Assembly: GCA_965217865.1 (NCBI GenBank)
Contig: CBDCJO010000002.1
Span: 5,664,001-5,728,000 of the forward strand
Length of the DNA: 64,000 nt
Source of the DNA: Candidatus Latescibacterota bacterium
GTDB taxonomy: Bacteria; Latescibacterota; UBA2968; SICM01
Direction: 5' to 3'
This document shows, in pieces, positions 1 through 64,000 of the stretch. Below the pieces are notes generated by a model. The model was not told the origin of the DNA and did not search any database. It saw only the letters and a list, made by a program, of their open reading frames with translations. Made by a program: the position numbers and the translations under genes. Position 1 is the stretch's first letter; the number at the start of each line of letters is the position of its first letter.

Positions 1-2
1 AG

Positions 3-674
3 ACGAAGGAGAACGGAGGAAAGCTCACCCACGCCATTGAAGACTATCTTAAATTCATTTTTAAACTTCAGGCGTCCGGGGAGAAGGTCACGACATCCGC
101 CATCGCGGAACGAATGCACGTGTCCGCGGCCTCCGTCACCAGCATGATAAAAAAGCTGGCCGAGGCGAACCTGCTGACCCATACCCCCTATCACGGGGTC
201 GATTTGACCCCCGGAGGAAAGAAGATCGCCCTCGAGATCATCCGGCATCATCGCCTCCTGGAGCTTTACCTGGCCGATACCCTCGGTTTCAGCTGGGACA
301 CCGTCGATGAGGAGGCCGAAAGGCTCGAGCACGTTATCTCCGAGGAATTCGAAGCAAAAATCGACAAGGCCCTCGGGAACCCGACCATCGATCCCCACGG
401 CTCGTCCATTCCGACTGAGAATGGGAATATGGATCAGGTCGATTGCGTACAGTTGTCCAGTCTGCAAAAAGGTCGTCGTGCAATCATCCGCCAGGTCAGC
501 GATCGAGACCCCGATATGCTGCGCTACATGGCCAGTATCGGGCTCCATCTCGAAACACCCGTCGAAGTCATCGACAGGGCCCCCTTCAACGGCCCGGTAA
601 CCATCGGGGTCGGGACGGACCAGCACGCCATTGGTCTGGAACTGGCGGATCATATTTTTGTTACCGTATCATGA
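3..674 (+). CDS. DtxR/MntR-family metal-dependent repressor with C-terminal FeoA-like domain (5'-truncated by window)
   Basis: Frame open from position 3: LTHAIEDYLKFIFKL..VTTSAIAERMHVSAASVTSMIKKL, RHHRLLELYL, EAERLEH, DPHGS, then an SH3/FeoA-like tail. Confidence 0.93.
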   Translation, partial: TKENGGKLTHAIEDYLKFIFKLQASGEKVTTSAIAERMHVSAASVTSMIKKLAEANLLTHTPYHGVDLTPGGKKIALEIIRHHRLLELYLADTLGFSWDTVDEEAERLEHVISEEFEAKIDKALGNPTIDPHGSSIPTENGNMDQVDCVQLSSLQKGRRAIIRQVSDRDPDMLRYMASIGLHLETPVEVIDRAPFNGPVTIGVGTDQHAIGLELADHIFVTVS

Positions 675-801
675 AATTCAATATCGGCTCACCTCCGAAG
701 CGGTGGGGATCCGACGGGTCTGCCCGACGTTATCTTCCCTTCTTAATAACTCTTAAAGTCGGGCTAAAATATATCCTTCATTCAAAAAATAGGGTTCCTC
801 T

Positions 802-2004
802 ATGATTGATCCTCTCGGTGTCCTGCTGGTTGCCTGTGCGATCACGGCAGTGGGATGCGCGCTGTTCTGGCGCGGGCGCAGCTTTTTCGGGCGTCTGCAG
901 CGCGTCCACCGGATGATAACTAAAGCGGACTCCAAATCACGTCGAGGTTTTCTCCTGGCAGGCGGAGCATCCCTTCTTGGGGTATTGGGGGTCGGCGGAC
1001 GGCGTGCCTTTGGCCCTGCGATCCCTTCCTCCATTGGCCTTGTTGCGCAAGCAGAAGGGCAGGAGGCAGTAAAATCAGAAGTGGGATTGCATGCCCATCG
1101 TATGGGCACAGTCGGAGAGATTCAACCGGGTGACTTCGACCCGATGCGCTATTTGACCGCGTGGAACTTTAATGATTTGGCTCCTGAAGAACGCGAGAAC
1201 TACTACCGGGAAACGCCACGACCCAACGGGACGCTCCTGCGGGAATATGAGTTTGTGGCCGTGGACAAAGAGATTGAAATTGCACCCGGGGTCTTTTTCC
1301 CTGCATGGACATATAACGGGCAGGTTCCGGGTCCCACCATTCGCGCCACCGAAGGTGACCACGTCCGCATTCGCTTCCGCAATCAGGGCTCCCATCCGCA
1401 CACCATCCACTTTCACGGCTGGCATCGCCCCGAGATGGACGGGGCATTTCCGGATCAGTTTGTCTATCCCGGGGATGAATTTCTTATCGAATTTGATGCC
1501 GACCCTGTTGGAATCCACCTCTATCATTGCCACTCCCTGCCGCTAAAACGCCATATCCATAAGGGACTGTACGGCAATTATATTGTGGATCCACGGGAAC
1601 CGAGACCTCCCGCTCGAGAGTTGATCATAATGATGAATGGCTTTGATACGAACTTTGACGGCGAAAACGAAATCTATGCGGCCAATACCGTTGCCTTTTA
1701 CTACATGAATCATCCGATTCAGGTCAAAGTTGGCGAACTGGTGCGCGTGTATCTGGTCAATGTCACGGAATTTGACCCGGTTAACTCGTTCCATCTTCAC
1801 GGAGCGTTTTTCGATGTGTATCGGACGGGGACGCGCCTGCACACGGATGAGTTCACCGATACGGTTATGATGTGTCAGGGGGAACGGGCGATCCTGGAAG
1901 TAACGCTCCGGTATCCGGGGCGTTACATGATTCATGCGCATCAGTCCGAGGTCGCCGAGCTGGGATGGATGGGTATCATTCAGGCCGTAAGCTCTTCAGT
2001 GTGA
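802..2004 (+). CDS. Tat-exported two-domain multicopper oxidase (T1 Cu site in domain 1); true start may be ATG 913
   Basis: SRRGFL twin-arginine motif; HTIHFHG, YHCH..RH....L in domain 1; FHLHG and HAH without Cys in domain 2. Confidence 0.9.
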   Translation: MIDPLGVLLVACAITAVGCALFWRGRSFFGRLQRVHRMITKADSKSRRGFLLAGGASLLGVLGVGGRRAFGPAIPSSIGLVAQAEGQEAVKSEVGLHAHRMGTVGEIQPGDFDPMRYLTAWNFNDLAPEERENYYRETPRPNGTLLREYEFVAVDKEIEIAPGVFFPAWTYNGQVPGPTIRATEGDHVRIRFRNQGSHPHTIHFHGWHRPEMDGAFPDQFVYPGDEFLIEFDADPVGIHLYHCHSLPLKRHIHKGLYGNYIVDPREPRPPARELIIMMNGFDTNFDGENEIYAANTVAFYYMNHPIQVKVGELVRVYLVNVTEFDPVNSFHLHGAFFDVYRTGTRLHTDEFTDTVMMCQGERAILEVTLRYPGRYMIHAHQSEVAELGWMGIIQAVSSSV

Positions 2005-2026
2005 TACGTAAAAGGAGTAAGAAGCA

Positions 2027-3274
2027 ATGAACGTGGATCCTCATCGCGAATCCAGAGATACATCACATCACGAGAAGAAAAGTCTATCGTCCTGGGTTTT
2101 CATCTTTTTACCACTTGTCCTGCTTGGCATTTTGATCGTCATTCTGCAGACCTACGGCCCCGGCAAAGCCTTGCGTAGCCATTTCCCGCCCGTGGAGGAG
2201 ATCGCGTTTCAGCGCATTGTGCTCCGGGACCAAGAGGCGGCCGATAAACGCCCGAAAGAGATCATTTTGCACATCCTCAACGATGGTCCCAGTGAGACGA
2301 CCGTAGCGCAGGTGATGGTGGATGAAGCGTATTGGCCCTTCGAGATCAGGCCAAAGGCAACACTCAAGCACCTGGAGAGTGCTCAGGTTCATCTGTTTTA
2401 TCCCTGGGTGGAGGGGGAGACACACGAAGTCACACTCATCACCTCAACAGGCCTGACTTTCAGCGAAGAGATCGAAGTTGCCGTAGAATCTCCGAGCCCC
2501 AATTGGACCTATCTGGGTATCTTTTCCCTGTTAGGGGTCTATGTGGGTGTGATTCCCGTTTTCATAGGGCTGCTCTGGTTTCCGGCCATGCAAAATGTGA
2601 GCGCAAGAGGGCTGCATTTCCTCCTGAGCTTAACCGTGGGATTGCTGGTCTTTCTTGCAGTGGACGCGCTCCACGAAGCCCTTGAAGTCGCCGAGGAATT
2701 GCCGGAGGCCTATGAGGGTGTTGCGCTGGTCACGGCCGGATTTGCAGGCTGCTTGCTGCTTCTGATGACCATTTCTCGATGGGCGCGCACTCAGGCGGCC
2801 CAACGCGGTGAGACATTCCAACGGATGGTACTTGCCTACATGATTGCATTTGGGATCGGCTTACACAACTTGGGAGAGGGGCTTGCCATCGGTTCGGCAT
2901 ATGCGCTTGGGAATATCGCACTGGGAGGATTATTGGTGATCGGTTTTGCCGTTCATAATACGACCGAGGGTTTCGCCATCGTGGCTCCGGTTGCGAAACA
3001 GCGGGTCGCTTTTCGCAACTTTATCTGGATGGGAGCTCTTGCGGGTGTGCCGACGATTCTGGGCGTGTGGATCGGCGGCTTTACCTATTCGGCGGTCTGG
3101 TCCGTGCTGTTTCTCAGCATCGGAGCAGGCGCGATTGTGCAGGTCATTTATGTCATCCTATGTCAGATGGCACGCCAACCCGAAGACGCGGGGGTGCTGA
3201 CGCCCCACAATTTTGGCGGCTTGTTGGTGGGTTTTTTGATTATGTACTCGACAGGGCTTCTGGTCACGTTCTGA
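2027..3274 (+). CDS. ZIP-family divalent metal transporter with N-terminal extracytoplasmic domain
   Basis: IGLHNLGEG and HNTTEG motifs, multiple TM helices, RBS AGGAG upstream. Confidence 0.9.
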   Translation: MNVDPHRESRDTSHHEKKSLSSWVFIFLPLVLLGILIVILQTYGPGKALRSHFPPVEEIAFQRIVLRDQEAADKRPKEIILHILNDGPSETTVAQVMVDEAYWPFEIRPKATLKHLESAQVHLFYPWVEGETHEVTLITSTGLTFSEEIEVAVESPSPNWTYLGIFSLLGVYVGVIPVFIGLLWFPAMQNVSARGLHFLLSLTVGLLVFLAVDALHEALEVAEELPEAYEGVALVTAGFAGCLLLLMTISRWARTQAAQRGETFQRMVLAYMIAFGIGLHNLGEGLAIGSAYALGNIALGGLLVIGFAVHNTTEGFAIVAPVAKQRVAFRNFIWMGALAGVPTILGVWIGGFTYSAVWSVLFLSIGAGAIVQVIYVILCQMARQPEDAGVLTPHNFGGLLVGFLIMYSTGLLVTF

Positions 3275-3305
3275 ATCCTTTGTCGTCACCTCTTAAAAAG
3301 AGGGA

Positions 3306-3719
3306 ATGGAGATGTTCGGTCCCAGTTTTCGACACAGAATTTCTCAGGTAATTGGCTTTGCTCTCCTTTTAATAGGTATTACACTTGTCGCTGTCGAGGC
3401 GATGCGGGATAGGCCAAATGTCACTTTCGAGGTCGTTGCGGAAAATCTGGTTTTCAGGGGAAATAACCCGACACTTTATGCGAGGCCCGGCTCAAAAGTA
3501 AAACTGATCTTCCGCAATGAATCGCGTGGCATCGAACACCATCTCGCAGTAGAGGGGCTCAACGTGGAAACTGACATTCTTCTACCTGGAGAGCGTGAGG
3601 AGATCAGCTTCTCAGTGCCGCTGCGAGATACGGTCCTGACCTATGCCTGTATGCTGCACCCAATGATGAAGGGTAAATTCGTAGTGGGAAATCCGGATAT
3701 CACTAGCGCATCCCGATAA
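3306..3719 (+). CDS. membrane-anchored cupredoxin-domain protein
   Basis: N-terminal TM helix; EHHL plus C-x2-H-x2-M (YACMLHPMMKG) type-1 copper loop. Confidence 0.8.
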   Translation: MEMFGPSFRHRISQVIGFALLLIGITLVAVEAMRDRPNVTFEVVAENLVFRGNNPTLYARPGSKVKLIFRNESRGIEHHLAVEGLNVETDILLPGEREEISFSVPLRDTVLTYACMLHPMMKGKFVVGNPDITSASR

Positions 3720-3774
3720 AACCCTACATAAAAGCCAGTCAGAAAGGTTAAAATGCAGCCAAGTGATACTAACC

Positions 3775-3870
3775 CGAAGGCGGTTTACAAGCTTCAAAAG
3801 GGCCGCGGATCCGGGAGACATGGTGAAGATGTCTGTGATCGCCGAGAAGATGAAGGTGTCCTCAGCTTCT
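3775..3870 (+). pseudogene. frameshifted relic of a second DtxR-family HTH N-terminus
   Basis: Reads KAVYKLQK then, after a frameshift, VKMSVIAEKMKVSSAS, which parallels KFIFKLQ..VTTSAIAERMHVSAAS of the gene at 3-674. Confidence 0.6.
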
Positions 3871-4040
3871 TGGATGGTTCATAGAGTTCGAACGCTGCCT
3901 CACACTTGGCTTCAGAAAGCATCCATCGACAGCTCTCTCACGCCTTTTCACGTCTCTTCACCTCCCTTCTCCTGAACTTTTCGATTGTCAGTTTTTTGTC
4001 AAAATTGTGACACGGCACGAACCATTATGGAATGGAGCGT

Positions 4041-4199
4041 ATGCTCTTCAGCCTGGTTCACAACCCCTGTTCGACGACGATCTATACCATCTGGAAGGAG
4101 ATCGGGAGCGTCAAGTGGACCGCTGTCTCCTCACTCCTGCCCGTAGTGATGGGCCTCATGATCTGCTTTTTTGTTGCCCAGGTGTGGGGATTATTTTAG
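4041..4199 (+). pseudogene. feoB: C-terminal fragment of ferrous iron transporter FeoB (52 aa)
   Basis: MLFSLVHNPCSTTIYTIWKEIGSVKWTAVSSLLPVVMGLMICFFVAQVWGLF*, matching the FeoB PC..T....KE.GS.KW terminal motif; not in the ORF track. Confidence 0.75.
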
Positions 4200-4242
4200 G
4201 AAAGCTAAGAGCAAACCTATTCAATCCGGGTAAATCCTGACC

Positions 4243-4273
4243 AGGGGCGGATCACGTCGATCCGCCCCTTTTT
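4243..4273 (+). terminator. Rho-independent terminator
   Basis: AGGGGCGGATC-acgtc-GATCCGCCCCT followed by a T run. Confidence 0.85.
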
Positions 4274-4333
4274 ATTTATATAGAATAAGAATTTACGGGC
4301 GGAATTCCAGGTTACATCATACCCTGGCCTCTA

Positions 4334-4362
4334 TTGACACATTAGGGGAACTTGCTTACATT
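4334..4362 (+). promoter_or_regulatory. sigma70-type promoter
   Basis: TTGACA-17 nt-TACATT, ending 6 nt before ATG 4369. Confidence 0.6.
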
Positions 4363-4368
4363 GTTTTA

Positions 4369-5913
4369 ATGGTCTTATCTTTTTTATTTATTGGGTTAAT
4401 CCTGTTTTTCTGTCCAACCCGAATCCTTGCAACCGGTGTTCTCCACCTGGAGACGCTCGGGGACCACAAGTGGGCGACCTGCGGTACTCCTGAGCTCATG
4501 GCCGCACATGCCAACCGGGATCTGCTCCCGGAGAAGACCCGTCGCGGTCTTTCCCTTTTTCAGACAAGGCCTTCGACTCAAAGTCAATACACCAGCCCAT
4601 CAGGACAGTTCCGTATACACTATGATACGAACGGCACCCATGCCGTTGAGCAGACCGACCTGACCGGCAATAGTGTGCCGGACTACGTGGATGCGGTCGC
4701 TGCCACCGCGGACAGCACATGGTCCTTTCAGGTCGGCCAACTCGGGTATCAATCTCCCCGAACGGACAATACTGCCGGGGGCGGACGAGATGAGGTCGAT
4801 ATCTATATCCGGGAATTTGGTTCCCGGGGATTTTACGGGATCGCATATCCTGTTAACAACACCGGCCTCATCGCTTCCGGGTACCTGGAAATCGACAACA
4901 ACTATACCGACGAAATCTATCCGAGCCAGGGATTAGCGGGTCTCAGGGTGACCATAGCCCACGAATTCTTTCACGTCATTCAGTTCGGTTATTACAGTTC
5001 TTTCGATGCAGCCTGGTGGCAGGAGAGCACCGCCACCTGGATGGAGGATATCGCATACCCCGAGGTCAACGACTACTACCAGTACCTGCCCGACTTTTTT
5101 ATCGACCCCACTATTTCCCTTGATCGGTTCCTTTTTCGTGATCGTCATCCTTTCGGCTCAACTGTATTTATTCACAACCTGAATTCCGTGTTCGGTCCTT
5201 CGGTCATCCGAACCTCCTGGGAACAGCTTGGCGTCCAGAAGAACTGGAGCCTCGGCCTGATCGACGAAGTCCTGACCGGTGGGTTCGACCAGGTCCTTCC
5301 CAGGTTCGCAACCTGGAACTATTTTACGGAGACACGTAGCCTCCCCGGTTACTATCCTGAAGCGTCCGCCTATCCGCTTATCCTGGTACAAGACATATCC
5401 CTGAGGTTCGGACAGTCCACGACAACGAGCGGCCAGATGGACCATCTTGCGGCCGACTATATTCGAATTGAACCGCCCTCCTTTGAACCCGGTGGTCTGT
5501 CCGTCAACCTGACCCTCGATACCCGCGCGAAATGGAAAGTCTCCGCCCTGCTTGTCGGATCCGGAGGCTTCGAGATTATGGAGGAGACCGGAAGGGAATT
5601 CCGAATACCGATGTGGAATCAGTACAAAGAGATCGTCATCATACCTGTGTGCCTTACTCAAACGGGGTCGGGCTATACGTATCAGGTAAGGGCAGAGGTC
5701 CGGGGCGACATCCTCAAACCCGCGAGTGCCATCGGTGACTTTATCCGGAACGGGATAGTCGATTTCGATGATTTCTTCCTTTTCGTCAATGGTTTCGGAA
5801 AGACGGCGGCGGATTCCGATTTCAACGTAATCTTCGACCTCAACGGGGACGGGGCCATAGACCTCGACGATTTTTTCATCTTCGCCGATCATTTCGGGGA
5901 AAGTACCACATAA
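4369..5913 (+). CDS. secreted zinc metallopeptidase (MXAN_6640-like) with C-terminal dockerin/EF-hand-like repeat
   Basis: Signal peptide; TIAHEFFHVIQ zincin motif plus downstream WWQES; terminal GDFIRNGIVDFDDFFLF / DLNGDGAIDLDDFFIFA. Confidence 0.8.
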   Translation: MVLSFLFIGLILFFCPTRILATGVLHLETLGDHKWATCGTPELMAAHANRDLLPEKTRRGLSLFQTRPSTQSQYTSPSGQFRIHYDTNGTHAVEQTDLTGNSVPDYVDAVAATADSTWSFQVGQLGYQSPRTDNTAGGGRDEVDIYIREFGSRGFYGIAYPVNNTGLIASGYLEIDNNYTDEIYPSQGLAGLRVTIAHEFFHVIQFGYYSSFDAAWWQESTATWMEDIAYPEVNDYYQYLPDFFIDPTISLDRFLFRDRHPFGSTVFIHNLNSVFGPSVIRTSWEQLGVQKNWSLGLIDEVLTGGFDQVLPRFATWNYFTETRSLPGYYPEASAYPLILVQDISLRFGQSTTTSGQMDHLAADYIRIEPPSFEPGGLSVNLTLDTRAKWKVSALLVGSGGFEIMEETGREFRIPMWNQYKEIVIIPVCLTQTGSGYTYQVRAEVRGDILKPASAIGDFIRNGIVDFDDFFLFVNGFGKTAADSDFNVIFDLNGDGAIDLDDFFIFADHFGESTT

Positions 5914-5916
5914 AGG

Positions 5917-6744
5917 ATGATCTCTCTCAAAAACCCCCAGGAGATTGAACTGATTCGGGCGAACTGCCGGCTCGTCGCCGAGGCTCACCGTGCGATCCGG
6001 GAGCTTATCGTCCCGGGGACCACTACGGCGGAATTGGACCAGATCGTAGAGCGTCTCATCCGGGCCCAGGGGGCCGACCCGGCCTGGAAAGGTTACCACG
6101 GTTATCCTGCAACCATCTGTGCGTCGGTCAACGCGCAGATTGTCCACGGGGTTCCCGGCCAGGTTCCATTGCAAGACGGGGACATTATTGGAATTGATAT
6201 CGGTTCCCGGATGAGGGGCTTCTATGGAGATCAGGGCTATACCTATCCGGTCGGACACGTCTCGGAGGAGACCTGGAGGTTGATGCGGATCACCCTGGAA
6301 TCACTCTACAAGGGGATCGATCAGGCCCGCCCCGGCAACCGTCTCGAGGACATAACCGGACAGATCCAGAGATGGGTAGAATCGCACGGCTACTACATCG
6401 TCCGGAATTTTGTCGGGCACGGGATTGGGAGAAAACTGCACGAGGAACCCCAGATTCCAAATTATGCCCCTCTGGAGAAGAATCCCAGATTGAAACCCGG
6501 GATGGTCTTTTGCATCGAACCGATGGTTAACATGGGCACTGAGGAAGTCGTCGTCGCATCCGATAATTGGACGGCCGCAGCCGCGGACGGCCTCCCTTCG
6601 GCGCACTACGAACACATCATCGTTATCACTTCGGATGAACCCGAGATTTTAACCGAGGCTCTCGAGGACGAGACCCCGTCCCTGGAGCGGATACGACTTT
6701 CGAAGGCGGTTGACGAAGGGGCGGTCACGGAATTTTCAAAATAA
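5917..6744 (+). CDS. map: type I methionine aminopeptidase
   Basis: CASVN..VHGVP, DIG..GFYGD, GHGIGRKLHEEP, CIEPM, SAHYEH. Confidence 0.97.
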   Translation: MISLKNPQEIELIRANCRLVAEAHRAIRELIVPGTTTAELDQIVERLIRAQGADPAWKGYHGYPATICASVNAQIVHGVPGQVPLQDGDIIGIDIGSRMRGFYGDQGYTYPVGHVSEETWRLMRITLESLYKGIDQARPGNRLEDITGQIQRWVESHGYYIVRNFVGHGIGRKLHEEPQIPNYAPLEKNPRLKPGMVFCIEPMVNMGTEEVVVASDNWTAAAADGLPSAHYEHIIVITSDEPEILTEALEDETPSLERIRLSKAVDEGAVTEFSK

Positions 6745-6796
6745 AACAAGGGGTTCGGGTTCGTCTTACGTTTGCCTTTCCCGTTTCACATTTTTT

Positions 6797-7573
6797 ATGA
6801 TCAAACTGACTTTTCTCGGCACCGGTACCTCTCATGGGGTTCCGATGATCGGATGTGACTGCAGGGTGTGCACCTCTCCGGATCCGAGAAACAACAGGAC
6901 ACGGACATCGGCATTCGTTCAGTATAATAACAGATGCGTCTTGATCGATACTGCGCCCGAGCATCGCCTCCAGGCCATCCGAAACGGAATCAAGCAGGTG
7001 GATGCCCTCCTTTTCACGCATACCCACGCGGATCACATTTACGGTTTGGACGACGTTCGGCGTTACTCGCAAATGGACGGAAAGGCCGTCCCCTGTTACG
7101 GATCCCCTGAGACCATCGACACCATCCGCCGGTATTTCGAGTATGCCTTCACAGACACCCCTCCAGGAGGGGGAAAACCTCAACTCGACATGAATCCCAT
7201 CGATGATAGAACGCCCCTGTCCCTGTTCGGGATCGATATCCTGCCGATACCTGTGTATCACGGGGAGACCCCTGTCCTCGGGTTTCGGTTCAACGGGGTG
7301 GCTTATGTCACGGACACCAACCGAATTCCGCCTTCATCATTCGATCTCTTGAAGGACCTCGATGTCCTCGTCCTGGACGCGCTTCGGCCCAGACCCCACA
7401 TCACGCATTTCAGCATCTATCAGGCCCTCGAGGTCGTAGACCGGCTCAGGCCTAAGGAGGCCTACTTTGTGCACATGACCCACCACGTTGAGCACGAAGA
7501 GACCAACGCTTATCTGAGTGAGATGACGGACAGTGTGTCGCTGGCATACGACGGACTGACGATAGAGGTATGA
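6797..7573 (+). CDS. PhnP-like metallo-beta-lactamase-fold phosphodiesterase
   Basis: FLGTGTSHGVPMIGCDCRVC, THTHADHIYG, HMTH, LAYDG. Confidence 0.92.
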   Translation: MIKLTFLGTGTSHGVPMIGCDCRVCTSPDPRNNRTRTSAFVQYNNRCVLIDTAPEHRLQAIRNGIKQVDALLFTHTHADHIYGLDDVRRYSQMDGKAVPCYGSPETIDTIRRYFEYAFTDTPPGGGKPQLDMNPIDDRTPLSLFGIDILPIPVYHGETPVLGFRFNGVAYVTDTNRIPPSSFDLLKDLDVLVLDALRPRPHITHFSIYQALEVVDRLRPKEAYFVHMTHHVEHEETNAYLSEMTDSVSLAYDGLTIEV

Positions 7574-7595
7574 ACCTTTCTCTCGATTAACCCAA

Positions 7596-9302
7596 ATGGC
7601 TAACGATCCCCGACAATTCGCAAGGTCACTGATCTCCCGCGAAAGAGGGATGGTTTTCATCGACCGCGGGGGGGCCGACCTCCGAATCGCCCTGGCTTAT
7701 CCCAACGTCTATCACCTGGGAATGTCAAACCTGGGTTTTCAGTCGATGTATAAGCACTTTAACCTGATGCCGGGGGTGGCCTGTGAACGCGTCTTCCTGC
7801 CGGATGCGGAGGAAGAGAGGACCCTCATCAGGCAACGGAAACCCCTGACGTCATTCGAGTGCGGCCGAAAGATTTCCGACTTCGACATCTTCGCTTTTTC
7901 CGTGTCTTTTGAGAACGATTATGTAAATCTTCTCAAGCTCCTGGATCTTTCTCATATACCGTTCCTGGCGAAGGACCGGAGCGAGGTCCATCCTCTTGTC
8001 CTGATCGGCGGGGCGGTGACCTTTATCAACCCCGAACCCCTTGCGGACTTCGCTGATGTGATCATCATCGGGGAAGGTGAAGAGACCTCCGATCGATATC
8101 TGGAACAGTTTAGGCAAGACAGAGGTCGGAAGCGAACGACGCACTTGCGGGAAGTGATGACGATTCCAGGGGTCTATGTACCGTCATTCACATCCACATA
8201 CGCTGAGAAGGAAGCGGCTGAACACCATCAGGAGGCCCATAACCTCCTCTCACCTACTCCCGTGGAGAAGCAGCAGCGTCCGGATCTTTCCGAACATATC
8301 GCCCACTCCGCCATCGTCACGGATCAAACGGAATTCAGCGATATATTCCTTATCGAAATTTCGCGAGGATGTCCCCGCCACTGCCGTTTTTGCGCAGTGA
8401 GCTACATCTACCCGAAGTTCCGAACCGTTTCGGCCGAACATATCCTTAAAATCGTCGGAGACTGCCGTTCCCGATACGGTGTGGACAATAACCCCGGGTT
8501 CGATCGAGTCGGGCTTGTCTCTTCCGCCATCTGTGACTACCAGGAAACGGACGCCCTTTGTGAAGGGCTTCTCGACATGGGCCTGAAGGTTTCCGTCTCT
8601 TCACTCCGGATCGACCTCCTCACCCAGGGCCTCCTGAACGCCTTGGCGAGATCCGGTCAGCGGACGATGACCATCGCCCCGGAGGCCGGCAGTTATCGCC
8701 TCCGAAAGGCCATAAAAAAAACCATGACCGACGAACAGATCCTGGACGGAGCGGGACGTGCTCTGGACGTGGGCATCCAGCATCTCAAGATCTACGCAAT
8801 GGTCGGTCTTCCCACCGAAACGGAGGAGGATCTGGCTGCCCTTGTCGATCTGACGCATAAACTCAGAAAGCTGATGTACGATCGTCAGGGACCACGACCG
8901 GGCCGACTGAGCCTTAGCGTCAATCCGTTCATCCCCAAACCCCTCACGCCTTTCCAGTGGTCCCGAATGGAGCCGCTCCGGGAGATCAAGCGACGGATGC
9001 GATTTCTCGAACGGGGGATCGGAAAGAACGCAGAGATCCACGTTGAGAATTACCGATCGGCTTATCTTGAAGGGATCCTCTCCCGGGGGGGCCGTGAGAT
9101 GAGCGATTTTCTGATAGCGATCCACCGGTTCGAAGGTGACTGGAAGCGCGCTGTCAGGGAAATCGATCTCAACGTCGATGCGTATCTTGACGAACGTCCC
9201 GACCGAACCGCTGTTCAGCCATGGGACTTCATCTATTACGACGGCGAACGCAACAAACTGGATCGAGAGCTGAATCGCGCGCTCAAGTTGACCGATTCAT
9301 GA
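7596..9302 (+). CDS. radical SAM protein (TIGR03960-like, B12-binding-like N-terminus)
   Basis: YPNVYHLGMSNLG, RGCPRHCRFC CxxxCxxC, IAPEAGS, PFIPKPLTPFQW. Confidence 0.88.
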   Translation: MANDPRQFARSLISRERGMVFIDRGGADLRIALAYPNVYHLGMSNLGFQSMYKHFNLMPGVACERVFLPDAEEERTLIRQRKPLTSFECGRKISDFDIFAFSVSFENDYVNLLKLLDLSHIPFLAKDRSEVHPLVLIGGAVTFINPEPLADFADVIIIGEGEETSDRYLEQFRQDRGRKRTTHLREVMTIPGVYVPSFTSTYAEKEAAEHHQEAHNLLSPTPVEKQQRPDLSEHIAHSAIVTDQTEFSDIFLIEISRGCPRHCRFCAVSYIYPKFRTVSAEHILKIVGDCRSRYGVDNNPGFDRVGLVSSAICDYQETDALCEGLLDMGLKVSVSSLRIDLLTQGLLNALARSGQRTMTIAPEAGSYRLRKAIKKTMTDEQILDGAGRALDVGIQHLKIYAMVGLPTETEEDLAALVDLTHKLRKLMYDRQGPRPGRLSLSVNPFIPKPLTPFQWSRMEPLREIKRRMRFLERGIGKNAEIHVENYRSAYLEGILSRGGREMSDFLIAIHRFEGDWKRAVREIDLNVDAYLDERPDRTAVQPWDFIYYDGERNKLDRELNRALKLTDS

Positions 9303-10168
9303 TCTTCGAGCAACCACAGCCTTTAATGGCCCCGCGCGTTTCGCGACACGATTTTATCCAGGAAATGCCGGCGGGGTTGGATAGCTTGTTGATGGGGAAT
9401 GGTCGAGTAACCGCCTCCTTTAAAGCGCTCCCGGGTGGATTCACCATGGAGGTCGCCGGGTTGGACGAAATGAACTCCGCTGATGACCCCCCGGATGCTG
9501 AGCCGGTAGGCCGGATAACACTTCAATTGAACGGTCCGGGGTCAGATCCCTTAAGTCCCCGGGCCCCTGCCCATCTCCGCCTGTACGACGCGACCATACT
9601 CTCGGTTCTCCCGGGGGGAAATGAAATCGAATCATTCGTTGCCGCACGCCGAAATCTGATCGTCACCCACATACGTTCCAGGTATCCGACCCCCCTCCCG
9701 GCAACGCTCGAATTCGTCAAACATCCATTCCGGAGCGCACCACCCCAGTTTAGCATTGACGGACCGTTTCGTTACCTTCATCAGAACGGCCCGGACCTCT
9801 TCTCAGGAGTAATGTGCGGATTTGTCTTTGGGTCACGGTCTCAGGCGAAAATCGGTAAGGATGGGATCGTCACCTCTTTCGAGGTACCCCCCCAAGGAGA
9901 ATGCCTGATCCTGGCGGGCGTGTCCGCAACCTGCGCCGGCCCCGATCCGACACAGAGTGCCCGGACGGAAGTCGAAGGTGGCCTTCCTCACGGCTATCTC
10001 CTTCTCCAGCGTGAACACGCCGTCTGGTGGGAGAAATTCTGGTCGAGGTCCGAACCCGGAATACCGGACCGCGGTTCGGAATCGGATTATATCCGAAATC
10101 TCTATCGGATCGCGTGTGGGGTCAATCCAGACCCAAAGGTCCAAGATCATCATAACCCAACCTCCTGA
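9299..10168 (+). CDS. hypothetical protein resembling the N-terminal part of GH95/GH65-like hydrolases (possibly truncated)
   Basis: LLMGNG near the N-terminus and H..WWEKFWSRS / NLY near the end; ATG overlaps the upstream stop (ATGA). Confidence 0.5.
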   Translation: MIFEQPQPLMAPRVSRHDFIQEMPAGLDSLLMGNGRVTASFKALPGGFTMEVAGLDEMNSADDPPDAEPVGRITLQLNGPGSDPLSPRAPAHLRLYDATILSVLPGGNEIESFVAARRNLIVTHIRSRYPTPLPATLEFVKHPFRSAPPQFSIDGPFRYLHQNGPDLFSGVMCGFVFGSRSQAKIGKDGIVTSFEVPPQGECLILAGVSATCAGPDPTQSARTEVEGGLPHGYLLLQREHAVWWEKFWSRSEPGIPDRGSESDYIRNLYRIACGVNPDPKVQDHHNPTS

Positions 10169-10187
10169 CTCATCGAAAGGAATGGAA

Positions 10188-10634
10188 ATGGAGATCAAGC
10201 AGATGACCTCTCCCGAGGTGAAGGCAGAGATCGACGCCAACCCCGACGCGATCTACCTGGACGTTAGAACAGAGATGGAGTTCCAGATGGGCCATCCCGA
10301 AGGGGCGATTAACATTCCCGTGGTATTCCCCGACCCGGCCACGGGCGGGATGAAACTGAATCCCGATTTCCTGCCGGTGGTCGAGAAGATCCTTCCTCGA
10401 GAGAAGCAGATCTTCTGTGGTTGTCAAATGGGCGGACGATCTCAGAAGGCTGCAGAAATCCTGGCCCAGGAAGGGTATACAAATTTGGCGAACGTTAAGG
10501 GGGGGTTCGGAGGCGCCAGGGATATGAGCGGCAACGTCGTTGTTCCAGGCTGGCAGGCATCAGACCTTCCGGTGTCGGGAGACAGCAGCGATGAAGTCTC
10601 ATACTCAGGCTTAAAGAAGAAAGCAGGCCTCTAA
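10188..10634 (+). CDS. rhodanese-like sulfurtransferase
   Basis: YLDVRTEMEF..GHPEGAINIP, active-site CQMGGRS, GGF. Confidence 0.9.
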   Translation: MEIKQMTSPEVKAEIDANPDAIYLDVRTEMEFQMGHPEGAINIPVVFPDPATGGMKLNPDFLPVVEKILPREKQIFCGCQMGGRSQKAAEILAQEGYTNLANVKGGFGGARDMSGNVVVPGWQASDLPVSGDSSDEVSYSGLKKKAGL

Positions 10635-10709
10635 TTCATTCGTGGGTAATAAACGTTAGTCCACGTCGTTGATGACCCTCGTCTCGGTATTTTATCGGGG
10701 TGAAATCAA

Positions 10710-11048
10710 ATGGTCTATGAACATCGGAGTTACGATATTGAACCGGATATGCTGGATCAGTATGTCGCATGGGCAAACGAAAAAGCCCTGCCCCTGCTGA
10801 TCGGAAAATTCGGGTTCGATGTGGTGGGATTCTGGAAAAAAACGGGGACACCGCCGGAAATCGAGGAGGAATCACCGGCAAACATCGTTTGGATCATCCG
10901 GTGGGAAAACGAAGAAAAGAGAAACGAGGCGTGGAAACACGTGAGAGCGAGCGGGGAATGGAAAGCGATTCGGGAAAATGCCCCACCTTACTGGATAAAG
11001 ATCGACAGCAAGTTCGTGGCGCCGATTGCAGGGTCGCCGATGCAATAA
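10710..11048 (+). CDS. NIPSNAP-family protein
   Basis: VYEHRSYDI..P start, VGFW, R.EAW, terminal P..GSP.Q. Confidence 0.85.
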   Translation: MVYEHRSYDIEPDMLDQYVAWANEKALPLLIGKFGFDVVGFWKKTGTPPEIEEESPANIVWIIRWENEEKRNEAWKHVRASGEWKAIRENAPPYWIKIDSKFVAPIAGSPMQ

Positions 11049-11195
11049 TATAATCCGGACTCTCAGTCATTTGACGCGTAACCTTTTGACATCGGTCTCG
11101 GGATTATCTTTTGGACATCTTAGGTTTGACTCCGATCATCTTTTGGCCTATAGACTCTGGAGTCTTTCGGCTCAAAACTCCGACTGTCCCTTTCC

Positions 11196-12014
11196 CTATC
11201 CGCTCCGTTTCAACTTTCCCGTACGTTTCGCGTGCATCTCAGCAAGGTGAAAAATCCAGAACCCGATCGGGACCAGCACCGCACCGGTGATCACCAGAAT
11301 TCCAAGATCCCCCTGGATATCCCCAAGGGTAGCGCCGTCCAGGAATACAGCTCGGATCGATCTCAATGCGTAAGTACCGGGGGAGATCACTGAAAGGGGC
11401 TGAAGCCAACCCGGCAACACGCTCACATCGTAGTAAATCCCGGACACAAGTGCGACAAACGTCCCCAAAATCTCCGTTGCCTGGGCGCCCTTCTCAGGGG
11501 CCATCAACGGAAAAGTGGCCGCGATCAAGCCCAGCCCAAGAAAAGAGAATCCTCCCACAACCAGAACCAACCCCGCCAGGACCAGGTCCGCCCCTCCGAA
11601 ACTCAGATCGAAAAATAACGTCGCAAGCACCAGGACAATGAGCGCCCGGAGAATGCCATAAATAATCGCATAACTGCATTGCCCCACGAGGTGTGTCATT
11701 CTGTATATCGGCGCCATGAATGTGAATTCGATCGTACCCTCCCACCGCTCCCAGGCCACGGCATCAGCGGTTTCGTAAAACAGCAGCCTGAGAAAATTCC
11801 AGAACATCGCACCAACGATCAGAAACAGGATGAAGTGTTGGACCTTGGCCGGATCATCTCCACCCATAAACTTTCCAATCAGGCCGATGGTGAGGACATG
11901 TACGACGTTCCAAACGACGAACACCACTTCCATATGGGCATAGCGCTTCGCAAGGTTGAAATTTCGTTCCACGAAGGCCATAGAGGCCTTCAATTCATCC
12001 ACCAGAGATTGCAT
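11196..12014 (-). CDS. ABC-2 type exporter permease
   Basis: WERWEGTIEFTFMAP, SGIYY.VSVLPGWLQ, about 6 TM helices. Confidence 0.9.
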   Translation of the reverse strand: MQSLVDELKASMAFVERNFNLAKRYAHMEVVFVVWNVVHVLTIGLIGKFMGGDDPAKVQHFILFLIVGAMFWNFLRLLFYETADAVAWERWEGTIEFTFMAPIYRMTHLVGQCSYAIIYGILRALIVLVLATLFFDLSFGGADLVLAGLVLVVGGFSFLGLGLIAATFPLMAPEKGAQATEILGTFVALVSGIYYDVSVLPGWLQPLSVISPGTYALRSIRAVFLDGATLGDIQGDLGILVITGAVLVPIGFWIFHLAEMHAKRTGKLKRSG

Positions 12015-12180
12015 CCTCTTCCCCTTTCATATGAACATTAAGTCCAAGTTTCGTCCTCATTTCCCACCCCCTCATGTTCCAAGCTTGCCGTAAGTAGTCC
12101 CGAACGTAGTGAGGAGCGTATCGAAGGGACCCAAGTCCCCCACACCCTCTAACGCCGGAATTCACGCTTCACGGTCTTTA

Positions 12181-12672
12181 TTACTCCTCATCCAGCTCCA
12201 CCAGCTCCTTACCCGTCAATTCGATGAAGATCTCCTCCATCGATGCCTCTTCCTTACCGACCCGATCTCTGAGCTCCCTAAGCGTCCCCTGGACAACGCT
12301 CAGGTTCTCCCATACCGAAAGTTTTTTGAAGAAAGCCGCATCCACCGAAACCCGATTAATGTTACGACGAACGGCCAGGGAGTCGGCCATCACGTCCTGT
12401 CCGAAAATCCTGATTTCCCCTTCATCCGGAATGATCAGCGTGGATAGCATCCGGACAAGGGTCGATTTTCCAGAGCCATTTGGTCCCAGAACCCCATAAA
12501 TCTCACCCCTTTGTATGGAAAAACTGACCCGGTCCACCGCGGTTACCCGCCTCTTTGCCCCCCTCCTGAACAAACCCTTCAACCCCGATGGAACCCCGTC
12601 TTCATCCCGCTCCTCAAAGTGCTTGCTCACGTCTTTACAAAAAACTGCGGGAGTGTTTGTTAGGTCATCCAC
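12181..12672 (-). pseudogene. ABC ATP-binding subunit with large in-frame internal deletion
   Basis: Walker A GPNGSGKST and Q-loop region (LSVWENL) join directly to C-terminal VQGT..EL/SMEEIFIELTG; signature, Walker B and H-loop are absent. Confidence 0.8.
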
Positions 12673-12723
12673 CTCTCTTTTCTCCTAGGGTCTGTAAGTT
12701 ACCTTCACCTGTAACTGATCACA

Positions 12724-12755
12724 AACAGAAAGCCGCAAGAGACGTCCTGCGGCCT
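12724..12755 (-). terminator. terminator-like hairpin inside the ABC operon 5' leader (candidate attenuator)
   Basis: Minus strand GGCCGCAGGA-cgtc-TCTTGCGGCT-TTCTGTTT lies between the promoter at 12775-12803 and GTG 12672. Confidence 0.55.
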
Positions 12756-12774
12756 CGATAATTTCAGAACCGAA

Positions 12775-12803
12775 AACATATTCGAGATCCAAATGCAAGT
12801 CAA
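12775..12803 (-). promoter_or_regulatory. sigma70-type promoter
   Basis: Minus strand TTGACT-17 nt-TATGTT. Confidence 0.5.
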
Positions 12804-12927
12804 GCCTAAAATACCCTAATAATCACGTGAAACAGCGAATTTATCTTGACATCCATAGAATCTCGTGCGTTTTTGAGTTACTGATTCTGCTTTGACCTTG
12901 TATAAAAAGATTGGAGGAAAAGTCAAG

Positions 12928-14661
12928 ATGATCCTCTCGATAGAGACGCCAACCTCTCCCCCTTCCTGGGCCCTCTTAGAAAGGGAGCTGATTCGAGCCC
13001 AGACCCTGGCTTGTGAAGAGTTCTTCGAACGTTATTTCGACGAGCGCGGCTACCTCATCTGTGTTCCCCGCTGGGGCGGGGATGACGGACCGGACGATGC
13101 CATCGAAAATCTAACCGGCTGGTCCCTCCTCCACACCCTTGGAGGTCCGGATGCCATCCTGAACATGTACAAGAAGGCGTGGGAGGGTCACCTCCGTCAG
13201 TATACGGAAGCAAAGACCGTGGATGTGCCCTTCGCCCGGGAGGGAATGTACTACAAGGAGTTTCCTGTCCTGTTCGACTGGCTCCACAACGGCGAGGGAC
13301 TCACCGTCTTCAACCTCCAGGGCCTGTCGGATCCCTACGAGATCGAATTCGAGAAACGGGTGAGGCGTTTCGCGGGATTTTATATGAACGAAGACCCCCA
13401 GGCTCCCAATTATGACCCAAAGCACAAAATCATCCGAAGCATGTTCAACGGGAGTCGGGGGCCCCTGTTGCGAAAGGCCACTCCCCTGGACTGGGCGGGA
13501 GATCCGATCGAGGTCGAGGACAGGTTCATCCTGTTGCACGGGGAGCGAAACTATCAGGAAATGCTCGGACACTTCGAGGACTACACGGATATCGTGGGTG
13601 ACCATCCCCTGAACCTGGCGGCCACGACCCTGGCGCTGAATGGTTATGCGCTCACCGGTGAGGACAAGTATAAAAATTGGCTGCTCGAGTACGTGGATGC
13701 CTGGGTCGAGCGAACAGCCGCGAATGACGGCATTATCCCGTCGAACATCGGATTGGACGGAACGATCGGGGGTGAATGCGACGGAAAGTGGTATGGCGGA
13801 TGCTACGGTTGGGGGTTCACCGTAGTCGTGCCTCAGACAGGGGCATTGGCAGACCGTCCCTGCATCCCCCGGGGAATCGCGGGGTTCGGCAACGCCCTCC
13901 TGCTCACCGGGGACCAGGGTTACGTGGATGTCTGGGGCAATATGATCGACAAAATAAACGCCAACAAAAAGACGATCGAAGGCCAGGTCATGTATCCGCA
14001 TATGCACGGCGATGAGGGATGGTACAGTTATACGCCGCAGCCCTATAGCGAAGGCGCCCTGGATGTCTACTTCTGGTCGATGGATCCCAAGGATTTAAAA
14101 CGCCTTCCGACCACCGGATGGATCGGGTTTCTCGCCGGAGAGGAACCGGAATACCCCGAGGCTGCCTTGAAAGACGAATTCGAAAATGTGCGGAAGAGAG
14201 TTCAGGCGATGCGCGAGGACCCGACGGCACCCGACACCCGAATGTCGGACAACCCGCTGAGATTCAACCCCGCGACCGTCGGCGTGTTGATCGAGTTGAT
14301 GCTTGGGGGACTCATACCCCGCCACGGCGAACCCCTGCACTGTCGGGTTCGTTATTTCGATCCCGCGAAACGTCGAGCCGGGATTCCAGAGGACCTTGGC
14401 GCGCTCGTGGAGAACATGTCCGACCAAGAAGTGACCCTCAACCTGGTCAATATCAACCAGGTTGAAGAGCGAACCCTCGTTATTCAGAGCGGTGCCTATG
14501 CCGAACACCAGATGACCGGGGTCTCGATCGGGGACAGGGAGGTCGAGCTAGATGACTCATCCTTTACGGTCCGCCTCGCCCCCGGAGCAGGCGGCCGGAT
14601 AAAGATCAGGATGAAACGGTACGCGAACCCGCCGACTTTCGCTTTTCCCTGGGACCGGTAG
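12928..14661 (+). CDS. conserved hypothetical (alpha/alpha-barrel-like, possibly linalool dehydratase/isomerase-related) protein
   Basis: Long clean ORF, GGAGG RBS, motifs PPSWALLEREL, RWGGDDGPDDAIEN, RYFDP..RRAG.PED. Confidence 0.7.
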   Translation: MILSIETPTSPPSWALLERELIRAQTLACEEFFERYFDERGYLICVPRWGGDDGPDDAIENLTGWSLLHTLGGPDAILNMYKKAWEGHLRQYTEAKTVDVPFAREGMYYKEFPVLFDWLHNGEGLTVFNLQGLSDPYEIEFEKRVRRFAGFYMNEDPQAPNYDPKHKIIRSMFNGSRGPLLRKATPLDWAGDPIEVEDRFILLHGERNYQEMLGHFEDYTDIVGDHPLNLAATTLALNGYALTGEDKYKNWLLEYVDAWVERTAANDGIIPSNIGLDGTIGGECDGKWYGGCYGWGFTVVVPQTGALADRPCIPRGIAGFGNALLLTGDQGYVDVWGNMIDKINANKKTIEGQVMYPHMHGDEGWYSYTPQPYSEGALDVYFWSMDPKDLKRLPTTGWIGFLAGEEPEYPEAALKDEFENVRKRVQAMREDPTAPDTRMSDNPLRFNPATVGVLIELMLGGLIPRHGEPLHCRVRYFDPAKRRAGIPEDLGALVENMSDQEVTLNLVNINQVEERTLVIQSGAYAEHQMTGVSIGDREVELDDSSFTVRLAPGAGGRIKIRMKRYANPPTFAFPWDR

Positions 14662-14749
14662 GGACATATCGATACCGCTCGAGTTCGTAGTTCAACCCTT
14701 CATTCCAACACCCAACCGTTCCTTGTTCCATGGCGTCCTTGGAACGATT

Positions 14750-14780
14750 AAAAAAACCCGGCACCTTTTCGGAGCCGGGT
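14750..14780 (-). terminator. Rho-independent terminator of the Nif11 precursor gene
   Basis: Minus strand ACCCGGC-tccgaaaaggt-GCCGGGT-TTTTTTT. Confidence 0.75.
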
Positions 14781-14831
14781 CAATCATCCGTTTGAAATCC
14801 CTCTGATCTATTCAAACTGACGTTTCCCTCC

Positions 14832-15065
14832 TTATGTCTTCTCGATAAACCAGCTTCCCCCCGCCACCATCGCCAGTTCCAATCCGGAGAAATCACCTCC
14901 AACCTCGTCCAGTACCGAGTGCCAGTCCTCCGTGGTGAATTCGAATCCAAACTGTTTGGCCATCTCCACAAAATCCAGGTCCTTGCCCCCCGAACGAATC
15001 TGTTCCTGGAGGTTTTCGCTGGAATTGACGGCCTCCCTGAATTTCAGAACCGCATCCGTGCCCAT
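14832..15065 (-). CDS. Nif11-like leader-peptide RiPP precursor, predicted core SWFIEKT
   Basis: F.EAVNSSENLQEQI..FVEMAKQFGFEFTTED..FSGLELAMVAGG double-glycine motif; RBS AGGGGG. Confidence 0.8.
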   Translation of the reverse strand: MGTDAVLKFREAVNSSENLQEQIRSGGKDLDFVEMAKQFGFEFTTEDWHSVLDEVGGDFSGLELAMVAGGSWFIEKT

Positions 15066-15231
15066 TTTCGACCCCCTTTCCTGAAGGAAGGGTTGCTTCT
15101 CATCTTATAGATGGAAGCCATCTTTCAAACTTGGGGAGAGTAATTTCCGCGGTCGTCTGAAGTCAAAGTTTATGACCATCTAAAATTTCGATACTTTTGA
15201 CATTTATGGATGTGACTCAGATCACAATCCC

Positions 15232-16515
15232 TTAATTACCGGATTCCGGCCTTCCGTCGGACATAAAGGCGCCTTCCTTCTTCACCCGCTTAAAGACTTG
15301 CTCGAATTCCGCAGATCCATCCTCGTGCCACCGTTCGAATGAGATCCCTCGCACCGTCCCTTCCTCGTACCCGATAAGCCGAGACACGCCGGAATTCTCT
15401 GCGCTGATACTTCGCGGGTTGGGATCCCCAATCGTATAAAATCGGTGCCCTCCCGGCAGGTGGAGCACCCCGATGAATCTGGGCATTTCTACGTGCTTGC
15501 GACCTGCGGCCTTGGCGAGGGCCTCCTCGTCGACTTCGACGCCCAGACCGGGTCCCTCCGGGACTCTTGAAAAACCCTCAACCACCGGGATCTTCTCACG
15601 GGTGATATCCTCGTCGTACTGGTCCGTCAGCGTAATGATATGGGCGGTCGCTGTGGGCAAAACCGCAGCCTGGTGCAGGGTGAAAGCCCTCATCAGGGTG
15701 TTTCCCGACTGTTGGATGATCGTCTGGATGTTCGCGCGGCCCAGTCCGAATCCGGTAACCAAAGTATCTCCAATCCCAACTCCTCCGACCATGTAGATAT
15801 CAGCCATCCCCAGGAGGACTTCCTGTACGCCCCCCATTTGGGGGTAGTGAAAAATCAAAGGGATGCAGGTTTTCTCACGAAACCTTCGCCAACCGTCTAT
15901 ATCGCTTGCCAAAATAGGGTCTTCTATGAAACCGACGATCGGATGGTTCTCTTCTATTTCCTTGACCAGAGGAAGTACCGCACCCAGTGTGCGGTTGCGG
16001 TTGAAGTCCCAGTGGATCCGAAATCCGGGCGGGGCCACCTTTTCCGCAACCCGGGTCTGCTCTATCACATCGTAAAGTGGGCTTGAGTGCATCTTGAAGA
16101 CGGTGTAACCCTGCGCCACAGCCCGCTTAATCTCTTGGCCGAATACCTCAGGGGGACATGGGCGGGTCCAGGCCGCCACCGGCACCGCGTCTCTCACCTT
16201 CTGACCCATCAGCTTGTATGCGGGAACCTCGAGGTATTTCCCCATCACGTCGTAGAGGGCCATGCCCACGGCGAGATGGAAGTTGTTGTGGATGAAATCG
16301 AACGGATTCCGGCCGATCAGGGGTTCAATTTCCGAATCCGGCACAGGATCAGGCTTGTCCTCCCAGTCCCCGTAACCCGTCAGGCCGTTATCGGTGGAGA
16401 CTTTGACCACCAGATGTTGATCGATGTCGTACATGCGGGCACGGCCGTCCGGGGTGTCATAGCGCTTGGCCAGGGGCATCGAGACGGGGATCATCTCAAT
16501 ATCTGTGATTTTCAT
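15232..16515 (-). CDS. mandelate racemase/muconate lactonizing enzyme superfamily protein
   Basis: MKITDIE, V.VSTDNGLTGYG, MALYD..GK...VPAYKL.G, FIEDP, VPEGPGLGVEVD. Confidence 0.88.
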   Translation of the reverse strand: MKITDIEMIPVSMPLAKRYDTPDGRARMYDIDQHLVVKVSTDNGLTGYGDWEDKPDPVPDSEIEPLIGRNPFDFIHNNFHLAVGMALYDVMGKYLEVPAYKLMGQKVRDAVPVAAWTRPCPPEVFGQEIKRAVAQGYTVFKMHSSPLYDVIEQTRVAEKVAPPGFRIHWDFNRNRTLGAVLPLVKEIEENHPIVGFIEDPILASDIDGWRRFREKTCIPLIFHYPQMGGVQEVLLGMADIYMVGGVGIGDTLVTGFGLGRANIQTIIQQSGNTLMRAFTLHQAAVLPTATAHIITLTDQYDEDITREKIPVVEGFSRVPEGPGLGVEVDEEALAKAAGRKHVEMPRFIGVLHLPGGHRFYTIGDPNPRSISAENSGVSRLIGYEEGTVRGISFERWHEDGSAEFEQVFKRVKKEGAFMSDGRPESGN

Positions 16516-16602
16516 GGATCTGGTCCTTCCTGATTAACTTTCTTATATCTCCTGGCATCCAATCCTTGACTTTTGAATTTGACTTTCGACCTTCGACTAT
16601 CT

Positions 16603-17739
16603 TTACCAGTTCGTATATGAACCATCATCCCTTCTATATCCCACGCCTCCCCCCTTTCGACCCGGACCGTCTTCCAAAATAGCCTCCTCGTTTATCTCGA
16701 TCCCAAGCCCCGGTCCTTCCGGGGGAGTCAGGTACCCGTCGGAAAACGGAACCTGAACAGGAAAAACATCCGTCAATGACGACCCCGGGGGGCGCGGCAA
16801 TTCCTGAACCCCCACCAGCGGGGAAGCCAGGCAAAGATGCAGGCAGGCCGCGGTTGAAACCGGTCCGAGCGGATTGTGTGGGGCCAGTGCGATATAGTGG
16901 GTCTCACACCAACCCGCGATCTTCCGGGCTTCGGTCAATCCCCCAGCGATACAGACATCCAGCCGGCAGTAATCCATCAGGTCCTCTTCGATGACCTCCC
17001 TGAAAGCCCATTTGCCCGCAAACTGTTCCCCCACGGCTATCGGAACAGAGGTCCGCTGCCGGATCAGTTTAAGGCTCGCGGGGTTTTCGCTACGAAGCGG
17101 GTCTTCGATAAAAAATGGCCGATAGGCCTCCACCCCCCTGCAGAAATCGATGCTGGCCGGTGGGTCCAGACGGGTGTGGACGTCAACGAGGATTTCGACC
17201 TTATCTCCAAGGGCCTCTCGTACCGCCTTCACCTGTTCGATTCCGAAAGGCACGGCACGGGAGGGCTCCAGGAGTCCGCCGCCCCGGGGATCTTCCAGGC
17301 CCCAGCGGACGAACTTCCAACCCGCCTCCGCAGTCTCCCGGCAGCTTGTCACCAGTTCTTCGATATCCTCTCCTCCATTGTGCGGGTAACAGACCACCCG
17401 GTCCCGCGTTCTTCCACCCAGAAGGTCGTAGACGGGGACTCCCCACGCCTTGCCCTTCAGGTCCCAGAGAGCGATATCCACGGCGCTCAGGGCAGCTGTC
17501 TGTACCAGGCCTCCCGGGAAAAACCCGCCTCGGAACATCACCTGCCAGAGGTGTTCGATGCGGGTCGGATCCTGGCCAATAAGATCCGGTTCGAACGAAC
17601 GGATGGTCTCCGCCACGGCACCCCCGCGCATCTTCAATCCCGCCTCCCCGATACCCGTTATCCCTTCATCGGTCTCAACCTTCACAAAGATAAAGTTATA
17701 GCCCGGAGCGATAAACGGTTTCAACCCTGTGATCTTCAT
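16603..17739 (-). CDS. galactonate-dehydratase-like enolase superfamily enzyme
   Basis: VKVETDEGITGIGE, DIALWDLKGK, DVHTR, FIEDP, VGEQ, PHNPLGP, PGLGIEI. Confidence 0.9.
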   Translation of the reverse strand: MKITGLKPFIAPGYNFIFVKVETDEGITGIGEAGLKMRGGAVAETIRSFEPDLIGQDPTRIEHLWQVMFRGGFFPGGLVQTAALSAVDIALWDLKGKAWGVPVYDLLGGRTRDRVVCYPHNGGEDIEELVTSCRETAEAGWKFVRWGLEDPRGGGLLEPSRAVPFGIEQVKAVREALGDKVEILVDVHTRLDPPASIDFCRGVEAYRPFFIEDPLRSENPASLKLIRQRTSVPIAVGEQFAGKWAFREVIEEDLMDYCRLDVCIAGGLTEARKIAGWCETHYIALAPHNPLGPVSTAACLHLCLASPLVGVQELPRPPGSSLTDVFPVQVPFSDGYLTPPEGPGLGIEINEEAILEDGPGRKGGGVGYRRDDGSYTNW

Positions 17740-17812
17740 GTTCTCGACCTCCGTTCTCCGGACATCTACCCGGGAGGAGTCGATATCATTGGAACCACGA
17801 AAGGGATTATTC

Positions 17813-17841
17813 TTGACTCGACATATGCACCTTGCTACTTT
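17813..17841 (+). promoter_or_regulatory. sigma70-type promoter (extended -10)
   Basis: TTGACT-17 nt-TACTTT with TG one base upstream of the -10. Confidence 0.45.
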
Positions 17842-17980
17842 GTATTTTCAAATCGACAGACGAACATCATACGTTCTTAAGTGCGCCATGTCAAGAACTC
17901 GTCTGTGTTATCCGAATCGCGCTTGCGAGAAGCACTCTTTTTTCCGTTTTCCGTCTGCCGTTTCACGTTTCACAGGTTTT

Positions 17981-18559
17981 ATGATGTCCAGAATATTCGA
18001 TCCCGAACGCAAATCTCGACTGGATGATCCCGAACGGGCCCAATGGCAAAAACCGGACGATGTCGTGGCCGCCCTCGGCTTGGAAACAGGAGACATCGTA
18101 GGGGACATCGGCGCAGGTACAGGATACTTCGCCTTCCGCATCGGGCAACAGGTCGGTCCCTCCGGAAAGGTCTATGCCCTGGACCTCCAGGAGAAGATGC
18201 TGAGCAGCCTGAAAGAAAGAATCGCAACCGCCGGCGTAACCAACGTCATCCCGGTCTTAACAGGTCCGGTGGATACAAGTCTTCCCGATGGCTCCATGGA
18301 TCTCGTGTTCGTGGCTAACGTCGCCCACGAATTCGAAGACCTTGATGCAGGCATGCGGGAATGGTCGCGTATCCTACGGCCCGAAGGCAAACTGGTGATA
18401 GTGGACTGGAAACCGGAAGAGACGCCTAAGGGTCCGCCTCTCGATCACCGCCTCTCACCTGAGCGGATCGAACGTAGTTCCGCCTCGGCAGGTTTTTCAC
18501 ATGGGGGAAGCGTGGACGCTCTCCCCTACCACTATTTTCTGACCTTTAACAAACGGTGA
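17981..18559 (+). CDS. class I SAM-dependent methyltransferase
   Basis: LDDPERAQWQKP, DIGAGTGYF, LRPEGKLVIVDW, GPP..HR. Confidence 0.9.
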   Translation: MMSRIFDPERKSRLDDPERAQWQKPDDVVAALGLETGDIVGDIGAGTGYFAFRIGQQVGPSGKVYALDLQEKMLSSLKERIATAGVTNVIPVLTGPVDTSLPDGSMDLVFVANVAHEFEDLDAGMREWSRILRPEGKLVIVDWKPEETPKGPPLDHRLSPERIERSSASAGFSHGGSVDALPYHYFLTFNKR

Positions 18560-18563
18560 TGAT

Positions 18564-19770
18564 GTGGCTTCTCCCGTTACTATCAAGGACCTTCAGACCA
18601 TCCTGACCGCACCCGATGGCTCCCGTTTGATCGTGGTGAAAATCATCACTTCGGAACCCGGCCTCTACGGCCTGGGATGCGCAACATTCACTCAGCGGTT
18701 TCAGGCGGTCCGAGCTGCCATCCACGAGCACATTCGACCGTTCGCCATCGGCAGGGACGTGGATCGCATCGAAGACATCTGGCAGTCCGTGATGGTCAAC
18801 GGCTACTGGAGAAACGGTCCGGTCCTGAACAACGCCATCTCCGGCCTGGACATGGCCCTCTGGGACATCAAAGGCAAGCGGGCGGCGATGCCCCTATACC
18901 AGCTGCTCGGCGGCAAATGTCGGGAAGCCGCCGCGGTTTACCGTCACGCGGATGGGAAGGACAAAGGGGAGGTGGAGGAGGACGTTCGAAAGTTCATGAC
19001 GCAGGGTTACCGCTACATCCGCGTCCAGGTCGGCGGATACGGTGGAATAGCTGCGGAACTCCACAAACCGGAGGGTGCTCTTGAGGGGGTCTACTTCGAT
19101 CCCCGTGAATACGCCCGGAAGGTCCTGGACACGATCAGACCATATCCGGGAAAGCGTGGGTCCCGCAATAGAGCTGCTTCACGACATTCACGAGCGTCTG
19201 CAGCCCATCGACGCGGTGGGGCTTGCCAAGGACCTGGAACCCTACAGACTGTTCTTCCTCGAAGATCCTCTAGCTCCGGAGGATCTGGAGTGGTTCCGGA
19301 ACATCCGGACCCAGTGCGCCACACCCATCGCCATGGGCGAATTATTCAACAATCCCAGGGAGTGGACCCCCTTGATCCAGGATCGCCTGATTGACTTCAT
19401 CAGGATGCACATCAGCCAGATGGGAGGTATCACCCCTGCCCGAAACGTCGCGGCCTTTGCAAACATGTACGGCATCCGGACAGCCTGGCACGGCCCGGGG
19501 GATGTCTCCCCGGTGGGACACGCAGCCAACCTGCACCTGGATCTCTGGGCGCCCAATTTCGGCGTCCAGGAATGGTCCGGGTTCTCCGACCTGGTCTGCG
19601 AGATGTTTCCCGGAATCCCGGAGGTCCGGGACGGATACATGTACCCGAACGATCGCCCCGGTCTTGGAATCGATATCGATGAAAAGCTGGCCTCAAAATA
19701 TCCGTGTAAGAACTATGTCGATCAATGGAGCCAAACCAGACTTCCCGATGGGACACCCGTACGTCCCTGA
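18564..19770 (+). pseudogene. RspA/ManD-type D-mannonate-dehydratase-family enolase, frameshifted at ~19137
   Basis: N-half (GCATFTQR, YWRNGPV) in one frame, C-half (LHDIHER, FLEDP, MGELF, TAWHGPGD) in another; removing one A in ACGATC-A-GACCAT restores DTIDHIRE. May be a sequencing error. Confidence 0.85.
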
Positions 19771-19842
19771 AACTGGAAAAATTCACCTGACGGTCAAGAT
19801 CCTCCAGCCAGGACGGATCTTTTGTAATGAGGGAGAACTTGA

Positions 19843-20727
19843 ATGGCAAAGCGCAAAGTCGTTCTCACGGGCGGGGCAGGATATGTCGCCGGCCGAATGC
19901 TTCCTGAACTTCGAAAACGCTACGACCTGACACTCCTCGATATCAAGACAAAAAACCGCGATGGTGAAGAGGTTGAGGGCGTCAATATAGCCGATCTTGT
20001 CAACAACGACAGGGAAGGATACAGAGGACATTTTCGCGGTGCCGATGCAGTGATCCACTGTGGATGGATCAGACACTCAGAACCGGGAGATAATTTCTGG
20101 GTCGAAAGGGACAACATCACCATGGCCTATAATGTCTACCAGACTTCCCTTGAGGAAAGCGTCCGGCGCGTGGTGGTCATCAGCTCCAATCATGCTGCGG
20201 ACTTCTACGAGCGATTGATCTGGTCGGATCAGATGGGCTACGATGTAACCCCTGACCTGCCTCCCCTCTCTGATAATTTCTACGGATGGGGCAAGGCGGC
20301 CTATGAACTTCTGGGATTCGTCTTCGCCAGCGGAGGAGCGACCCGGGACCACCTGTCCCACTTTAAACTGGGAGGCCATCCGGGGCTTCAAAATGTTCAG
20401 ATCCGGATCGGATCACCCAAGGAGAAAATAATCCTCGCCTGCGAGCCGGACGATTTGAAAACCTTTCACCGTTACCTGGGGGCCTATTTGAGTGCCCGGG
20501 ACCAGGTACAGCTCATCGTGAAGAGCATCGAGACCGAAAACATCGAGAACGAACACGGGGTGCCGTTTCAAATATTTTATGGGATCAGCGGAAATACCCA
20601 CAGCTTCTGGAACATCACCAACGCCCGGAAAGTGATCGGATATGCGCCGCAGGACGACAGCCAGATTAGATTCTCAGAAAAGGTTACGGAAATCATCACC
20701 GCCGCGAAAAAAGAAGGGCAACACTAA
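19843..20727 (+). CDS. NAD-dependent epimerase/dehydrogenase (uronate-dehydrogenase-like SDR)
   Basis: TGGAGYVA, SSNHA, YGWGK YxxxK, RIGS. Confidence 0.85.
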   Translation: MAKRKVVLTGGAGYVAGRMLPELRKRYDLTLLDIKTKNRDGEEVEGVNIADLVNNDREGYRGHFRGADAVIHCGWIRHSEPGDNFWVERDNITMAYNVYQTSLEESVRRVVVISSNHAADFYERLIWSDQMGYDVTPDLPPLSDNFYGWGKAAYELLGFVFASGGATRDHLSHFKLGGHPGLQNVQIRIGSPKEKIILACEPDDLKTFHRYLGAYLSARDQVQLIVKSIETENIENEHGVPFQIFYGISGNTHSFWNITNARKVIGYAPQDDSQIRFSEKVTEIITAAKKEGQH

Positions 20728-20736
20728 CCAATCGAC

Positions 20737-21957
20737 TTGTCCCCCCAAATATCTCATAGAGCATTGGCGCTTGTCGAATCACCGACCCTTGCCCTTTTTG
20801 CCAGGGTAAATGACCTCAAGGCGAAAGGCCAAGATGTCATCGAGTTTTATATCGGCGAGCCTGATTTCGGAATCCCGCCAAACGTAGCATCATCCATAAA
20901 AGACGCGATTGACCTGGGTAAAACCAACTATACACACCAGGCCGGCCTTCCGGAACTGAGAGAGGCGATCTCCGCCTATTACGATGCGCAGTTCGGTTTG
21001 AAGTTCGCCATAGATGATATCGTAGTGACCGCGGGGCCCAAAGATACGATCTACAAGTTGATGGGCACAATCGTAGACCCGGGTGATAAAGTCATCGTTA
21101 TGGATCCCCACTGGGAGGCTTATGGGGAGCAGGTCGGTTTCTTCGAAGGCTGTAATATTTTTGTACCTCGAGACAGGGATGATCTGAGCTACAGGCTCGA
21201 CTATCTCGAGGATGCCTTGCGGCAAAGGCCGAAGGCCCTGGTCCTCAACGATCCGGACAACCCGACCGGATACAAGGCGGGAACCGAGGAACTGGAGGCG
21301 ATCGCCGCCATGGCGAAAAGGTACGGTGTGATTGTCCTCTCCGATGAGATCTACTGGTTGCACTGCTATGATACAGAGTTCAAAAGCATCGCACATTTTT
21401 ATCCGGAGGGAACCATCGTACTGAGCGGAGTCTCCAAGGCCTGGGCGGGGACCGGTTTAAGGCTGGGATTCGCCATGTTTCCCGAAGAACTGCGCCACGT
21501 TTCAGGTTACATGTCCAGGTTCACCGGCCAGGCCTCGTCAAGCGTCAACACGCCGACTCAATGGGGGTTTTGCGAGGCGTTCTCCAACCCGGCGACCAGG
21601 ATATGGGAGAGGAAGATGGTGGAAGAGTTCAAAAGCAGAAGGGACATCGTAGAAGAAATCATAGGGGATATGTTGGGATATGCGCTTGGAGGGGCTTTCT
21701 ATGCCGCGCCGAAAACCCCGATTAACGGGCTGGAATTTTCTGAGAGACTGCTGCGGGAAGAACACGTGTGCGTCCTCCCTTTATCGACACTTACCTCAGG
21801 CGATCATGGATATTTCGAAGATAGGGTGAGGATCGCGTACGTAACCGATAAAGAGACATTAAAAGAGGGATTGTCCAGATTCAGGAGATTTTCGGAATCC
21901 ATAACCTCTCCGAAGAAACAAGAATTTACCGAAGAGACGAAGCGGATTTCCGGTTAA
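20737..21957 (+). CDS. class I/II PLP-dependent aminotransferase (AspC-like)
   Basis: GEPDF, PDNPTG, SDEIY, SKAWAGTGLRLG, GAFY, RIAY. Confidence 0.92.
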   Translation: MSPQISHRALALVESPTLALFARVNDLKAKGQDVIEFYIGEPDFGIPPNVASSIKDAIDLGKTNYTHQAGLPELREAISAYYDAQFGLKFAIDDIVVTAGPKDTIYKLMGTIVDPGDKVIVMDPHWEAYGEQVGFFEGCNIFVPRDRDDLSYRLDYLEDALRQRPKALVLNDPDNPTGYKAGTEELEAIAAMAKRYGVIVLSDEIYWLHCYDTEFKSIAHFYPEGTIVLSGVSKAWAGTGLRLGFAMFPEELRHVSGYMSRFTGQASSSVNTPTQWGFCEAFSNPATRIWERKMVEEFKSRRDIVEEIIGDMLGYALGGAFYAAPKTPINGLEFSERLLREEHVCVLPLSTLTSGDHGYFEDRVRIAYVTDKETLKEGLSRFRRFSESITSPKKQEFTEETKRISG

Positions 21958-21966
21958 GATGGGGGC

Positions 21967-23157
21967 GTGTCCTTGGGAAGCCGCACGTCATCGGCGCGAG
22001 TGATCACGGCAGGATGTTTCTTCGCCCTCTTCCTCTTCGGTTTTGAGGACAACCTGAAGGGTCCCACCCTACCCCTCCTCCTTCGGGACCTCAACTTCAC
22101 CTACTCGTCGGTAGGAACGATCCTCCTGGGCGGAGCCCTTGGATTCTTAACGTCTGTCCTTCTGACGGGCGCGCTTTCCGATATCATCGGTAAAAAACCC
22201 GTAATATTCGTCGCTTCGGTCGCCCTCTTCATCGGTGTAGCGACATACACCGGTTTCAGTTCATTCTGGACATTATTCCTGGGTATGATCGTCATAGGAT
22301 TTGGTTTTGGTTCACTGGAGATCGGAGGGCATGCGATTGTCATCGATATCCATCACGGGGAGAAGGGGAAATACCTCAACCTTTTGTCGTTTTCTTACGG
22401 GGTCGGTGCGATTACCGCTTCCCAGTTCGCAGGTTGGTTGGTTGCCGGGGGATTCGGTTGGCGCGAGGTCTATCGGCTCAGCGTTATACCTGTGGTTCTG
22501 CTTACTATCTATTTCTTGTTTGTCAAATACACCGACGATAAAACATCAACACCCGGGGGTTTGGATTTCAGGAAGATCGGTCGATCGGCCTTTTCCTGGA
22601 GGATGGTGACCTTATATTTCCTGATGAGTTCGAGTACCGCCATCGAAACAGGCCTGAGTTCCTGGATCGTTGAGTTCCTTCAAAAAGTTAAATATCAGTC
22701 AATCCTTCAAAGCTCGACGTTTCTGTCCCTTTTCTTTGCCTTCCTGACTGCCGGGAGATTATTCGGGAGCCTCCTGGTTGAGGGAATCGGTTACATTCGG
22801 ATCATGCTTTACGCCGCCATCGCTTCAGTTGTCTGTGTCTCCGTGGGCACATTCGCCCCGGTTGAAACAGTCTTCTTACTTCCGTTGACTGGATTCTTTA
22901 TCTCGATCATGTTCCCCACCATAACCGCAACGGTCTCGGATCTCCACAGTCAGAATGTCGGTACGGTTTTAGGCCTCCTTTTTGCCTTCGCCGGACTCGG
23001 AGCGATGCTCGGTCCGTGGGCAGTCGGAGTTTTTAGCGATCTTTTAGGGATACATCTGGGTTTTGGCGTGAATCTTGTCTTTTGCCTGGCCATGGTCATC
23101 TTACTGTTAATGCTTTTCCTAACCGGGGAGAAGACGGAAGCGCCAAAAGCGGCTTGA
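21967..23157 (+). CDS. MFS transporter (FucP/TsgA-like)
   Basis: About 12 TM helices, GALSDIIGKK motif A. Confidence 0.9.
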   Translation: MSLGSRTSSARVITAGCFFALFLFGFEDNLKGPTLPLLLRDLNFTYSSVGTILLGGALGFLTSVLLTGALSDIIGKKPVIFVASVALFIGVATYTGFSSFWTLFLGMIVIGFGFGSLEIGGHAIVIDIHHGEKGKYLNLLSFSYGVGAITASQFAGWLVAGGFGWREVYRLSVIPVVLLTIYFLFVKYTDDKTSTPGGLDFRKIGRSAFSWRMVTLYFLMSSSTAIETGLSSWIVEFLQKVKYQSILQSSTFLSLFFAFLTAGRLFGSLLVEGIGYIRIMLYAAIASVVCVSVGTFAPVETVFLLPLTGFFISIMFPTITATVSDLHSQNVGTVLGLLFAFAGLGAMLGPWAVGVFSDLLGIHLGFGVNLVFCLAMVILLLMLFLTGEKTEAPKAA

Positions 23158-23228
23158 CCTTGTTACTGTTTTACTGTCAAACGAAAGATCAACATATTCA
23201 GTTCAGAAACAAACTCTCGTGACAAGCC

Positions 23229-23266
23229 GACCCCGGTGGATCATTCCCTCGGGGTTTTCGATTTTA
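23229..23266 (+). terminator. probable Rho-independent terminator after the MFS operon
   Basis: GACCCCG..GGA-tcat-TCC..CGGGGTT followed by TTCGATTTT. Confidence 0.45.
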
Positions 23267-23624
23267 CGAGTTCCGCTCAAGGCCATCGGCGCGAGGGAGA
23301 GGGATCATTTTCTTACGCCTACGAGCCAGCCACTCTTATAAATGCCAGAAATAGAACTCAATTTTCCACGCGCGTGGAAAATTGGTCAAGCCATAAGGAT
23401 ACTCTTGCCTCCGCCAAGGTCCGTTAGAATTATTTAATCTATTGTAATATATGAGTTAACATGCTTCCGCTCTTTCCGTTTCCCTTCCATTTCCATCAAT
23501 TTTACTCCTATTTCCTGCCATTACCGGAGAAATCTTCCTTTCCCGCCTTTTGTTGAAAGATTTATCAGATTTTAATCAAAGTTACAATTATATTGCATAA
23601 TAACGATATTATTTTAAATAATCC

Positions 23625-23653
23625 TTGATTAATTTATTAAATTGAATCATATT
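23625..23653 (+). promoter_or_regulatory. AT-rich promoter overlapped by near-palindromic operator
   Basis: TTGATT-17 nt-CATATT; TGATTAATTTA/TAAATTGAATCA inverted repeat at 23626-23649. Confidence 0.45.
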
Positions 23654-23675
23654 TTATAAAATTAGGAGAACTGAT

Positions 23676-24056
23676 ATGCGAAAATTGATTGAACATTGCC
23701 CCGCATGCGGTGGTGAGCTACTTGTGACCCAGATGAGTTGTGCGTCCTGTGAAACGGTCATTCAGGGTCGGTATAAGCCATGTAATTTCTGTCACTTATC
23801 CCCTGAAAGCCTCCTCTTCCTCGAAAGCTTCGTCAGGAACCGGGGAAATGTGAAGGAGATGGAACGGGAGCTGGAGGTTTCCTATTCAACCGTCCGGGGA
23901 AAACTTAATGAGGTTATCCAGGAGATGGGCTTCGAGATCAAACCTGTGGAGTACGAGGAGACAATTTCCCGCAGGAGGGAGATCCTGGACCAGCTCGATC
24001 GGGGAGAGATTAAGGCCACCGAAGCTTCGGAGATGATTTCGCAGCTAAATCAATAG
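23676..24056 (+). CDS. DUF2089-family Zn-ribbon/HTH protein
   Basis: CPACGG..C.SCET.I.G, F...RGNVKEMERELEVSYSTVRGKL, C-terminal IL..L..GEI. Confidence 0.9.
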   Translation: MRKLIEHCPACGGELLVTQMSCASCETVIQGRYKPCNFCHLSPESLLFLESFVRNRGNVKEMERELEVSYSTVRGKLNEVIQEMGFEIKPVEYEETISRRREILDQLDRGEIKATEASEMISQLNQ

Positions 24057-24097
24057 AGAAGGCCTTTTGATTACCCCTTTTGGAATAGGAGCTCCAA

Positions 24098-24406
24098 ATG
24101 AAGGAAGAACGAATCAAGATCCTGCGGATGGTTGCCGAGGGCAAGATCACCCCGGAAGAAGGGGAGCAGCTTATGGATGCACTCGATGGAGGAAAACAGG
24201 AAAAAGCCCGCCCCAATGCCTCACATACAACGAAATTGTCGTTCGAGAAAACCTTTGAAAATATGTTTGGCATGAAGTGGCCTTTTGAGGAAGAAACCCA
24301 TTTCGATATTATGGATGGTGATCCGAAATGGCCTTTTGGTGAGGGCGGTCCATTTGGTCGTGAGGTTCCGTTCGCTAAAAAAAAGAATAGAAAGGACACT
24401 CCGTGA
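24098..24406 (+). CDS. SHOCT-like (YvlB/LiaX N-terminal) domain protein
   Basis: MKEERIKILRMVAEGKITPEEGEQLMDAL. Confidence 0.75.
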   Translation: MKEERIKILRMVAEGKITPEEGEQLMDALDGGKQEKARPNASHTTKLSFEKTFENMFGMKWPFEEETHFDIMDGDPKWPFGEGGPFGREVPFAKKKNRKDTP

Positions 24407-24768
24407 GCGAAGAACGCACCAAGATCCTGAAGATGCTCGAAGAGGGAAAGATCACCGTTGATGAGGCAACAAAACTCATCGAAGCCGTAGACGACATCGG
24501 GTCATCAAATCAAGGGAAATCAGGGGATAAGGCGAGATTTGTTCGCGTCCGGATATGGGATGACGGCGGGGAGAAAGTCAAAGTGAACGTCCCCCTTGCT
24601 CTTGCCAGAACCGTCTTCCGCGCTATTCCCCCATCTGCGCGTCAGCAGATCGACCTGCATGGGGTGGATCTCGAACAACTCCTGAACGGGGTCATGGATA
24701 ACCTGAAACCCGGAAAACTCGTCGAGATTCAGGACGGAGGGAAGGGCGTGGAGGTGGTCATTGAGTGA
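24403..24768 (+). CDS. SHOCT-like (YvlB/LiaX N-terminal) domain protein
   Basis: MSEERTKILKMLEEGKITVDEA, VKVNVPLALA, GKLVEI.D..VEV.IE. Confidence 0.82.
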   Translation: MSEERTKILKMLEEGKITVDEATKLIEAVDDIGSSNQGKSGDKARFVRVRIWDDGGEKVKVNVPLALARTVFRAIPPSARQQIDLHGVDLEQLLNGVMDNLKPGKLVEIQDGGKGVEVVIE

Positions 24769-25576
24769 AGGCCTTCGAACACAACAGGCGAACCGGGTCC
24801 TGAACGCCATCAACCGAGGCGAGATCTCGGCGACCCAGGGTCTGAAGGCCCTTCAGTTTTCACGGCTGGAAAAATCCCGGGGACGAACCTGGCTTACCCT
24901 CTGGCTCCGATTCGACTTTAGGACGCGAGAACGAGAAATCCGGCTCTTGATACCTCTCATTGCTATCGGTCCATTAATTCTTTTTCGGAATTATGCACTT
25001 GACAAAGGCGAGTCTTTCTTCGCCTTAATCAAGCGTGGTCACTATGGCGTTTTTCATCAGCTTAGCAAGAGACACTTGCAGCGATATTTAGCTGAAAAGT
25101 CAACAGGAACTTGCCGCGTGGCAAGTATACATAAATATAGGTATTTTTTCTGGAAGCGCAACTAATTAATAACCGAAATCGCCATGCCCAAACAGCAACC
25201 CAAACAGCAAGAAAGTCAGGACACTGAAGCTGTCCTGCGGATAGCCCTCAATACACTCCCGCCAAAGCCCAAGAAAAAGAAACGGCCACAAGGCAAAAAG
25301 GCCAAGTGACCGGGGGATGTTCTGAACGGGTCTTATCTGATTCAGTCAATTATTGTGCTTTGTAAAGTGCATAATTCCGTTCTTTTTTTCTTCATCGCCT
25401 TCCTTCCTCTTGCGGCATTGGGGGTGATATTCCTTAGGAGACACGAAATCTGGGGCACTTTTGGGCGGATCCTCATGGTCATATTCAGCCTGTCAAAGGC
25501 CCTTCTTTTCTATGGACGCGGAATGGGTGTCCGGGTGAAAGACCGAGAAACTGAGGTAGGGTTCTGGTTGTCGTAG
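24761..25576 (+). pseudogene. 137-aa membrane protein gene interrupted by MITE
   Basis: Removing 24986-25387 joins ...IGPLILF in frame to FFIAFLPLAALG...VGFWLS*. Confidence 0.8.
24986..25379. mobile_element. IS1595-derived miniature element (394 bp)
   Basis: 22-bp TIRs CGGAATTATGCACTTGACAAAG / CTTTGTAAAGTGCATAATTCCG (1 mismatch); 8-bp TSD TTCTTTTT; internal ESFFALIKRGHYGVFHQLSKRHLQRYLAE transposase tail. Confidence 0.92.
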
Positions 25577-25596
25577 CGTTCAAAAAAGGGGCTGAC

Positions 25597-26180
25597 ATGA
25601 ACGAAGATCGGATCAATATCCTACACATGGTCGCCGATGGCAAGATCAACGCCGAGGAGGGGGATCAACTTCTGGAGGCGTTTGACCAAGAGGGACCAAA
25701 CACCCTTTCACAATCCCTTTCCGGTGATAAGAAGAACGGTGAGGACGCTAATCCTTTTTCACAGGAGAGGTTTGGGAAGGAAGGGATATTCGGATGGTTG
25801 TTTGGAGAGGGAGGGCTTTGGGGAGGAGGGCGTCAATTCCAGACAGAAGAATCGCGAACCCTTGATGCGAGGGGCTATTCCTTGGTAACCTTGGAAAATA
25901 CGAACGGAAACATCGTTGTCGAAGGCGTTGAGGGGGACTCTTTAGTTATGCACGTCGTTAAGAAGGTAAAAGCCCTCTCGAAAGAGGATGCGAAGGAACG
26001 CCTCGACGCAATCCGGATATCCGTTCTGGAAGAGAAGCCTTCGATCACCATCACGACTGACGCCTCGAACCTAAAATCCACGAGAAACTACAGCGTAGAC
26101 TATCGCATACATGCCCCGAAGAAAATGGCTGAGACGATTGGAAATAGGAATGGAAATATCTCAGTCTCAGACGTCGATGC
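25597..26180 (+). pseudogene. SHOCT + DUF4097 (beta-repeat) gene, 3'-truncated and fused in frame to a transposase
   Basis: MNEDRINILHMVADGKI; LENTNGNIVVEG, VDYRIHAPKKM, NRNGNISV; junction position approximate. Confidence 0.75.
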
Positions 26181-27869
26181 GAGGGAAGCACGAATTGTCC
26201 GTCGTTTGCGTCGGAAGCAGTGGTGCAGTCAGGTCAAGCCTATGATGTCTGGGGGAAACATCCACTACGAGATGAGTGGGAAGGCCGAGGCGATCACGTG
26301 TGGGGGGATCGGCGCGTTTCACCACCTGGTCCGCAGGGTTGGGCTGGTGAAAGAGATTGACCGTCATCTTCATCTTTTGAAAGTGCATTTGCCCTGTCAC
26401 GAATCAGACCACGTTCTGAACATCGCCTACAATGCGCTGGTTGGTGGTCAACGCCTTGAAGACATTGAGCTGCGCCGGCAGGATGCCACGTTCCTGAACG
26501 CTTTGGGCGCTCAGCGTCTCCCGGATCCGGCCACAGCAGGCGACTTTACACGTCGTTTCCGGCCATCGGATATCGAGACGTTGATGGATTGCATCAACCG
26601 GGTGCGCACCCGGATCTGGAAAAAGCGCGCCAGGGGCGAACTCAAAGAAGCCCTCATCGACATCGACGGCACCCTGGCCACCACTCTCGGAGAACGCAAG
26701 CAGGGCATGGCCCTGTCATACAACGGTATCTGGGGATACCATCCTCTCGTGGTCTCTCTGGCGAACACCAGGGAGGTGTTGTTTCTTGTGAATCGACCCG
26801 GCAATGTGCCCAGCCACGACGGTGCCGTAAAGTGGATCGATCGCGCCATCGCGCTGGTCGCCCCTTTCGCCAAACGCATCTGCCTGCGCGGAGACACCGG
26901 CTTCTCACTCACCCGGCACTTCGATCGTTGGTCGGAAAAGGTCGACTTCGTCTTCGGCATGGATGCTTACCGGGGATTGGTCAAGATCGCCAAATCCCTG
27001 TCACAGAGCGATTGGGAGCCCTTTGAACGACAACCCAAATACCAGGTCAAGACCTCCCAGAGACAGAAACGCGAGAACGTGAAAGCCCGGATCATCCGGG
27101 AGCGCGGCTTCAAAAACATCCGACTTGCCAGTGAACGTGTTGCCGGGGTTTCGTATCGTCCTGCTCGATGCAGGAAGACCTGTCGACTCGTGATCCTCGA
27201 AAAGAACCTGAGCGTCGAACGCGGCGAAAACGCCCTGTTCGATGACAAGCGCTGTTTCTTCTACATTACCACCCGAAAAGATCTTACGGCCGCGGAAATC
27301 GTGAGGCTGGCCAATCGACGGTGCGATCAGGAAAACGTGATTGAACAACTCAAGAACGGGGTCAACGCCATGCGGATGCCCGTCGACAACCTGATGAGCA
27401 ACTGGGCTTACATGGTCATGACCGCCCTGGCGTGGAACCTCAAAGCCTGGTTCGCGTTGATGATCCGAAAGCGTGAGCGTCGCGATCAACTTCTGAGAAT
27501 GGAGTTTCGCGCCTTCCTCCAGAATCTGATCTGGATCCCTTGCCAGATCGTGACCCGGGGAAGACAGATCATCTATCGTGTCTTGGGCTACAACCGGTGG
27601 ATGACTGACTTCTTCCCGGCCTGGAACAGAATCAGATGGCTCAAACCGGCCTGACTGCCATGTCAGCACCTGTCGTCGTAACATCACAGGGACAAGTCCG
27701 TCCACCCCGGCTAAAACACGTCCGCAAACTCAGTTAATTAGACAATCGCATGCCGAAACAATCACAAAAACAGCCCAGACATCATCTCCACCAAGTCACA
27801 AGTCTGAAATGCTCCGAAATCTTGTATAACACACCGCTCAACAAGCCTATTCGCTTATTTTAGGACTAG
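26181..27869 (+). mobile_element. IS1380-family element lacking its left end (transposase reads to 27654)
   Basis: HESDHVLNIAYN, DP.TAGDF.RRF, DIDGT, GYHPLVVSLANT, RGDT, QENVIEQLKNG; right end ...CTTATTTTAGGACTAG. Confidence 0.88.
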
Positions 27870-27878
27870 TGGGGTGTC

Positions 27879-30722
27879 GTGGCTGAGAGGAATGTGAAAA
27901 AGATACCGCTAAGGGTTTCAGGTGGAAAAGGACTGAATTACAGATCCTGGCCAGTCACACAGGGCATTCCCTTCGAAGAAGGTGATCTGAAGCGGGGCAC
28001 AGCGGTCCGAGTCGTGGACCACGAAGGGAATCCTTATCCCACGCAATCATCCTGTCTTGCGGCGTGGGATAAGGACCTCAAACACGTCAGATGGCTTCTG
28101 CTGGATTTTCAGGCCGATTTCCGAGACGAAGACGAAGGGGCTTATTTCCTGGAATACGGGGAGGGTATTGAGTCGCCGAAGCATCCATCAAGCATCCGCG
28201 TGGATCAGGTGGGTGACCATCTCCAGGTGGAAACCGGCCCGATGAGGATCCAGATTAGAAATCGATTCGAGGCATGGAAGAAACCCAAGGCAGACCTCTT
28301 CGGTTCCTGTCTCTTGAAAAGCGGAGACGAATGGCACGATCTGTTCGGCCGTAATCCGGGTCCATATTTGTACATGAAGGATCATCGCGGCTTTCTATAT
28401 GATTCCTTCACCTCAGCCCCATTCCACACTGTTTCAATCGAAGAATCAGGACCCATCAGGACATCGATCTGTATCAAGGGATTTCACGCCATGCGGAACG
28501 GCCCCAGGTTCTGCCCCTATATCCTGAGGATTCATCTCTTCGCGGGTAAGACCGACTTGAGGATCCAACACACCTTTGTCTTCGATCAGGAACCCCACCA
28601 GATCGAACTGTCTGCAATCGGGATGCGCTTTCCCCTGGCTTTGGGAGACGATCTTGAAGCATCCGTGGCCGGAAGCCCATCTCCAAACAATGTGAGTGAT
28701 TGGAAGGGGTTACGACTCCTCCAGCGGGACGACAAACACTACGCGGTGGATCTGGACGAAAAGAAACTGGCAGAAGGAGAGAGATCGTCCGGATGGGCGA
28801 GTTTAAATGGGAGCCGGGGATCCGTTGTGGCTGTGGTGAAAGATTTCTGGAAGGAATATCCGAAAGGACTCGGGCTCTATCGGGACGGGATGGACCTGGA
28901 GATTTGGCCGGAAGCCCATCGGGAAAATCTCAGTTTCACAACGCCCTTCGAAGAGCCGGCCATATATTTCAAGGGAACCAGGGATGAAGAAGAGTTCAAA
29001 CGCCTTCTGGCAGAAAAACCCACCGCGCCGCTGAACCTCAAGAGCGTGGATGTCCAGACGGAGGAGGATGTGCTCTGGATCGAAGAGATGATGGAGAAAC
29101 ACGGAAAGGGGCGCACCGCCTCCCATTGCGATACGTGGACGAGCAACGGTGTCGGGGCCGCCAAGACCACTGAGTTTTACATCCGGCTGGATACAGAACA
29201 AACCAATGATTCCGAAGCGGAGGCGTTGGCTTCTATAGTCCAGGAGCCTCTTATCGCCCCTGCGGATCCGGCTTATGCATGCGCCACAGACGCCTTCGGC
29301 CCTTATTATCACGCGGGAGATCCCCGGTTCCGTCAGGTGGACGAGGGGCTCGACTACCTCATCGATTCAGTGGCGATAGAGCCGATAGAACGGTGTCGAC
29401 TGTACGGCATGATGCGCTATGGGAACATGGTCTGCTCCCATTCCACCGGGCCGAATACCTCCTATGTGCTTTTCAAGGACACGGATCCCGAAAAGGCGCT
29501 CCGGTATGTGGGTCCTTACAACAATGAAGCCAACGATCAGATCATGGCCGTTTGGGGAAACTTCCTCCGAACCGGTCGGCGCGATCATCTTTTTCTGGCC
29601 CAGGCCTACAGTCGAAATGTCGCAGACGTGGGGACCATTCATGCGCATCCCAGCCGTCCCGGGTCCGTGGGACTGAACCACTACCACACCGCCCACCAAT
29701 GGGGCGGAACGCCGAGTCCCTCTCATACGCTGGTTGCGGGGACCCTGATCGACTACTGCGTCACCGGGAACAGGCGCATGCTGGAAGTCGCGGAGGAGGT
29801 GGCCGACTGGGCGGTCCGAAACCAGGAGGACTGCGGCATCATCTCGTGTCGGAACGGCAGGCTCCACCGTGAGTTCACCGGTCCGCTATGGTGTCTTTTG
29901 GAAGTCTACAGGGTGACCTGGAAGGAGTCCTACGGGGACCTGGCCCGGCGTTCCTTGAACTGGTTTCTGCGGACACTGAAAAACGGGCGCTACCCCACCA
30001 GCGTCTACACCCGTGGTGTGCGCGGAGACGAAGCGGACATTGAGCCCATTGATCACCTTCATCACCATGCACGAAACATCTCTCATATCCTGAGCTACGC
30101 CCATCGTCTGTTCAACAGCAAGGCCTTGTGCGATCACATCATCGCAGAGGCGAACTATCTCCTCTGGGACAGCTTCACCGACAACTTCGTAACCGCCGAA
30201 ATGGCCCGGAAGATGCTGACTGAGCGATCCCTCCTCTGGAAAGTGGACGAGGAATTCTACTGGACCCAGTGGAAAGCCTCTCATGGAATCGATGACCTTC
30301 CAATTCTTTGCCTTGCTTATCAAATCACAGGAGACATGAAATACGCAGCCATGTGCAAGGACCACCTGGAAGGATACTTCAAAAGGCTGGTCGAACGTTG
30401 CCGGAATTACATGGACTGGAGGTTCACCTGGTTGACATTTGGCTCGTATGTCCCCCGGCTAATGAAAGCTGTCGCTGAAGCCTTGAATAACGATCCCAAG
30501 GCCCTTGCCCGGGCGGAAAAGGAATGGAAGGAGAAGCGAGCCGGGTTGGGGCGCCCTGTATACACAGGACCCGGTGTCGATCTGACCCGGGACAATATGA
30601 ACAGTGCGGCTGTTATCGCCAACCGGCCCCCGGAAGATCTGCCCCGTGAGGCCCCGCCGCGCTCCTATGAGCCGATCACATCTCTCGGTAAGGTCAGCAC
30701 CGAGGACCATGCCGAAAACTAG
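27879..30722 (+). CDS. large hypothetical protein, PcRGLX/YetA-like (exo-rhamnogalacturonan lyase-like) fold
   Basis: WPVTQGIPF..G.L, PTQ...LA.W, EESGPIR, DFWKEYPK, YGMMRYG; 947-aa ORF. Confidence 0.6.
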   Translation: MAERNVKKIPLRVSGGKGLNYRSWPVTQGIPFEEGDLKRGTAVRVVDHEGNPYPTQSSCLAAWDKDLKHVRWLLLDFQADFRDEDEGAYFLEYGEGIESPKHPSSIRVDQVGDHLQVETGPMRIQIRNRFEAWKKPKADLFGSCLLKSGDEWHDLFGRNPGPYLYMKDHRGFLYDSFTSAPFHTVSIEESGPIRTSICIKGFHAMRNGPRFCPYILRIHLFAGKTDLRIQHTFVFDQEPHQIELSAIGMRFPLALGDDLEASVAGSPSPNNVSDWKGLRLLQRDDKHYAVDLDEKKLAEGERSSGWASLNGSRGSVVAVVKDFWKEYPKGLGLYRDGMDLEIWPEAHRENLSFTTPFEEPAIYFKGTRDEEEFKRLLAEKPTAPLNLKSVDVQTEEDVLWIEEMMEKHGKGRTASHCDTWTSNGVGAAKTTEFYIRLDTEQTNDSEAEALASIVQEPLIAPADPAYACATDAFGPYYHAGDPRFRQVDEGLDYLIDSVAIEPIERCRLYGMMRYGNMVCSHSTGPNTSYVLFKDTDPEKALRYVGPYNNEANDQIMAVWGNFLRTGRRDHLFLAQAYSRNVADVGTIHAHPSRPGSVGLNHYHTAHQWGGTPSPSHTLVAGTLIDYCVTGNRRMLEVAEEVADWAVRNQEDCGIISCRNGRLHREFTGPLWCLLEVYRVTWKESYGDLARRSLNWFLRTLKNGRYPTSVYTRGVRGDEADIEPIDHLHHHARNISHILSYAHRLFNSKALCDHIIAEANYLLWDSFTDNFVTAEMARKMLTERSLLWKVDEEFYWTQWKASHGIDDLPILCLAYQITGDMKYAAMCKDHLEGYFKRLVERCRNYMDWRFTWLTFGSYVPRLMKAVAEALNNDPKALARAEKEWKEKRAGLGRPVYTGPGVDLTRDNMNSAAVIANRPPEDLPREAPPRSYEPITSLGKVSTEDHAEN

Positions 30723-30967
30723 ACGGTTTTCGCTCAGCCGCAACCATCTCGATCCGGAAGACATTATGATATTTTAGAACGCCGTCGTGCTCCCTCTTGT
30801 TTCAACCTTCAATCGGCGATCATCAATTTTTCCTGGCCTTTGGCCTCCGACCTCTGATGCCTGACTTTTGCAATTTCCATTTCCAATCCCCCATTGACTT
30901 CCCCAACGTCGGCGATTAAATTGTCCTTCGTTCCGCTATTGCGAATCCCGCAACCAGGAGTGCCCAG

Positions 30968-31743
30968 ATGATCACGAAACACAATGTTCATTTCCTGACA
31001 CACGGCTATACAATCATTCCGAACGCCCTTTCACCCGATGAGTTCAAGCGGGGCGCAAGAGGCATTCGACCGAGCTGCCGAGAAGCCGATGACAGAATGG
31101 AAGCAAAAAGTATCGCAAGGTAAGGCCCCGGAGTATTTTAACATCGACAACATCTTTGACGCGGATGACATCTTCGTGGAGCTTGTAAACCACCCCGCAA
31201 CGTTCCCGGTCGTCCGAGGGGCCATCGGAGAAGACGTTCAGCTCGAAGGCGCGTCGGGACGAATTTACCCGCCGGGCCCCACCATACTCTCCCTGGCATC
31301 GGGATACCCACGGCTTTCTGGGAGTGGATTTAGATAATTCACCCAGCTTTCGTGCGAAACTCCACTATTTCCTGGCAGACGTCCCTGAAAATCGGGGTTG
31401 CCTGGGATATGTCCCGGGAAGCCATCGTTTCCCCCCCGCGGACATGCCTCAAGTCGAGCAGCAAGAGGATATGCCCGGACACGTCAGGTTAGCCATGAAG
31501 GCCGGGGACGCCCTTTTGATACACATCCACGGATGGCATACGGTGTTTCCGAACACCAGCGACCAGCCCAGAAAGTCGTTGATCTTCACATATTCCCATT
31601 TCTGGATGAAACAGAGCGAAACTGCTAGGCCCACCCACCTCCAAAAATATCTGGCCGATCCTGTCAAGAGCCAGCTATTCGGAGTGGGCGATCCCGTCAA
31701 GAGCTACAAAGGCCAAAGGCTTTCCGCGATCTCGAAGGCATGA
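30968..31743 (+). pseudogene. phytanoyl-CoA dioxygenase (PhyH) family, two frameshifts (~31050, ~31285)
   Basis: AGGAG + ATG 30968 (FLTHGYTIIPNALS); middle frame ELVNHP; then PWHRD, GCLGYVPGSH, KAGD..IH..GWH, RKSL. Confidence 0.8.
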
Positions 31744-31759
31744 TGTTGCAACCCCCATA

Positions 31760-34144
31760 TTGGGAGCCGAGAAGGTGAAAGACGAAAAGAAGACAAAGGC
31801 ACAGCTCATAGACGAATTGGCGGGATTGCGCCAGAGAATATCCCGATTGGAAGATCGAGAGGGGGATCCGAAGAAGGCCGAGGAGATCTTGCGAGAAGGC
31901 GAGGGGAAAGAGGAAAATTCCCGCGCTCAGGAACAACTGCAAACCATCGTAGAAGCGATCCCGATACCTCTGCTGATCACTCGAGATCGGGACGGCCAAA
32001 TCTTATACGCGAACGAACACCTTGGACATCTCTTCGGTGTCCCAACGGATTCACTGCTGGGACGTAAAGCGCTCGATTTCTATTTTGATCCAGATGAACG
32101 AGATAAGATCCTTGAGACATTTATAAGGGACGGATATCTCCATAACCGTGAAATCCGTGGCAAGCGGACGGACGGCACCCCATTCTGGGTTTTCGTGTCC
32201 GTACAATCCATCACTTTCAACGGCGAAACAGCCCTGCTCACATGCTTCAACGACATTACCGGATTAAAGCAGGCCGGGGAATTTCTTCGGGAGAGTGAAG
32301 AACGCTTTCGAGCAGTCTTCGAATCCTCTCCTATCGGAACGGCGATGGTCGATACGGATGGGAGATTTGTCCAAGTCAATCGAGCGTTTAGTGACATGCT
32401 TGGTTATCCGGGAGATGATTTCCTGAACATGAATTTTACGGAAATCACACACCCTGACGACATCCAGCAGAGCCTTCGGCTGGTCAAGCAACTCCTGGAA
32501 GGCACACGCGACCACGGCTGGTTGGAGAAGCGATATCTCCACAGGGAAGGCCACTTTGTCTGGAGTCACACCGGGGTATCCGCCTTACACAATCCCGAAG
32601 GGAAGGTTCAATACCTGATCGCTTTGACCCAGGACATCACCGAGCGCAAACGGTCAGAGGAGGAGCTGCAGTTCAAGAACATTATCCTTTCCACCCAACT
32701 GGAGACATCGATCGATGGGATCCTCGTTGTGGACGCGGATAAAAAGTGGGCCTCTTTTAACAAACGATTTCTTGCGATGTGGGGTTATCCGCCTGAAGCC
32801 GCAGGGACAATGACCAGCGAGCTCGCCCTGCAAGCTGTTTTGGATAAATTGGTTGATCCGGAAGGGTTCCTCGAGGGGATAAATTACCTCTATGAGCATC
32901 GGCACGAGAAGAGCCACGATAATATCCAGCTGCGAAACGGCTGCACATTTGAGCGCTATTCCGCGCCGATGTTTGGTCCGGACGAAAAATACTATGGCCG
33001 GGTGTGGTACTATCGTGATATCACCAAGCGCAAGCAGGCGGAAAACGAAATGGTACGCCTGGAGCGTCTTCGGGCGCTCGGGGAGATGGCCCGCGGGGTC
33101 GCCCACAACTTCAACAACATCCTGGTCGGCGTGCTCGGGTACGCGCAACTCATCCAGATGAGAAGTCATGACCCGGAAATCACCCAGTATGCAACCTCCG
33201 TGGTGGAAAGCGCGATGAGGGCCCGGGATCTTGTCCACCGCCTGAACCAGGCCGTAAGAGGTGAAGTGGATGGAGACATCAAAGCCGTTCATATCAATGA
33301 AGTGGTGAGGGAAGCCGTGGAGGCGTCCCGTCCCAGATGGGAGGATGAATCCCAGGCCAAAGGTATCACGATCAACCTGGTCTCCGATTTGGATGAAGTC
33401 CCGCCCATACGGGCGACCCAATCGGGCTTATACGACATCCTCATAAATCTTCTTTTGAACGCCGTGGACTCGCTTACCGAAGGCGGTTCGATTACGATTC
33501 GCACACGGTCGGTCGGAGAACGTGTCGAGCTCACCGTGAGCGATACGGGCATCGGGATGGAGGAAAAAATGCGCAGCCGGGTTTTTGAACCCTTCTTCAC
33601 CACCAAGATGAACGTGGGAACGGGTCTGGGGTTATCCACGGTATACGGGACAGTGACCCGATATGGCGGACAAATTGACATAGCGAGCACACCGGGCAAA
33701 GGGACCACATTTACCCTCCTATTCCCAATCTGGATGGAACTCGAAGATACGGAGGGCAAAGCTCCCCAAAGGATCCTGATCGTTGAAGACAAGGAGGTCG
33801 TCGCCGACGTGCTCTCGAATCTTTTGTCAAAGAACAGTGAGGTGGATACGATATTGGATGGGACGGAAGCCCTTAAAACATTCGCACCAGGCAGATACGA
33901 TGTTGCGCTTATCGACCTGGGGTTGCCAGGGACCCCGGGGGATCAGGTCGCACGGAAAATGAAAAACCTGGATCCATCGATAGCCACGATCTTGATCACG
34001 GGCTGGGAGCTCTCAGATGAGGATCCCAGGTTGTCCGCATTCGACTTCCGGCTGAAGAAACCCTTCAACGAATTGAAGAAAGTGGAAGATGCGGTTGCTA
34101 AGGCCTTCAAACTTCATCAATCAAGAATTGCCGGCAAAGATTGA
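31760..34144 (+). CDS. multi-PAS hybrid sensor histidine kinase/response regulator
   Basis: Three PAS domains, GVAHNFNN H-box, NLLLNA, DTGIGM, FEPFFTTK, GTGLGL, C-terminal receiver (D..LP, KP). Confidence 0.95.
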   Translation: MGAEKVKDEKKTKAQLIDELAGLRQRISRLEDREGDPKKAEEILREGEGKEENSRAQEQLQTIVEAIPIPLLITRDRDGQILYANEHLGHLFGVPTDSLLGRKALDFYFDPDERDKILETFIRDGYLHNREIRGKRTDGTPFWVFVSVQSITFNGETALLTCFNDITGLKQAGEFLRESEERFRAVFESSPIGTAMVDTDGRFVQVNRAFSDMLGYPGDDFLNMNFTEITHPDDIQQSLRLVKQLLEGTRDHGWLEKRYLHREGHFVWSHTGVSALHNPEGKVQYLIALTQDITERKRSEEELQFKNIILSTQLETSIDGILVVDADKKWASFNKRFLAMWGYPPEAAGTMTSELALQAVLDKLVDPEGFLEGINYLYEHRHEKSHDNIQLRNGCTFERYSAPMFGPDEKYYGRVWYYRDITKRKQAENEMVRLERLRALGEMARGVAHNFNNILVGVLGYAQLIQMRSHDPEITQYATSVVESAMRARDLVHRLNQAVRGEVDGDIKAVHINEVVREAVEASRPRWEDESQAKGITINLVSDLDEVPPIRATQSGLYDILINLLLNAVDSLTEGGSITIRTRSVGERVELTVSDTGIGMEEKMRSRVFEPFFTTKMNVGTGLGLSTVYGTVTRYGGQIDIASTPGKGTTFTLLFPIWMELEDTEGKAPQRILIVEDKEVVADVLSNLLSKNSEVDTILDGTEALKTFAPGRYDVALIDLGLPGTPGDQVARKMKNLDPSIATILITGWELSDEDPRLSAFDFRLKKPFNELKKVEDAVAKAFKLHQSRIAGKD

Positions 34145-34247
34145 ATCAGGTTAAATCCTTTTCTCCAAGAAACCCTTGATTCTCCTTCCATAAATGACGA
34201 TACTACTAATAAGATTTCACTTTTTTTGTTGAGAATCGGATCGCGCG

Positions 34248-34601
34248 ATGGCCATTAACCTTGAAACTGCCAAGAGTGGACTTCTAGCCGAACAAAAACG
34301 CCTTGAAGTCTCCACCCATAACACCGCGAACCTGAATACCCCAAAGTTCCGGGCAAGAGTCGCGACCTTACAGGAGCGTCCCACTGGCGGTGTGGAAGTT
34401 CGTGTGGATCGGGTAGAGGTGTCGGAGGAGGGCCAAAAATCCCTCTCGGAGGCCGGTGAACGGGGAAGCCCGGACAACAACGTTGACCTGGTAGATGAGA
34501 GCGTCAGTAAAATCACCGCCAGGGCGGGGTTTCAGGCAAATTCGAAAGTCCTGAAGACACAGGATAAGACCATCGGCACCCTCCTGGACGCGATCGGCTG
34601 A
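34248..34601 (+). CDS. small flagellar basal-body rod (FlgC-like) domain protein
   Basis: SGL.A..KRLEVSTHNTANLNT and NNVDLVDE..FQANSKVLKT.D..GTLLD. Confidence 0.8.
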   Translation: MAINLETAKSGLLAEQKRLEVSTHNTANLNTPKFRARVATLQERPTGGVEVRVDRVEVSEEGQKSLSEAGERGSPDNNVDLVDESVSKITARAGFQANSKVLKTQDKTIGTLLDAIG

Positions 34602-34617
34602 TAAGTCATGAACAAGA

Positions 34618-34652
34618 AAGGTCCCGGATCGTGGAACAACCGGGGCCTTTTC
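34618..34652 (+). terminator. Rho-independent terminator
   Basis: AAGGTCCCGG-loop-CCGGGGCCTT-TT. Confidence 0.65.
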
Positions 34653-34779
34653 GTATGCGCCCATCAAAGACTCCCCCGACCCGATCCCCGAGATAGACCT
34701 CACATACCGGCTTTGGGCGATCCTATCGTGTCTCTTCCTGAAACCACTTGACGACCCAAACGCCGAATTCTACCCGAAT

Positions 34780-35725
34780 CATGGAATCCCATCAAACAGA
34801 AATCAAACCGAGAAGCAAGAAGGAATACTTCTGGCTGGCCGCTCGAGGCTACTGTATGGGTGCAGCCGACGTCGTTCCTGGCGTCTCAGGCGGGACGATG
34901 GCCTTCATCCTCGGAATCTACGAAGAACTGATCTATGCCATCCACGCGTTCAACTGGAAATTTGTTCGACGCCTCCTCACATTCAGGTTCCGTGAGGCCT
35001 TCGAAGGATTTCCATGGCGTTTCCTGTTGGTATTGGGTCTCGGCATCGGTACCGCTGTCTTCACCCTCGCCAGGGGGCTGAACTGGTCGCTTATTCACCA
35101 CCCGACCCACGTATGGGGTTTCTTTTTCGGACTGGTTCTGGCTTCCGTGATCGCAGTCCGCAATCGTGTGTCACGCTGGTCTGTATCCGCCTGGATTACC
35201 GCTACGATCTCGACGGTCATCCTTTATATCATCGTGGGCCTTGTCCCAGCCGAGACGCCCGATGCGGCATGGTTTGTGTTCCTGAGCGGGGCGATCGCCA
35301 TCTGTGCTATGATCTTACCCGGCATTTCCGGCGCCTTCATCCTGGTGCTCTTGGGCAAATATCGATTTGCCCTCGACGCCGTTGTTCGGGGCGAGCTGCT
35401 AACCCTCCTGGTCCTTATGGCGGGTTGCGTCGTGGGATTGATTAGCTTTGTCCGCTTGATCCGCTGGTTCTTCCGGTATCATCACGATCTTACGATCGCA
35501 GCCCTTACCGGGCTTATGCTCGGTTCGCTTCGCAAAGTATGGCCGTGGAAGCAGACCATTGCCTCGATACCGGGAAGCCACGGGGAAATAATCCCCATCC
35601 AGCAGATCAACGTTTTGCCCTCGGTTTTCACTTGGGAGGTAAGCCTGACCCTGGGCCTCGCGATATTCGGGTTCGGATTGGTTCTTATCTTGGAACGCCT
35701 TCGCACGTCCCAAAGCGGCCCCTAA
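34780..35725 (+). CDS. DUF368 family membrane protein (putative undecaprenyl-phosphate translocase)
   Basis: MGAADVVPGVSGGTMAFILGIY, AMILPGISGAFIL, GSLRKVWPWK. Confidence 0.93.
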
Positions 35726-35777
35726 AGAAGGGGTGAAGATTATATGTTTGAAGTTTTGCTAAAAATAAGGCGATTTT

Positions 35778-35890
35778 CCCCTTCCCTAAAGGGAAGGGGT
35801 TAGGTCTGACCCCTGATCGAACCCTGATTGGACGTCAAAACTATTCTGAAACATATTTTCTTCGCTGGGCACGGCACGCCGTGCCCCTAC
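35778..35890. repeat. REP-like hairpins between convergent genes
   Basis: CCCTTCCC-taaa-GGGAAGGG and GGGCACGGCA-c-GCCGTGCCC-CTAC (GTAG-type REP on the minus strand). Confidence 0.55.
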
Positions 35891-36753
35891 AATTTTAATG
35901 CTTTGAAGGGCGACCACAGGAGGTCGCATCTAAGAAAGGACCTCAGTTGGCATAAAATCGCGTTCTCAGGTTGATTCTCCAGACGGGATAGCCAGTAGGA
36001 GACATCAAAATGGCTGTTCCCGGTTAATAAGCGCCAAAATTTTATCCGGTTGACGACTTCGATCCTTCCCTCATTTCCGTACCATTTGTGCGACGTACTC
36101 AATATTTGAGGGATGGAGGGATCGTCAATATCATCCGTATTCCAGAGGCGCAGCTGCCGTACAACTGGGTTCAATCTGAGCTTGAACATGAAACGCCTGC
36201 GATCCGTCCGATTTGGCTGTGCGCAATGCCATATACCGTGATGGACTGCCAGCAAGGTGCCGGCACTGCACACGAGCGGAAGCTGCCCTATGAAGTTCTG
36301 ATACCGGGCGATGTCCGATTCGCTGACTAGTCGGAAATGGCTGCCGGGCAGGCCGCCCATTTCTCGTGGCGTGTCGTGCGAAAAATAGAAAAACTGGACA
36401 TCAAATTCCGCGACACGGGTGTCGATAATGGCATCTGCGTGCCAGACCTGGCCCGTGGGTTTTCCGGCCTTCACGGTGTGAACCGCATGATGATCGTAGA
36501 GAGGGTCCGGCCCAACCAGGCTGTGTATGATCCCCTGGACTTCGGGAAGCCTGAAGACCTTCCCAATCGCGAGTTCGGGCCAGAGATCGCAAAGGGGTTG
36601 ACCGTGATCCTCGCCTCCGACAAGTCCCTGTTCGATTTCTGCAAAGGCCGCCTTGTTCAGATCATCGGGCACCAGTTCATCAAACCGAATGAACCCGTCC
36701 GAAACGAACCGAGCCATCTGTCTGGAAGTCAGTAAGTATTCTTTGTCAATCAT
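35887..36753 (-). CDS. PhyH-family Fe(II)/2OG dioxygenase
   Basis: FVSDGFIRF, WHADA, LPGSH, HHGIWH; EMGG-LPGSH looks ~3 codons short. Confidence 0.82.
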   Translation of the reverse strand: MIDKEYLLTSRQMARFVSDGFIRFDELVPDDLNKAAFAEIEQGLVGGEDHGQPLCDLWPELAIGKVFRLPEVQGIIHSLVGPDPLYDHHAVHTVKAGKPTGQVWHADAIIDTRVAEFDVQFFYFSHDTPREMGGLPGSHFRLVSESDIARYQNFIGQLPLVCSAGTLLAVHHGIWHCAQPNRTDRRRFMFKLRLNPVVRQLRLWNTDDIDDPSIPQILSTSHKWYGNEGRIEVVNRIKFWRLLTGNSHFDVSYWLSRLENQPENAILCQLRSFLRCDLLWSPFKALKL

Positions 36754-37027
36754 TGACCTCCTCCATTTTTTCGAGGATGTATTCGAACTTGAGATATGAT
36801 GTATTATACTCCATACCCGGGTACGCGGGAAACTGTTGAGGAAATTGAATCACCCGCCAGCCGTCCCGCATAGCCTCTAAAACCGATCTATAGGGCGGTT
36901 CGTCACTGCCTCCGGTGGTGTGCGTTTCCTTCCCCGTTCCATCATATACGGCCCAGGCCACGACCTGGCTGTTCAAATCCGGGTTATGCAGATGGAGCAC
37001 GATAATTTTTTGGCGTAAGCTGGACAT
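36746..37027 (-). CDS. small hypothetical protein coupled to the PhyH gene
   Basis: 93-aa ORF overlapping the next start; PPY.SVL.AM.DGWRVIQ. Confidence 0.7.
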   Translation of the reverse strand: MSSLRQKIIVLHLHNPDLNSQVVAWAVYDGTGKETHTTGGSDEPPYRSVLEAMRDGWRVIQFPQQFPAYPGMEYNTSYLKFEYILEKMEEVND

Positions 37028-37131
37028 CGTTTGGCCTTTCAGGAAAGCTCTTCATAGAAGGATTGGGGTAACCGACTCGTCCATTGCCCGGGTGTGCGAT
37101 CCGGAATTGTTTGAGGCCTTTCATTGTTCCG

Positions 37132-38076
37132 TCAAGGAGCCACCCTCAGCTCCTGGATGAAATCGTCTGCGGTTCTTTCGAGATCGTATTTCGGACGCCA
37201 GCCCCAGTCCTTTCTTGCGGAGCTGTCGGTGATCTGAATCGGCCAGCTTTCGATTAAATCGACGACCTTCGGATCGGGATCGAATATCAGCTCGACGTCC
37301 GGGATGCGGGCGGCGATGACTTGGGCGATCTGTTTCGCCTGCGGGGCCATAGCGTGCATATTGTATACCCGGCGCGTTAATTTTCCTACCGGTGTGTTCA
37401 GCAAGCCGATCACCCCGTCCAACACATCTTTGACGTAGATAATCGACGGTTGCGTTTCAGGCCGAACCTTGAAGGTAAATCGTCCGCAACGCACCGCCTC
37501 GATAAAGGCGTTGGACGCATAAGAGCTGACCGCTCCCGGTGATGCAAACGCGGACAGCACCACCGGAAGTCTCAGACATCGAAAGTCCAGACCATGTTTT
37601 TCGTGGTAATAGACACCGAGCCGCTCGACAGCGACCTTCGTTACCCCGTACATACCCACCGGCCATTGCGGAAAATCTTCGGGAAGAGGATCGGGCAGTC
37701 GTCCCCCGAATGAGGCCAGCGAGCTGGGAAAGAACACTTGATCCACATCGTATTCGAGCGCCAGTTCGAAAAGGTTAAACGCTCCGTCGACATTCACCCT
37801 CCAGGCCAGTTCCCGGTCCTGATCAGAACTGCCCGACAGCAGGGACGCGAAGTGCAGAATGACCTGCGGCCGATAGTTCTTCAGCACATCTGCAAGATCC
37901 TCGCGAGATCTCATATCCCCACGCACGTAGATACAGCCCTCGGCCGTGGGATTATTCGGTTTTTCAACGACGTCGAGCAGCACCACCCTGCAGCCTCGCT
38001 TCACGAGCTCGAAAGTCAGCTGGCAGGTCAGGTTTCCGCCTCCGCCTGTGATAAGATACGTTCCCCTCATTTCCAA
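37132..38076 (-). CDS. NAD-dependent epimerase/dehydratase (L-threonine 3-dehydrogenase-like SDR)
   Basis: ITGGGG, H.ASLLS, PSS.A.FG, YGVTK, DFRCLR.P, SWP...DSSARKDWGW. Confidence 0.85.
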   Translation of the reverse strand: MEMRGTYLITGGGGNLTCQLTFELVKRGCRVVLLDVVEKPNNPTAEGCIYVRGDMRSREDLADVLKNYRPQVILHFASLLSGSSDQDRELAWRVNVDGAFNLFELALEYDVDQVFFPSSLASFGGRLPDPLPEDFPQWPVGMYGVTKVAVERLGVYYHEKHGLDFRCLRLPVVLSAFASPGAVSSYASNAFIEAVRCGRFTFKVRPETQPSIIYVKDVLDGVIGLLNTPVGKLTRRVYNMHAMAPQAKQIAQVIAARIPDVELIFDPDPKVVDLIESWPIQITDSSARKDWGWRPKYDLERTADDFIQELRVAP

Positions 38077-38107
38077 TTTCCTTAACTACCCCTCCCATAG
38101 TTTAGCC

Positions 38108-38272
38108 GTAAAATTTGCATTATGCAATTTGGAATTTTTACTTTGCATGTTCCTCCCCCCTGACCTCCGGCCCCTTCCTTTGCCTTTCCTGCCACTGCTA
38201 CTGTTTTCCCCGTCTCACGTCTCACGTTTCACGGTTTTTCTTTTCCCCGACCCCTGACCTCTGACTCCTATC
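38108..38272. repeat. mosaic of degenerate heptamer tandem repeats
   Basis: (ATTTGCA)-like, (CGTCTCA)x3 and (CCCTGAC)-like runs in one intergenic spacer. Confidence 0.6.
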
Positions 38273-38273
38273 T

Positions 38274-39305
38274 TCAATTTCCTCTGCCCCCTTCCCCCTG
38301 ACTTCTGATGCATCGAAATCCGATATCCCCGTCCGTGTTCTCCGGGAAGTTCCCACCCCGGTTCGCCGCCCGCACGAAGAATGAATCGTTCAAATACCCC
38401 CCACCCCGAATAATCCGAATATCCCCTGAGATATCAAACTCTTCTCTGCCATCTGTGCTGCGATAAGGGTATCCCTGGTTCTTAGTGTTCACCCATTCCC
38501 ATACGTTCCCCGACATATCGTGCAAACCGTATGGGGAGACACCATCCGGATAACGTCCGACATCCGTCGTTCGGTCCACGTTTGAGTTGAAGTTCAACCG
38601 CCGGTCGTCCGGCTCTTCGTCCCCCCACGGATAGGTCCCGCCATCCGTCCCTCTGGCTGCCTTCTCCCACTCGGCCTCTGTAGGCAGCTTCTTATCTGCC
38701 CACTCACAATATGCCCTGGCCCCGTACCAGGAAACTTCCACGACCGGCCGGTCGGCAAACTCCGGAGATTTCAACTCGAAACCCTCCCCTGCCTGAGTGA
38801 TCTGAACGTCCTGATCGCCAAGTTCCAGAAGCTGGTTTCCGTTCGCGTCGGTATTCTTTTTGATCTCATTCAAAAATTTGATGTAGTGAGCGTTCGTCAC
38901 CTCGAACTTATCCACATAGAAGCTATCCAGCAACACCTGATGGATCGGCCTCTCATCGTTCTCTCCGCTATCCGACCCCATCGTAAATTCTCCGGAGGGG
39001 ACCAGCAGCATCGTATCACCGGGCGCAGTCACAAGCAGAGAGTCCGTGCCCCCGGAGACTGTTTCGCCGAAGGCCTGCGCAAACATGAAGAAATCCTCGA
39101 GGTCGACCAGGCCGCCGTTGTCCAGATCGTACTTCGCAAGATCAGCCGGCGCCCGCGAACCGAAAACCGCGGCGAACAGGAAGAAGTCTTCGAAATCGAC
39201 CTTTCCGTTCCCGTCGAAGTCGGGACTCCTGGTCTGTGCATGAGAAGGGAATGGACCCAGGACAAATGACACAAGGCTAATAAACAACACGACCCGCTTC
39301 GTCAT
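38274..39305 (-). CDS. secreted FGE-sulfatase (SUMF1)-domain protein with N-terminal dockerin/EF-hand-like repeat
   Basis: Signal peptide; DFDGNGKVDFEDFFLF; F.MGS, EVTN, PVVEVSW, LPTEAEWEKAARG, DMSGNVWEW, GFRC. Confidence 0.9.
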   Translation of the reverse strand: MTKRVVLFISLVSFVLGPFPSHAQTRSPDFDGNGKVDFEDFFLFAAVFGSRAPADLAKYDLDNGGLVDLEDFFMFAQAFGETVSGGTDSLLVTAPGDTMLLVPSGEFTMGSDSGENDERPIHQVLLDSFYVDKFEVTNAHYIKFLNEIKKNTDANGNQLLELGDQDVQITQAGEGFELKSPEFADRPVVEVSWYGARAYCEWADKKLPTEAEWEKAARGTDGGTYPWGDEEPDDRRLNFNSNVDRTTDVGRYPDGVSPYGLHDMSGNVWEWVNTKNQGYPYRSTDGREEFDISGDIRIIRGGGYLNDSFFVRAANRGGNFPENTDGDIGFRCIRSQGEGGRGN

Positions 39306-39445
39306 TTCCGAACCCTTACCCTGTACATACAGATAGCCGCATCTTACAAGACGCGACTTCTTGACCATCCATCCCCAGCGTTTTTTGTCCAGACTTCCAT
39401 TCGTACGCTCTCCGGACAGGGAGCCGACCATTGAACTGCATAGAA

Positions 39446-39474
39446 AATCTAAGGGGGATGACGTCCGATGTCAA
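39446..39474 (-). promoter_or_regulatory. sigma70-type promoter
   Basis: Minus strand TTGACA-17 nt-TAGATT. Confidence 0.6.
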
Positions 39475-39529
39475 GACAATTGGGGCTGATTATAACCAAG
39501 GGAAAAGACTTTGTCTTTTCCCGGGAGAA

Positions 39530-39576
39530 CCTTCACGGAGCCTGCCCTGAGCTTGTCGAATGGGTTCAGGGTGACA
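39530..39576 (-). repeat. REP-like element (CCTGAGC-TTCGACAAGCTCAGG family)
   Basis: Reverse complement TGTCACCCTGAACCCATTCGACAAGCTCAGGGCAGGCTCCGTGAAGG resembles the copies at 56920 and 57134. Confidence 0.7.
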
Positions 39577-39760
39577 TCAAAACCAATCATTTCATCTGGA
39601 CCACCCTCCCATCGAATCCATTTCGTTCAGCTTATGGCCGGTAAGTTTTTGAAAAAGGCCTTTTCGCCTCTGTGTTAAGCCGTTATTTTGTCAATGCCGA
39701 AATAACACGGTTCTCACCCAATGACGATCGGTCTGTAAACAGCGGAGGTAACGGATTGAT

Positions 39761-40180
39761 ATGAAGAGTTATCGTGAAGAGTTGTGGTTCGATGTCCCGG
39801 GGCGGCGGGCATTTTTAAACATCACCCCGCAGGTTGAGGCCTGCTTGCGAAAAAGCAACGTAAAAGAGGGTTTTGCCCTTGTGAATGCGATGCATATCAC
39901 CGCATCGGTGTTCATAAACGACGATGAAACCGGCCTGCACCAGGACTACGAAGATTGGCTGGAAGAGTTAGCCCCCCACGAACCGGTCAACCGCTATCGA
40001 CACAACCTGACAGGGGAGGATAACGGGGATGCACACTTGAAGCGGCAGGTTATGGGGCGGGAGGTGGTCGTAGCGGTTACGGAGGGTCGGTTCGACTTCG
40101 GGCCGTGGGAACAGATCTTTTACGGAGAATTTGACGGACGTCGAAAGAAGCGCGTGTTGGTGAAAATCATCGGGGAGTGA
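39761..40180 (+). CDS. yjbQ: YjbQ/UPF0047 family protein
   Basis: [39 protein letters not shown]. Confidence 0.92.
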
Positions 40181-40294
40181 ATCGTCTTCCAATGCCCCCT
40201 TTATTTGAGGTTCTATGATCGCATCGGTTAGAAGGTAGAGACTAAGCGGGAGGACAATCGAACCCCTTCAGGGGCGACACCAGAAAGTCGCTGA

Positions 40295-41095
40295 TCAACC
40301 TCCGCCTTTCAGGTGTTTGGTTTTCTCCCCGAGTTCCACGAGGCCCTCCACCATACCCCGGATGCGGGGTCGATCGCTGTCCAGGAGCGCGCCATCCGGA
40401 TGAAATGCCTTCGGAGACCACCGCTGCAGCGAGTTGAGGTGCGCGTCCTGAGTCGGCCGGGCTGCATATTTCAGGGCGATATACCGCCGCCTGCCCGTTT
40501 TCCCGTATACGCTGTGGTATAAACTCTGATTGAACATCAGCATGTCGCCAGGATCGGTCTCCACGGCATAACAAGGCACGTCCGCGCCGTCCATCCCGAA
40601 AAAGGTCGGCTCGTCCTCTACGTGACTGCGCTGAAACGGATCGAGATCTTCGTGCAGCGGCGACCGGTGGGACCCGGGGATCACTCGAAAGGCGCCCCTT
40701 TCCTTCCGCATCGGATCGAGATATAGCATAATCTTGATTCGGGTGTAGTCGAGTTCCTGTTTCCCCTGTCTGTCCGCATGCCAGTGGTGGGCGGTGCGGC
40801 CGGGTTGAAAGCCCCGGTTGCCTTCGGATCCCGACCAGATAAAGTCTTTCCCCAACAACTGTCCTACGGGCTCGTAGATGCGGCTGTCCTCCATAAGCGG
40901 CATCAGCAGGGGATGCTTTTCCACAAAAGGCACCGTATGCATATCCTCTTCTTCCTCGGGCGAGCGCCCCAGTTCTTTCTCCCACGTGTCTTCGGATGCA
41001 CGGGAGATCGTTTCTATCTCCTCCCGCGAGAATGGCTGCTGAAACAGCAGGAATCCGAAAGTCTTGAAACAGGATATCTGCTCTGCTGTTAACAT
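40295..41095 (-). CDS. PhyH-family dioxygenase
   Basis: LT.EQI..FKTFGFL, WHAD, VIPGSH, PGD...F...LYH. Confidence 0.88.
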   Translation of the reverse strand: MLTAEQISCFKTFGFLLFQQPFSREEIETISRASEDTWEKELGRSPEEEEDMHTVPFVEKHPLLMPLMEDSRIYEPVGQLLGKDFIWSGSEGNRGFQPGRTAHHWHADRQGKQELDYTRIKIMLYLDPMRKERGAFRVIPGSHRSPLHEDLDPFQRSHVEDEPTFFGMDGADVPCYAVETDPGDMLMFNQSLYHSVYGKTGRRRYIALKYAARPTQDAHLNSLQRWSPKAFHPDGALLDSDRPRIRGMVEGLVELGEKTKHLKGGG

Positions 41096-41173
41096 GTGAA
41101 TCCCCATTTGCGTATCAGGAGGCTGCGATAGCTGAAACTCAGTTATCGGGCGCCGGTCCCTATCTAACCTCCC

Positions 41174-42904
41174 TCACCCGTCCGTGGGCTCCGAATACTC
41201 GCGCTCCATCCGGTATCCATCCAGGCTTTTGAAAGGAACCGCTTTGTAGTAGTCGTCCCCCTTCCCATTCCACTCCTGCAACTCCGCACGGTGCCCAAGG
41301 TGCTTGACAAAAGCCCACTCGCTCGTGCGGTAGTACCTGTAGTGCGTGTCGAATATCGAGAGCCGGTCGGCCCCTGCCGCGTAATAGTTCATGGAGATCA
41401 ACCTGTATTGCCTTGGGGGCATGCGGCGCGGGTAGATATCTGCGACGACCTCCGTCTTCGTGCCTCTGGTCAGGTCGGCAAACGAACGGATGACCGGCGT
41501 AGCGCCGGTCCCATCGTGCTTCCCTGTTATCTCCATGTGCAGCAGAAGATAGTCCACCAGACCCTCCCGCACCCAGGTGTGAACATCGACGGCGTGCCGT
41601 TCGCAACTCGAGAATGCGGTCTCCCCTTCCGGCTCGCCGGGGTGTGGCACGGAAACAGGAACGGGATAGCAGGTCGGTATATAGCGCCCCTGCGCTTTTC
41701 CGACCTCGTCCAGCGTCGATCTAACCTCCCTCAAGAACTGAGTCAGGAAGTCCGATCTCACCTGCGTGACACGATCGTCACAAGGTGATAAACATCGCAT
41801 ATCTTCGCCGTGTTCCCTCCGGAACCTCTCGCACACAGGTTTTTCGTAGTACACAAAGGGAAATGATCGGTTGAAGGGGATGCAGATCCCATCCACCCCG
41901 TAGTCCTCCACCCACTCCCGAATCAGACGAAGGTGAAACCTTCGTACCCCTTCGAAGGCGAACGAAAGATGACGGATGGGCTCGCCGTCGGAATAGGTGC
42001 ATCGCCACTCAGGGTGGTCAGCAATAAGGTCCCCGCTGTAATTGTGGGGTAGATGGTGGGGGGGTATGGTGGCCCCAAGTAGACGATTCTGCGCGAACAA
42101 CCGCACGCCGCAGGCCCTGGCTGCGCTGACCGCCTCGTCCAGGGGATCCATCCCTCTTTCAACGCACTCGTGCAACCTCGTCGCATAGGCATTGTGCTGG
42201 GGCACGAAATCGCCCACCTTCGATGGGTATAGCGTCTGAGACCCGCTGGCGATCCGGTGCAGGACGATATCGAAGTCGCTGTCCCGAAAGTGCTCGAACG
42301 CCTCCCGGAAGTCTTCTCGAGAAGAGAGGCCCCATTGATGGTAAAAGCCAACCTGGTAGCCGACCATAGTCCGGGTTTTTGGAGATGGTTTCTCAGCCTC
42401 AAAGGCACCTATCCCAACACGATCCATCTCCACAAGTCGAACATAGGTGAGATGCGTGTACAATTCAGCCATGTCTCCGCCTTGCGGCCTGGAGATAATC
42501 ATGTCCTGGCCCGTCAGGTCGGCGCACTTCCATAAGGTCTCAGCAACATCCCACCAGCGCAGGTCTTTCTCGGGGTAGTGCCCGTCTTTCGATGGACGAA
42601 AGTCCTCCTGGCAAAAGTGGGAGAAGGCTGGATCATCGGAGAGCCTTGCCCTAAGGGCACCGCTCCCACGGGGACCCGCAGGCCCACTGTAGAAGATTCC
42701 GAACCTGATCTCATACCAACCCTCGACATTCAGCTTTATCCTCAGGTCCGGAATCGGTACACCCGGCCGTCCGATCAGCATGACCCCTTTACCCTCCTCC
42801 ACTTCATAGTCCACCGCCATCCACGTCCCGGGACGCTCATCGCGTGAAATGGCGTCGGCCGGTTCGAACCGCGTAAGGTCGGATATCAAGATCTGACGCT
42901 CCAC
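41174..42904 (-). CDS. GHL10-like (family 10 glycosyl hydrolase-like) TIM-barrel protein
   Basis: YPSKVG, DPL..AV..A...G, HPEWR, LSFAFEGVR, YGVDG, WVREGLVD. Confidence 0.7.
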   Translation of the reverse strand: MERQILISDLTRFEPADAISRDERPGTWMAVDYEVEEGKGVMLIGRPGVPIPDLRIKLNVEGWYEIRFGIFYSGPAGPRGSGALRARLSDDPAFSHFCQEDFRPSKDGHYPEKDLRWWDVAETLWKCADLTGQDMIISRPQGGDMAELYTHLTYVRLVEMDRVGIGAFEAEKPSPKTRTMVGYQVGFYHQWGLSSREDFREAFEHFRDSDFDIVLHRIASGSQTLYPSKVGDFVPQHNAYATRLHECVERGMDPLDEAVSAARACGVRLFAQNRLLGATIPPHHLPHNYSGDLIADHPEWRCTYSDGEPIRHLSFAFEGVRRFHLRLIREWVEDYGVDGICIPFNRSFPFVYYEKPVCERFRREHGEDMRCLSPCDDRVTQVRSDFLTQFLREVRSTLDEVGKAQGRYIPTCYPVPVSVPHPGEPEGETAFSSCERHAVDVHTWVREGLVDYLLLHMEITGKHDGTGATPVIRSFADLTRGTKTEVVADIYPRRMPPRQYRLISMNYYAAGADRLSIFDTHYRYYRTSEWAFVKHLGHRAELQEWNGKGDDYYKAVPFKSLDGYRMEREYSEPTDG

Positions 42905-43045
42905 TATAATCCTCCAATAAGCGGATTCCGATCCACCGCCTGTTGAAAATCTCCCATTTGAAGCCGGCCCCTACCATACGAAAAATGGTTGTATCTACTT
43001 CCCACCAAGTCTCTTCCATCGATTTTCCCATTCACCAAAGAGTCC

Positions 43046-43074
43046 AATCTACCATTGCATGATGGTGATGTCAA
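43046..43074 (-). promoter_or_regulatory. sigma70-type promoter
   Basis: Minus strand TTGACA-17 nt-TAGATT. Confidence 0.55.
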
Positions 43075-43189
43075 CGGCAGATTTTGGACCGTAGCCTGAC
43101 ATCCTGGGGGAGAACCATGGCCTGTCCTTCTCCGTTTTACTCTTCAAAACGGTCCCAACTCTGTGAAATCGGGCCCCATCCACATTTGC

Positions 43190-43302
43190 TTGAGTCAGAC
43201 ACGTATTTACGGTATATTTCGAAATCTACGAATATATACCCGACATTTCTCTCTGTTGGGGGGTATCTGAGAAGGTCTGGAGATTTGTCAAGAGTTAGGT
43301 GG
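43190..43302 (+). promoter_or_regulatory. putative Pc-like promoter and attI-like core at the head of the cassette array
   Basis: TTGAGT-17 nt-TATATT (43190-43218); GTTAGGTGG at 43294 pairs with CCATCTAAC at 44374. Confidence 0.4.
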
Positions 43303-43350
43303 ATCATGTCTTCGAGCTGAACGTCAATTCGAAAGGAGAGCACACCAAAC

Positions 43351-44331
43351 ATGGATGCTGCCCAGTTACATAAGGACGCGATTGTTTTTGACGGATTGAC
43401 CGTCGCTAAATGGGGACAAGAGGTGTTCGAGGACATGCATCGTGGAGGACTCACGGCAGCGAATTGCACCTGTTCGATTTGGGAAAACTTCCGCGGCTCG
43501 ATGGATAACATCGCGCAGTTCAAACACTGGTTCAATAAATATGACCAGTTTATCATGCAGGTCTATACCACTGAGGACATTCGGCGCGCCAAAGTCGCCG
43601 GCAAGGTTGGCATCTGCCTAGGTTGGCAGAATACCAGCGGCATTGAAGATCGACTTGGCTACCTTGAGCTGTTTCGAGGGCTGGGCGTTGGCATCATGCA
43701 GTTGACCTACAACTCGCAGAATTTCGTGGGATCGGGCTGCTTTGAATCGGATGACGGAGGCCTGTCCGATTTCGGCAAGGAGGTCGTCAGTGAGATGAAT
43801 CGCGTGGGTATTTTGTGCGACCTTTCGCACGTTGGTCCGAACACAAGTCGTGACGTGATCGAACACTCCAAGAAACCGGTGGCCTATTCGCACATCCTGC
43901 CGACAGGCCTCAAAAATCACCCGCGCAACAAGTCGGACGATCAACTCAAGTTCATTGTTGATCACGGTGGGTTCGTCGGCGTAACCATGTTTGCCCCATT
44001 CCTCAACCGCGGTGCTGATTCGACCATCGACGATTTTGTTGAAGCCATCGAATACGTAATCGATCTGGTGGGCGAGGACCGTGTGGGCATTGGCACCGAC
44101 TTTACCCAGGGACACGACTCGGATTTTTTCGACTGGATCACCCGTGACAAGGGCACGGGACGAAAACTCGTCGACATAGGCGACGTCTACAATCCCAAAG
44201 GCATGGAGACCTTGCACGATTATCCGAACCTTACTGGCGCGCTTGTCAGCGCCGGGTGGAGGGAGTCGCGCATCCGCAAAGTCCTGGGAGAAAATTGGCT
44301 GAACCTGCTGAAGGAAGTGTGGGGAAGCTGA
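43351..44331 (+). CDS. membrane dipeptidase (M19) family protein
   Basis: GWQN, IMQLTYN..N..G.GC, GLS.FG, DLSHVG, SH, HPRNK.D, VGIGTDF, LGENW. Confidence 0.92.
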   Translation: MDAAQLHKDAIVFDGLTVAKWGQEVFEDMHRGGLTAANCTCSIWENFRGSMDNIAQFKHWFNKYDQFIMQVYTTEDIRRAKVAGKVGICLGWQNTSGIEDRLGYLELFRGLGVGIMQLTYNSQNFVGSGCFESDDGGLSDFGKEVVSEMNRVGILCDLSHVGPNTSRDVIEHSKKPVAYSHILPTGLKNHPRNKSDDQLKFIVDHGGFVGVTMFAPFLNRGADSTIDDFVEAIEYVIDLVGEDRVGIGTDFTQGHDSDFFDWITRDKGTGRKLVDIGDVYNPKGMETLHDYPNLTGALVSAGWRESRIRKVLGENWLNLLKEVWGS

Positions 44332-44375
44332 AAGTGAGTTAATGTCAGCGCAAACAATCCCACAAGGAATGAGCC

Positions 44376-44423
44376 ATCTAACAACCACATGGTGATCGCT
44401 GTCGCTCACATGTAGTTTAAGCG
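44376..44423 (+). other. degenerate attC-like site
   Basis: R'' ATCTAAC; CATGGTGA/TCACATG pair with one extra base; imperfect R' GTTTAAGC. Confidence 0.5.
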
Positions 44424-44445
44424 TGTGAAGATTTTATCCCACATC

Positions 44446-44548
44446 GTTTAACACCGCAGTGCTATGGGCTTTCGCCCAACCTGCTTCCTTCTCAAGGCGC
44501 AGCTTCGGAGGGTAAGACGCAGGTTCGTGCACTGCGGAATCGTTAAGC
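44446..44548 (+). other. attC-like site
   Basis: GTTTAAC-a-CCGCAGTGC ... GCACTGCGG-aatc-GTTAAGC. Confidence 0.75.
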
Positions 44549-44578
44549 GAAACGGCAGGCTTGAGAGGATTGCAAGCG

Positions 44579-45655
44579 ATGGAACGCATATGGCGGCCAA
44601 ATGACGATTTCAGAGAGCGTTTGAGACCCGAAGACATCTCTGAGATCTGTGCCCGTCACTCAATCGCGGAACCGAGCAAGATAGAACCGGAGAGGAGCGG
44701 GAACGAGAAGGTCATCTACTATCTGGATGATATCTATGCCCTCCAGTTTCTCGCATTCAAGGAAGATGAGGAAGACTATCGACTGCTGCAAGAAGTGCCA
44801 GCTTTTCCGACTCCAAGGGTCATTGCGTGGTGCGATCGCGATTCGTCGCTGGACGCATCGTACCTCATCACTGAAAAATGTCCTGGAAAGCGCCTCGATC
44901 TGCTCTGGCAGGAAGTAGATGAAGTTGACTGTCTGAAGCTCTTGCGGGGTCTTGGGGAGGGAATGGGAAGCTATCACACGGCAGACGGGAGTTCGCTTCT
45001 AACTGTCGCCGACCGTCTTAAGCTATCTGACAGGATCACGGACCATAGGTCGGACCCTCTTTGTCTTCTGAATCGGCAACGGGAGCGAGCGGCGCAGGAG
45101 CTGGACAGAATTTGCCGGATTCTAGAAGGTCTGGAACTCGATGCACGGAGCTTGCTTCCGAAGGCCGAGAGACACCTGGCTCGGGAGCCAGATGAGCCGC
45201 TTTTCCCGCCCGGATTGGCAAGTGAGGAACCCTGGGAAGAGCACTTTATCATGGATAGGACGGAAGATGGTTTCCGTCTCTCAGGATGTGTTGACTTTGG
45301 GCCAATAGAGATCTGTGATGGCGCGTTGGAGATTACGGTTCTCTATGCATCTATTCTGGGTCTGGACCGTCGATACTTCGGTGCATTTCAGGAAGGATAT
45401 GAGACCTGCCGTGTGTTTCCAGGCGAGTGCTGGGAGCGACTCCATCGTCTGGCCGCTGATTACCACGCTTGGGCTCTCTCCTCGTTGACGGGGGGCATTG
45501 AAATCGTGGGTTCATCAGTCCTTTGGCGAGAGAACCCTATTTCAGAATGGATAATGAGCAGAGTCGTTGCTCACTATGAGAGGCTCTGCTCGAAACTCGG
45601 CTTGGGTCCACCAACTGAAGAAGCGAAGTTCAGAGCACAGATCGGTCCCTGGTAA
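44579..45655 (+). CDS. aminoglycoside-phosphotransferase-like (APH fold) protein with atypical catalytic loop
   Basis: PTPRVIA, YLITEKCPGKRL..LW, G.VDFG; HxD replaced by SEEPWEEH. Confidence 0.65.
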   Translation: MERIWRPNDDFRERLRPEDISEICARHSIAEPSKIEPERSGNEKVIYYLDDIYALQFLAFKEDEEDYRLLQEVPAFPTPRVIAWCDRDSSLDASYLITEKCPGKRLDLLWQEVDEVDCLKLLRGLGEGMGSYHTADGSSLLTVADRLKLSDRITDHRSDPLCLLNRQRERAAQELDRICRILEGLELDARSLLPKAERHLAREPDEPLFPPGLASEEPWEEHFIMDRTEDGFRLSGCVDFGPIEICDGALEITVLYASILGLDRRYFGAFQEGYETCRVFPGECWERLHRLAADYHAWALSSLTGGIEIVGSSVLWRENPISEWIMSRVVAHYERLCSKLGLGPPTEEAKFRAQIGPW

Positions 45656-45854
45656 GCCTAAAGCCGCTCCACTTAACACGCGCACCTTACACACAAACGG
45701 TGCTGGATTACCCAACCACCCCACCTACGGCGAATGCCTTTATATCAGCTTCTTCGAAGCTTACTGGAGTAATGCTGAATTTATTCTACCCCAACTGGGA
45801 TATCCCGAGTTTTTTCCGCAGAATCACAAGTTAGAGAGCGCGGGGGGCCAAGCC

Positions 45855-46604
45855 GTGGAGTCACAATATCTTCTGGAAGCGATACTGAAGCGTGAGGGCG
45901 TGCCCACGTTCTCAGAGTATCCATTCAACCTGAACGCAGTCAGGAATCTACAAAGACTGCGATTCCATCCGGCAATGACCTACATTGTTGGCGAAAACGG
46001 GAGCGGGAAGTCCACCTTGCTCGAGGCTATCGCGGTTGCCTTGGGATTCAATCCTGAAGGAGGAACAAGGAACTTCGGGTTCTCGACGAGAAAATCCCAC
46101 TCCAAACTATGGAAGCACATTAGGCTTGCCAAGGGCATCAGGAAACCGGAGGACGGATTCTTTTTTCGAGCGGAAAGCTTCTACAACGTTGCGACGAACA
46201 TAGAGGAGTTGGACCGAGAGCCCGCGCCTGCACCACCAATCATAGAGTCGTACGGTGGCGTCTCTCTCCATGAGCAGTCGCATGGGGAGAGCTTCATGGC
46301 CTTGGCAATGAATCGATTCGGGGGAAAGGGTCTGTACATCCTGGACGAGCCAGAGGCGGCGTTGTCGCCGACCCGTCAAATGACGCTCCTCGCTCGAATG
46401 CACGAATTGATTCAAGACGATTCGCAATTCATCGTTGCGACCCACTCCCCAATTCTCATGGCCTATCCCAACGCAACCCTCTATCTACTTGAGGAAGGCG
46501 GCCTTCGAGAAGTGTCGTATACAGAAACCGAGCATTACGAGGTAACCAAGGACTTTCTCAACAATCATGAATCCATGTTGAGAATTCTGATGGACGGCGA
46601 GTAG
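45855..46604 (+). CDS. AAA/ABC-type ATPase (COG3910-like)
   Basis: GENGSGKSTLLEAIA, FFRAES, SLHEQSHGESF, ILDEPEAALSP, ATHSPIL. Confidence 0.92.
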   Translation: MESQYLLEAILKREGVPTFSEYPFNLNAVRNLQRLRFHPAMTYIVGENGSGKSTLLEAIAVALGFNPEGGTRNFGFSTRKSHSKLWKHIRLAKGIRKPEDGFFFRAESFYNVATNIEELDREPAPAPPIIESYGGVSLHEQSHGESFMALAMNRFGGKGLYILDEPEAALSPTRQMTLLARMHELIQDDSQFIVATHSPILMAYPNATLYLLEEGGLREVSYTETEHYEVTKDFLNNHESMLRILMDGE

Positions 46605-46674
46605 GTCGCACCCTCTACCCCCGTTCAAGAGGGCGCCGAAAAGGCGCCAGGAAATCATTTGAAATGGAGATACC

Positions 46675-47088
46675 ATGGCCATCCTGAAACATGACGATCT
46701 ACCTCTCAATGTGAGCAGGAGCTACGAGACTAGCGGAATAAAAGGCAGGAAGATTGTGACCCGGGAGGCAGGCTCAAAAACCTGCGAAGTCTGGGAACAA
46801 TTTCAAGATTCAGGCGGGCTAATAAACCCCCACTATCATGAGGTAGAGGAAATCATCACTTTACTGAAGGGAACTGTGGAAGTCATGATAGATGGGCAGA
46901 CCACGGAGGTCGAAGCTCCCGTCACTCTATTCATTCCTGAAAAGGTCGTCCATAGCATCAGGAACGTTGGGGACAAGACGACACATGTGTTAGCATTTTT
47001 TCCATGCCTCGATCCCAAAGTCATCTACGTGAAACCGTCGGCTGCCAATGAGTCGATCACTAATGAAAGGAAGCATAACCATGAATGA
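46675..47088 (+). CDS. cupin-domain protein
   Basis: PHYHEVEE, IP..VVHSIRN. Confidence 0.88.
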   Translation: MAILKHDDLPLNVSRSYETSGIKGRKIVTREAGSKTCEVWEQFQDSGGLINPHYHEVEEIITLLKGTVEVMIDGQTTEVEAPVTLFIPEKVVHSIRNVGDKTTHVLAFFPCLDPKVIYVKPSAANESITNERKHNHE

Positions 47089-47866
47089 AATACACACATT
47101 TTTCGAGGAGAACGGCTACTACCTGGCCAAAGGCGTCTTTTCGCCAGATGAGGTGAGCAAGCTTGAAATCGAATTCGATCGGGTTCTGCAACAACTCGGC
47201 GAACGCGACAACACCGACTCATCGAATAGTAACGGTGTCATCAAAAAACTCAATGTGCAGCAGTATTCGGGGCTGTGGATGGCGACCCTGCTTCACGAAA
47301 AGTTCCTCGACATTGTTGAACAACTCATCGGTCCCGACATCGTTCTCAACCATACCACGCTCTTTGAGAAGCGGGCGACAACCGCTCCAACGCCTTTTAA
47401 TATGCACCAGGACTGGAGTTATCTGACAACCCAGATGAACACCATGATCGGGGGAATGATCCATGTCGGGGAAGCCACGGAGGAAATGGGCTGCCTCAGA
47501 GTCTATCCCGGCTCGCACAAAAGTGGCCGGGTGGAGAGTTCTACCGCCCGTGATGCAGAGTTTCACAAACGATTCCCACTTGAAGGCGCCACGGCGATTG
47601 AAGCCGAGCCGGGTGACGTCACCTTCTTCGATTACTTCATCGTACATGGTTCGATGTCCAACCGCTCCGAAAAGCCAAGGAAGGTGGTGATTGCGCGGAT
47701 GTTTTCCGGCAGAGATCAAAAGGAGGACATCTACCAGTTCTGTGAAAATCTGGTGTTGCGCGGATGGAACTACCACACGACCTCCGCCACGGCCAGAAAA
47801 ACAGTTTGGAGACCTGCAAAGGAAACCGGAGAACCCGCTGCCACAGAGAACGCAAAGAAAAGCTGA
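47081..47866 (+). CDS. PhyH-family dioxygenase
   Basis: FFEENGY, MHQD, GCLRVYPGSH, PGDV.FF...VHGS..N.S..PR. Confidence 0.9.
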   Translation: MNEIHTFFEENGYYLAKGVFSPDEVSKLEIEFDRVLQQLGERDNTDSSNSNGVIKKLNVQQYSGLWMATLLHEKFLDIVEQLIGPDIVLNHTTLFEKRATTAPTPFNMHQDWSYLTTQMNTMIGGMIHVGEATEEMGCLRVYPGSHKSGRVESSTARDAEFHKRFPLEGATAIEAEPGDVTFFDYFIVHGSMSNRSEKPRKVVIARMFSGRDQKEDIYQFCENLVLRGWNYHTTSATARKTVWRPAKETGEPAATENAKKS

Positions 47867-48011
47867 CATCATTTTTTCGCGCAGGCCAGGCGAGCTCGAT
47901 CCCATTATGTCTTCCTAATGGATCCCCGCGGGACAGGTTGTCTGGCGGGAATTCTCTGAAACAACTACCTTTTTTTGAGAAGCAGAAAATCCATAAAACC
48001 AAACCAGAGGC

Positions 48012-48113
48012 GTAGGTGGCGCTTACACCCCCTGCGACGGCCCACCGATGGAGATCCTGATGGACCTTGATCACCACTTGCGTGAACGGGGGATTCGCGA
48101 CAAACTTGATTGA
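48012..48113 (+). pseudogene. internal fragment resembling sulfide:quinone oxidoreductase-like flavoproteins
   Basis: VGGAYTPCDGPPMEILMDLDHHLRERGIRDK recalls the C..P.E...LD..LR.RG.RDK motif. Confidence 0.4.
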
Positions 48114-48170
48114 AGAACGTATCTCACGTCGGATAACACCCAATTCGCCTTCCGCTGAATTCTCAGCTTA

Positions 48171-49698
48171 GCAGCCCGTTGAAGAACTACCTTTCAACGC
48201 ACATAAACGGAAAAGACGCCTGGAGTGCGGGTCAGATAAATCAAGGTAAGGAGATTGAGCAGGAGACGCTGATAAGAGGTTAAAAAGGTGACCGAGGGCA
48301 GCAAACGTGATTGTAGGACGAGCAGTAGACGCTGCAAGGCCTTGGCCAGGTCCTGGAGGGCCTTCGGAGTACCTACGCCCATCACTTTGCGCATGAGCAG
48401 AGCCAGGTTGCAGCCCCCGATGTGGATCAGCAAACGCTTGAGGATATTGCCGCGGTCTCTCAAGTGCAACCTGCGCATGCCACCGGTATCATATGTGTGA
48501 GCGATGGTTCTTTCCACCCGTTCTGCACGACTTCGGCGCAAGGCCTTGCCGCGATCTCCCTTGATCCGGCGTCGATTCGCATATACCGCGGCCTGCTCAT
48601 CTCGTCGGCCGTTCCACTTGCGGCGTCCCCGATCCGGTTCTGAAATGTAACTCCGGATGCCGCCTTGCTTCAGACTGGTCAATACATCGTTGCTATGATA
48701 TCCTTTGTCCGCAACCACCTCCCGTATACGCTGTCTGTGCAAACGTTTGGCAGCTTTTTCGTCCTTCGCGACCTGCTTGAGATTGAGCGGCGCCTCGAGC
48801 AGCGTCCAGGGCAACGACTCGGTATCTCCTTCATCTGCTCCCGACAACGCCACTGCCACAATGGCATTGGTGTCCAGATCCACCGCGTGCTCCACCTTGT
48901 GCGCCATGTGCGTGCGACCGTCCTTCATCTTAGCGATCTTGGCATCCGGGTCGTGCGGGTGCTCCCAGTCCTGGTTCGATCCCTTCTTCGGTCGCTTCTT
49001 ATCGATCTTGGACAAGTCCTCGCGGGTAGGCGTTTCAATGCCCGAGGCCTTGGCCAGATTCTCAAGGAATGCCTGGTAGCCTTCACCCGTGTCACGGCGT
49101 ACAATGCTGCGCATCGCGGCGTTGGCCTCCAGTGTCGTAGCATCCACGCCCAACGTCTTCCCCTTCACCAGACCCGCTTTGCACAAGACCCTCAGGATCC
49201 ACTTGAAAACCGCTTCGTGAACTTCCAAGGGAAGCCGATGCCGGATGCGAGACAGGCTGGAATGATCCGGGGTCTGTTCGTCAAGGGCATACCCCAAAAA
49301 CCGGCGCAACGTCAGCGAGTCAGATACACGCCATTCGATCCCACGTTCCGAATCAAGTCCCTCGAAATACCCAATCAAAAGCATCCGAAAATAAACCCCG
49401 GGCGGAATGCCCTTGCGACCCATATGAGGAGCGTAATACCGCTGGCAAAGCCCCTCGACGAACTCGTCGAAGCCGTTCGCCCCCAATACCTGATTCAGCT
49501 TCTCGTAGAACGGATGACCCGGAGATTTCACCAAAGTGTTCGATGCGATGAACAGGTTTTCCTGTCTCTGTCGTCCTCGTTTTCCCATTGCCATTTGCTC
49601 GTCCTCCCTTCTCAGTTTGAACCTGATATATCATAGGACCAAACCACAAGGAAAGACAACAGTCATCTTGGCATAAACGCACTTTTTCAACAGGCTGC
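48171..49698 (-). mobile_element. IS1182-like insertion sequence (transposase 48194-49594)
   Basis: TIRs GCAGCCCGTTGAAGAA / TTTTTCAACAGGCTGC, TA on both flanks; PDHSSLSRIR, VDATTLEANAA, ADKGYH, VER..AH. Confidence 0.9.
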
Positions 49699-49741
49699 TA
49701 GACTACCCTTCTTTCCCTTCTCGCGGTAATTCGACACGTCC

Positions 49742-50455
49742 ATGGAAATCCATAGAGTTGACATCTATTGGAGTAATTTCTTCGGTCTAAATTATGAGGA
49801 ATTTCTTACACCGGGTATTTATGTAGTTCCTCATGCACGGCTGGGAAATTTTCAAGGGGCTTGGGTTTATCGCCATAAACAAACAATTGTTCTCTCCGTG
49901 CCCCCGGTTTGGGTCGATCCTTTGCTAAAGAAGATTACAAAGATATGTATTGATAGAATTCACTCACTTCAAACAACAGAATATCTATTTGGAGATGGTA
50001 TTGAGCGGACCGTTGGACCTGCATATCAAGGGTATGCTGAATTGAAAGATTTCCAACCCCAACCTTCATCCTTGGTGCGTCTGTTGTCTGATGAAGATAA
50101 TTCTGGTCTGGAAGAATTGGCTGATTCCGGGGATCCTTCGGGTTGGGTTGATGGCGGGTTTGACAGTAAAAAAGATTATTGTTTTGGTTATTATTTAGAC
50201 GAGAAGATAGTTGCTGTCTCCGGATACGTTAAGTTTCCTGATGAGGCAGCGTTTCCTGGTATTTTCGTCCATCCATCTTACCGTGGTAAAGGATATGCCA
50301 AAGCAGTTTTGAGCGCGGCTTTTCAGCATGCATTTGATCAAGGGTTTTTCATCGCTTATCAGACTCTGCTTTCCCATATTAGTGCGGTAAGGGTAGCTGA
50401 AGCCTTTGGTTGTAGAGAATACGCACAAAATATTGTTGTTCGACTAAAAGAGTAA
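49742..50455 (+). CDS. GNAT acetyltransferase
   Basis: VHPSYRGKGYAK acetyl-CoA motif; AT-rich coding sequence. Confidence 0.85.
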   Translation: MEIHRVDIYWSNFFGLNYEEFLTPGIYVVPHARLGNFQGAWVYRHKQTIVLSVPPVWVDPLLKKITKICIDRIHSLQTTEYLFGDGIERTVGPAYQGYAELKDFQPQPSSLVRLLSDEDNSGLEELADSGDPSGWVDGGFDSKKDYCFGYYLDEKIVAVSGYVKFPDEAAFPGIFVHPSYRGKGYAKAVLSAAFQHAFDQGFFIAYQTLLSHISAVRVAEAFGCREYAQNIVVRLKE

Positions 50456-50539
50456 AAGCATTTTAGATCCAAGGACTGATGCCAGCAACAAAGCTACTTT
50501 TTACGGATCATTTTGAAGTGAAATCACGGAGGCAATAAA

Positions 50540-50947
50540 GTGGAGGATCAACTGAGTATGGTAAAACAGTTCCACCAAACGTTCAAATGTCATTTTGAAC
50601 AAAATCCCACTGGACAAATTCCGAAGGACGCGTCCGATGTTCGTTTGCAACTTCTGCAGGAAGAAATAGATGAATATCGGCTTGCCCTCGAGAAAAAGGA
50701 CATTGTTCTTGTTGCTGATGCACTTACCGATATGCTATATGTACTACTGGGCACATATTTTTCACACGGACTGCAAAATCTGGCTGTGGAATTGTTCAAT
50801 GAGGTCCATAGAAGCAATATGAGCAAATTAGATGAAAATGGTCGACCAGTATATAATGGGGTTGGAAAAGTTATCAAAGTTAATCAATTTTCGAAACCTG
50901 ATCTTAAGGCCATAATAGATAAATTCTCTGCCGACAAAAGGATTTGA
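50540..50947 (+). CDS. MazG-like/PRA-PH nucleoside triphosphate pyrophosphohydrolase
   Basis: LLQEEIDEY, VADALTDMLYV, EVHRSNMSK, GKVIK. Confidence 0.9.
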   Translation: MEDQLSMVKQFHQTFKCHFEQNPTGQIPKDASDVRLQLLQEEIDEYRLALEKKDIVLVADALTDMLYVLLGTYFSHGLQNLAVELFNEVHRSNMSKLDENGRPVYNGVGKVIKVNQFSKPDLKAIIDKFSADKRI

Positions 50948-50988
50948 CTCGCTGAGAATCGTTGACGTGATGGTGTAATAGCACTTCA

Positions 50989-52197
50989 TTGGTGACGGTC
51001 AAATCGTCCACAGATATTGTTGTGAGAGACAAAATGGAGATCGCAATAGACGGCGCACATTCCGTATTCAGCTTTATCGAGCGAACGGCTGAAAATGTGT
51101 CCAATGGATTCAGATGGAAGACCATCGATTACCATAACGAACCTCAGTATGACTACAACGTTTTCAACGGTTCGGGCGGAATCAGTTTCTTTCTGGCCGA
51201 GTACTATAGATTGACGAATTCAACGGCAGCTCTTGATCTTGCGATAGGTGCCAATCAGTGGTGTTCATCGGACGAACGCAAAGGATTCTCTCGTGGACTT
51301 CTCACCGGAAAAACCGGGGTCGCCATGGCCTGTTTGCATCTGTCGCAGATAGCTCAGGAGCCCGAATATCGAACCTATTGCGCTAAGAACGCTGAGATTC
51401 TGCTCAGAGAAGATCCAGGTCCAATGACCGACCTGATGGGAGGAGCCGCAGGGAATGGACTTTTTCTGTTACGACTATGGCAGGCCACCGAAGATGAGCG
51501 GTACCTCAGTGGCGCCTGTCACTGCGGAGAATGGTTAGAGAAGCAGATGGTACGTGATGAGAAAGGATGCTACTGCCTTACAAGCACGGACGGTAAGTGG
51601 GGTGACATCCCTACCAGCGGCGTCGCTCACGGGGTCTCCGGAGTGACTCACTTTCTTCTCCATCTACACGATGCGACGAAGGACAAAAGATGGGCATCAC
51701 TTGCCAGGGAAATACTGGACACACTGGTACGACACGCCATTCCTGACAAAGGTGGGCTTAACTGGGGCATGAAACTCGACGGGCCCATCACCCGATGCGC
51801 TTGGAGTCACGGCTCTCCAGGCATTGGTCTGGTGTTCTTGAAGGCGAATGAAGTACTGGAGGACCGATCGTATTATGAGATTGCGTTGAAGTGCGGAGAA
51901 ACCACGTATGCCTATGGAGATTTGAGGCGTAACGTAACTCAATGCATTGGCCTTTCTGGTTCTGGCGAGCTTTTCATTGAGCTATACCGCGCTGGCAATG
52001 AAGAGCTCTGGTTGAACCGTGCCCATGAGTTTGCCAAAATGGCCTATGGTTACAAAGAGGAACTTCCTGAGGGAGATGCGTGGCCAACAGACGAACCGGG
52101 TTTATACTCAGCGGATTTCATGTATGGTGCTGCCGGAGTTGGCCACTATTTTTTAAGATTGTGGAAGCCCCGAGAAATCCAGATGCCGCTCATGTGA
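50989..52197 (+). CDS. stand-alone LanC-like protein with altered Zn ligands (start uncertain)
   Basis: Repeated G..G loops (NGSGGI, GGAAG), GVAHGVSG, WSHGSPG, QCIGLSG, FMYGAAGV. Confidence 0.85.
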   Translation: MVTVKSSTDIVVRDKMEIAIDGAHSVFSFIERTAENVSNGFRWKTIDYHNEPQYDYNVFNGSGGISFFLAEYYRLTNSTAALDLAIGANQWCSSDERKGFSRGLLTGKTGVAMACLHLSQIAQEPEYRTYCAKNAEILLREDPGPMTDLMGGAAGNGLFLLRLWQATEDERYLSGACHCGEWLEKQMVRDEKGCYCLTSTDGKWGDIPTSGVAHGVSGVTHFLLHLHDATKDKRWASLAREILDTLVRHAIPDKGGLNWGMKLDGPITRCAWSHGSPGIGLVFLKANEVLEDRSYYEIALKCGETTYAYGDLRRNVTQCIGLSGSGELFIELYRAGNEELWLNRAHEFAKMAYGYKEELPEGDAWPTDEPGLYSADFMYGAAGVGHYFLRLWKPREIQMPLM

Positions 52198-52206
52198 AGC
52201 TTTTAC

Positions 52207-53019
52207 ATGGGGTGGCACAAAAGCGGTGCCCACCCTTGGCGCCCTTTTAATCTTTATACAATGTTAGATTCGGATCTTGTAGAAATTGAGATAAAGAAAA
52301 GGCCATACGTTCCTGTAATAATTAACGGGTCAGGCCCCTTCTCGTTCCTATTGGATACAGGATCCCTCGGTTCATATGTTTCACACGATCTCGCTGGACC
52401 ATTGGGACTTCAACCCGATGAACGGGATGTCATTAAGCTGGATATTTTTTGCATCGGATCAGCTGTCTTCAAGGATTTGGTGCTTGTTCTGAGAGACAAC
52501 ACCAAGGTTTCCGAGATTACTGGTACTCGTGTCGATGGGTTCATCGGGACCCGATTTCTTTCCGATCTGGTTTTATTCATCGACTACCCTGACAAAACCG
52601 TTCGGTTAACTGATGGTACTATAACCGACGAAAATGTAGAGACAATAAATATCCGGATGAGCCAAGACTATCCTCTGGTGCCAGTTATGGTCCACAATTC
52701 CGGCCCATATTGGTTTCTGTTGGATACAGGTGCCCATAAGTCTATTATCTCAAATGGTTTGGCTGACAAACTGAAGCTCCCGCGAGGAGAAAAGGGCCTC
52801 GCTCGGGGGGCAGTGGACTCGAAGGAAGTTCATCATTCAACGGTGAAATCAATCTCCATTGGCTCAGCTATCTGTGTGGACCTCCCTGTCGATTTGATGG
52901 ACTGCTCCCAGGTATCCGGATATGCTGGTACTGAAGTTCAGGGGTTAATAGGCCACAATTTTCTGAAAGAATTCTCTCTCACGATGAACTTCCAGAAAAA
53001 GATTTTGTCAATTTCTTGA
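52207..53019 (+). CDS. two-domain retropepsin-like aspartyl protease
   Basis: FLLDTGS...GFIG..FL and FLLDTGA...GLIG.NFL. Confidence 0.85.
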   Translation: MGWHKSGAHPWRPFNLYTMLDSDLVEIEIKKRPYVPVIINGSGPFSFLLDTGSLGSYVSHDLAGPLGLQPDERDVIKLDIFCIGSAVFKDLVLVLRDNTKVSEITGTRVDGFIGTRFLSDLVLFIDYPDKTVRLTDGTITDENVETINIRMSQDYPLVPVMVHNSGPYWFLLDTGAHKSIISNGLADKLKLPRGEKGLARGAVDSKEVHHSTVKSISIGSAICVDLPVDLMDCSQVSGYAGTEVQGLIGHNFLKEFSLTMNFQKKILSIS

Positions 53020-53054
53020 GTAACCCCACCCCGAATTGCGTGGAAGAGGAACCA

Positions 53055-53799
53055 ATGAAAAAGAATACCCAGCCGATTACAGGTTGCGGCGAAGGTGATA
53101 TCTTCGTCGTGGAGTCAAACTCGGGAAGTCTGTAGAGTTCGGGAATACCTGATCGTGACAGGAGAAAAGGAAGGCGTTGCCCTTACTGCTGCGTCCACAG
53201 GAATCGGGGGGCCGTCAACGGCCATTCTCCTGGAGGAATTAGCCAAGTTGGGAGCCCGCGTGTTTATCCGTGTGGGCAATAGCGGTGCTTTGGCTGACTC
53301 TGTATCGGTCGGGGAGTATGTCATCACAACAGGAACTGTGAGGGACGATGGAACTTCAAAGAGCTATGTCATACCGGAGTATCCCGCCGTTTCACATTTT
53401 GAGGTGGTCAACGCATTAATCCGATCAGCTCAAGAGGCTGAGGTTAAGTTTCACGTAGGCATTACCTGGTCTATCGATGCATTTTATGCCCGGAATAAGG
53501 TTCTTACACCCGAGGGCGAGATTAGTTCAATGTCTTATTCCGGCTATACACAACAATCGATGAATCCACTACTCGAAGATCTCAAACAGGCTGGCGTAAA
53601 AAACTGCGACATGGAGGCGAGCACCATACTCACCCTATCGAGTTTATTTGGGTTGAAAGCAGGGTGTATTTGTACAGTATCGGACCGTACCCCCTGGCCC
53701 GGTCCTTCTTCTGAATCTTTGGATTTAGATCGAAATATGGCAGGATGTATTGACATCGCAGTAAAGGCCATGTTAGAAGTGGCAAAAGCCGAACAATAA
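53055..53799 (+). pseudogene. uridine/nucleoside phosphorylase with N-terminal deletion and frameshift
   Basis: RBS + MKKNTQPITGCGEGDI, then a frame change; GDP.R motif missing; REY, STGIGGPS, RVG, CDME present. Confidence 0.8.
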
Positions 53800-53839
53800 A
53801 TTTGACACCTGATGCCCCTCCAAACTTCCCAACCTTCCC

Positions 53840-54253
53840 ATGGAGATAATCCCGAAAGCTGGGGCTTTACCCTACCGAAGGCTAGACTCAGGTGAGATTG
53901 GATTCTTAGTAATCTCACGACATGATTCAGATCACTGGATCTTGCCGATGGGTAAAATTGATCCTGGTGAGACTCCTGAAGAAACAGCTAAGCGGGAAGC
54001 CCAGGAGGAAGCAGGTGTTGAAGTTCAACCTAAAGATTCTATCGGGGTTCTTTCTTTTATCGACAAATCAGGATTAAAGCAGGACGTTGCCTTCTATATG
54101 GCGGAGTATATTGGAGATGCGGAGTGGCCTGAACAGCATCTGCGTCGTAGGCGCTGGATAGCATTAAACCAGGCTGAGAAGGTAATCGCCCCAGATTTCA
54201 TTACATTTGTCAGGACAGCTCGGAACCTGATTGAGCCAATGGCCAAAGAATAG
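53840..54253 (+). CDS. NUDIX hydrolase
   Basis: W.LP.GKIDPGETPEETAKREAQEEAG. Confidence 0.9.
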   Translation: MEIIPKAGALPYRRLDSGEIGFLVISRHDSDHWILPMGKIDPGETPEETAKREAQEEAGVEVQPKDSIGVLSFIDKSGLKQDVAFYMAEYIGDAEWPEQHLRRRRWIALNQAEKVIAPDFITFVRTARNLIEPMAKE

Positions 54254-54320
54254 CAATAGAAAACATCTCACTCTAACCCGGTTCGCGCACGCCTTACATT
54301 TTCTAACGGATACTACAACA

Positions 54321-55070
54321 TTGGATTACGACCGCACTGAGATACCCGCAACCTACGCAAGGGCAAGGAAGCTCCCCGAAGCCACACTAAGGGTTTGGTT
54401 GGACGCAATTTCGGAACGAATCGTTGGATCAATCAACTGCATCTTAGACGTTGGATGCGGGACAGGACGGTTTTCTGAGCCCCTTGCCAGAAATTTCGGG
54501 GCAAAGCTTATTGGGATAGACCCATCTTTCAGGATGCTGGACCGAGCTCCAGTTGCCGGGAACAGGGGAATTGCGAAATTTGTCAACGGAGATGCTCATT
54601 CTCTCCCGATCAAGGATGGATCATTTGACTTGATATTTCTGTCAATGGTGTACCACCACCTGGATAAACCTGCCAGAGCAATTCAGGAGTTTCAACGGGT
54701 GGTCCGGCCGGGTGGTAGCCTGGGTATTCGAAATTCAACCCTGGATCTCCTGGATACGGTGCCATATCTCAAGTATTTTCCGTCCGCACGTCAAGTCTGT
54801 GATAAAATGCTTCCCGGAACATCAGAGCTCATTGCAGAAATTGAAAGGACCGGATTCCTTCTGGTTGACCACACAGTAATTAATCAAGCATTCGCCGGAT
54901 CATTCAAGGAATACCGTGAAAGAATCGCTCAACGGGCTCAATCGGATTTGGCGAGTATACCGGATTCAGAGTTTAAGCAGGGGTTAGAAGAGATGGAAAG
55001 AGACGAGGACTCGCGGGTGCCCGGGCCAATCATTGAACCGGTAGACCTGTTCGTATTCAGCCGATCCTGA
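54321..55070 (+). CDS. class I SAM-dependent methyltransferase
   Basis: LDVGCGTGRF, GIDPS, GDA.SLP, VRPGG; TTG start inferred. Confidence 0.88.
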   Translation: MDYDRTEIPATYARARKLPEATLRVWLDAISERIVGSINCILDVGCGTGRFSEPLARNFGAKLIGIDPSFRMLDRAPVAGNRGIAKFVNGDAHSLPIKDGSFDLIFLSMVYHHLDKPARAIQEFQRVVRPGGSLGIRNSTLDLLDTVPYLKYFPSARQVCDKMLPGTSELIAEIERTGFLLVDHTVINQAFAGSFKEYRERIAQRAQSDLASIPDSEFKQGLEEMERDEDSRVPGPIIEPVDLFVFSRS

Positions 55071-55120
55071 CAGAAATCAGCACATCTGGTACCACCTCCA
55101 GGCATCCGAGACAACACGCC

Positions 55121-55577
55121 ATGAACGAACGGAATGCTGTAAGAGCTATAATTCTTACCTCGAATGGCCGGATTTTGCTCATGAAGATCCAAGAACCCAT
55201 CACCGGAAATCAGTTTTGGATCACCCCTGGAGGGGCCCCAGAGAAACACGAAACTGCTGAGGAAGGGTTGCGGCGTGAGCTCGTGGAGGAGACGGGACTT
55301 GAAGAGTTCCAGATCGGTCCACTTCTGTGGACTCGAGAACATCACTTCACTTGGAATGGCAAGGAATACTTCCAAAAGACAAACAGACCATTTTGAACCT
55401 CGGATGGACGAGCTGGCAGCTCCCGGAGAATGGTCTGCTTTCCGTGGCTTTCGGTGGTGGAACCTTGACGAAATAGAGATGTCAGATGAGACTTTCGCCC
55501 CCCGTCGTATCCACACGCTCCTTGGACAGCTTATAGAAAATGGACCACCGGAACATGCATCAGATGCTGGAATTTGA
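55121..55577 (+). pseudogene. NUDIX hydrolase, frameshifted near 55380
   Basis: WITPGG..E....LRRELVEETG in one frame; FEPRMD..RWW..E..FAP in another. Confidence 0.8.
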
Positions 55578-55697
55578 CAAACTCGTTCCGCGAGTTCGTG
55601 GGTGCCATGACTTATGTACGCAATATTGGTCAACATCGGTTGGGAGCAGATTGGCCCTGGTGGGCTTCCTCACAGATTTGAATAGGTAACCAAGGAA

Positions 55698-56855
55698 ATG
55701 GAAATCAATGAACAATATCTCCTTGAAACTCTAAGGAGGATGATCGGTATTGATTCTGTGGTACCGAACGAAGAGTGTCTCTCACAGTTCATTACTGATG
55801 AGCTTGAAAGGATGGGAGTCGAAGTAGAATGGGACGAGATTGCTCCCGGTAGACCTAATGTCTATGCCACTGCAGATCTGGGCCCATCTGAGAGATATCT
55901 TGTTTTCTCAGGTCACTCGGACACGGTCGGGGTGGCCTCCGGCTGGGAGACGGACCCCTTCACAATGACGGAGAAGGGCGACCGTCTTTACGGTTTAGGC
56001 ATCTATAACATGAAGGGAGGACTGGCCTGTTCCCTTGCGGCCTTTAAAGCATTGATCGAAGCCGAGGAGTGGCGCGGAAAGCTCGGTCGTCTGGGATTTG
56101 CCGCGACGGTGGACCAGGAGGGACACAGCATTGGAGCCAGGGCCCTATTGAAAACCCAGCACGGCAGATGTGACGCAATGCTGCACGCCGAGCATTTCTA
56201 CGGCGATTCCCAAGAGGACTACCTGCCTATCGCAGCAACAGGAAAGGTCCTATACAGACTGGTGGTGAAAGGCCGAGCGGCTCACGCCTTCAGACCCCAT
56301 CTCGGTGGGATAAATGCAGTAGAGGATGCTTCTCGAATCGTGTCTGCATTAAACGGGCTCCGACTTCGAGACCATCCGCTGTTCGGGAAGGGAACTGTTT
56401 GCGTGCTGAAAATCGAGGGAGGATACAAGGAATATTCCATTGTCGTTCCCGAGGAATGTGAGGTTGTAATCACCCGCTTAACCGTACCAGGAGAAACGAG
56501 AGAGGTTGCCGTAGAAGATATGCGAGAGCTCATTAGTTCTCTGCACCTTGACTCTGAAGTAGACATCGAGACTCCACCACCCAGCTACGATCCTTACTTT
56601 CTCGAAGAGGATGCAGGGATCTTAAAGCCATTCAGGAAGGCCTACCGGATGGAGGTTGGTAAGGAGCCTTACTTTGCCGGTCATCGAGGCATCGTAGATG
56701 CCAACGTTTTTGTCAGCGAAGGGAATATTCCCACTGTCGTGTTTGGGCCCAAGGGTGGAAATCATCACTGTCCCGGCGAATATGTGGAGAAATCGACCCT
56801 GGTTCCAGTTGCGAGGGTGTTCGCTAAAACTGCTTGTGAATTTCTCTGTCAGTAG
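55698..56855 (+). CDS. M20-family metallopeptidase/deacylase (ArgE/DapE-like)
   Basis: SGHSDTV, W.TDPF, LYGLG..NMKGG, VDQEG, GRAAHA, FGP.G..HH...EYV. Confidence 0.9.
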   Translation: MEINEQYLLETLRRMIGIDSVVPNEECLSQFITDELERMGVEVEWDEIAPGRPNVYATADLGPSERYLVFSGHSDTVGVASGWETDPFTMTEKGDRLYGLGIYNMKGGLACSLAAFKALIEAEEWRGKLGRLGFAATVDQEGHSIGARALLKTQHGRCDAMLHAEHFYGDSQEDYLPIAATGKVLYRLVVKGRAAHAFRPHLGGINAVEDASRIVSALNGLRLRDHPLFGKGTVCVLKIEGGYKEYSIVVPEECEVVITRLTVPGETREVAVEDMRELISSLHLDSEVDIETPPPSYDPYFLEEDAGILKPFRKAYRMEVGKEPYFAGHRGIVDANVFVSEGNIPTVVFGPKGGNHHCPGEYVEKSTLVPVARVFAKTACEFLCQ

Positions 56856-56919
56856 ATCCGTTTCTAATTGTCACTTGTGAAAAACCGGCGAAAATCAGTG
56901 GATTGTTTCGAAAGCCACG

Positions 56920-57197
56920 TCCTGAGCCCTTCGACAAGCTCAGGATAAACTCCGTCTAAGGAGGCACTAAATTCTGTTTGACACCTAGTGCCCGGCTTAG
57001 GCGCGCCCAGTCTCCACGGCGTTTGAGCGTCCTTCGACTGCGTCCCCCAAACACCGGGGGACTCCGCTCAGGATGTAGTCAAAAAGAACACTCAAAATCA
57101 GAACTATGACGAATACCCGCGATCAAGATAACATCCTGAGCCCTTCGACAAACTCAGGATAAACTCCGCGGAGCGCCAGCGTCGCCTAGTCGAAGGG
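56920..57197. repeat. cluster of REP-like palindromic elements
   Basis: 35-bp TCCTGAGCCCTTCGACAA(G/A)CTCAGGATAAACTCCG at 56920 and 57134, with a related inverted unit at ~57029-57074. Confidence 0.8.
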
Positions 57198-57316
57198 TGA
57201 CTTGCGATTTCGGACATTCATCTCAGGCCAGCGGTATTGTTAAATGTAAGACTAATTTTCATATACTAGGAAAACTCAATGACACAGAACTATTGACCAC
57301 AAAAAGGAGCTACCAA

Positions 57317-58030
57317 GTGAGTCTCGCGGGCCTTCCTGTTGGAGAACCTGTGGATGAAGGCAGTATGCAGGATGTCCCTAGGAAAGGGGAATATGGGGGA
57401 CAGTTTGTTTCTCTGTCGCCAATAAATCCCGATTTTGATGTTCAGGAGCTTTACAACTGCTCGCACGGAACCGAGGAGAAAGAGTTGGTTTGGACCTATA
57501 TGGGATATGGGCCATTCAAAAACGAGAATTCAATGTGCGTGTGGCTTCAGGAAAATGCAGAATCTTCGGATCCCATCTTCTTCACAGTTCATCAGAAGCC
57601 TTCAGGTCGGCGAGTGGGGATGGTCAGCTTTCTCAACCTCGCACCGGACGTGCGGAGACTTGAGATAGGTCATATCTGGTATGGGCCGGAAGTTCAAAGA
57701 ACGAACGTGAATACGGAAGCCGTTTACCTGATGCTCAATGAGGCATTCGATCGACTCCGATATCGTCGAGTAGAGTGGAAATGTGATTCATTAAATGAAC
57801 GATCCCGCTCTGCCGCGAATCGACTAGGGTTCAAGTTCGAAGGAATTTTCAGATATCATCTTATTGTCAAAGGACGGAATAGAGATACGGCTTGGTATTC
57901 AATGTTGAACTCTGAATGGCCCCCAATCAAAAAGAATCTGGAGACCTGGCTATACAATAATAGTGATGACAAAAGCGTTTCACTGCGCAAGCTGACCGCC
58001 GAGGCAAATCAAAAGACACCTGACTCATGA
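57317..58030 (+). CDS. RimJ/RimL-type GNAT acetyltransferase
   Basis: AGGAG + GTG; WTYMGYGPF, LEIGHIW, YRRVEWKCDSLN.RS, GFKFEG.FR, KGRNRDTAW. Confidence 0.92.
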   Translation: MSLAGLPVGEPVDEGSMQDVPRKGEYGGQFVSLSPINPDFDVQELYNCSHGTEEKELVWTYMGYGPFKNENSMCVWLQENAESSDPIFFTVHQKPSGRRVGMVSFLNLAPDVRRLEIGHIWYGPEVQRTNVNTEAVYLMLNEAFDRLRYRRVEWKCDSLNERSRSAANRLGFKFEGIFRYHLIVKGRNRDTAWYSMLNSEWPPIKKNLETWLYNNSDDKSVSLRKLTAEANQKTPDS

Positions 58031-58184
58031 TATTGCTGCCTGCGATCAAGATTTGATTCTCTTGTGGGGATGTTTTCGATGTTAACTGCAGAGTGTGTTT
58101 TTTTATCACGGTACACAAGGCACAACACCGAGTTCCCGCCTCCGAACCCAGGAGACGGCGTGTCCTCTTCACTGCAGGGTGAAT

Positions 58185-58310
58185 GTGAATAGGCCCCCCA
58201 CACAGCGAATGCTTGAGTTCGGCCTCTACGTTGAGGATGTCGCGCGGGCGGCTGACTTCTACGCCCGTGTCCTGGGGTTTCGAACCCTGAGTTTGAACGA
58301 ACGGATTGGC
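58185..58310 (+). pseudogene. VOC/glyoxalase N-terminal fragment truncated by IS remnant
   Basis: LEFGLYVEDVARAADFYARVLGF. Confidence 0.7.
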
Positions 58311-58687
58311 GTGCGAAACGTGGTATAAATCCGCTGAGCCGTTTTCAGCGATACGGACAGGTAGTGCCTGGATCGGTAAGAGGGCACTCCCAATACAAAC
58401 AGATAAAGTAAATGGGCAAGCTCGTCAAATGAAATTCGAAGCCTTTCAAGATAAGTGCCCGTGAAATCTTTAAACCGATATCCACACCGTGAACACCTGA
58501 ACCGATCGTCTTTTAATAAGGGCAACCTGCGCTGATAATCGCAGCTTGGACATCGCCTTTTTCCACCCCAACGGGCTGCACGAAAATAGGCCCTACTTAT
58601 CTTGCAGTCATTTGCTAACTTAAGTGGATTAATTACCAGCATATTATTAATATACGCTGGTGCCAATATCTACTCAATCACCTTATC
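58311..58687 (-). mobile_element. IS1595-family remnant (N-terminal Zn ribbon and one end only)
   Basis: RW....CPSC..RFRCSRC.YRF.DFTGT, LFVLGVP; end-like GATAAGGTGATTGAGTAG; catalytic domain missing. Confidence 0.75.
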
Positions 58688-58834
58688 TTTTAGCAATGCA
58701 CGGCCACTTCTGCAACCCAAAACGTTATCTGCAACCTGAACCCGCTTTATTAGGAGGATTCTGGTCTGGGGCTGAACTTCGAAGAACCGACAGAGGACGT
58801 AATTGTAGCTCTAGAGCAATCGATTCCTCTTGTC

Positions 58835-61013
58835 ATGGAACATGAGGGATACGCCTCTCTGTTGGCAGAACAGCCCGAACTGGCAGAGAAGGCCCCTTTA
58901 ACCCAACCGACAAAATCCTGTATCGGCCTATCAGTTGCCTTGATTAGAGACTCTGAATGTGTCTGGGCAAAGGGGTTCGGTTTGCGCAGTTCCGAAACTC
59001 GGGAGCCAGTCACGTCTGACACAGTGTTCTCATCTTGGTCATGTGTCAAGCCTGTCTCAGCCTATGCCGCTCTAAGACTGTATGAGCTTGGGGCCCTCGA
59101 TCTCGACCGCCCCATCTGCGAGCTAGTTTCCGATCCATTCATCCCAAATGAGTCGCGAGTGGAGAAGGTAACTGCTCGCATGGTGCTCTCTCACACTAGT
59201 GTCGTGTCCCGCCAATAAGTTCAAATAGTCGCTTAATCTTTTCGAGGATGGATTCTGCGGTGGCAGTCCACACAAAGGGTTTTGAATTTGAGTTGTAGTG
59301 ATCGGCGAATTTCTTGATGTTATTGACCAGATCTTTCACGCTACGAAAGGAACCCCGGCGGATTGCCTTTTGTGTAATGATGTTGAACCAGATCTCGACT
59401 TGGTTTAGCCAGGACGCGTAAGTGGGTGTATAGTGGACCTGATATCTTGGCCGGGCTGCAAGCCATTGTTTGGTTTTAGGGTGCTTGTGCGTGCCATAGT
59501 TGTCCAAGACCAGGTGAATATCGAGATCCTCCGGGACGTTTGCCTCGATGTGCTTTAGGAATTGAAGGAATTCCTGATGACGGTGTCTCGGTTTACATTG
59601 TGTTAACACTTTTCCCGAGGCGATCTCTAGAGCAGCAAACAGCGTCGTTGTCCCGTGTCTGATGTAGTTGTGAGTTACGCCTTCGACGTAACCCAAACCC
59701 AGTGGCAGAATCGGTTGCGTTCGATCTAATGCTTGGACCTGGCTTTTCTCGTCCACACAGAGCACCATAGCATTGTCTGGCGGGTTGAGGTAGAGCCCGA
59801 CAACGTCCCTGACCTTCTCTACAAAGAAGGGATCGTTTGAGAGTCTGAAGTGTTTCTGTCGATGAGGTTGAAGTCCGAAGGCTTTCCAGACTCGCTGAAC
59901 GGTGGACTTGGAGAGCCCAGTCTCAGCTCCGATGGACCGACAGGTCCAGTGAGTTGCATGCCTTGGCTTTGTCTTCAAGGTTTTGCCAATGAGCCTGGCA
60001 ATCTTCTGGTCGGAGATTGAACGTGGACCTCCAGGACGCATCTCGTCGTAAAGCCCCATCAGCCCTTGAGCACAATAACGATTACGCCATTTCCCAATCG
60101 TGGCATAGGACAGTCCCAGCTTCTGGCCTATCTGTAGATTCGTGAGTCCGATATCACTCATCAGTATGATCTTCGCACGGCGCACCAAAGAATGCGGTAA
60201 GATCCGCGAACCAGATATCGCCTTCAATTCACTTCGGACTTCATCACTAAGGTTCAATGGCTGCAATGGACGTCCCATTTTCATCGGTTCCTCCTTGGAT
60301 AAGGGTATAAGGAACCATAAGACGAATCCATTACTTTGTCAAGTTATTTCTGGGACATAACACTAGTGGACTCTCACATAATGAACCAGAGAGACAGTTT
60401 TTCCACGAGCCTGGAGAGAAGTTTCGATATTCCAATCAAGGATTTGCTTACCTTCAACTCGCAATGGAGCAGTTGACTGGCGTATCGTTTACACAGCACC
60501 TTCAGGAGAGTGTCCTCCAGCCTTTGGGCATGACCGGTAGCAGCCTCGACTGGTGCGATCAATACCAATCCAAGGTCAGCTGATCTACACAACGGTGATG
60601 GAACAGTCCACGACCCAGGCTACAGCTTCTACAAGAGCCATCACAATCAGGCATTTCACGGCTTGCTTACGACACCGTCAGCGTATGCTCAGTTTGTCTG
60701 TCAGATTCTGCAACCTTCGGTCACTCCAGGAGCGGCTGGTGCTTCCCAGATGCTGAGACCAATGACAGCAATCAGTGACACACTCTCCTGGGGACTTGGA
60801 TGGGGCATTGAGCACTCGATGGATGGCGACCTATTCTGGCACCACGGTGGATTTGGTCACAATCTGATTATGGCGTCAAAGGCTCACAAGATTGGCATAG
60901 TCATTTTCACAAACTGCGCCGGCGGACTCAGCTTTGAGAGGATCGTTGAAGCTGCACTTGGAGGCAGTCATCCGATCCTGCCTTGGCGAGGGCCTTGGTA
61001 TACGCCTTTCTGA
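58835..61013 (+). pseudogene. serine hydrolase (beta-lactamase class C family) split by IS630 and frameshifted (~60577)
   Basis: SCVK SxxK; removing the IS gives LSHTSGL..PGEKFRYSNQGF..LQPLGM; later WGLGW, HHGG. Confidence 0.88.
59199..60363 (-). mobile_element. IS630-family insertion sequence, transposase 59196-60284 apparently intact
   Basis: TIRs GTGTCGTGTCCCGCCAATAAGTT / AAGTTATTTCTGGGACATAACAC, TA duplication; VDEK, LDNY, PTYASWLNQVE. Confidence 0.95.
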
Positions 61014-61035
61014 TTCTTAGCATCGTTCAGGCAGC

Positions 61036-61215
61036 AGATAACACGAGCGCCCCCGGCTCCGGCTCCTTCGCGCCTTCGCCCAAACCACCATCCTCCTTCG
61101 CTGCTGCCCACCTACGCTGCCACCTTCGCTGACGCTTCGGTGGCCAAGGAAGCTATGGTGGGCAAGGCGCAGCTTTGGAGGACAAAAGGTGGTTCGCACA
61201 CGCCAGACGTTAAAT
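61036..61215 (+). other. attC-like site expanded by nested REP-like hairpins
   Basis: R'' (GC)AGATAAC is the exact complement of GTTATCTGC at 58724; R' GTTAAAT. Confidence 0.75.
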
Positions 61216-61239
61216 TCAAGCAGCGCAAGAGGAACACCT

Positions 61240-62040
61240 ATGATCTCAGGTGACTCTTCAGTTAGAGCAACCAAGGCTTTCTGTGTCGGACAGGCGAAGT
61301 CCGGAACAGTATCTCTGTGTGGTCTGCTAGCAACACATCACCGCGCTGCCCACGAACCCGAGCGAGAGCAAACCCTTGATATGATTCTGCGAGAATCGCG
61401 TGGTGAAGTTGACGCGAATGCCTTCCGGGCCTATCTCATAGAACGAGACCAGCGATTAAATCTTGACTATGATATCTCATGGGCTAATCAATTCATCCTC
61501 AGCTATCTGCTGGGGGTCTTTCCTAATGCCAAGTTCATCGTTCTCATTCGAGATGCATACACCTGGGTCCAATCAACCGTCGGGCACATGCTCAGCCGCG
61601 AGATCCCACTCGATGTGCGTTCGTTTCTAGATTGGTGGTTTAAACCCGACCGCTATCCTCACTCGGGCCACGATCGCGTACTAGAAAAGCACAACCTCTA
61701 TTCAACTGCGGCCTTCTTGAACGCTTGGAACCAACATGTGAATGTCTGTACCAAGGTTATCCCTATAGAGAGGCGTCTTATTCTGAGAACCCATGAATTG
61801 AATCGGTCTCATCGGTGCCTCGCCGAATTCCTACAGATTACTATAGATTCTCTTGCTGCTGGTGATGTACACCTTAACCGGAGTACCTGGTCGGGTAAGA
61901 TCGATTCTTTGGTGAAGCGATCCTACTTGAATGAGATGGTTGCAACGATATGTGGTGAGAATATGGCCCGATATTTCCCGGAAGTCACTCAAATGGAACA
62001 GGTCTACACATTGTGGGAGCCTGGCACCCCGAAAGGTTGA
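61240..62040 (+). CDS. sulfotransferase-like (P-loop) protein
   Basis: FCVGQAKSGTVSL 5'PSB-like, AHEP, FPNAKFIVLIRD...W..S 3'PB-like. Confidence 0.8.
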   Translation: MISGDSSVRATKAFCVGQAKSGTVSLCGLLATHHRAAHEPEREQTLDMILRESRGEVDANAFRAYLIERDQRLNLDYDISWANQFILSYLLGVFPNAKFIVLIRDAYTWVQSTVGHMLSREIPLDVRSFLDWWFKPDRYPHSGHDRVLEKHNLYSTAAFLNAWNQHVNVCTKVIPIERRLILRTHELNRSHRCLAEFLQITIDSLAAGDVHLNRSTWSGKIDSLVKRSYLNEMVATICGENMARYFPEVTQMEQVYTLWEPGTPKG

Positions 62041-62099
62041 AAAAACGCCGATCTAACAAGGTCGGCTTGAGTGAGGGATTAAAATAGAAAAATGATTGT

Positions 62100-62243
62100 C
62101 TATGTCGTGCGCTCTATCTCTGCCCCTTTATAGCTTCACTCTATTTGGGGCGCGCTGCCAGCATTTAACACGAAAGCGGCGCAAGATTACCCAACCACCT
62201 TGCCCCGAAAAGTCGCCCACAAAAACCCCATCACAAGTTAGGC
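62100..62243 (+). repeat. cassette trailer copy 1 + R'' ATTTAAC + leader copy ending in ATCACAAGTTAGGC
   Basis: Similar to 62697-62765 and 63750-63816 (trailer), and to 45692-45834 and 62865-62967 (leader). Confidence 0.75.
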
Positions 62244-62256
62244 GTGAAGGTATTCA

Positions 62257-62640
62257 ATGTCTGGACTATTCCGAAAAATTGATTGTCACAGTTTACCAGT
62301 AGCAAATCTCGATTCTGCTATTGAGTTCTATCAAGAAAAACTCGGACATGAGCTAATCTGGCGCAGTGGAGAAGCAGCCGGACTCCGTTTCCCACAATCG
62401 GACGCGGAGCTTGTTCTTCATACCGATGCTCGACCGATAGAAACAGATCTCTTTGTTGATTCAGTTACCGATGCTATTCAGCAATTCAAGACAGCTGGTG
62501 GGACAGTAGTCTCTGGTCCGTTTGACATTGCTATTGGCAAGTGTGCGGTTCTACGAGATCCGTGGGGAAATGATATCATTATCCTCGATACGTCTAAAGG
62601 ATTACTGCAGGTTGATCCACATAAGAACGTTATCAAATAG
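62257..62640 (+). CDS. VOC/glyoxalase family protein
   Basis: V.NLD.AI.FY..KLG, GG.VV.GPFDI..G.CAVLRDPWGN. Confidence 0.9.
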   Translation: MSGLFRKIDCHSLPVANLDSAIEFYQEKLGHELIWRSGEAAGLRFPQSDAELVLHTDARPIETDLFVDSVTDAIQQFKTAGGTVVSGPFDIAIGKCAVLRDPWGNDIIILDTSKGLLQVDPHKNVIK

Positions 62641-62758
62641 TAAATTTTTTAACCTGCTGCTGGTAATGACGGCGGGTTTGAGTTAGTCGGACGATTCTAT
62701 GGTGTGCGCTGTATTTCCGCCCTTTTAAGGCCTCCGCTTGATGGGGCGCGCCGCCATC

Positions 62759-62821
62759 GGTTAACATGTGGCTCCCGGCTCACTACGTTCGGCCAAAAAG
62801 GCCGTGACTGAATCGTTGACA
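62759..62821 (+). other. degenerate attC-like site
   Basis: GGTTAAC ... GCTCACTACGTTCG loop ... GAATC-GTTGACA (same GAATC-GTT ending as 44537-44544). Confidence 0.55.
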
Positions 62822-62990
62822 GATTGTAAAAGCGCAAATCTCTTTCCCTATGCACGGCCCTTTCCACGAAAGCGGAGCAAGAACCCAACCACTCCACACC
62901 GAAAAGTCGCGCACAAAAACCAAAACCGCCTCATCTACGACGGATGGCTGTATATCAAGGTTTAGGGTGCAGCATCAGGTGAAACTTTGC

Positions 62991-63737
62991 ATGAAACCTT
63001 TATTTGCTACTTCGATTGCTGACAGTCAAGGTGATCTGATCAATAAACTGGAAAAGCTACTTCCCCTTGTGTTGGATCGGTTTGAGGGCATCGCGGTCCT
63101 GGCTACAACGAATACCGATGATCGAATTTTGAAAGTCTTGCATGATGCCCAGGCGTTTATAGATCGGGCTGAGTCAGATATTGACTCTATCGGGTTGCAT
63201 CGGCGGCAATCAGTCAAATTGGCCATGGAGAATAGTAGAAATGGTCACATCCTATATGCAGACGCAGATCATATATTGCGTTGGGTAGAACAGGACCCAA
63301 GAGAGCTTGACCTGGTTTTAGCGAGGATAAAAGGTTCCGATTGTACCGTCGTTGGACGAGGTCCCAAATCCTTTGAGGCTCTTCCGAAGAGACTCAAGGA
63401 AACAGAGAAAATTGTAAATCATATTTTTTCTCTGATTACAGGACAAAGGTGGGACCTCATGATGGCTGTTCGCGGCCTTTCAAGAGTTGCAGCAGAATTG
63501 ATAGTAAACGAAAGCGAGGTCAACACAATTGGAAACGACGTTGACTGGCCATTATTATGTAAAAAGAACGGCCTTATTCTTGATTACATAGAAGCTGAAG
63601 GGCTTACGTACAAGACGGAATTTGACTACGCGAATGATCTCGACGACAGTCAAGATCAGATTCCCGAGGCATGGGCTTTGAGAGTGAAGCTTGCTTATCA
63701 GCACGTAGTTGCTATGGGACCATACATAGATAAATGA
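62991..63737 (+). CDS. hypothetical protein, possibly glycosyltransferase-A-like fold
   Basis: Clean ORF with ILYADAD DxD motif and VVGR. Confidence 0.6.
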   Translation: MKPLFATSIADSQGDLINKLEKLLPLVLDRFEGIAVLATTNTDDRILKVLHDAQAFIDRAESDIDSIGLHRRQSVKLAMENSRNGHILYADADHILRWVEQDPRELDLVLARIKGSDCTVVGRGPKSFEALPKRLKETEKIVNHIFSLITGQRWDLMMAVRGLSRVAAELIVNESEVNTIGNDVDWPLLCKKNGLILDYIEAEGLTYKTEFDYANDLDDSQDQIPEAWALRVKLAYQHVVAMGPYIDK

Positions 63738-63809
63738 AGAAACAAACCATTGTGTTGTGCACTTTATGTTGGCCCTGTTGAGGGCCGTGAAGGGGGCCGC
63801 GCCAACTTC

Positions 63810-63892
63810 AGGTAACACAGCACTCCCGAGCTTCTGCCCATACGGGCCTTCGCAGAACCCCAGTGGGGTCGGGAGTGCTGGAAACGTTATCT
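63810..63892 (+). other. well-preserved attC-like site
   Basis: (C)AGGTAAC-a-CAGCACTCCCGA ... TCGGGAGTGCTG-gaaac-GTTATCT(G); perfect 12-bp stem. Confidence 0.85.
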
Positions 63893-64000
63893 GACATGAG
63901 ATATGATAAACATTCTCGGATGTAGATGTTGCTGATCGCGGCTAATCGAACTTACAGTCCGCTTTCTATCAGAAAAAGTAACCAGATGACAAACCAGTGG

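Follow-up and report, generated by a model that had tools for sequence, protein, structure and literature searches.

How new integron cassettes form is treated as an open question in parts of two papers (PMC5371416, PMC8618304). Several described systems bear on it. In the qacE101 pseudo-cassette, a 101-bp qacE 5′ UTR is fused to aac(6')-Ib-cr, aacA29a/b and aadA16, and passages of the same source describe fused cassettes that arise by partial attC loss (PMC8876359). The role of the I2 insert in integron integrases is discussed in the abstract of PMC7790495. The window studied here (the whole stretch of 64,000 nt from a Candidatus Latescibacterota genome, with all features below on the + strand) resembled qacE101 in that a single non-coding cassette leader was reused ahead of unrelated genes, which we counted as a precedent for refilling. 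However, qacE101 is a 5′ piece only, described as a promoter supply, and the passages on it in PMC8876359 describe neither a conserved trailer nor covariation of the ends. Like the gene-less promoter cassettes of Vibrionaceae and Treponema, the arrays contained non-coding cassette DNA, but here it framed genes, and the one empty unit looks deletion-derived. Compared with sedentary chromosomal integrons, the recombinase had no I2 insert. Moreover, one family of cassettes shared a leader of ~70–200 nt and a trailer of 75–100 nt around unrelated genes, and the cassette ends paired to roughly position 17; in nine control cassettes of classes 1 and 2, three boundaries being uncertain, no more than 1–4 of 7 matched at positions 12–18.

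An earlier note on this window had described the leader and trailer motifs, and every motif it quoted was present at the position given. Leader copies began at 62169 and 62865, and a third, diverged one lay near 45690. Positions 45725 and 62935 carried the CTACG...TATATCA block, and positions 45823 and 62230 carried ATCACAAGTTAG, where the leaders of the 45.8k and 62.2k copies end. The three trailers finished in TAAC at 62169, 62765 and 63816, each running into R''. In nhmmer searches of the 6.4-Mb genome, the trailer gave eight copies (E 8e-10 or better; next match E 3.2) and the leader model six (E ≤ 0.001), with no match by either model in reversed loci; the repeats are real and not due to chance. 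BLAST with one trailer over 41 relative genomes recovered little, and a covariance model was needed. C-rich blocks resembling the leader core were also present inside the loops of attC sites and at the ends of other cassettes. A known RNA family was rejected, as the five Rfam matches in 44000–64000 all lay far under the gathering scores. A structured trailer RNA was rejected as well (two-sided change in 1 of 13 pairs, not above shuffles; 19 sequences), and no consensus fold was found for the leader on its own. In addition, the idea that the leader is the whole trailer in reverse was rejected: no part scored except box 2 and the terminal 18 nt, with one match at E < 1, compared with 0.35 in shuffles.

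The first leader in the window followed a cassette outside the family (44542–45677), which carried an APH-family phosphotransferase gene (Pfam PF01636), paired at 10 of 14 R and box positions of its ends, and had an intact attC-like hairpin upstream (44446–44548, from the hairpin scan). Next came a collapsed attC (45671–45692) consisting of R'', a left-arm stub and an R' remnant, with the inner hairpin deleted, and then a long leader (45687–45834) with a diverged core, the middle block (45725–45750) and a distal module up to the GTTAG point (45830). Behind it lay an AAA_21 ATPase gene (45855–46604), for which neither a trailer nor a matched 3′ end was found. Further downstream, R' (61209) of an attC-like site (61036–61215) opened the sulfotransferase shell cassette (61209–62169; gene 61240–62040), whose ends paired at 14 of 14 positions of the R box and box 1. 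Its leader core was mostly missing, the leader being cut down to its initial ~20 nt. Trailer copy 1 (62097–62169) closed this cassette with R'', to which the leader of the VOC cassette (62165–62241) was fused, the inner part of the attC being deleted; at its far end this leader retained the final bases of the distal module. The VOC/glyoxalase gene (62257–62640) was framed by a leader and a trailer that matched at 7 of 7 positions of box 1, and trailer copy 2 (62694–62765) again ended in R''. The following attC-like site (62759–62864) had lost the right-arm end and most of R' compared with its intact relatives at C2:4229k and C2:3792k. A leader with core and middle block (62861–62960), a cargo ORF (62991–63737), trailer copy 3 with R'' at its end (63747–63816) and an intact attC-like hairpin (63810–63892) followed in turn. 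The leader and trailer of this last cassette were of different end types, suggesting that the 62.9k–63.8k unit is chimeric. The ATPase, sulfotransferase and VOC labels given earlier held, but the "GT-like" ORF had no Pfam or NCBIfam match. The frame proposed around all four genes was incomplete at the ATPase gene and reduced at the sulfotransferase gene.

None of the three leaders in the window came after an intact attC site; the attC ahead of each was internally deleted. An assembly artefact was ruled out by bridging short-read contigs, which agreed with 60900–64000 in four runs from three studies, some runs possibly being of the source sample. The junctions at 62.17k and 62.86k were spanned with zero differences, and that at 45.68k was spanned in three of the four runs. 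Similar collapsed sites were found outside the window. Partial attC loss as described for fused cassettes in passages of PMC8876359 accounts for the three collapsed sites, but not for matched ends around unrelated cargo.

The leader began at the preceding R' box and the trailer adjoined the attC-like R'' box; by this placement, both are ends of a single cassette. The host's class was represented by 132 genomes with 108 trailers. Of these trailers, 43 had a same-strand leader 60–1500 bp upstream and none had one on the opposite strand. No partner lay within 1.5 kb of 97 of the 140 leaders, or of 65 of the 108 trailers. For cassettes delimited from attC to attC (n = 30), four had both ends, 24 neither and two one only (Fisher p = 0.0009). 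The trailers finished at R'' in 93 of 113 cases, a figure partly built into the model. The claim of one cassette frame carrying unrelated genes was upheld, and leader and trailer were not seen as free repeats. Regarding distribution, no copies were found in 36 genomes of ten further families of the phylum or in viral contigs. A record titled Gemmatimonadota was rejected as a second phylum because its match coordinates were identical to those of a member of the class (G047). A putative Bacteroidetes MAG, so named by its title, gave four trailer matches. Of the metagenome pattern matches, 15 of 21 were deemed chance by eye and dropped.

The complementarity of the ends was a feature that the earlier note had overlooked. 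R' and R'' of the same cassette were complementary, and the ends covaried as Watson–Crick partners at three boxes (R, box 1 and box 2). True partners agreed at 2.41 of 3 for R positions 5–7 and at 5.46 of 7 for box 1, compared with 1.13 and 4.55 for permuted partners, both being above all 5000 permutations. Box 2 was paired in 26 of 32. Furthermore, the top four column pairs by mutual information were all Watson–Crick pairs between leader and trailer, the best in 31 of 32 with three pair types. Leader plus trailer folded better as the bottom strand in 34 of 41 cassettes (−29.1 kcal/mol vs −23.7 with permuted partners), and the trailer by itself folded better as the top strand. Ordinary cassettes of the lineage also showed end pairing, over a shorter length. 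Outside the end boxes, leader and trailer similarity was uncorrelated (Mantel rho 0.08, p = 0.25), and co-descent beyond the boxes was therefore rejected as not significant.

The 41 leader–trailer pairs studied enclosed 40 ORFs of 29 unrelated cargo families, and in one shell (L030) the ORF was reversed. Well-matched ends were present in 24 of the 41 cassettes; these fell into 12 end types and carried cargo of 18 families, with at most four families per type. Shell copies had a median identity of ~60%, and the cargo boundaries scattered widely in leader and trailer. Neither end was shared in 55 of 87 end-matched cassettes. Additional shell families were visible by eye. Existing cassette frames are likely to be refilled with new genes, because dozens of unrelated genes lay in one shared frame with complementary ends. 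A pre-existing empty cassette had been put forward as the progenitor, but no pristine empty shell was present in the 132 genomes. The sole gene-less leader–trailer unit, found in two genomes, had part of its trailer missing and was joined at a 5-nt microhomology; by its sequence it looks like a deletion product.

No genome of six had a protein above the cut-off of TIGR02249 (I2-bearing integron integrase). The array-head protein of G057 gave a two-piece alignment with IntI4 (2A3V), in which 27 of its residues stood against 69 of IntI4. Judged from these comparisons, the lineage's integrase is without the I2 insert and hence not an IntI, a second point that the earlier note had missed. In the window's genome, the integrase of this family was split by a frameshift; G057 and L144 have intact array-head copies. 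A conserved attI-like site after the integrase at three loci (L001, L144 and L145) extended up to the GTT before the first cassette, and ten copies of it occurred in the window's genome. AttC-like hairpins with R''/R' between single genes numbered 96, vs 20 in reversed DNA. Their arms were atypical by eye, and the cassettes were dispersed over the genome.

The proposed internal GTTAG entry site was upheld in part, and for long leaders only: most leaders were without it, and it had no significant similarity to attI. The distal leader module (26 matches; null 0) showed homology that broke off at a GTT-like point. At this point, the inner 7-mer was matched at the cargo stop codon in 2 of 10 cases vs 0 of 90 mismatched comparisons, and the other eight module cases had no matched inner end. 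In 9 of 13, position 11 past the GTT was an A, a feature shared with the 5′ ends of cassettes (p = 0.007, post hoc). In L093, one of the two cases with a matched inner end, a gene with R'' and an attC hairpin was nested within an end-matched outer cassette of another, related shell family. Behind the leader core, GTTA occurred in 5 of 35 cassettes, rarer than in shuffles (9.7); an internal-GTT fusion pattern of the qacE101 type would fit the long-leader subset, but not 30 of 35 leaders. The module was rejected as a copy of attI (profile score sum 7.9 on 14 modules vs a null maximum of 11.6, not significant). Decayed classical attC sites before trailers were rejected as a rule too, with a left-arm remnant in 1 of 92, not above shuffles.

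The best reading, to which we give a probability of about 0.45, is a refillable shell with a candidate loading route: leader and trailer are the complementary ends of one cassette-shell family in an integron-like array, which unrelated genes probably enter. The integrase would insert a second cassette at the GTT at the far end of a long leader, and both the leader and the inner attC would later be shortened by deletion; nesting followed by trimming may have produced the many short-leader members. The tyrosine recombinase that lies at the array heads and has no I2 insert would probably perform the recombination. Once a cassette is excised as a single-stranded circle, its bottom strand is predicted to pair over R, box 1 and box 2, which would lengthen the attC stem and favour re-integration. 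A bolder and rather doubtful extension is that the shells serve as ready-made cassette vectors that pair with themselves and bring a landing site of their own. With them, the I2-less integrase would repackage cassettes of foreign origin, and perhaps genes from outside cassettes, into mobilisable units, so that genomes would show cassette genesis at work.

The shell might also be real with its cargo swapped by illegitimate or microhomology-guided recombination and cassette-fusing deletions, without a defined entry site, while selection for mobility keeps the ends paired. This is clearly less probable than the refillable shell, and it agrees with cargo junctions at varied points of leader and trailer, the attC sites found collapsed inside and outside the window, the empty unit apparently born of a microhomology deletion and the mismatched ends of the 62.9k–63.8k cassette. 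However, cassette fusion predicts mismatched ends, whereas over half of the pairs were well matched across 18 cargo families, and illegitimate exchange leaves the homology stop at GTT with its two matched inner ends unexplained. Less probable again is an expression module, that is, a cassette-borne promoter or 5′ UTR with a 3′ RNA hairpin; cassettes carrying it would be favoured for being expressed even at a distance from any platform promoter. Cassette-borne promoters are known from passages of PMC8876359 and 10.1101/2023.11.21.568050, and both the top-strand preference of the lone trailer and the scattered cassettes would suit such a module. But no sigma-70-like site was found in the 62.2k and 62.9k leaders, in a search covering the sigma-70 type only, no terminator was found in the trailers, and the trailer's own hairpin had no covariation above shuffles (19 sequences); the leader–trailer covariation and bottom-strand bias would be left unexplained.

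A cassette-making machine that adds both ends off a fixed RNA or DNA template, with the shell as a manufacturing scar, is an unlikely source. It would explain numerous unrelated cargos with matched ends and the further shell families seen by eye, but it sits poorly with the low median identity of the shells and with the many end-matched cassettes that had neither end in common. Neither a template locus nor an enzyme turned up in the analysis, reverse transcriptases being outside its scope. That the repeats are REP/MITE-like elements independent of the cassettes, or remnants of decayed attC sites lying near cassettes by accident, is very improbable. The C-rich core-like blocks described above fit such an origin, but the strict polarity, the trailers' finish at R'' (partly built into the model) and the covariation of the ends over ~1 kb of unrelated cargo all oppose it. 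Cassette-independent copies in either orientation were not seen, and this reading is largely refuted.

These cassette arrays lie beside a recombinase without the domain held to define integron integrases, and surveys based on IntI would likely miss them. The frame encloses 29 cargo families and its ends covary; together with a candidate point of entry, one nested case and an apparently derived empty unit, this makes the question of cassette origin assayable as recombination. The shells offer a testable route to the making of integron-type cassettes.

All leader and trailer motifs quoted in the earlier note were found where it had placed them. Iterated nhmmer, which it had proposed as a search for further copies, returned eight trailers in the genome at E ≤ 8 × 10−10, and the following match appeared only at E 3.2. 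All eight trailers lie on the coding strand, 3' of a stop codon, and end in TAACA; six are directly followed by an intact attC-like hairpin. With the leader model, 6 genomic copies passed E ≤ 0.001 and 11 passed E ≤ 0.05. Elsewhere in the genome, copies that are intact place the leader's start at R' of the site before it. Each of the three window leaders is preceded by an attC with a deleted interior, and these collapsed junctions were spanned by short-read contigs with zero differences, some of the runs possibly being the source sample. At window 45659, one contig of run X1 departed from the window sequence and ran into an attC-like right arm, which suggests a strain with another junction.

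The distribution was examined at several levels. A strict pattern search matched 6 GTDB loci, 4 of them titled Ca. Latescibacterota, and 21 metagenome loci, of which 6 were retained after inspection by eye. The trailer covariance model had matches in 42 of 132 genomes of the window's class and in 0 of 36 genomes from ten further families of the phylum. The leader model, whose training loci had been fetched around trailers, matched in at least 49 of the 132 class genomes, and leader and trailer occurred together in at least 36. At least 43 of the 108 trailers in the class had a same-strand leader 60–1500 bp upstream, and none of the 108 had a leader on the opposite strand. Conversely, 43 of 140 leaders had a trailer partner; the counts are lower bounds, since 37 candidates per genome were scored. 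In a check where attC hairpins alone defined the cassettes, both ends occurred in 4, neither in 24 and one in 2 (p = 0.0009).

For the pairing of cassette ends, 113 non-redundant trailers were collected from 111 sequences, 93 of them ending in TAAC or CAAC. The pairing set was the 41 with an R'' end and a leader at most 1.4 kb away, and the remainder was excluded. Reverse complementarity between the 5' and 3' ends of one cassette was seen at two places, the R box and, four bases inward, a 7-bp box, with matching at both higher than in all 5000 partner permutations. Among 32 representatives with different cargo, the column pairs of highest mutual information were leader–trailer Watson–Crick pairs (31/32, with three pair types represented). 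A second box, lying about 50 nt inside the ends, paired in 26 of the 32. Because kin share descent, independent changes are fewer than these covariation counts. Joined leader and trailer folded better as the bottom strand in 34 of 41 cases, and also better than permuted partners. In the window, the ends of the sulfotransferase cassette (61209–62169) matched at 14 of 14 positions and those of the VOC cassette at box 1, while those of the 62.9k–63.8k cassette did not match. From covariation and folding, the pairing is predicted to extend the attC stem in the excised circle.

The pairing of R plus box is not peculiar to this family of shells, that is, frames of leader and trailer holding unrelated cargo. 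In 24 non-family cassettes, box positions matched at 4.88 of 7 versus 2.57 when permuted, and A stood opposite C at position 11 in 15 of the 20 cases with matched R, which is a G–T wobble on the bottom strand. An end-matching scan found 87 cassettes versus none in reversed DNA. In contrast, class 1 and 2 integron cassettes matched at 1–4 of 7 at positions 12–18, in a small control (n = 9) with three uncertain boundaries. What is peculiar to the shell family is the long shared sequence. BLASTP placed 40 cargo ORFs in 29 families, and the 27 proteins scanned included NUDIX, HAD, nitrilase, methyltransferase, EamA, TIM-barrel and toxin-antitoxin types. One of the cargo ORFs is in reverse orientation. 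We regard it as shown that the frame around unrelated genes is real and has paired ends. At least two more shell families with their own paired 5'/3' motifs were spotted by eye among the end-matched cassettes (fetched loci L092, L138 and L093; host contig G000:C2 at 1061546, 4229049, 5010335 and 4233948), one sharing the first half of the trailer.

An empty leader-plus-trailer progenitor had also been supposed. The shortest leader-to-trailer spans in the genome-wide lists were 375 bp, whose contents read as a gene fragment, and 598 bp. Of the 20 loci retrieved around leaders lacking a partner, that from genome G069 had a unit of 140 bp that contains no gene and has matched ends, with fold z-scores of −3.4 for the bottom and −1.2 for the top strand. 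Genome G020 carries the same unit, interrupted by an insert of 2 kb that has short inverted ends and a target duplication (L156, G020:C1:4121585–4123578). The unit lacks box 2 of the trailer, and the gene-bearing version of the G069 leader in G071 showed a 5-nt microhomology at the junction. We read the unit as a probable deletion product and not as the progenitor. Minimal junctions, with R'' and R' just 5–6 nt apart after the trailer, were seen at L089, L094, L116, L078, L117 and L065. At the R' crossover point, the same pair of bases is apparently missing from two attC-like sites, G000:C2 201880 and 1192150. By sequence alone, ORFs at window 48194–49594, 58259–58666 and 59196–60284 look transposase-like, the last interrupting a beta-lactamase-like ORF. 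A REP-like 38-nt intergenic repeat pair was located at window 56917–56954 and 57131–57168. A 54-nt hairpin repeat with seven copies (G000:C2 62311, 240272, 376830, 378324, 3268208, 3313130 and 3344178) bore no relation to cassette sites.

The proposed internal GTTAG entry site stood in part. Long leaders pass from the core through a middle block to a distal module (26 matches, null 0) that reaches a GTT-like point, with some matched inner ends, but most leaders lack GTTA, which followed the core in 5 of 35, below shuffles (9.7). Its attI-like character was not borne out, as the distal module gave no score above the null on the attI profile. The module is common to other shell families, and homology ends at the GTT-like point; the seed itself ended there, but by inspection the sequences beyond it are different. 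Of 13 distinct cases, 9 had A at position 11 past this point (p = 0.007, spotted post hoc), and the 7-mer at the point was matched at the cargo stop in 2 of 10 clear-ORF cases versus 0 of 90 mismatched comparisons. L093 has a gene, R'' and an attC hairpin nested within an outer cassette that belongs to a related family and has matched ends. Speaking against such a site are the attI profile result and the classical attC remnants, present ahead of just 1 of 92 trailers. The favoured reading, at a probability of about 0.45, is refilling, in which the integrase would insert a cassette at the GTT of an existing long-leader shell and trimming would follow.

Exchange of cargo independent of any site is the leading alternative, although an unlikely one. 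We doubt that leader and trailer form an expression module; templated manufacture of the ends appears marginally less probable still, and independent repeats are a very improbable account. About 30 nt ahead of the local-type attC at 44446, window 44378–44430 holds a decayed attC of classical appearance, an arrangement suggestive of a repackaged foreign cassette; L035 is a clearer example. The closest precedent for the shells is the qacE101 pseudo-cassette (PMC8876359). The integron literature compared also included PMC8618304, 10.1101/2023.11.21.568050, PMC5371416 and 10.1101/2024.07.02.601686. In the literature searched, with subscription papers mostly outside it, no publication was found on paired leader–trailer shells or on a Latescibacter integron attC.

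No IntI above the TIGR02249 cut-off was found in the window's genome and five relatives. Genomes G057 and G028 carry a tyrosine recombinase at the array head, on the cassettes' strand, and from this position we infer that it moves them. The G057 enzyme aligned with IntI4 in two pieces on either side of a missing insert, the I2 region, whose role is stated in PMC7790495. The window's genome has its family member broken by a frameshift, with one fragment located elsewhere. Furthermore, 10 near-identical attI-like sites are dispersed over its chromosome, for example at G000:C2 1657019 (−), 1789439 (−), 1982754 (+), 3496375 (+), 4235055 (−) and 4999631 (+). A near-full (frameshifted) integrase accompanies just one of them, and a 3' integrase fragment another; it therefore looks as though the platform multiplied and lost its enzyme. 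The platform falls outside IntI, yet it looks built like an integron.
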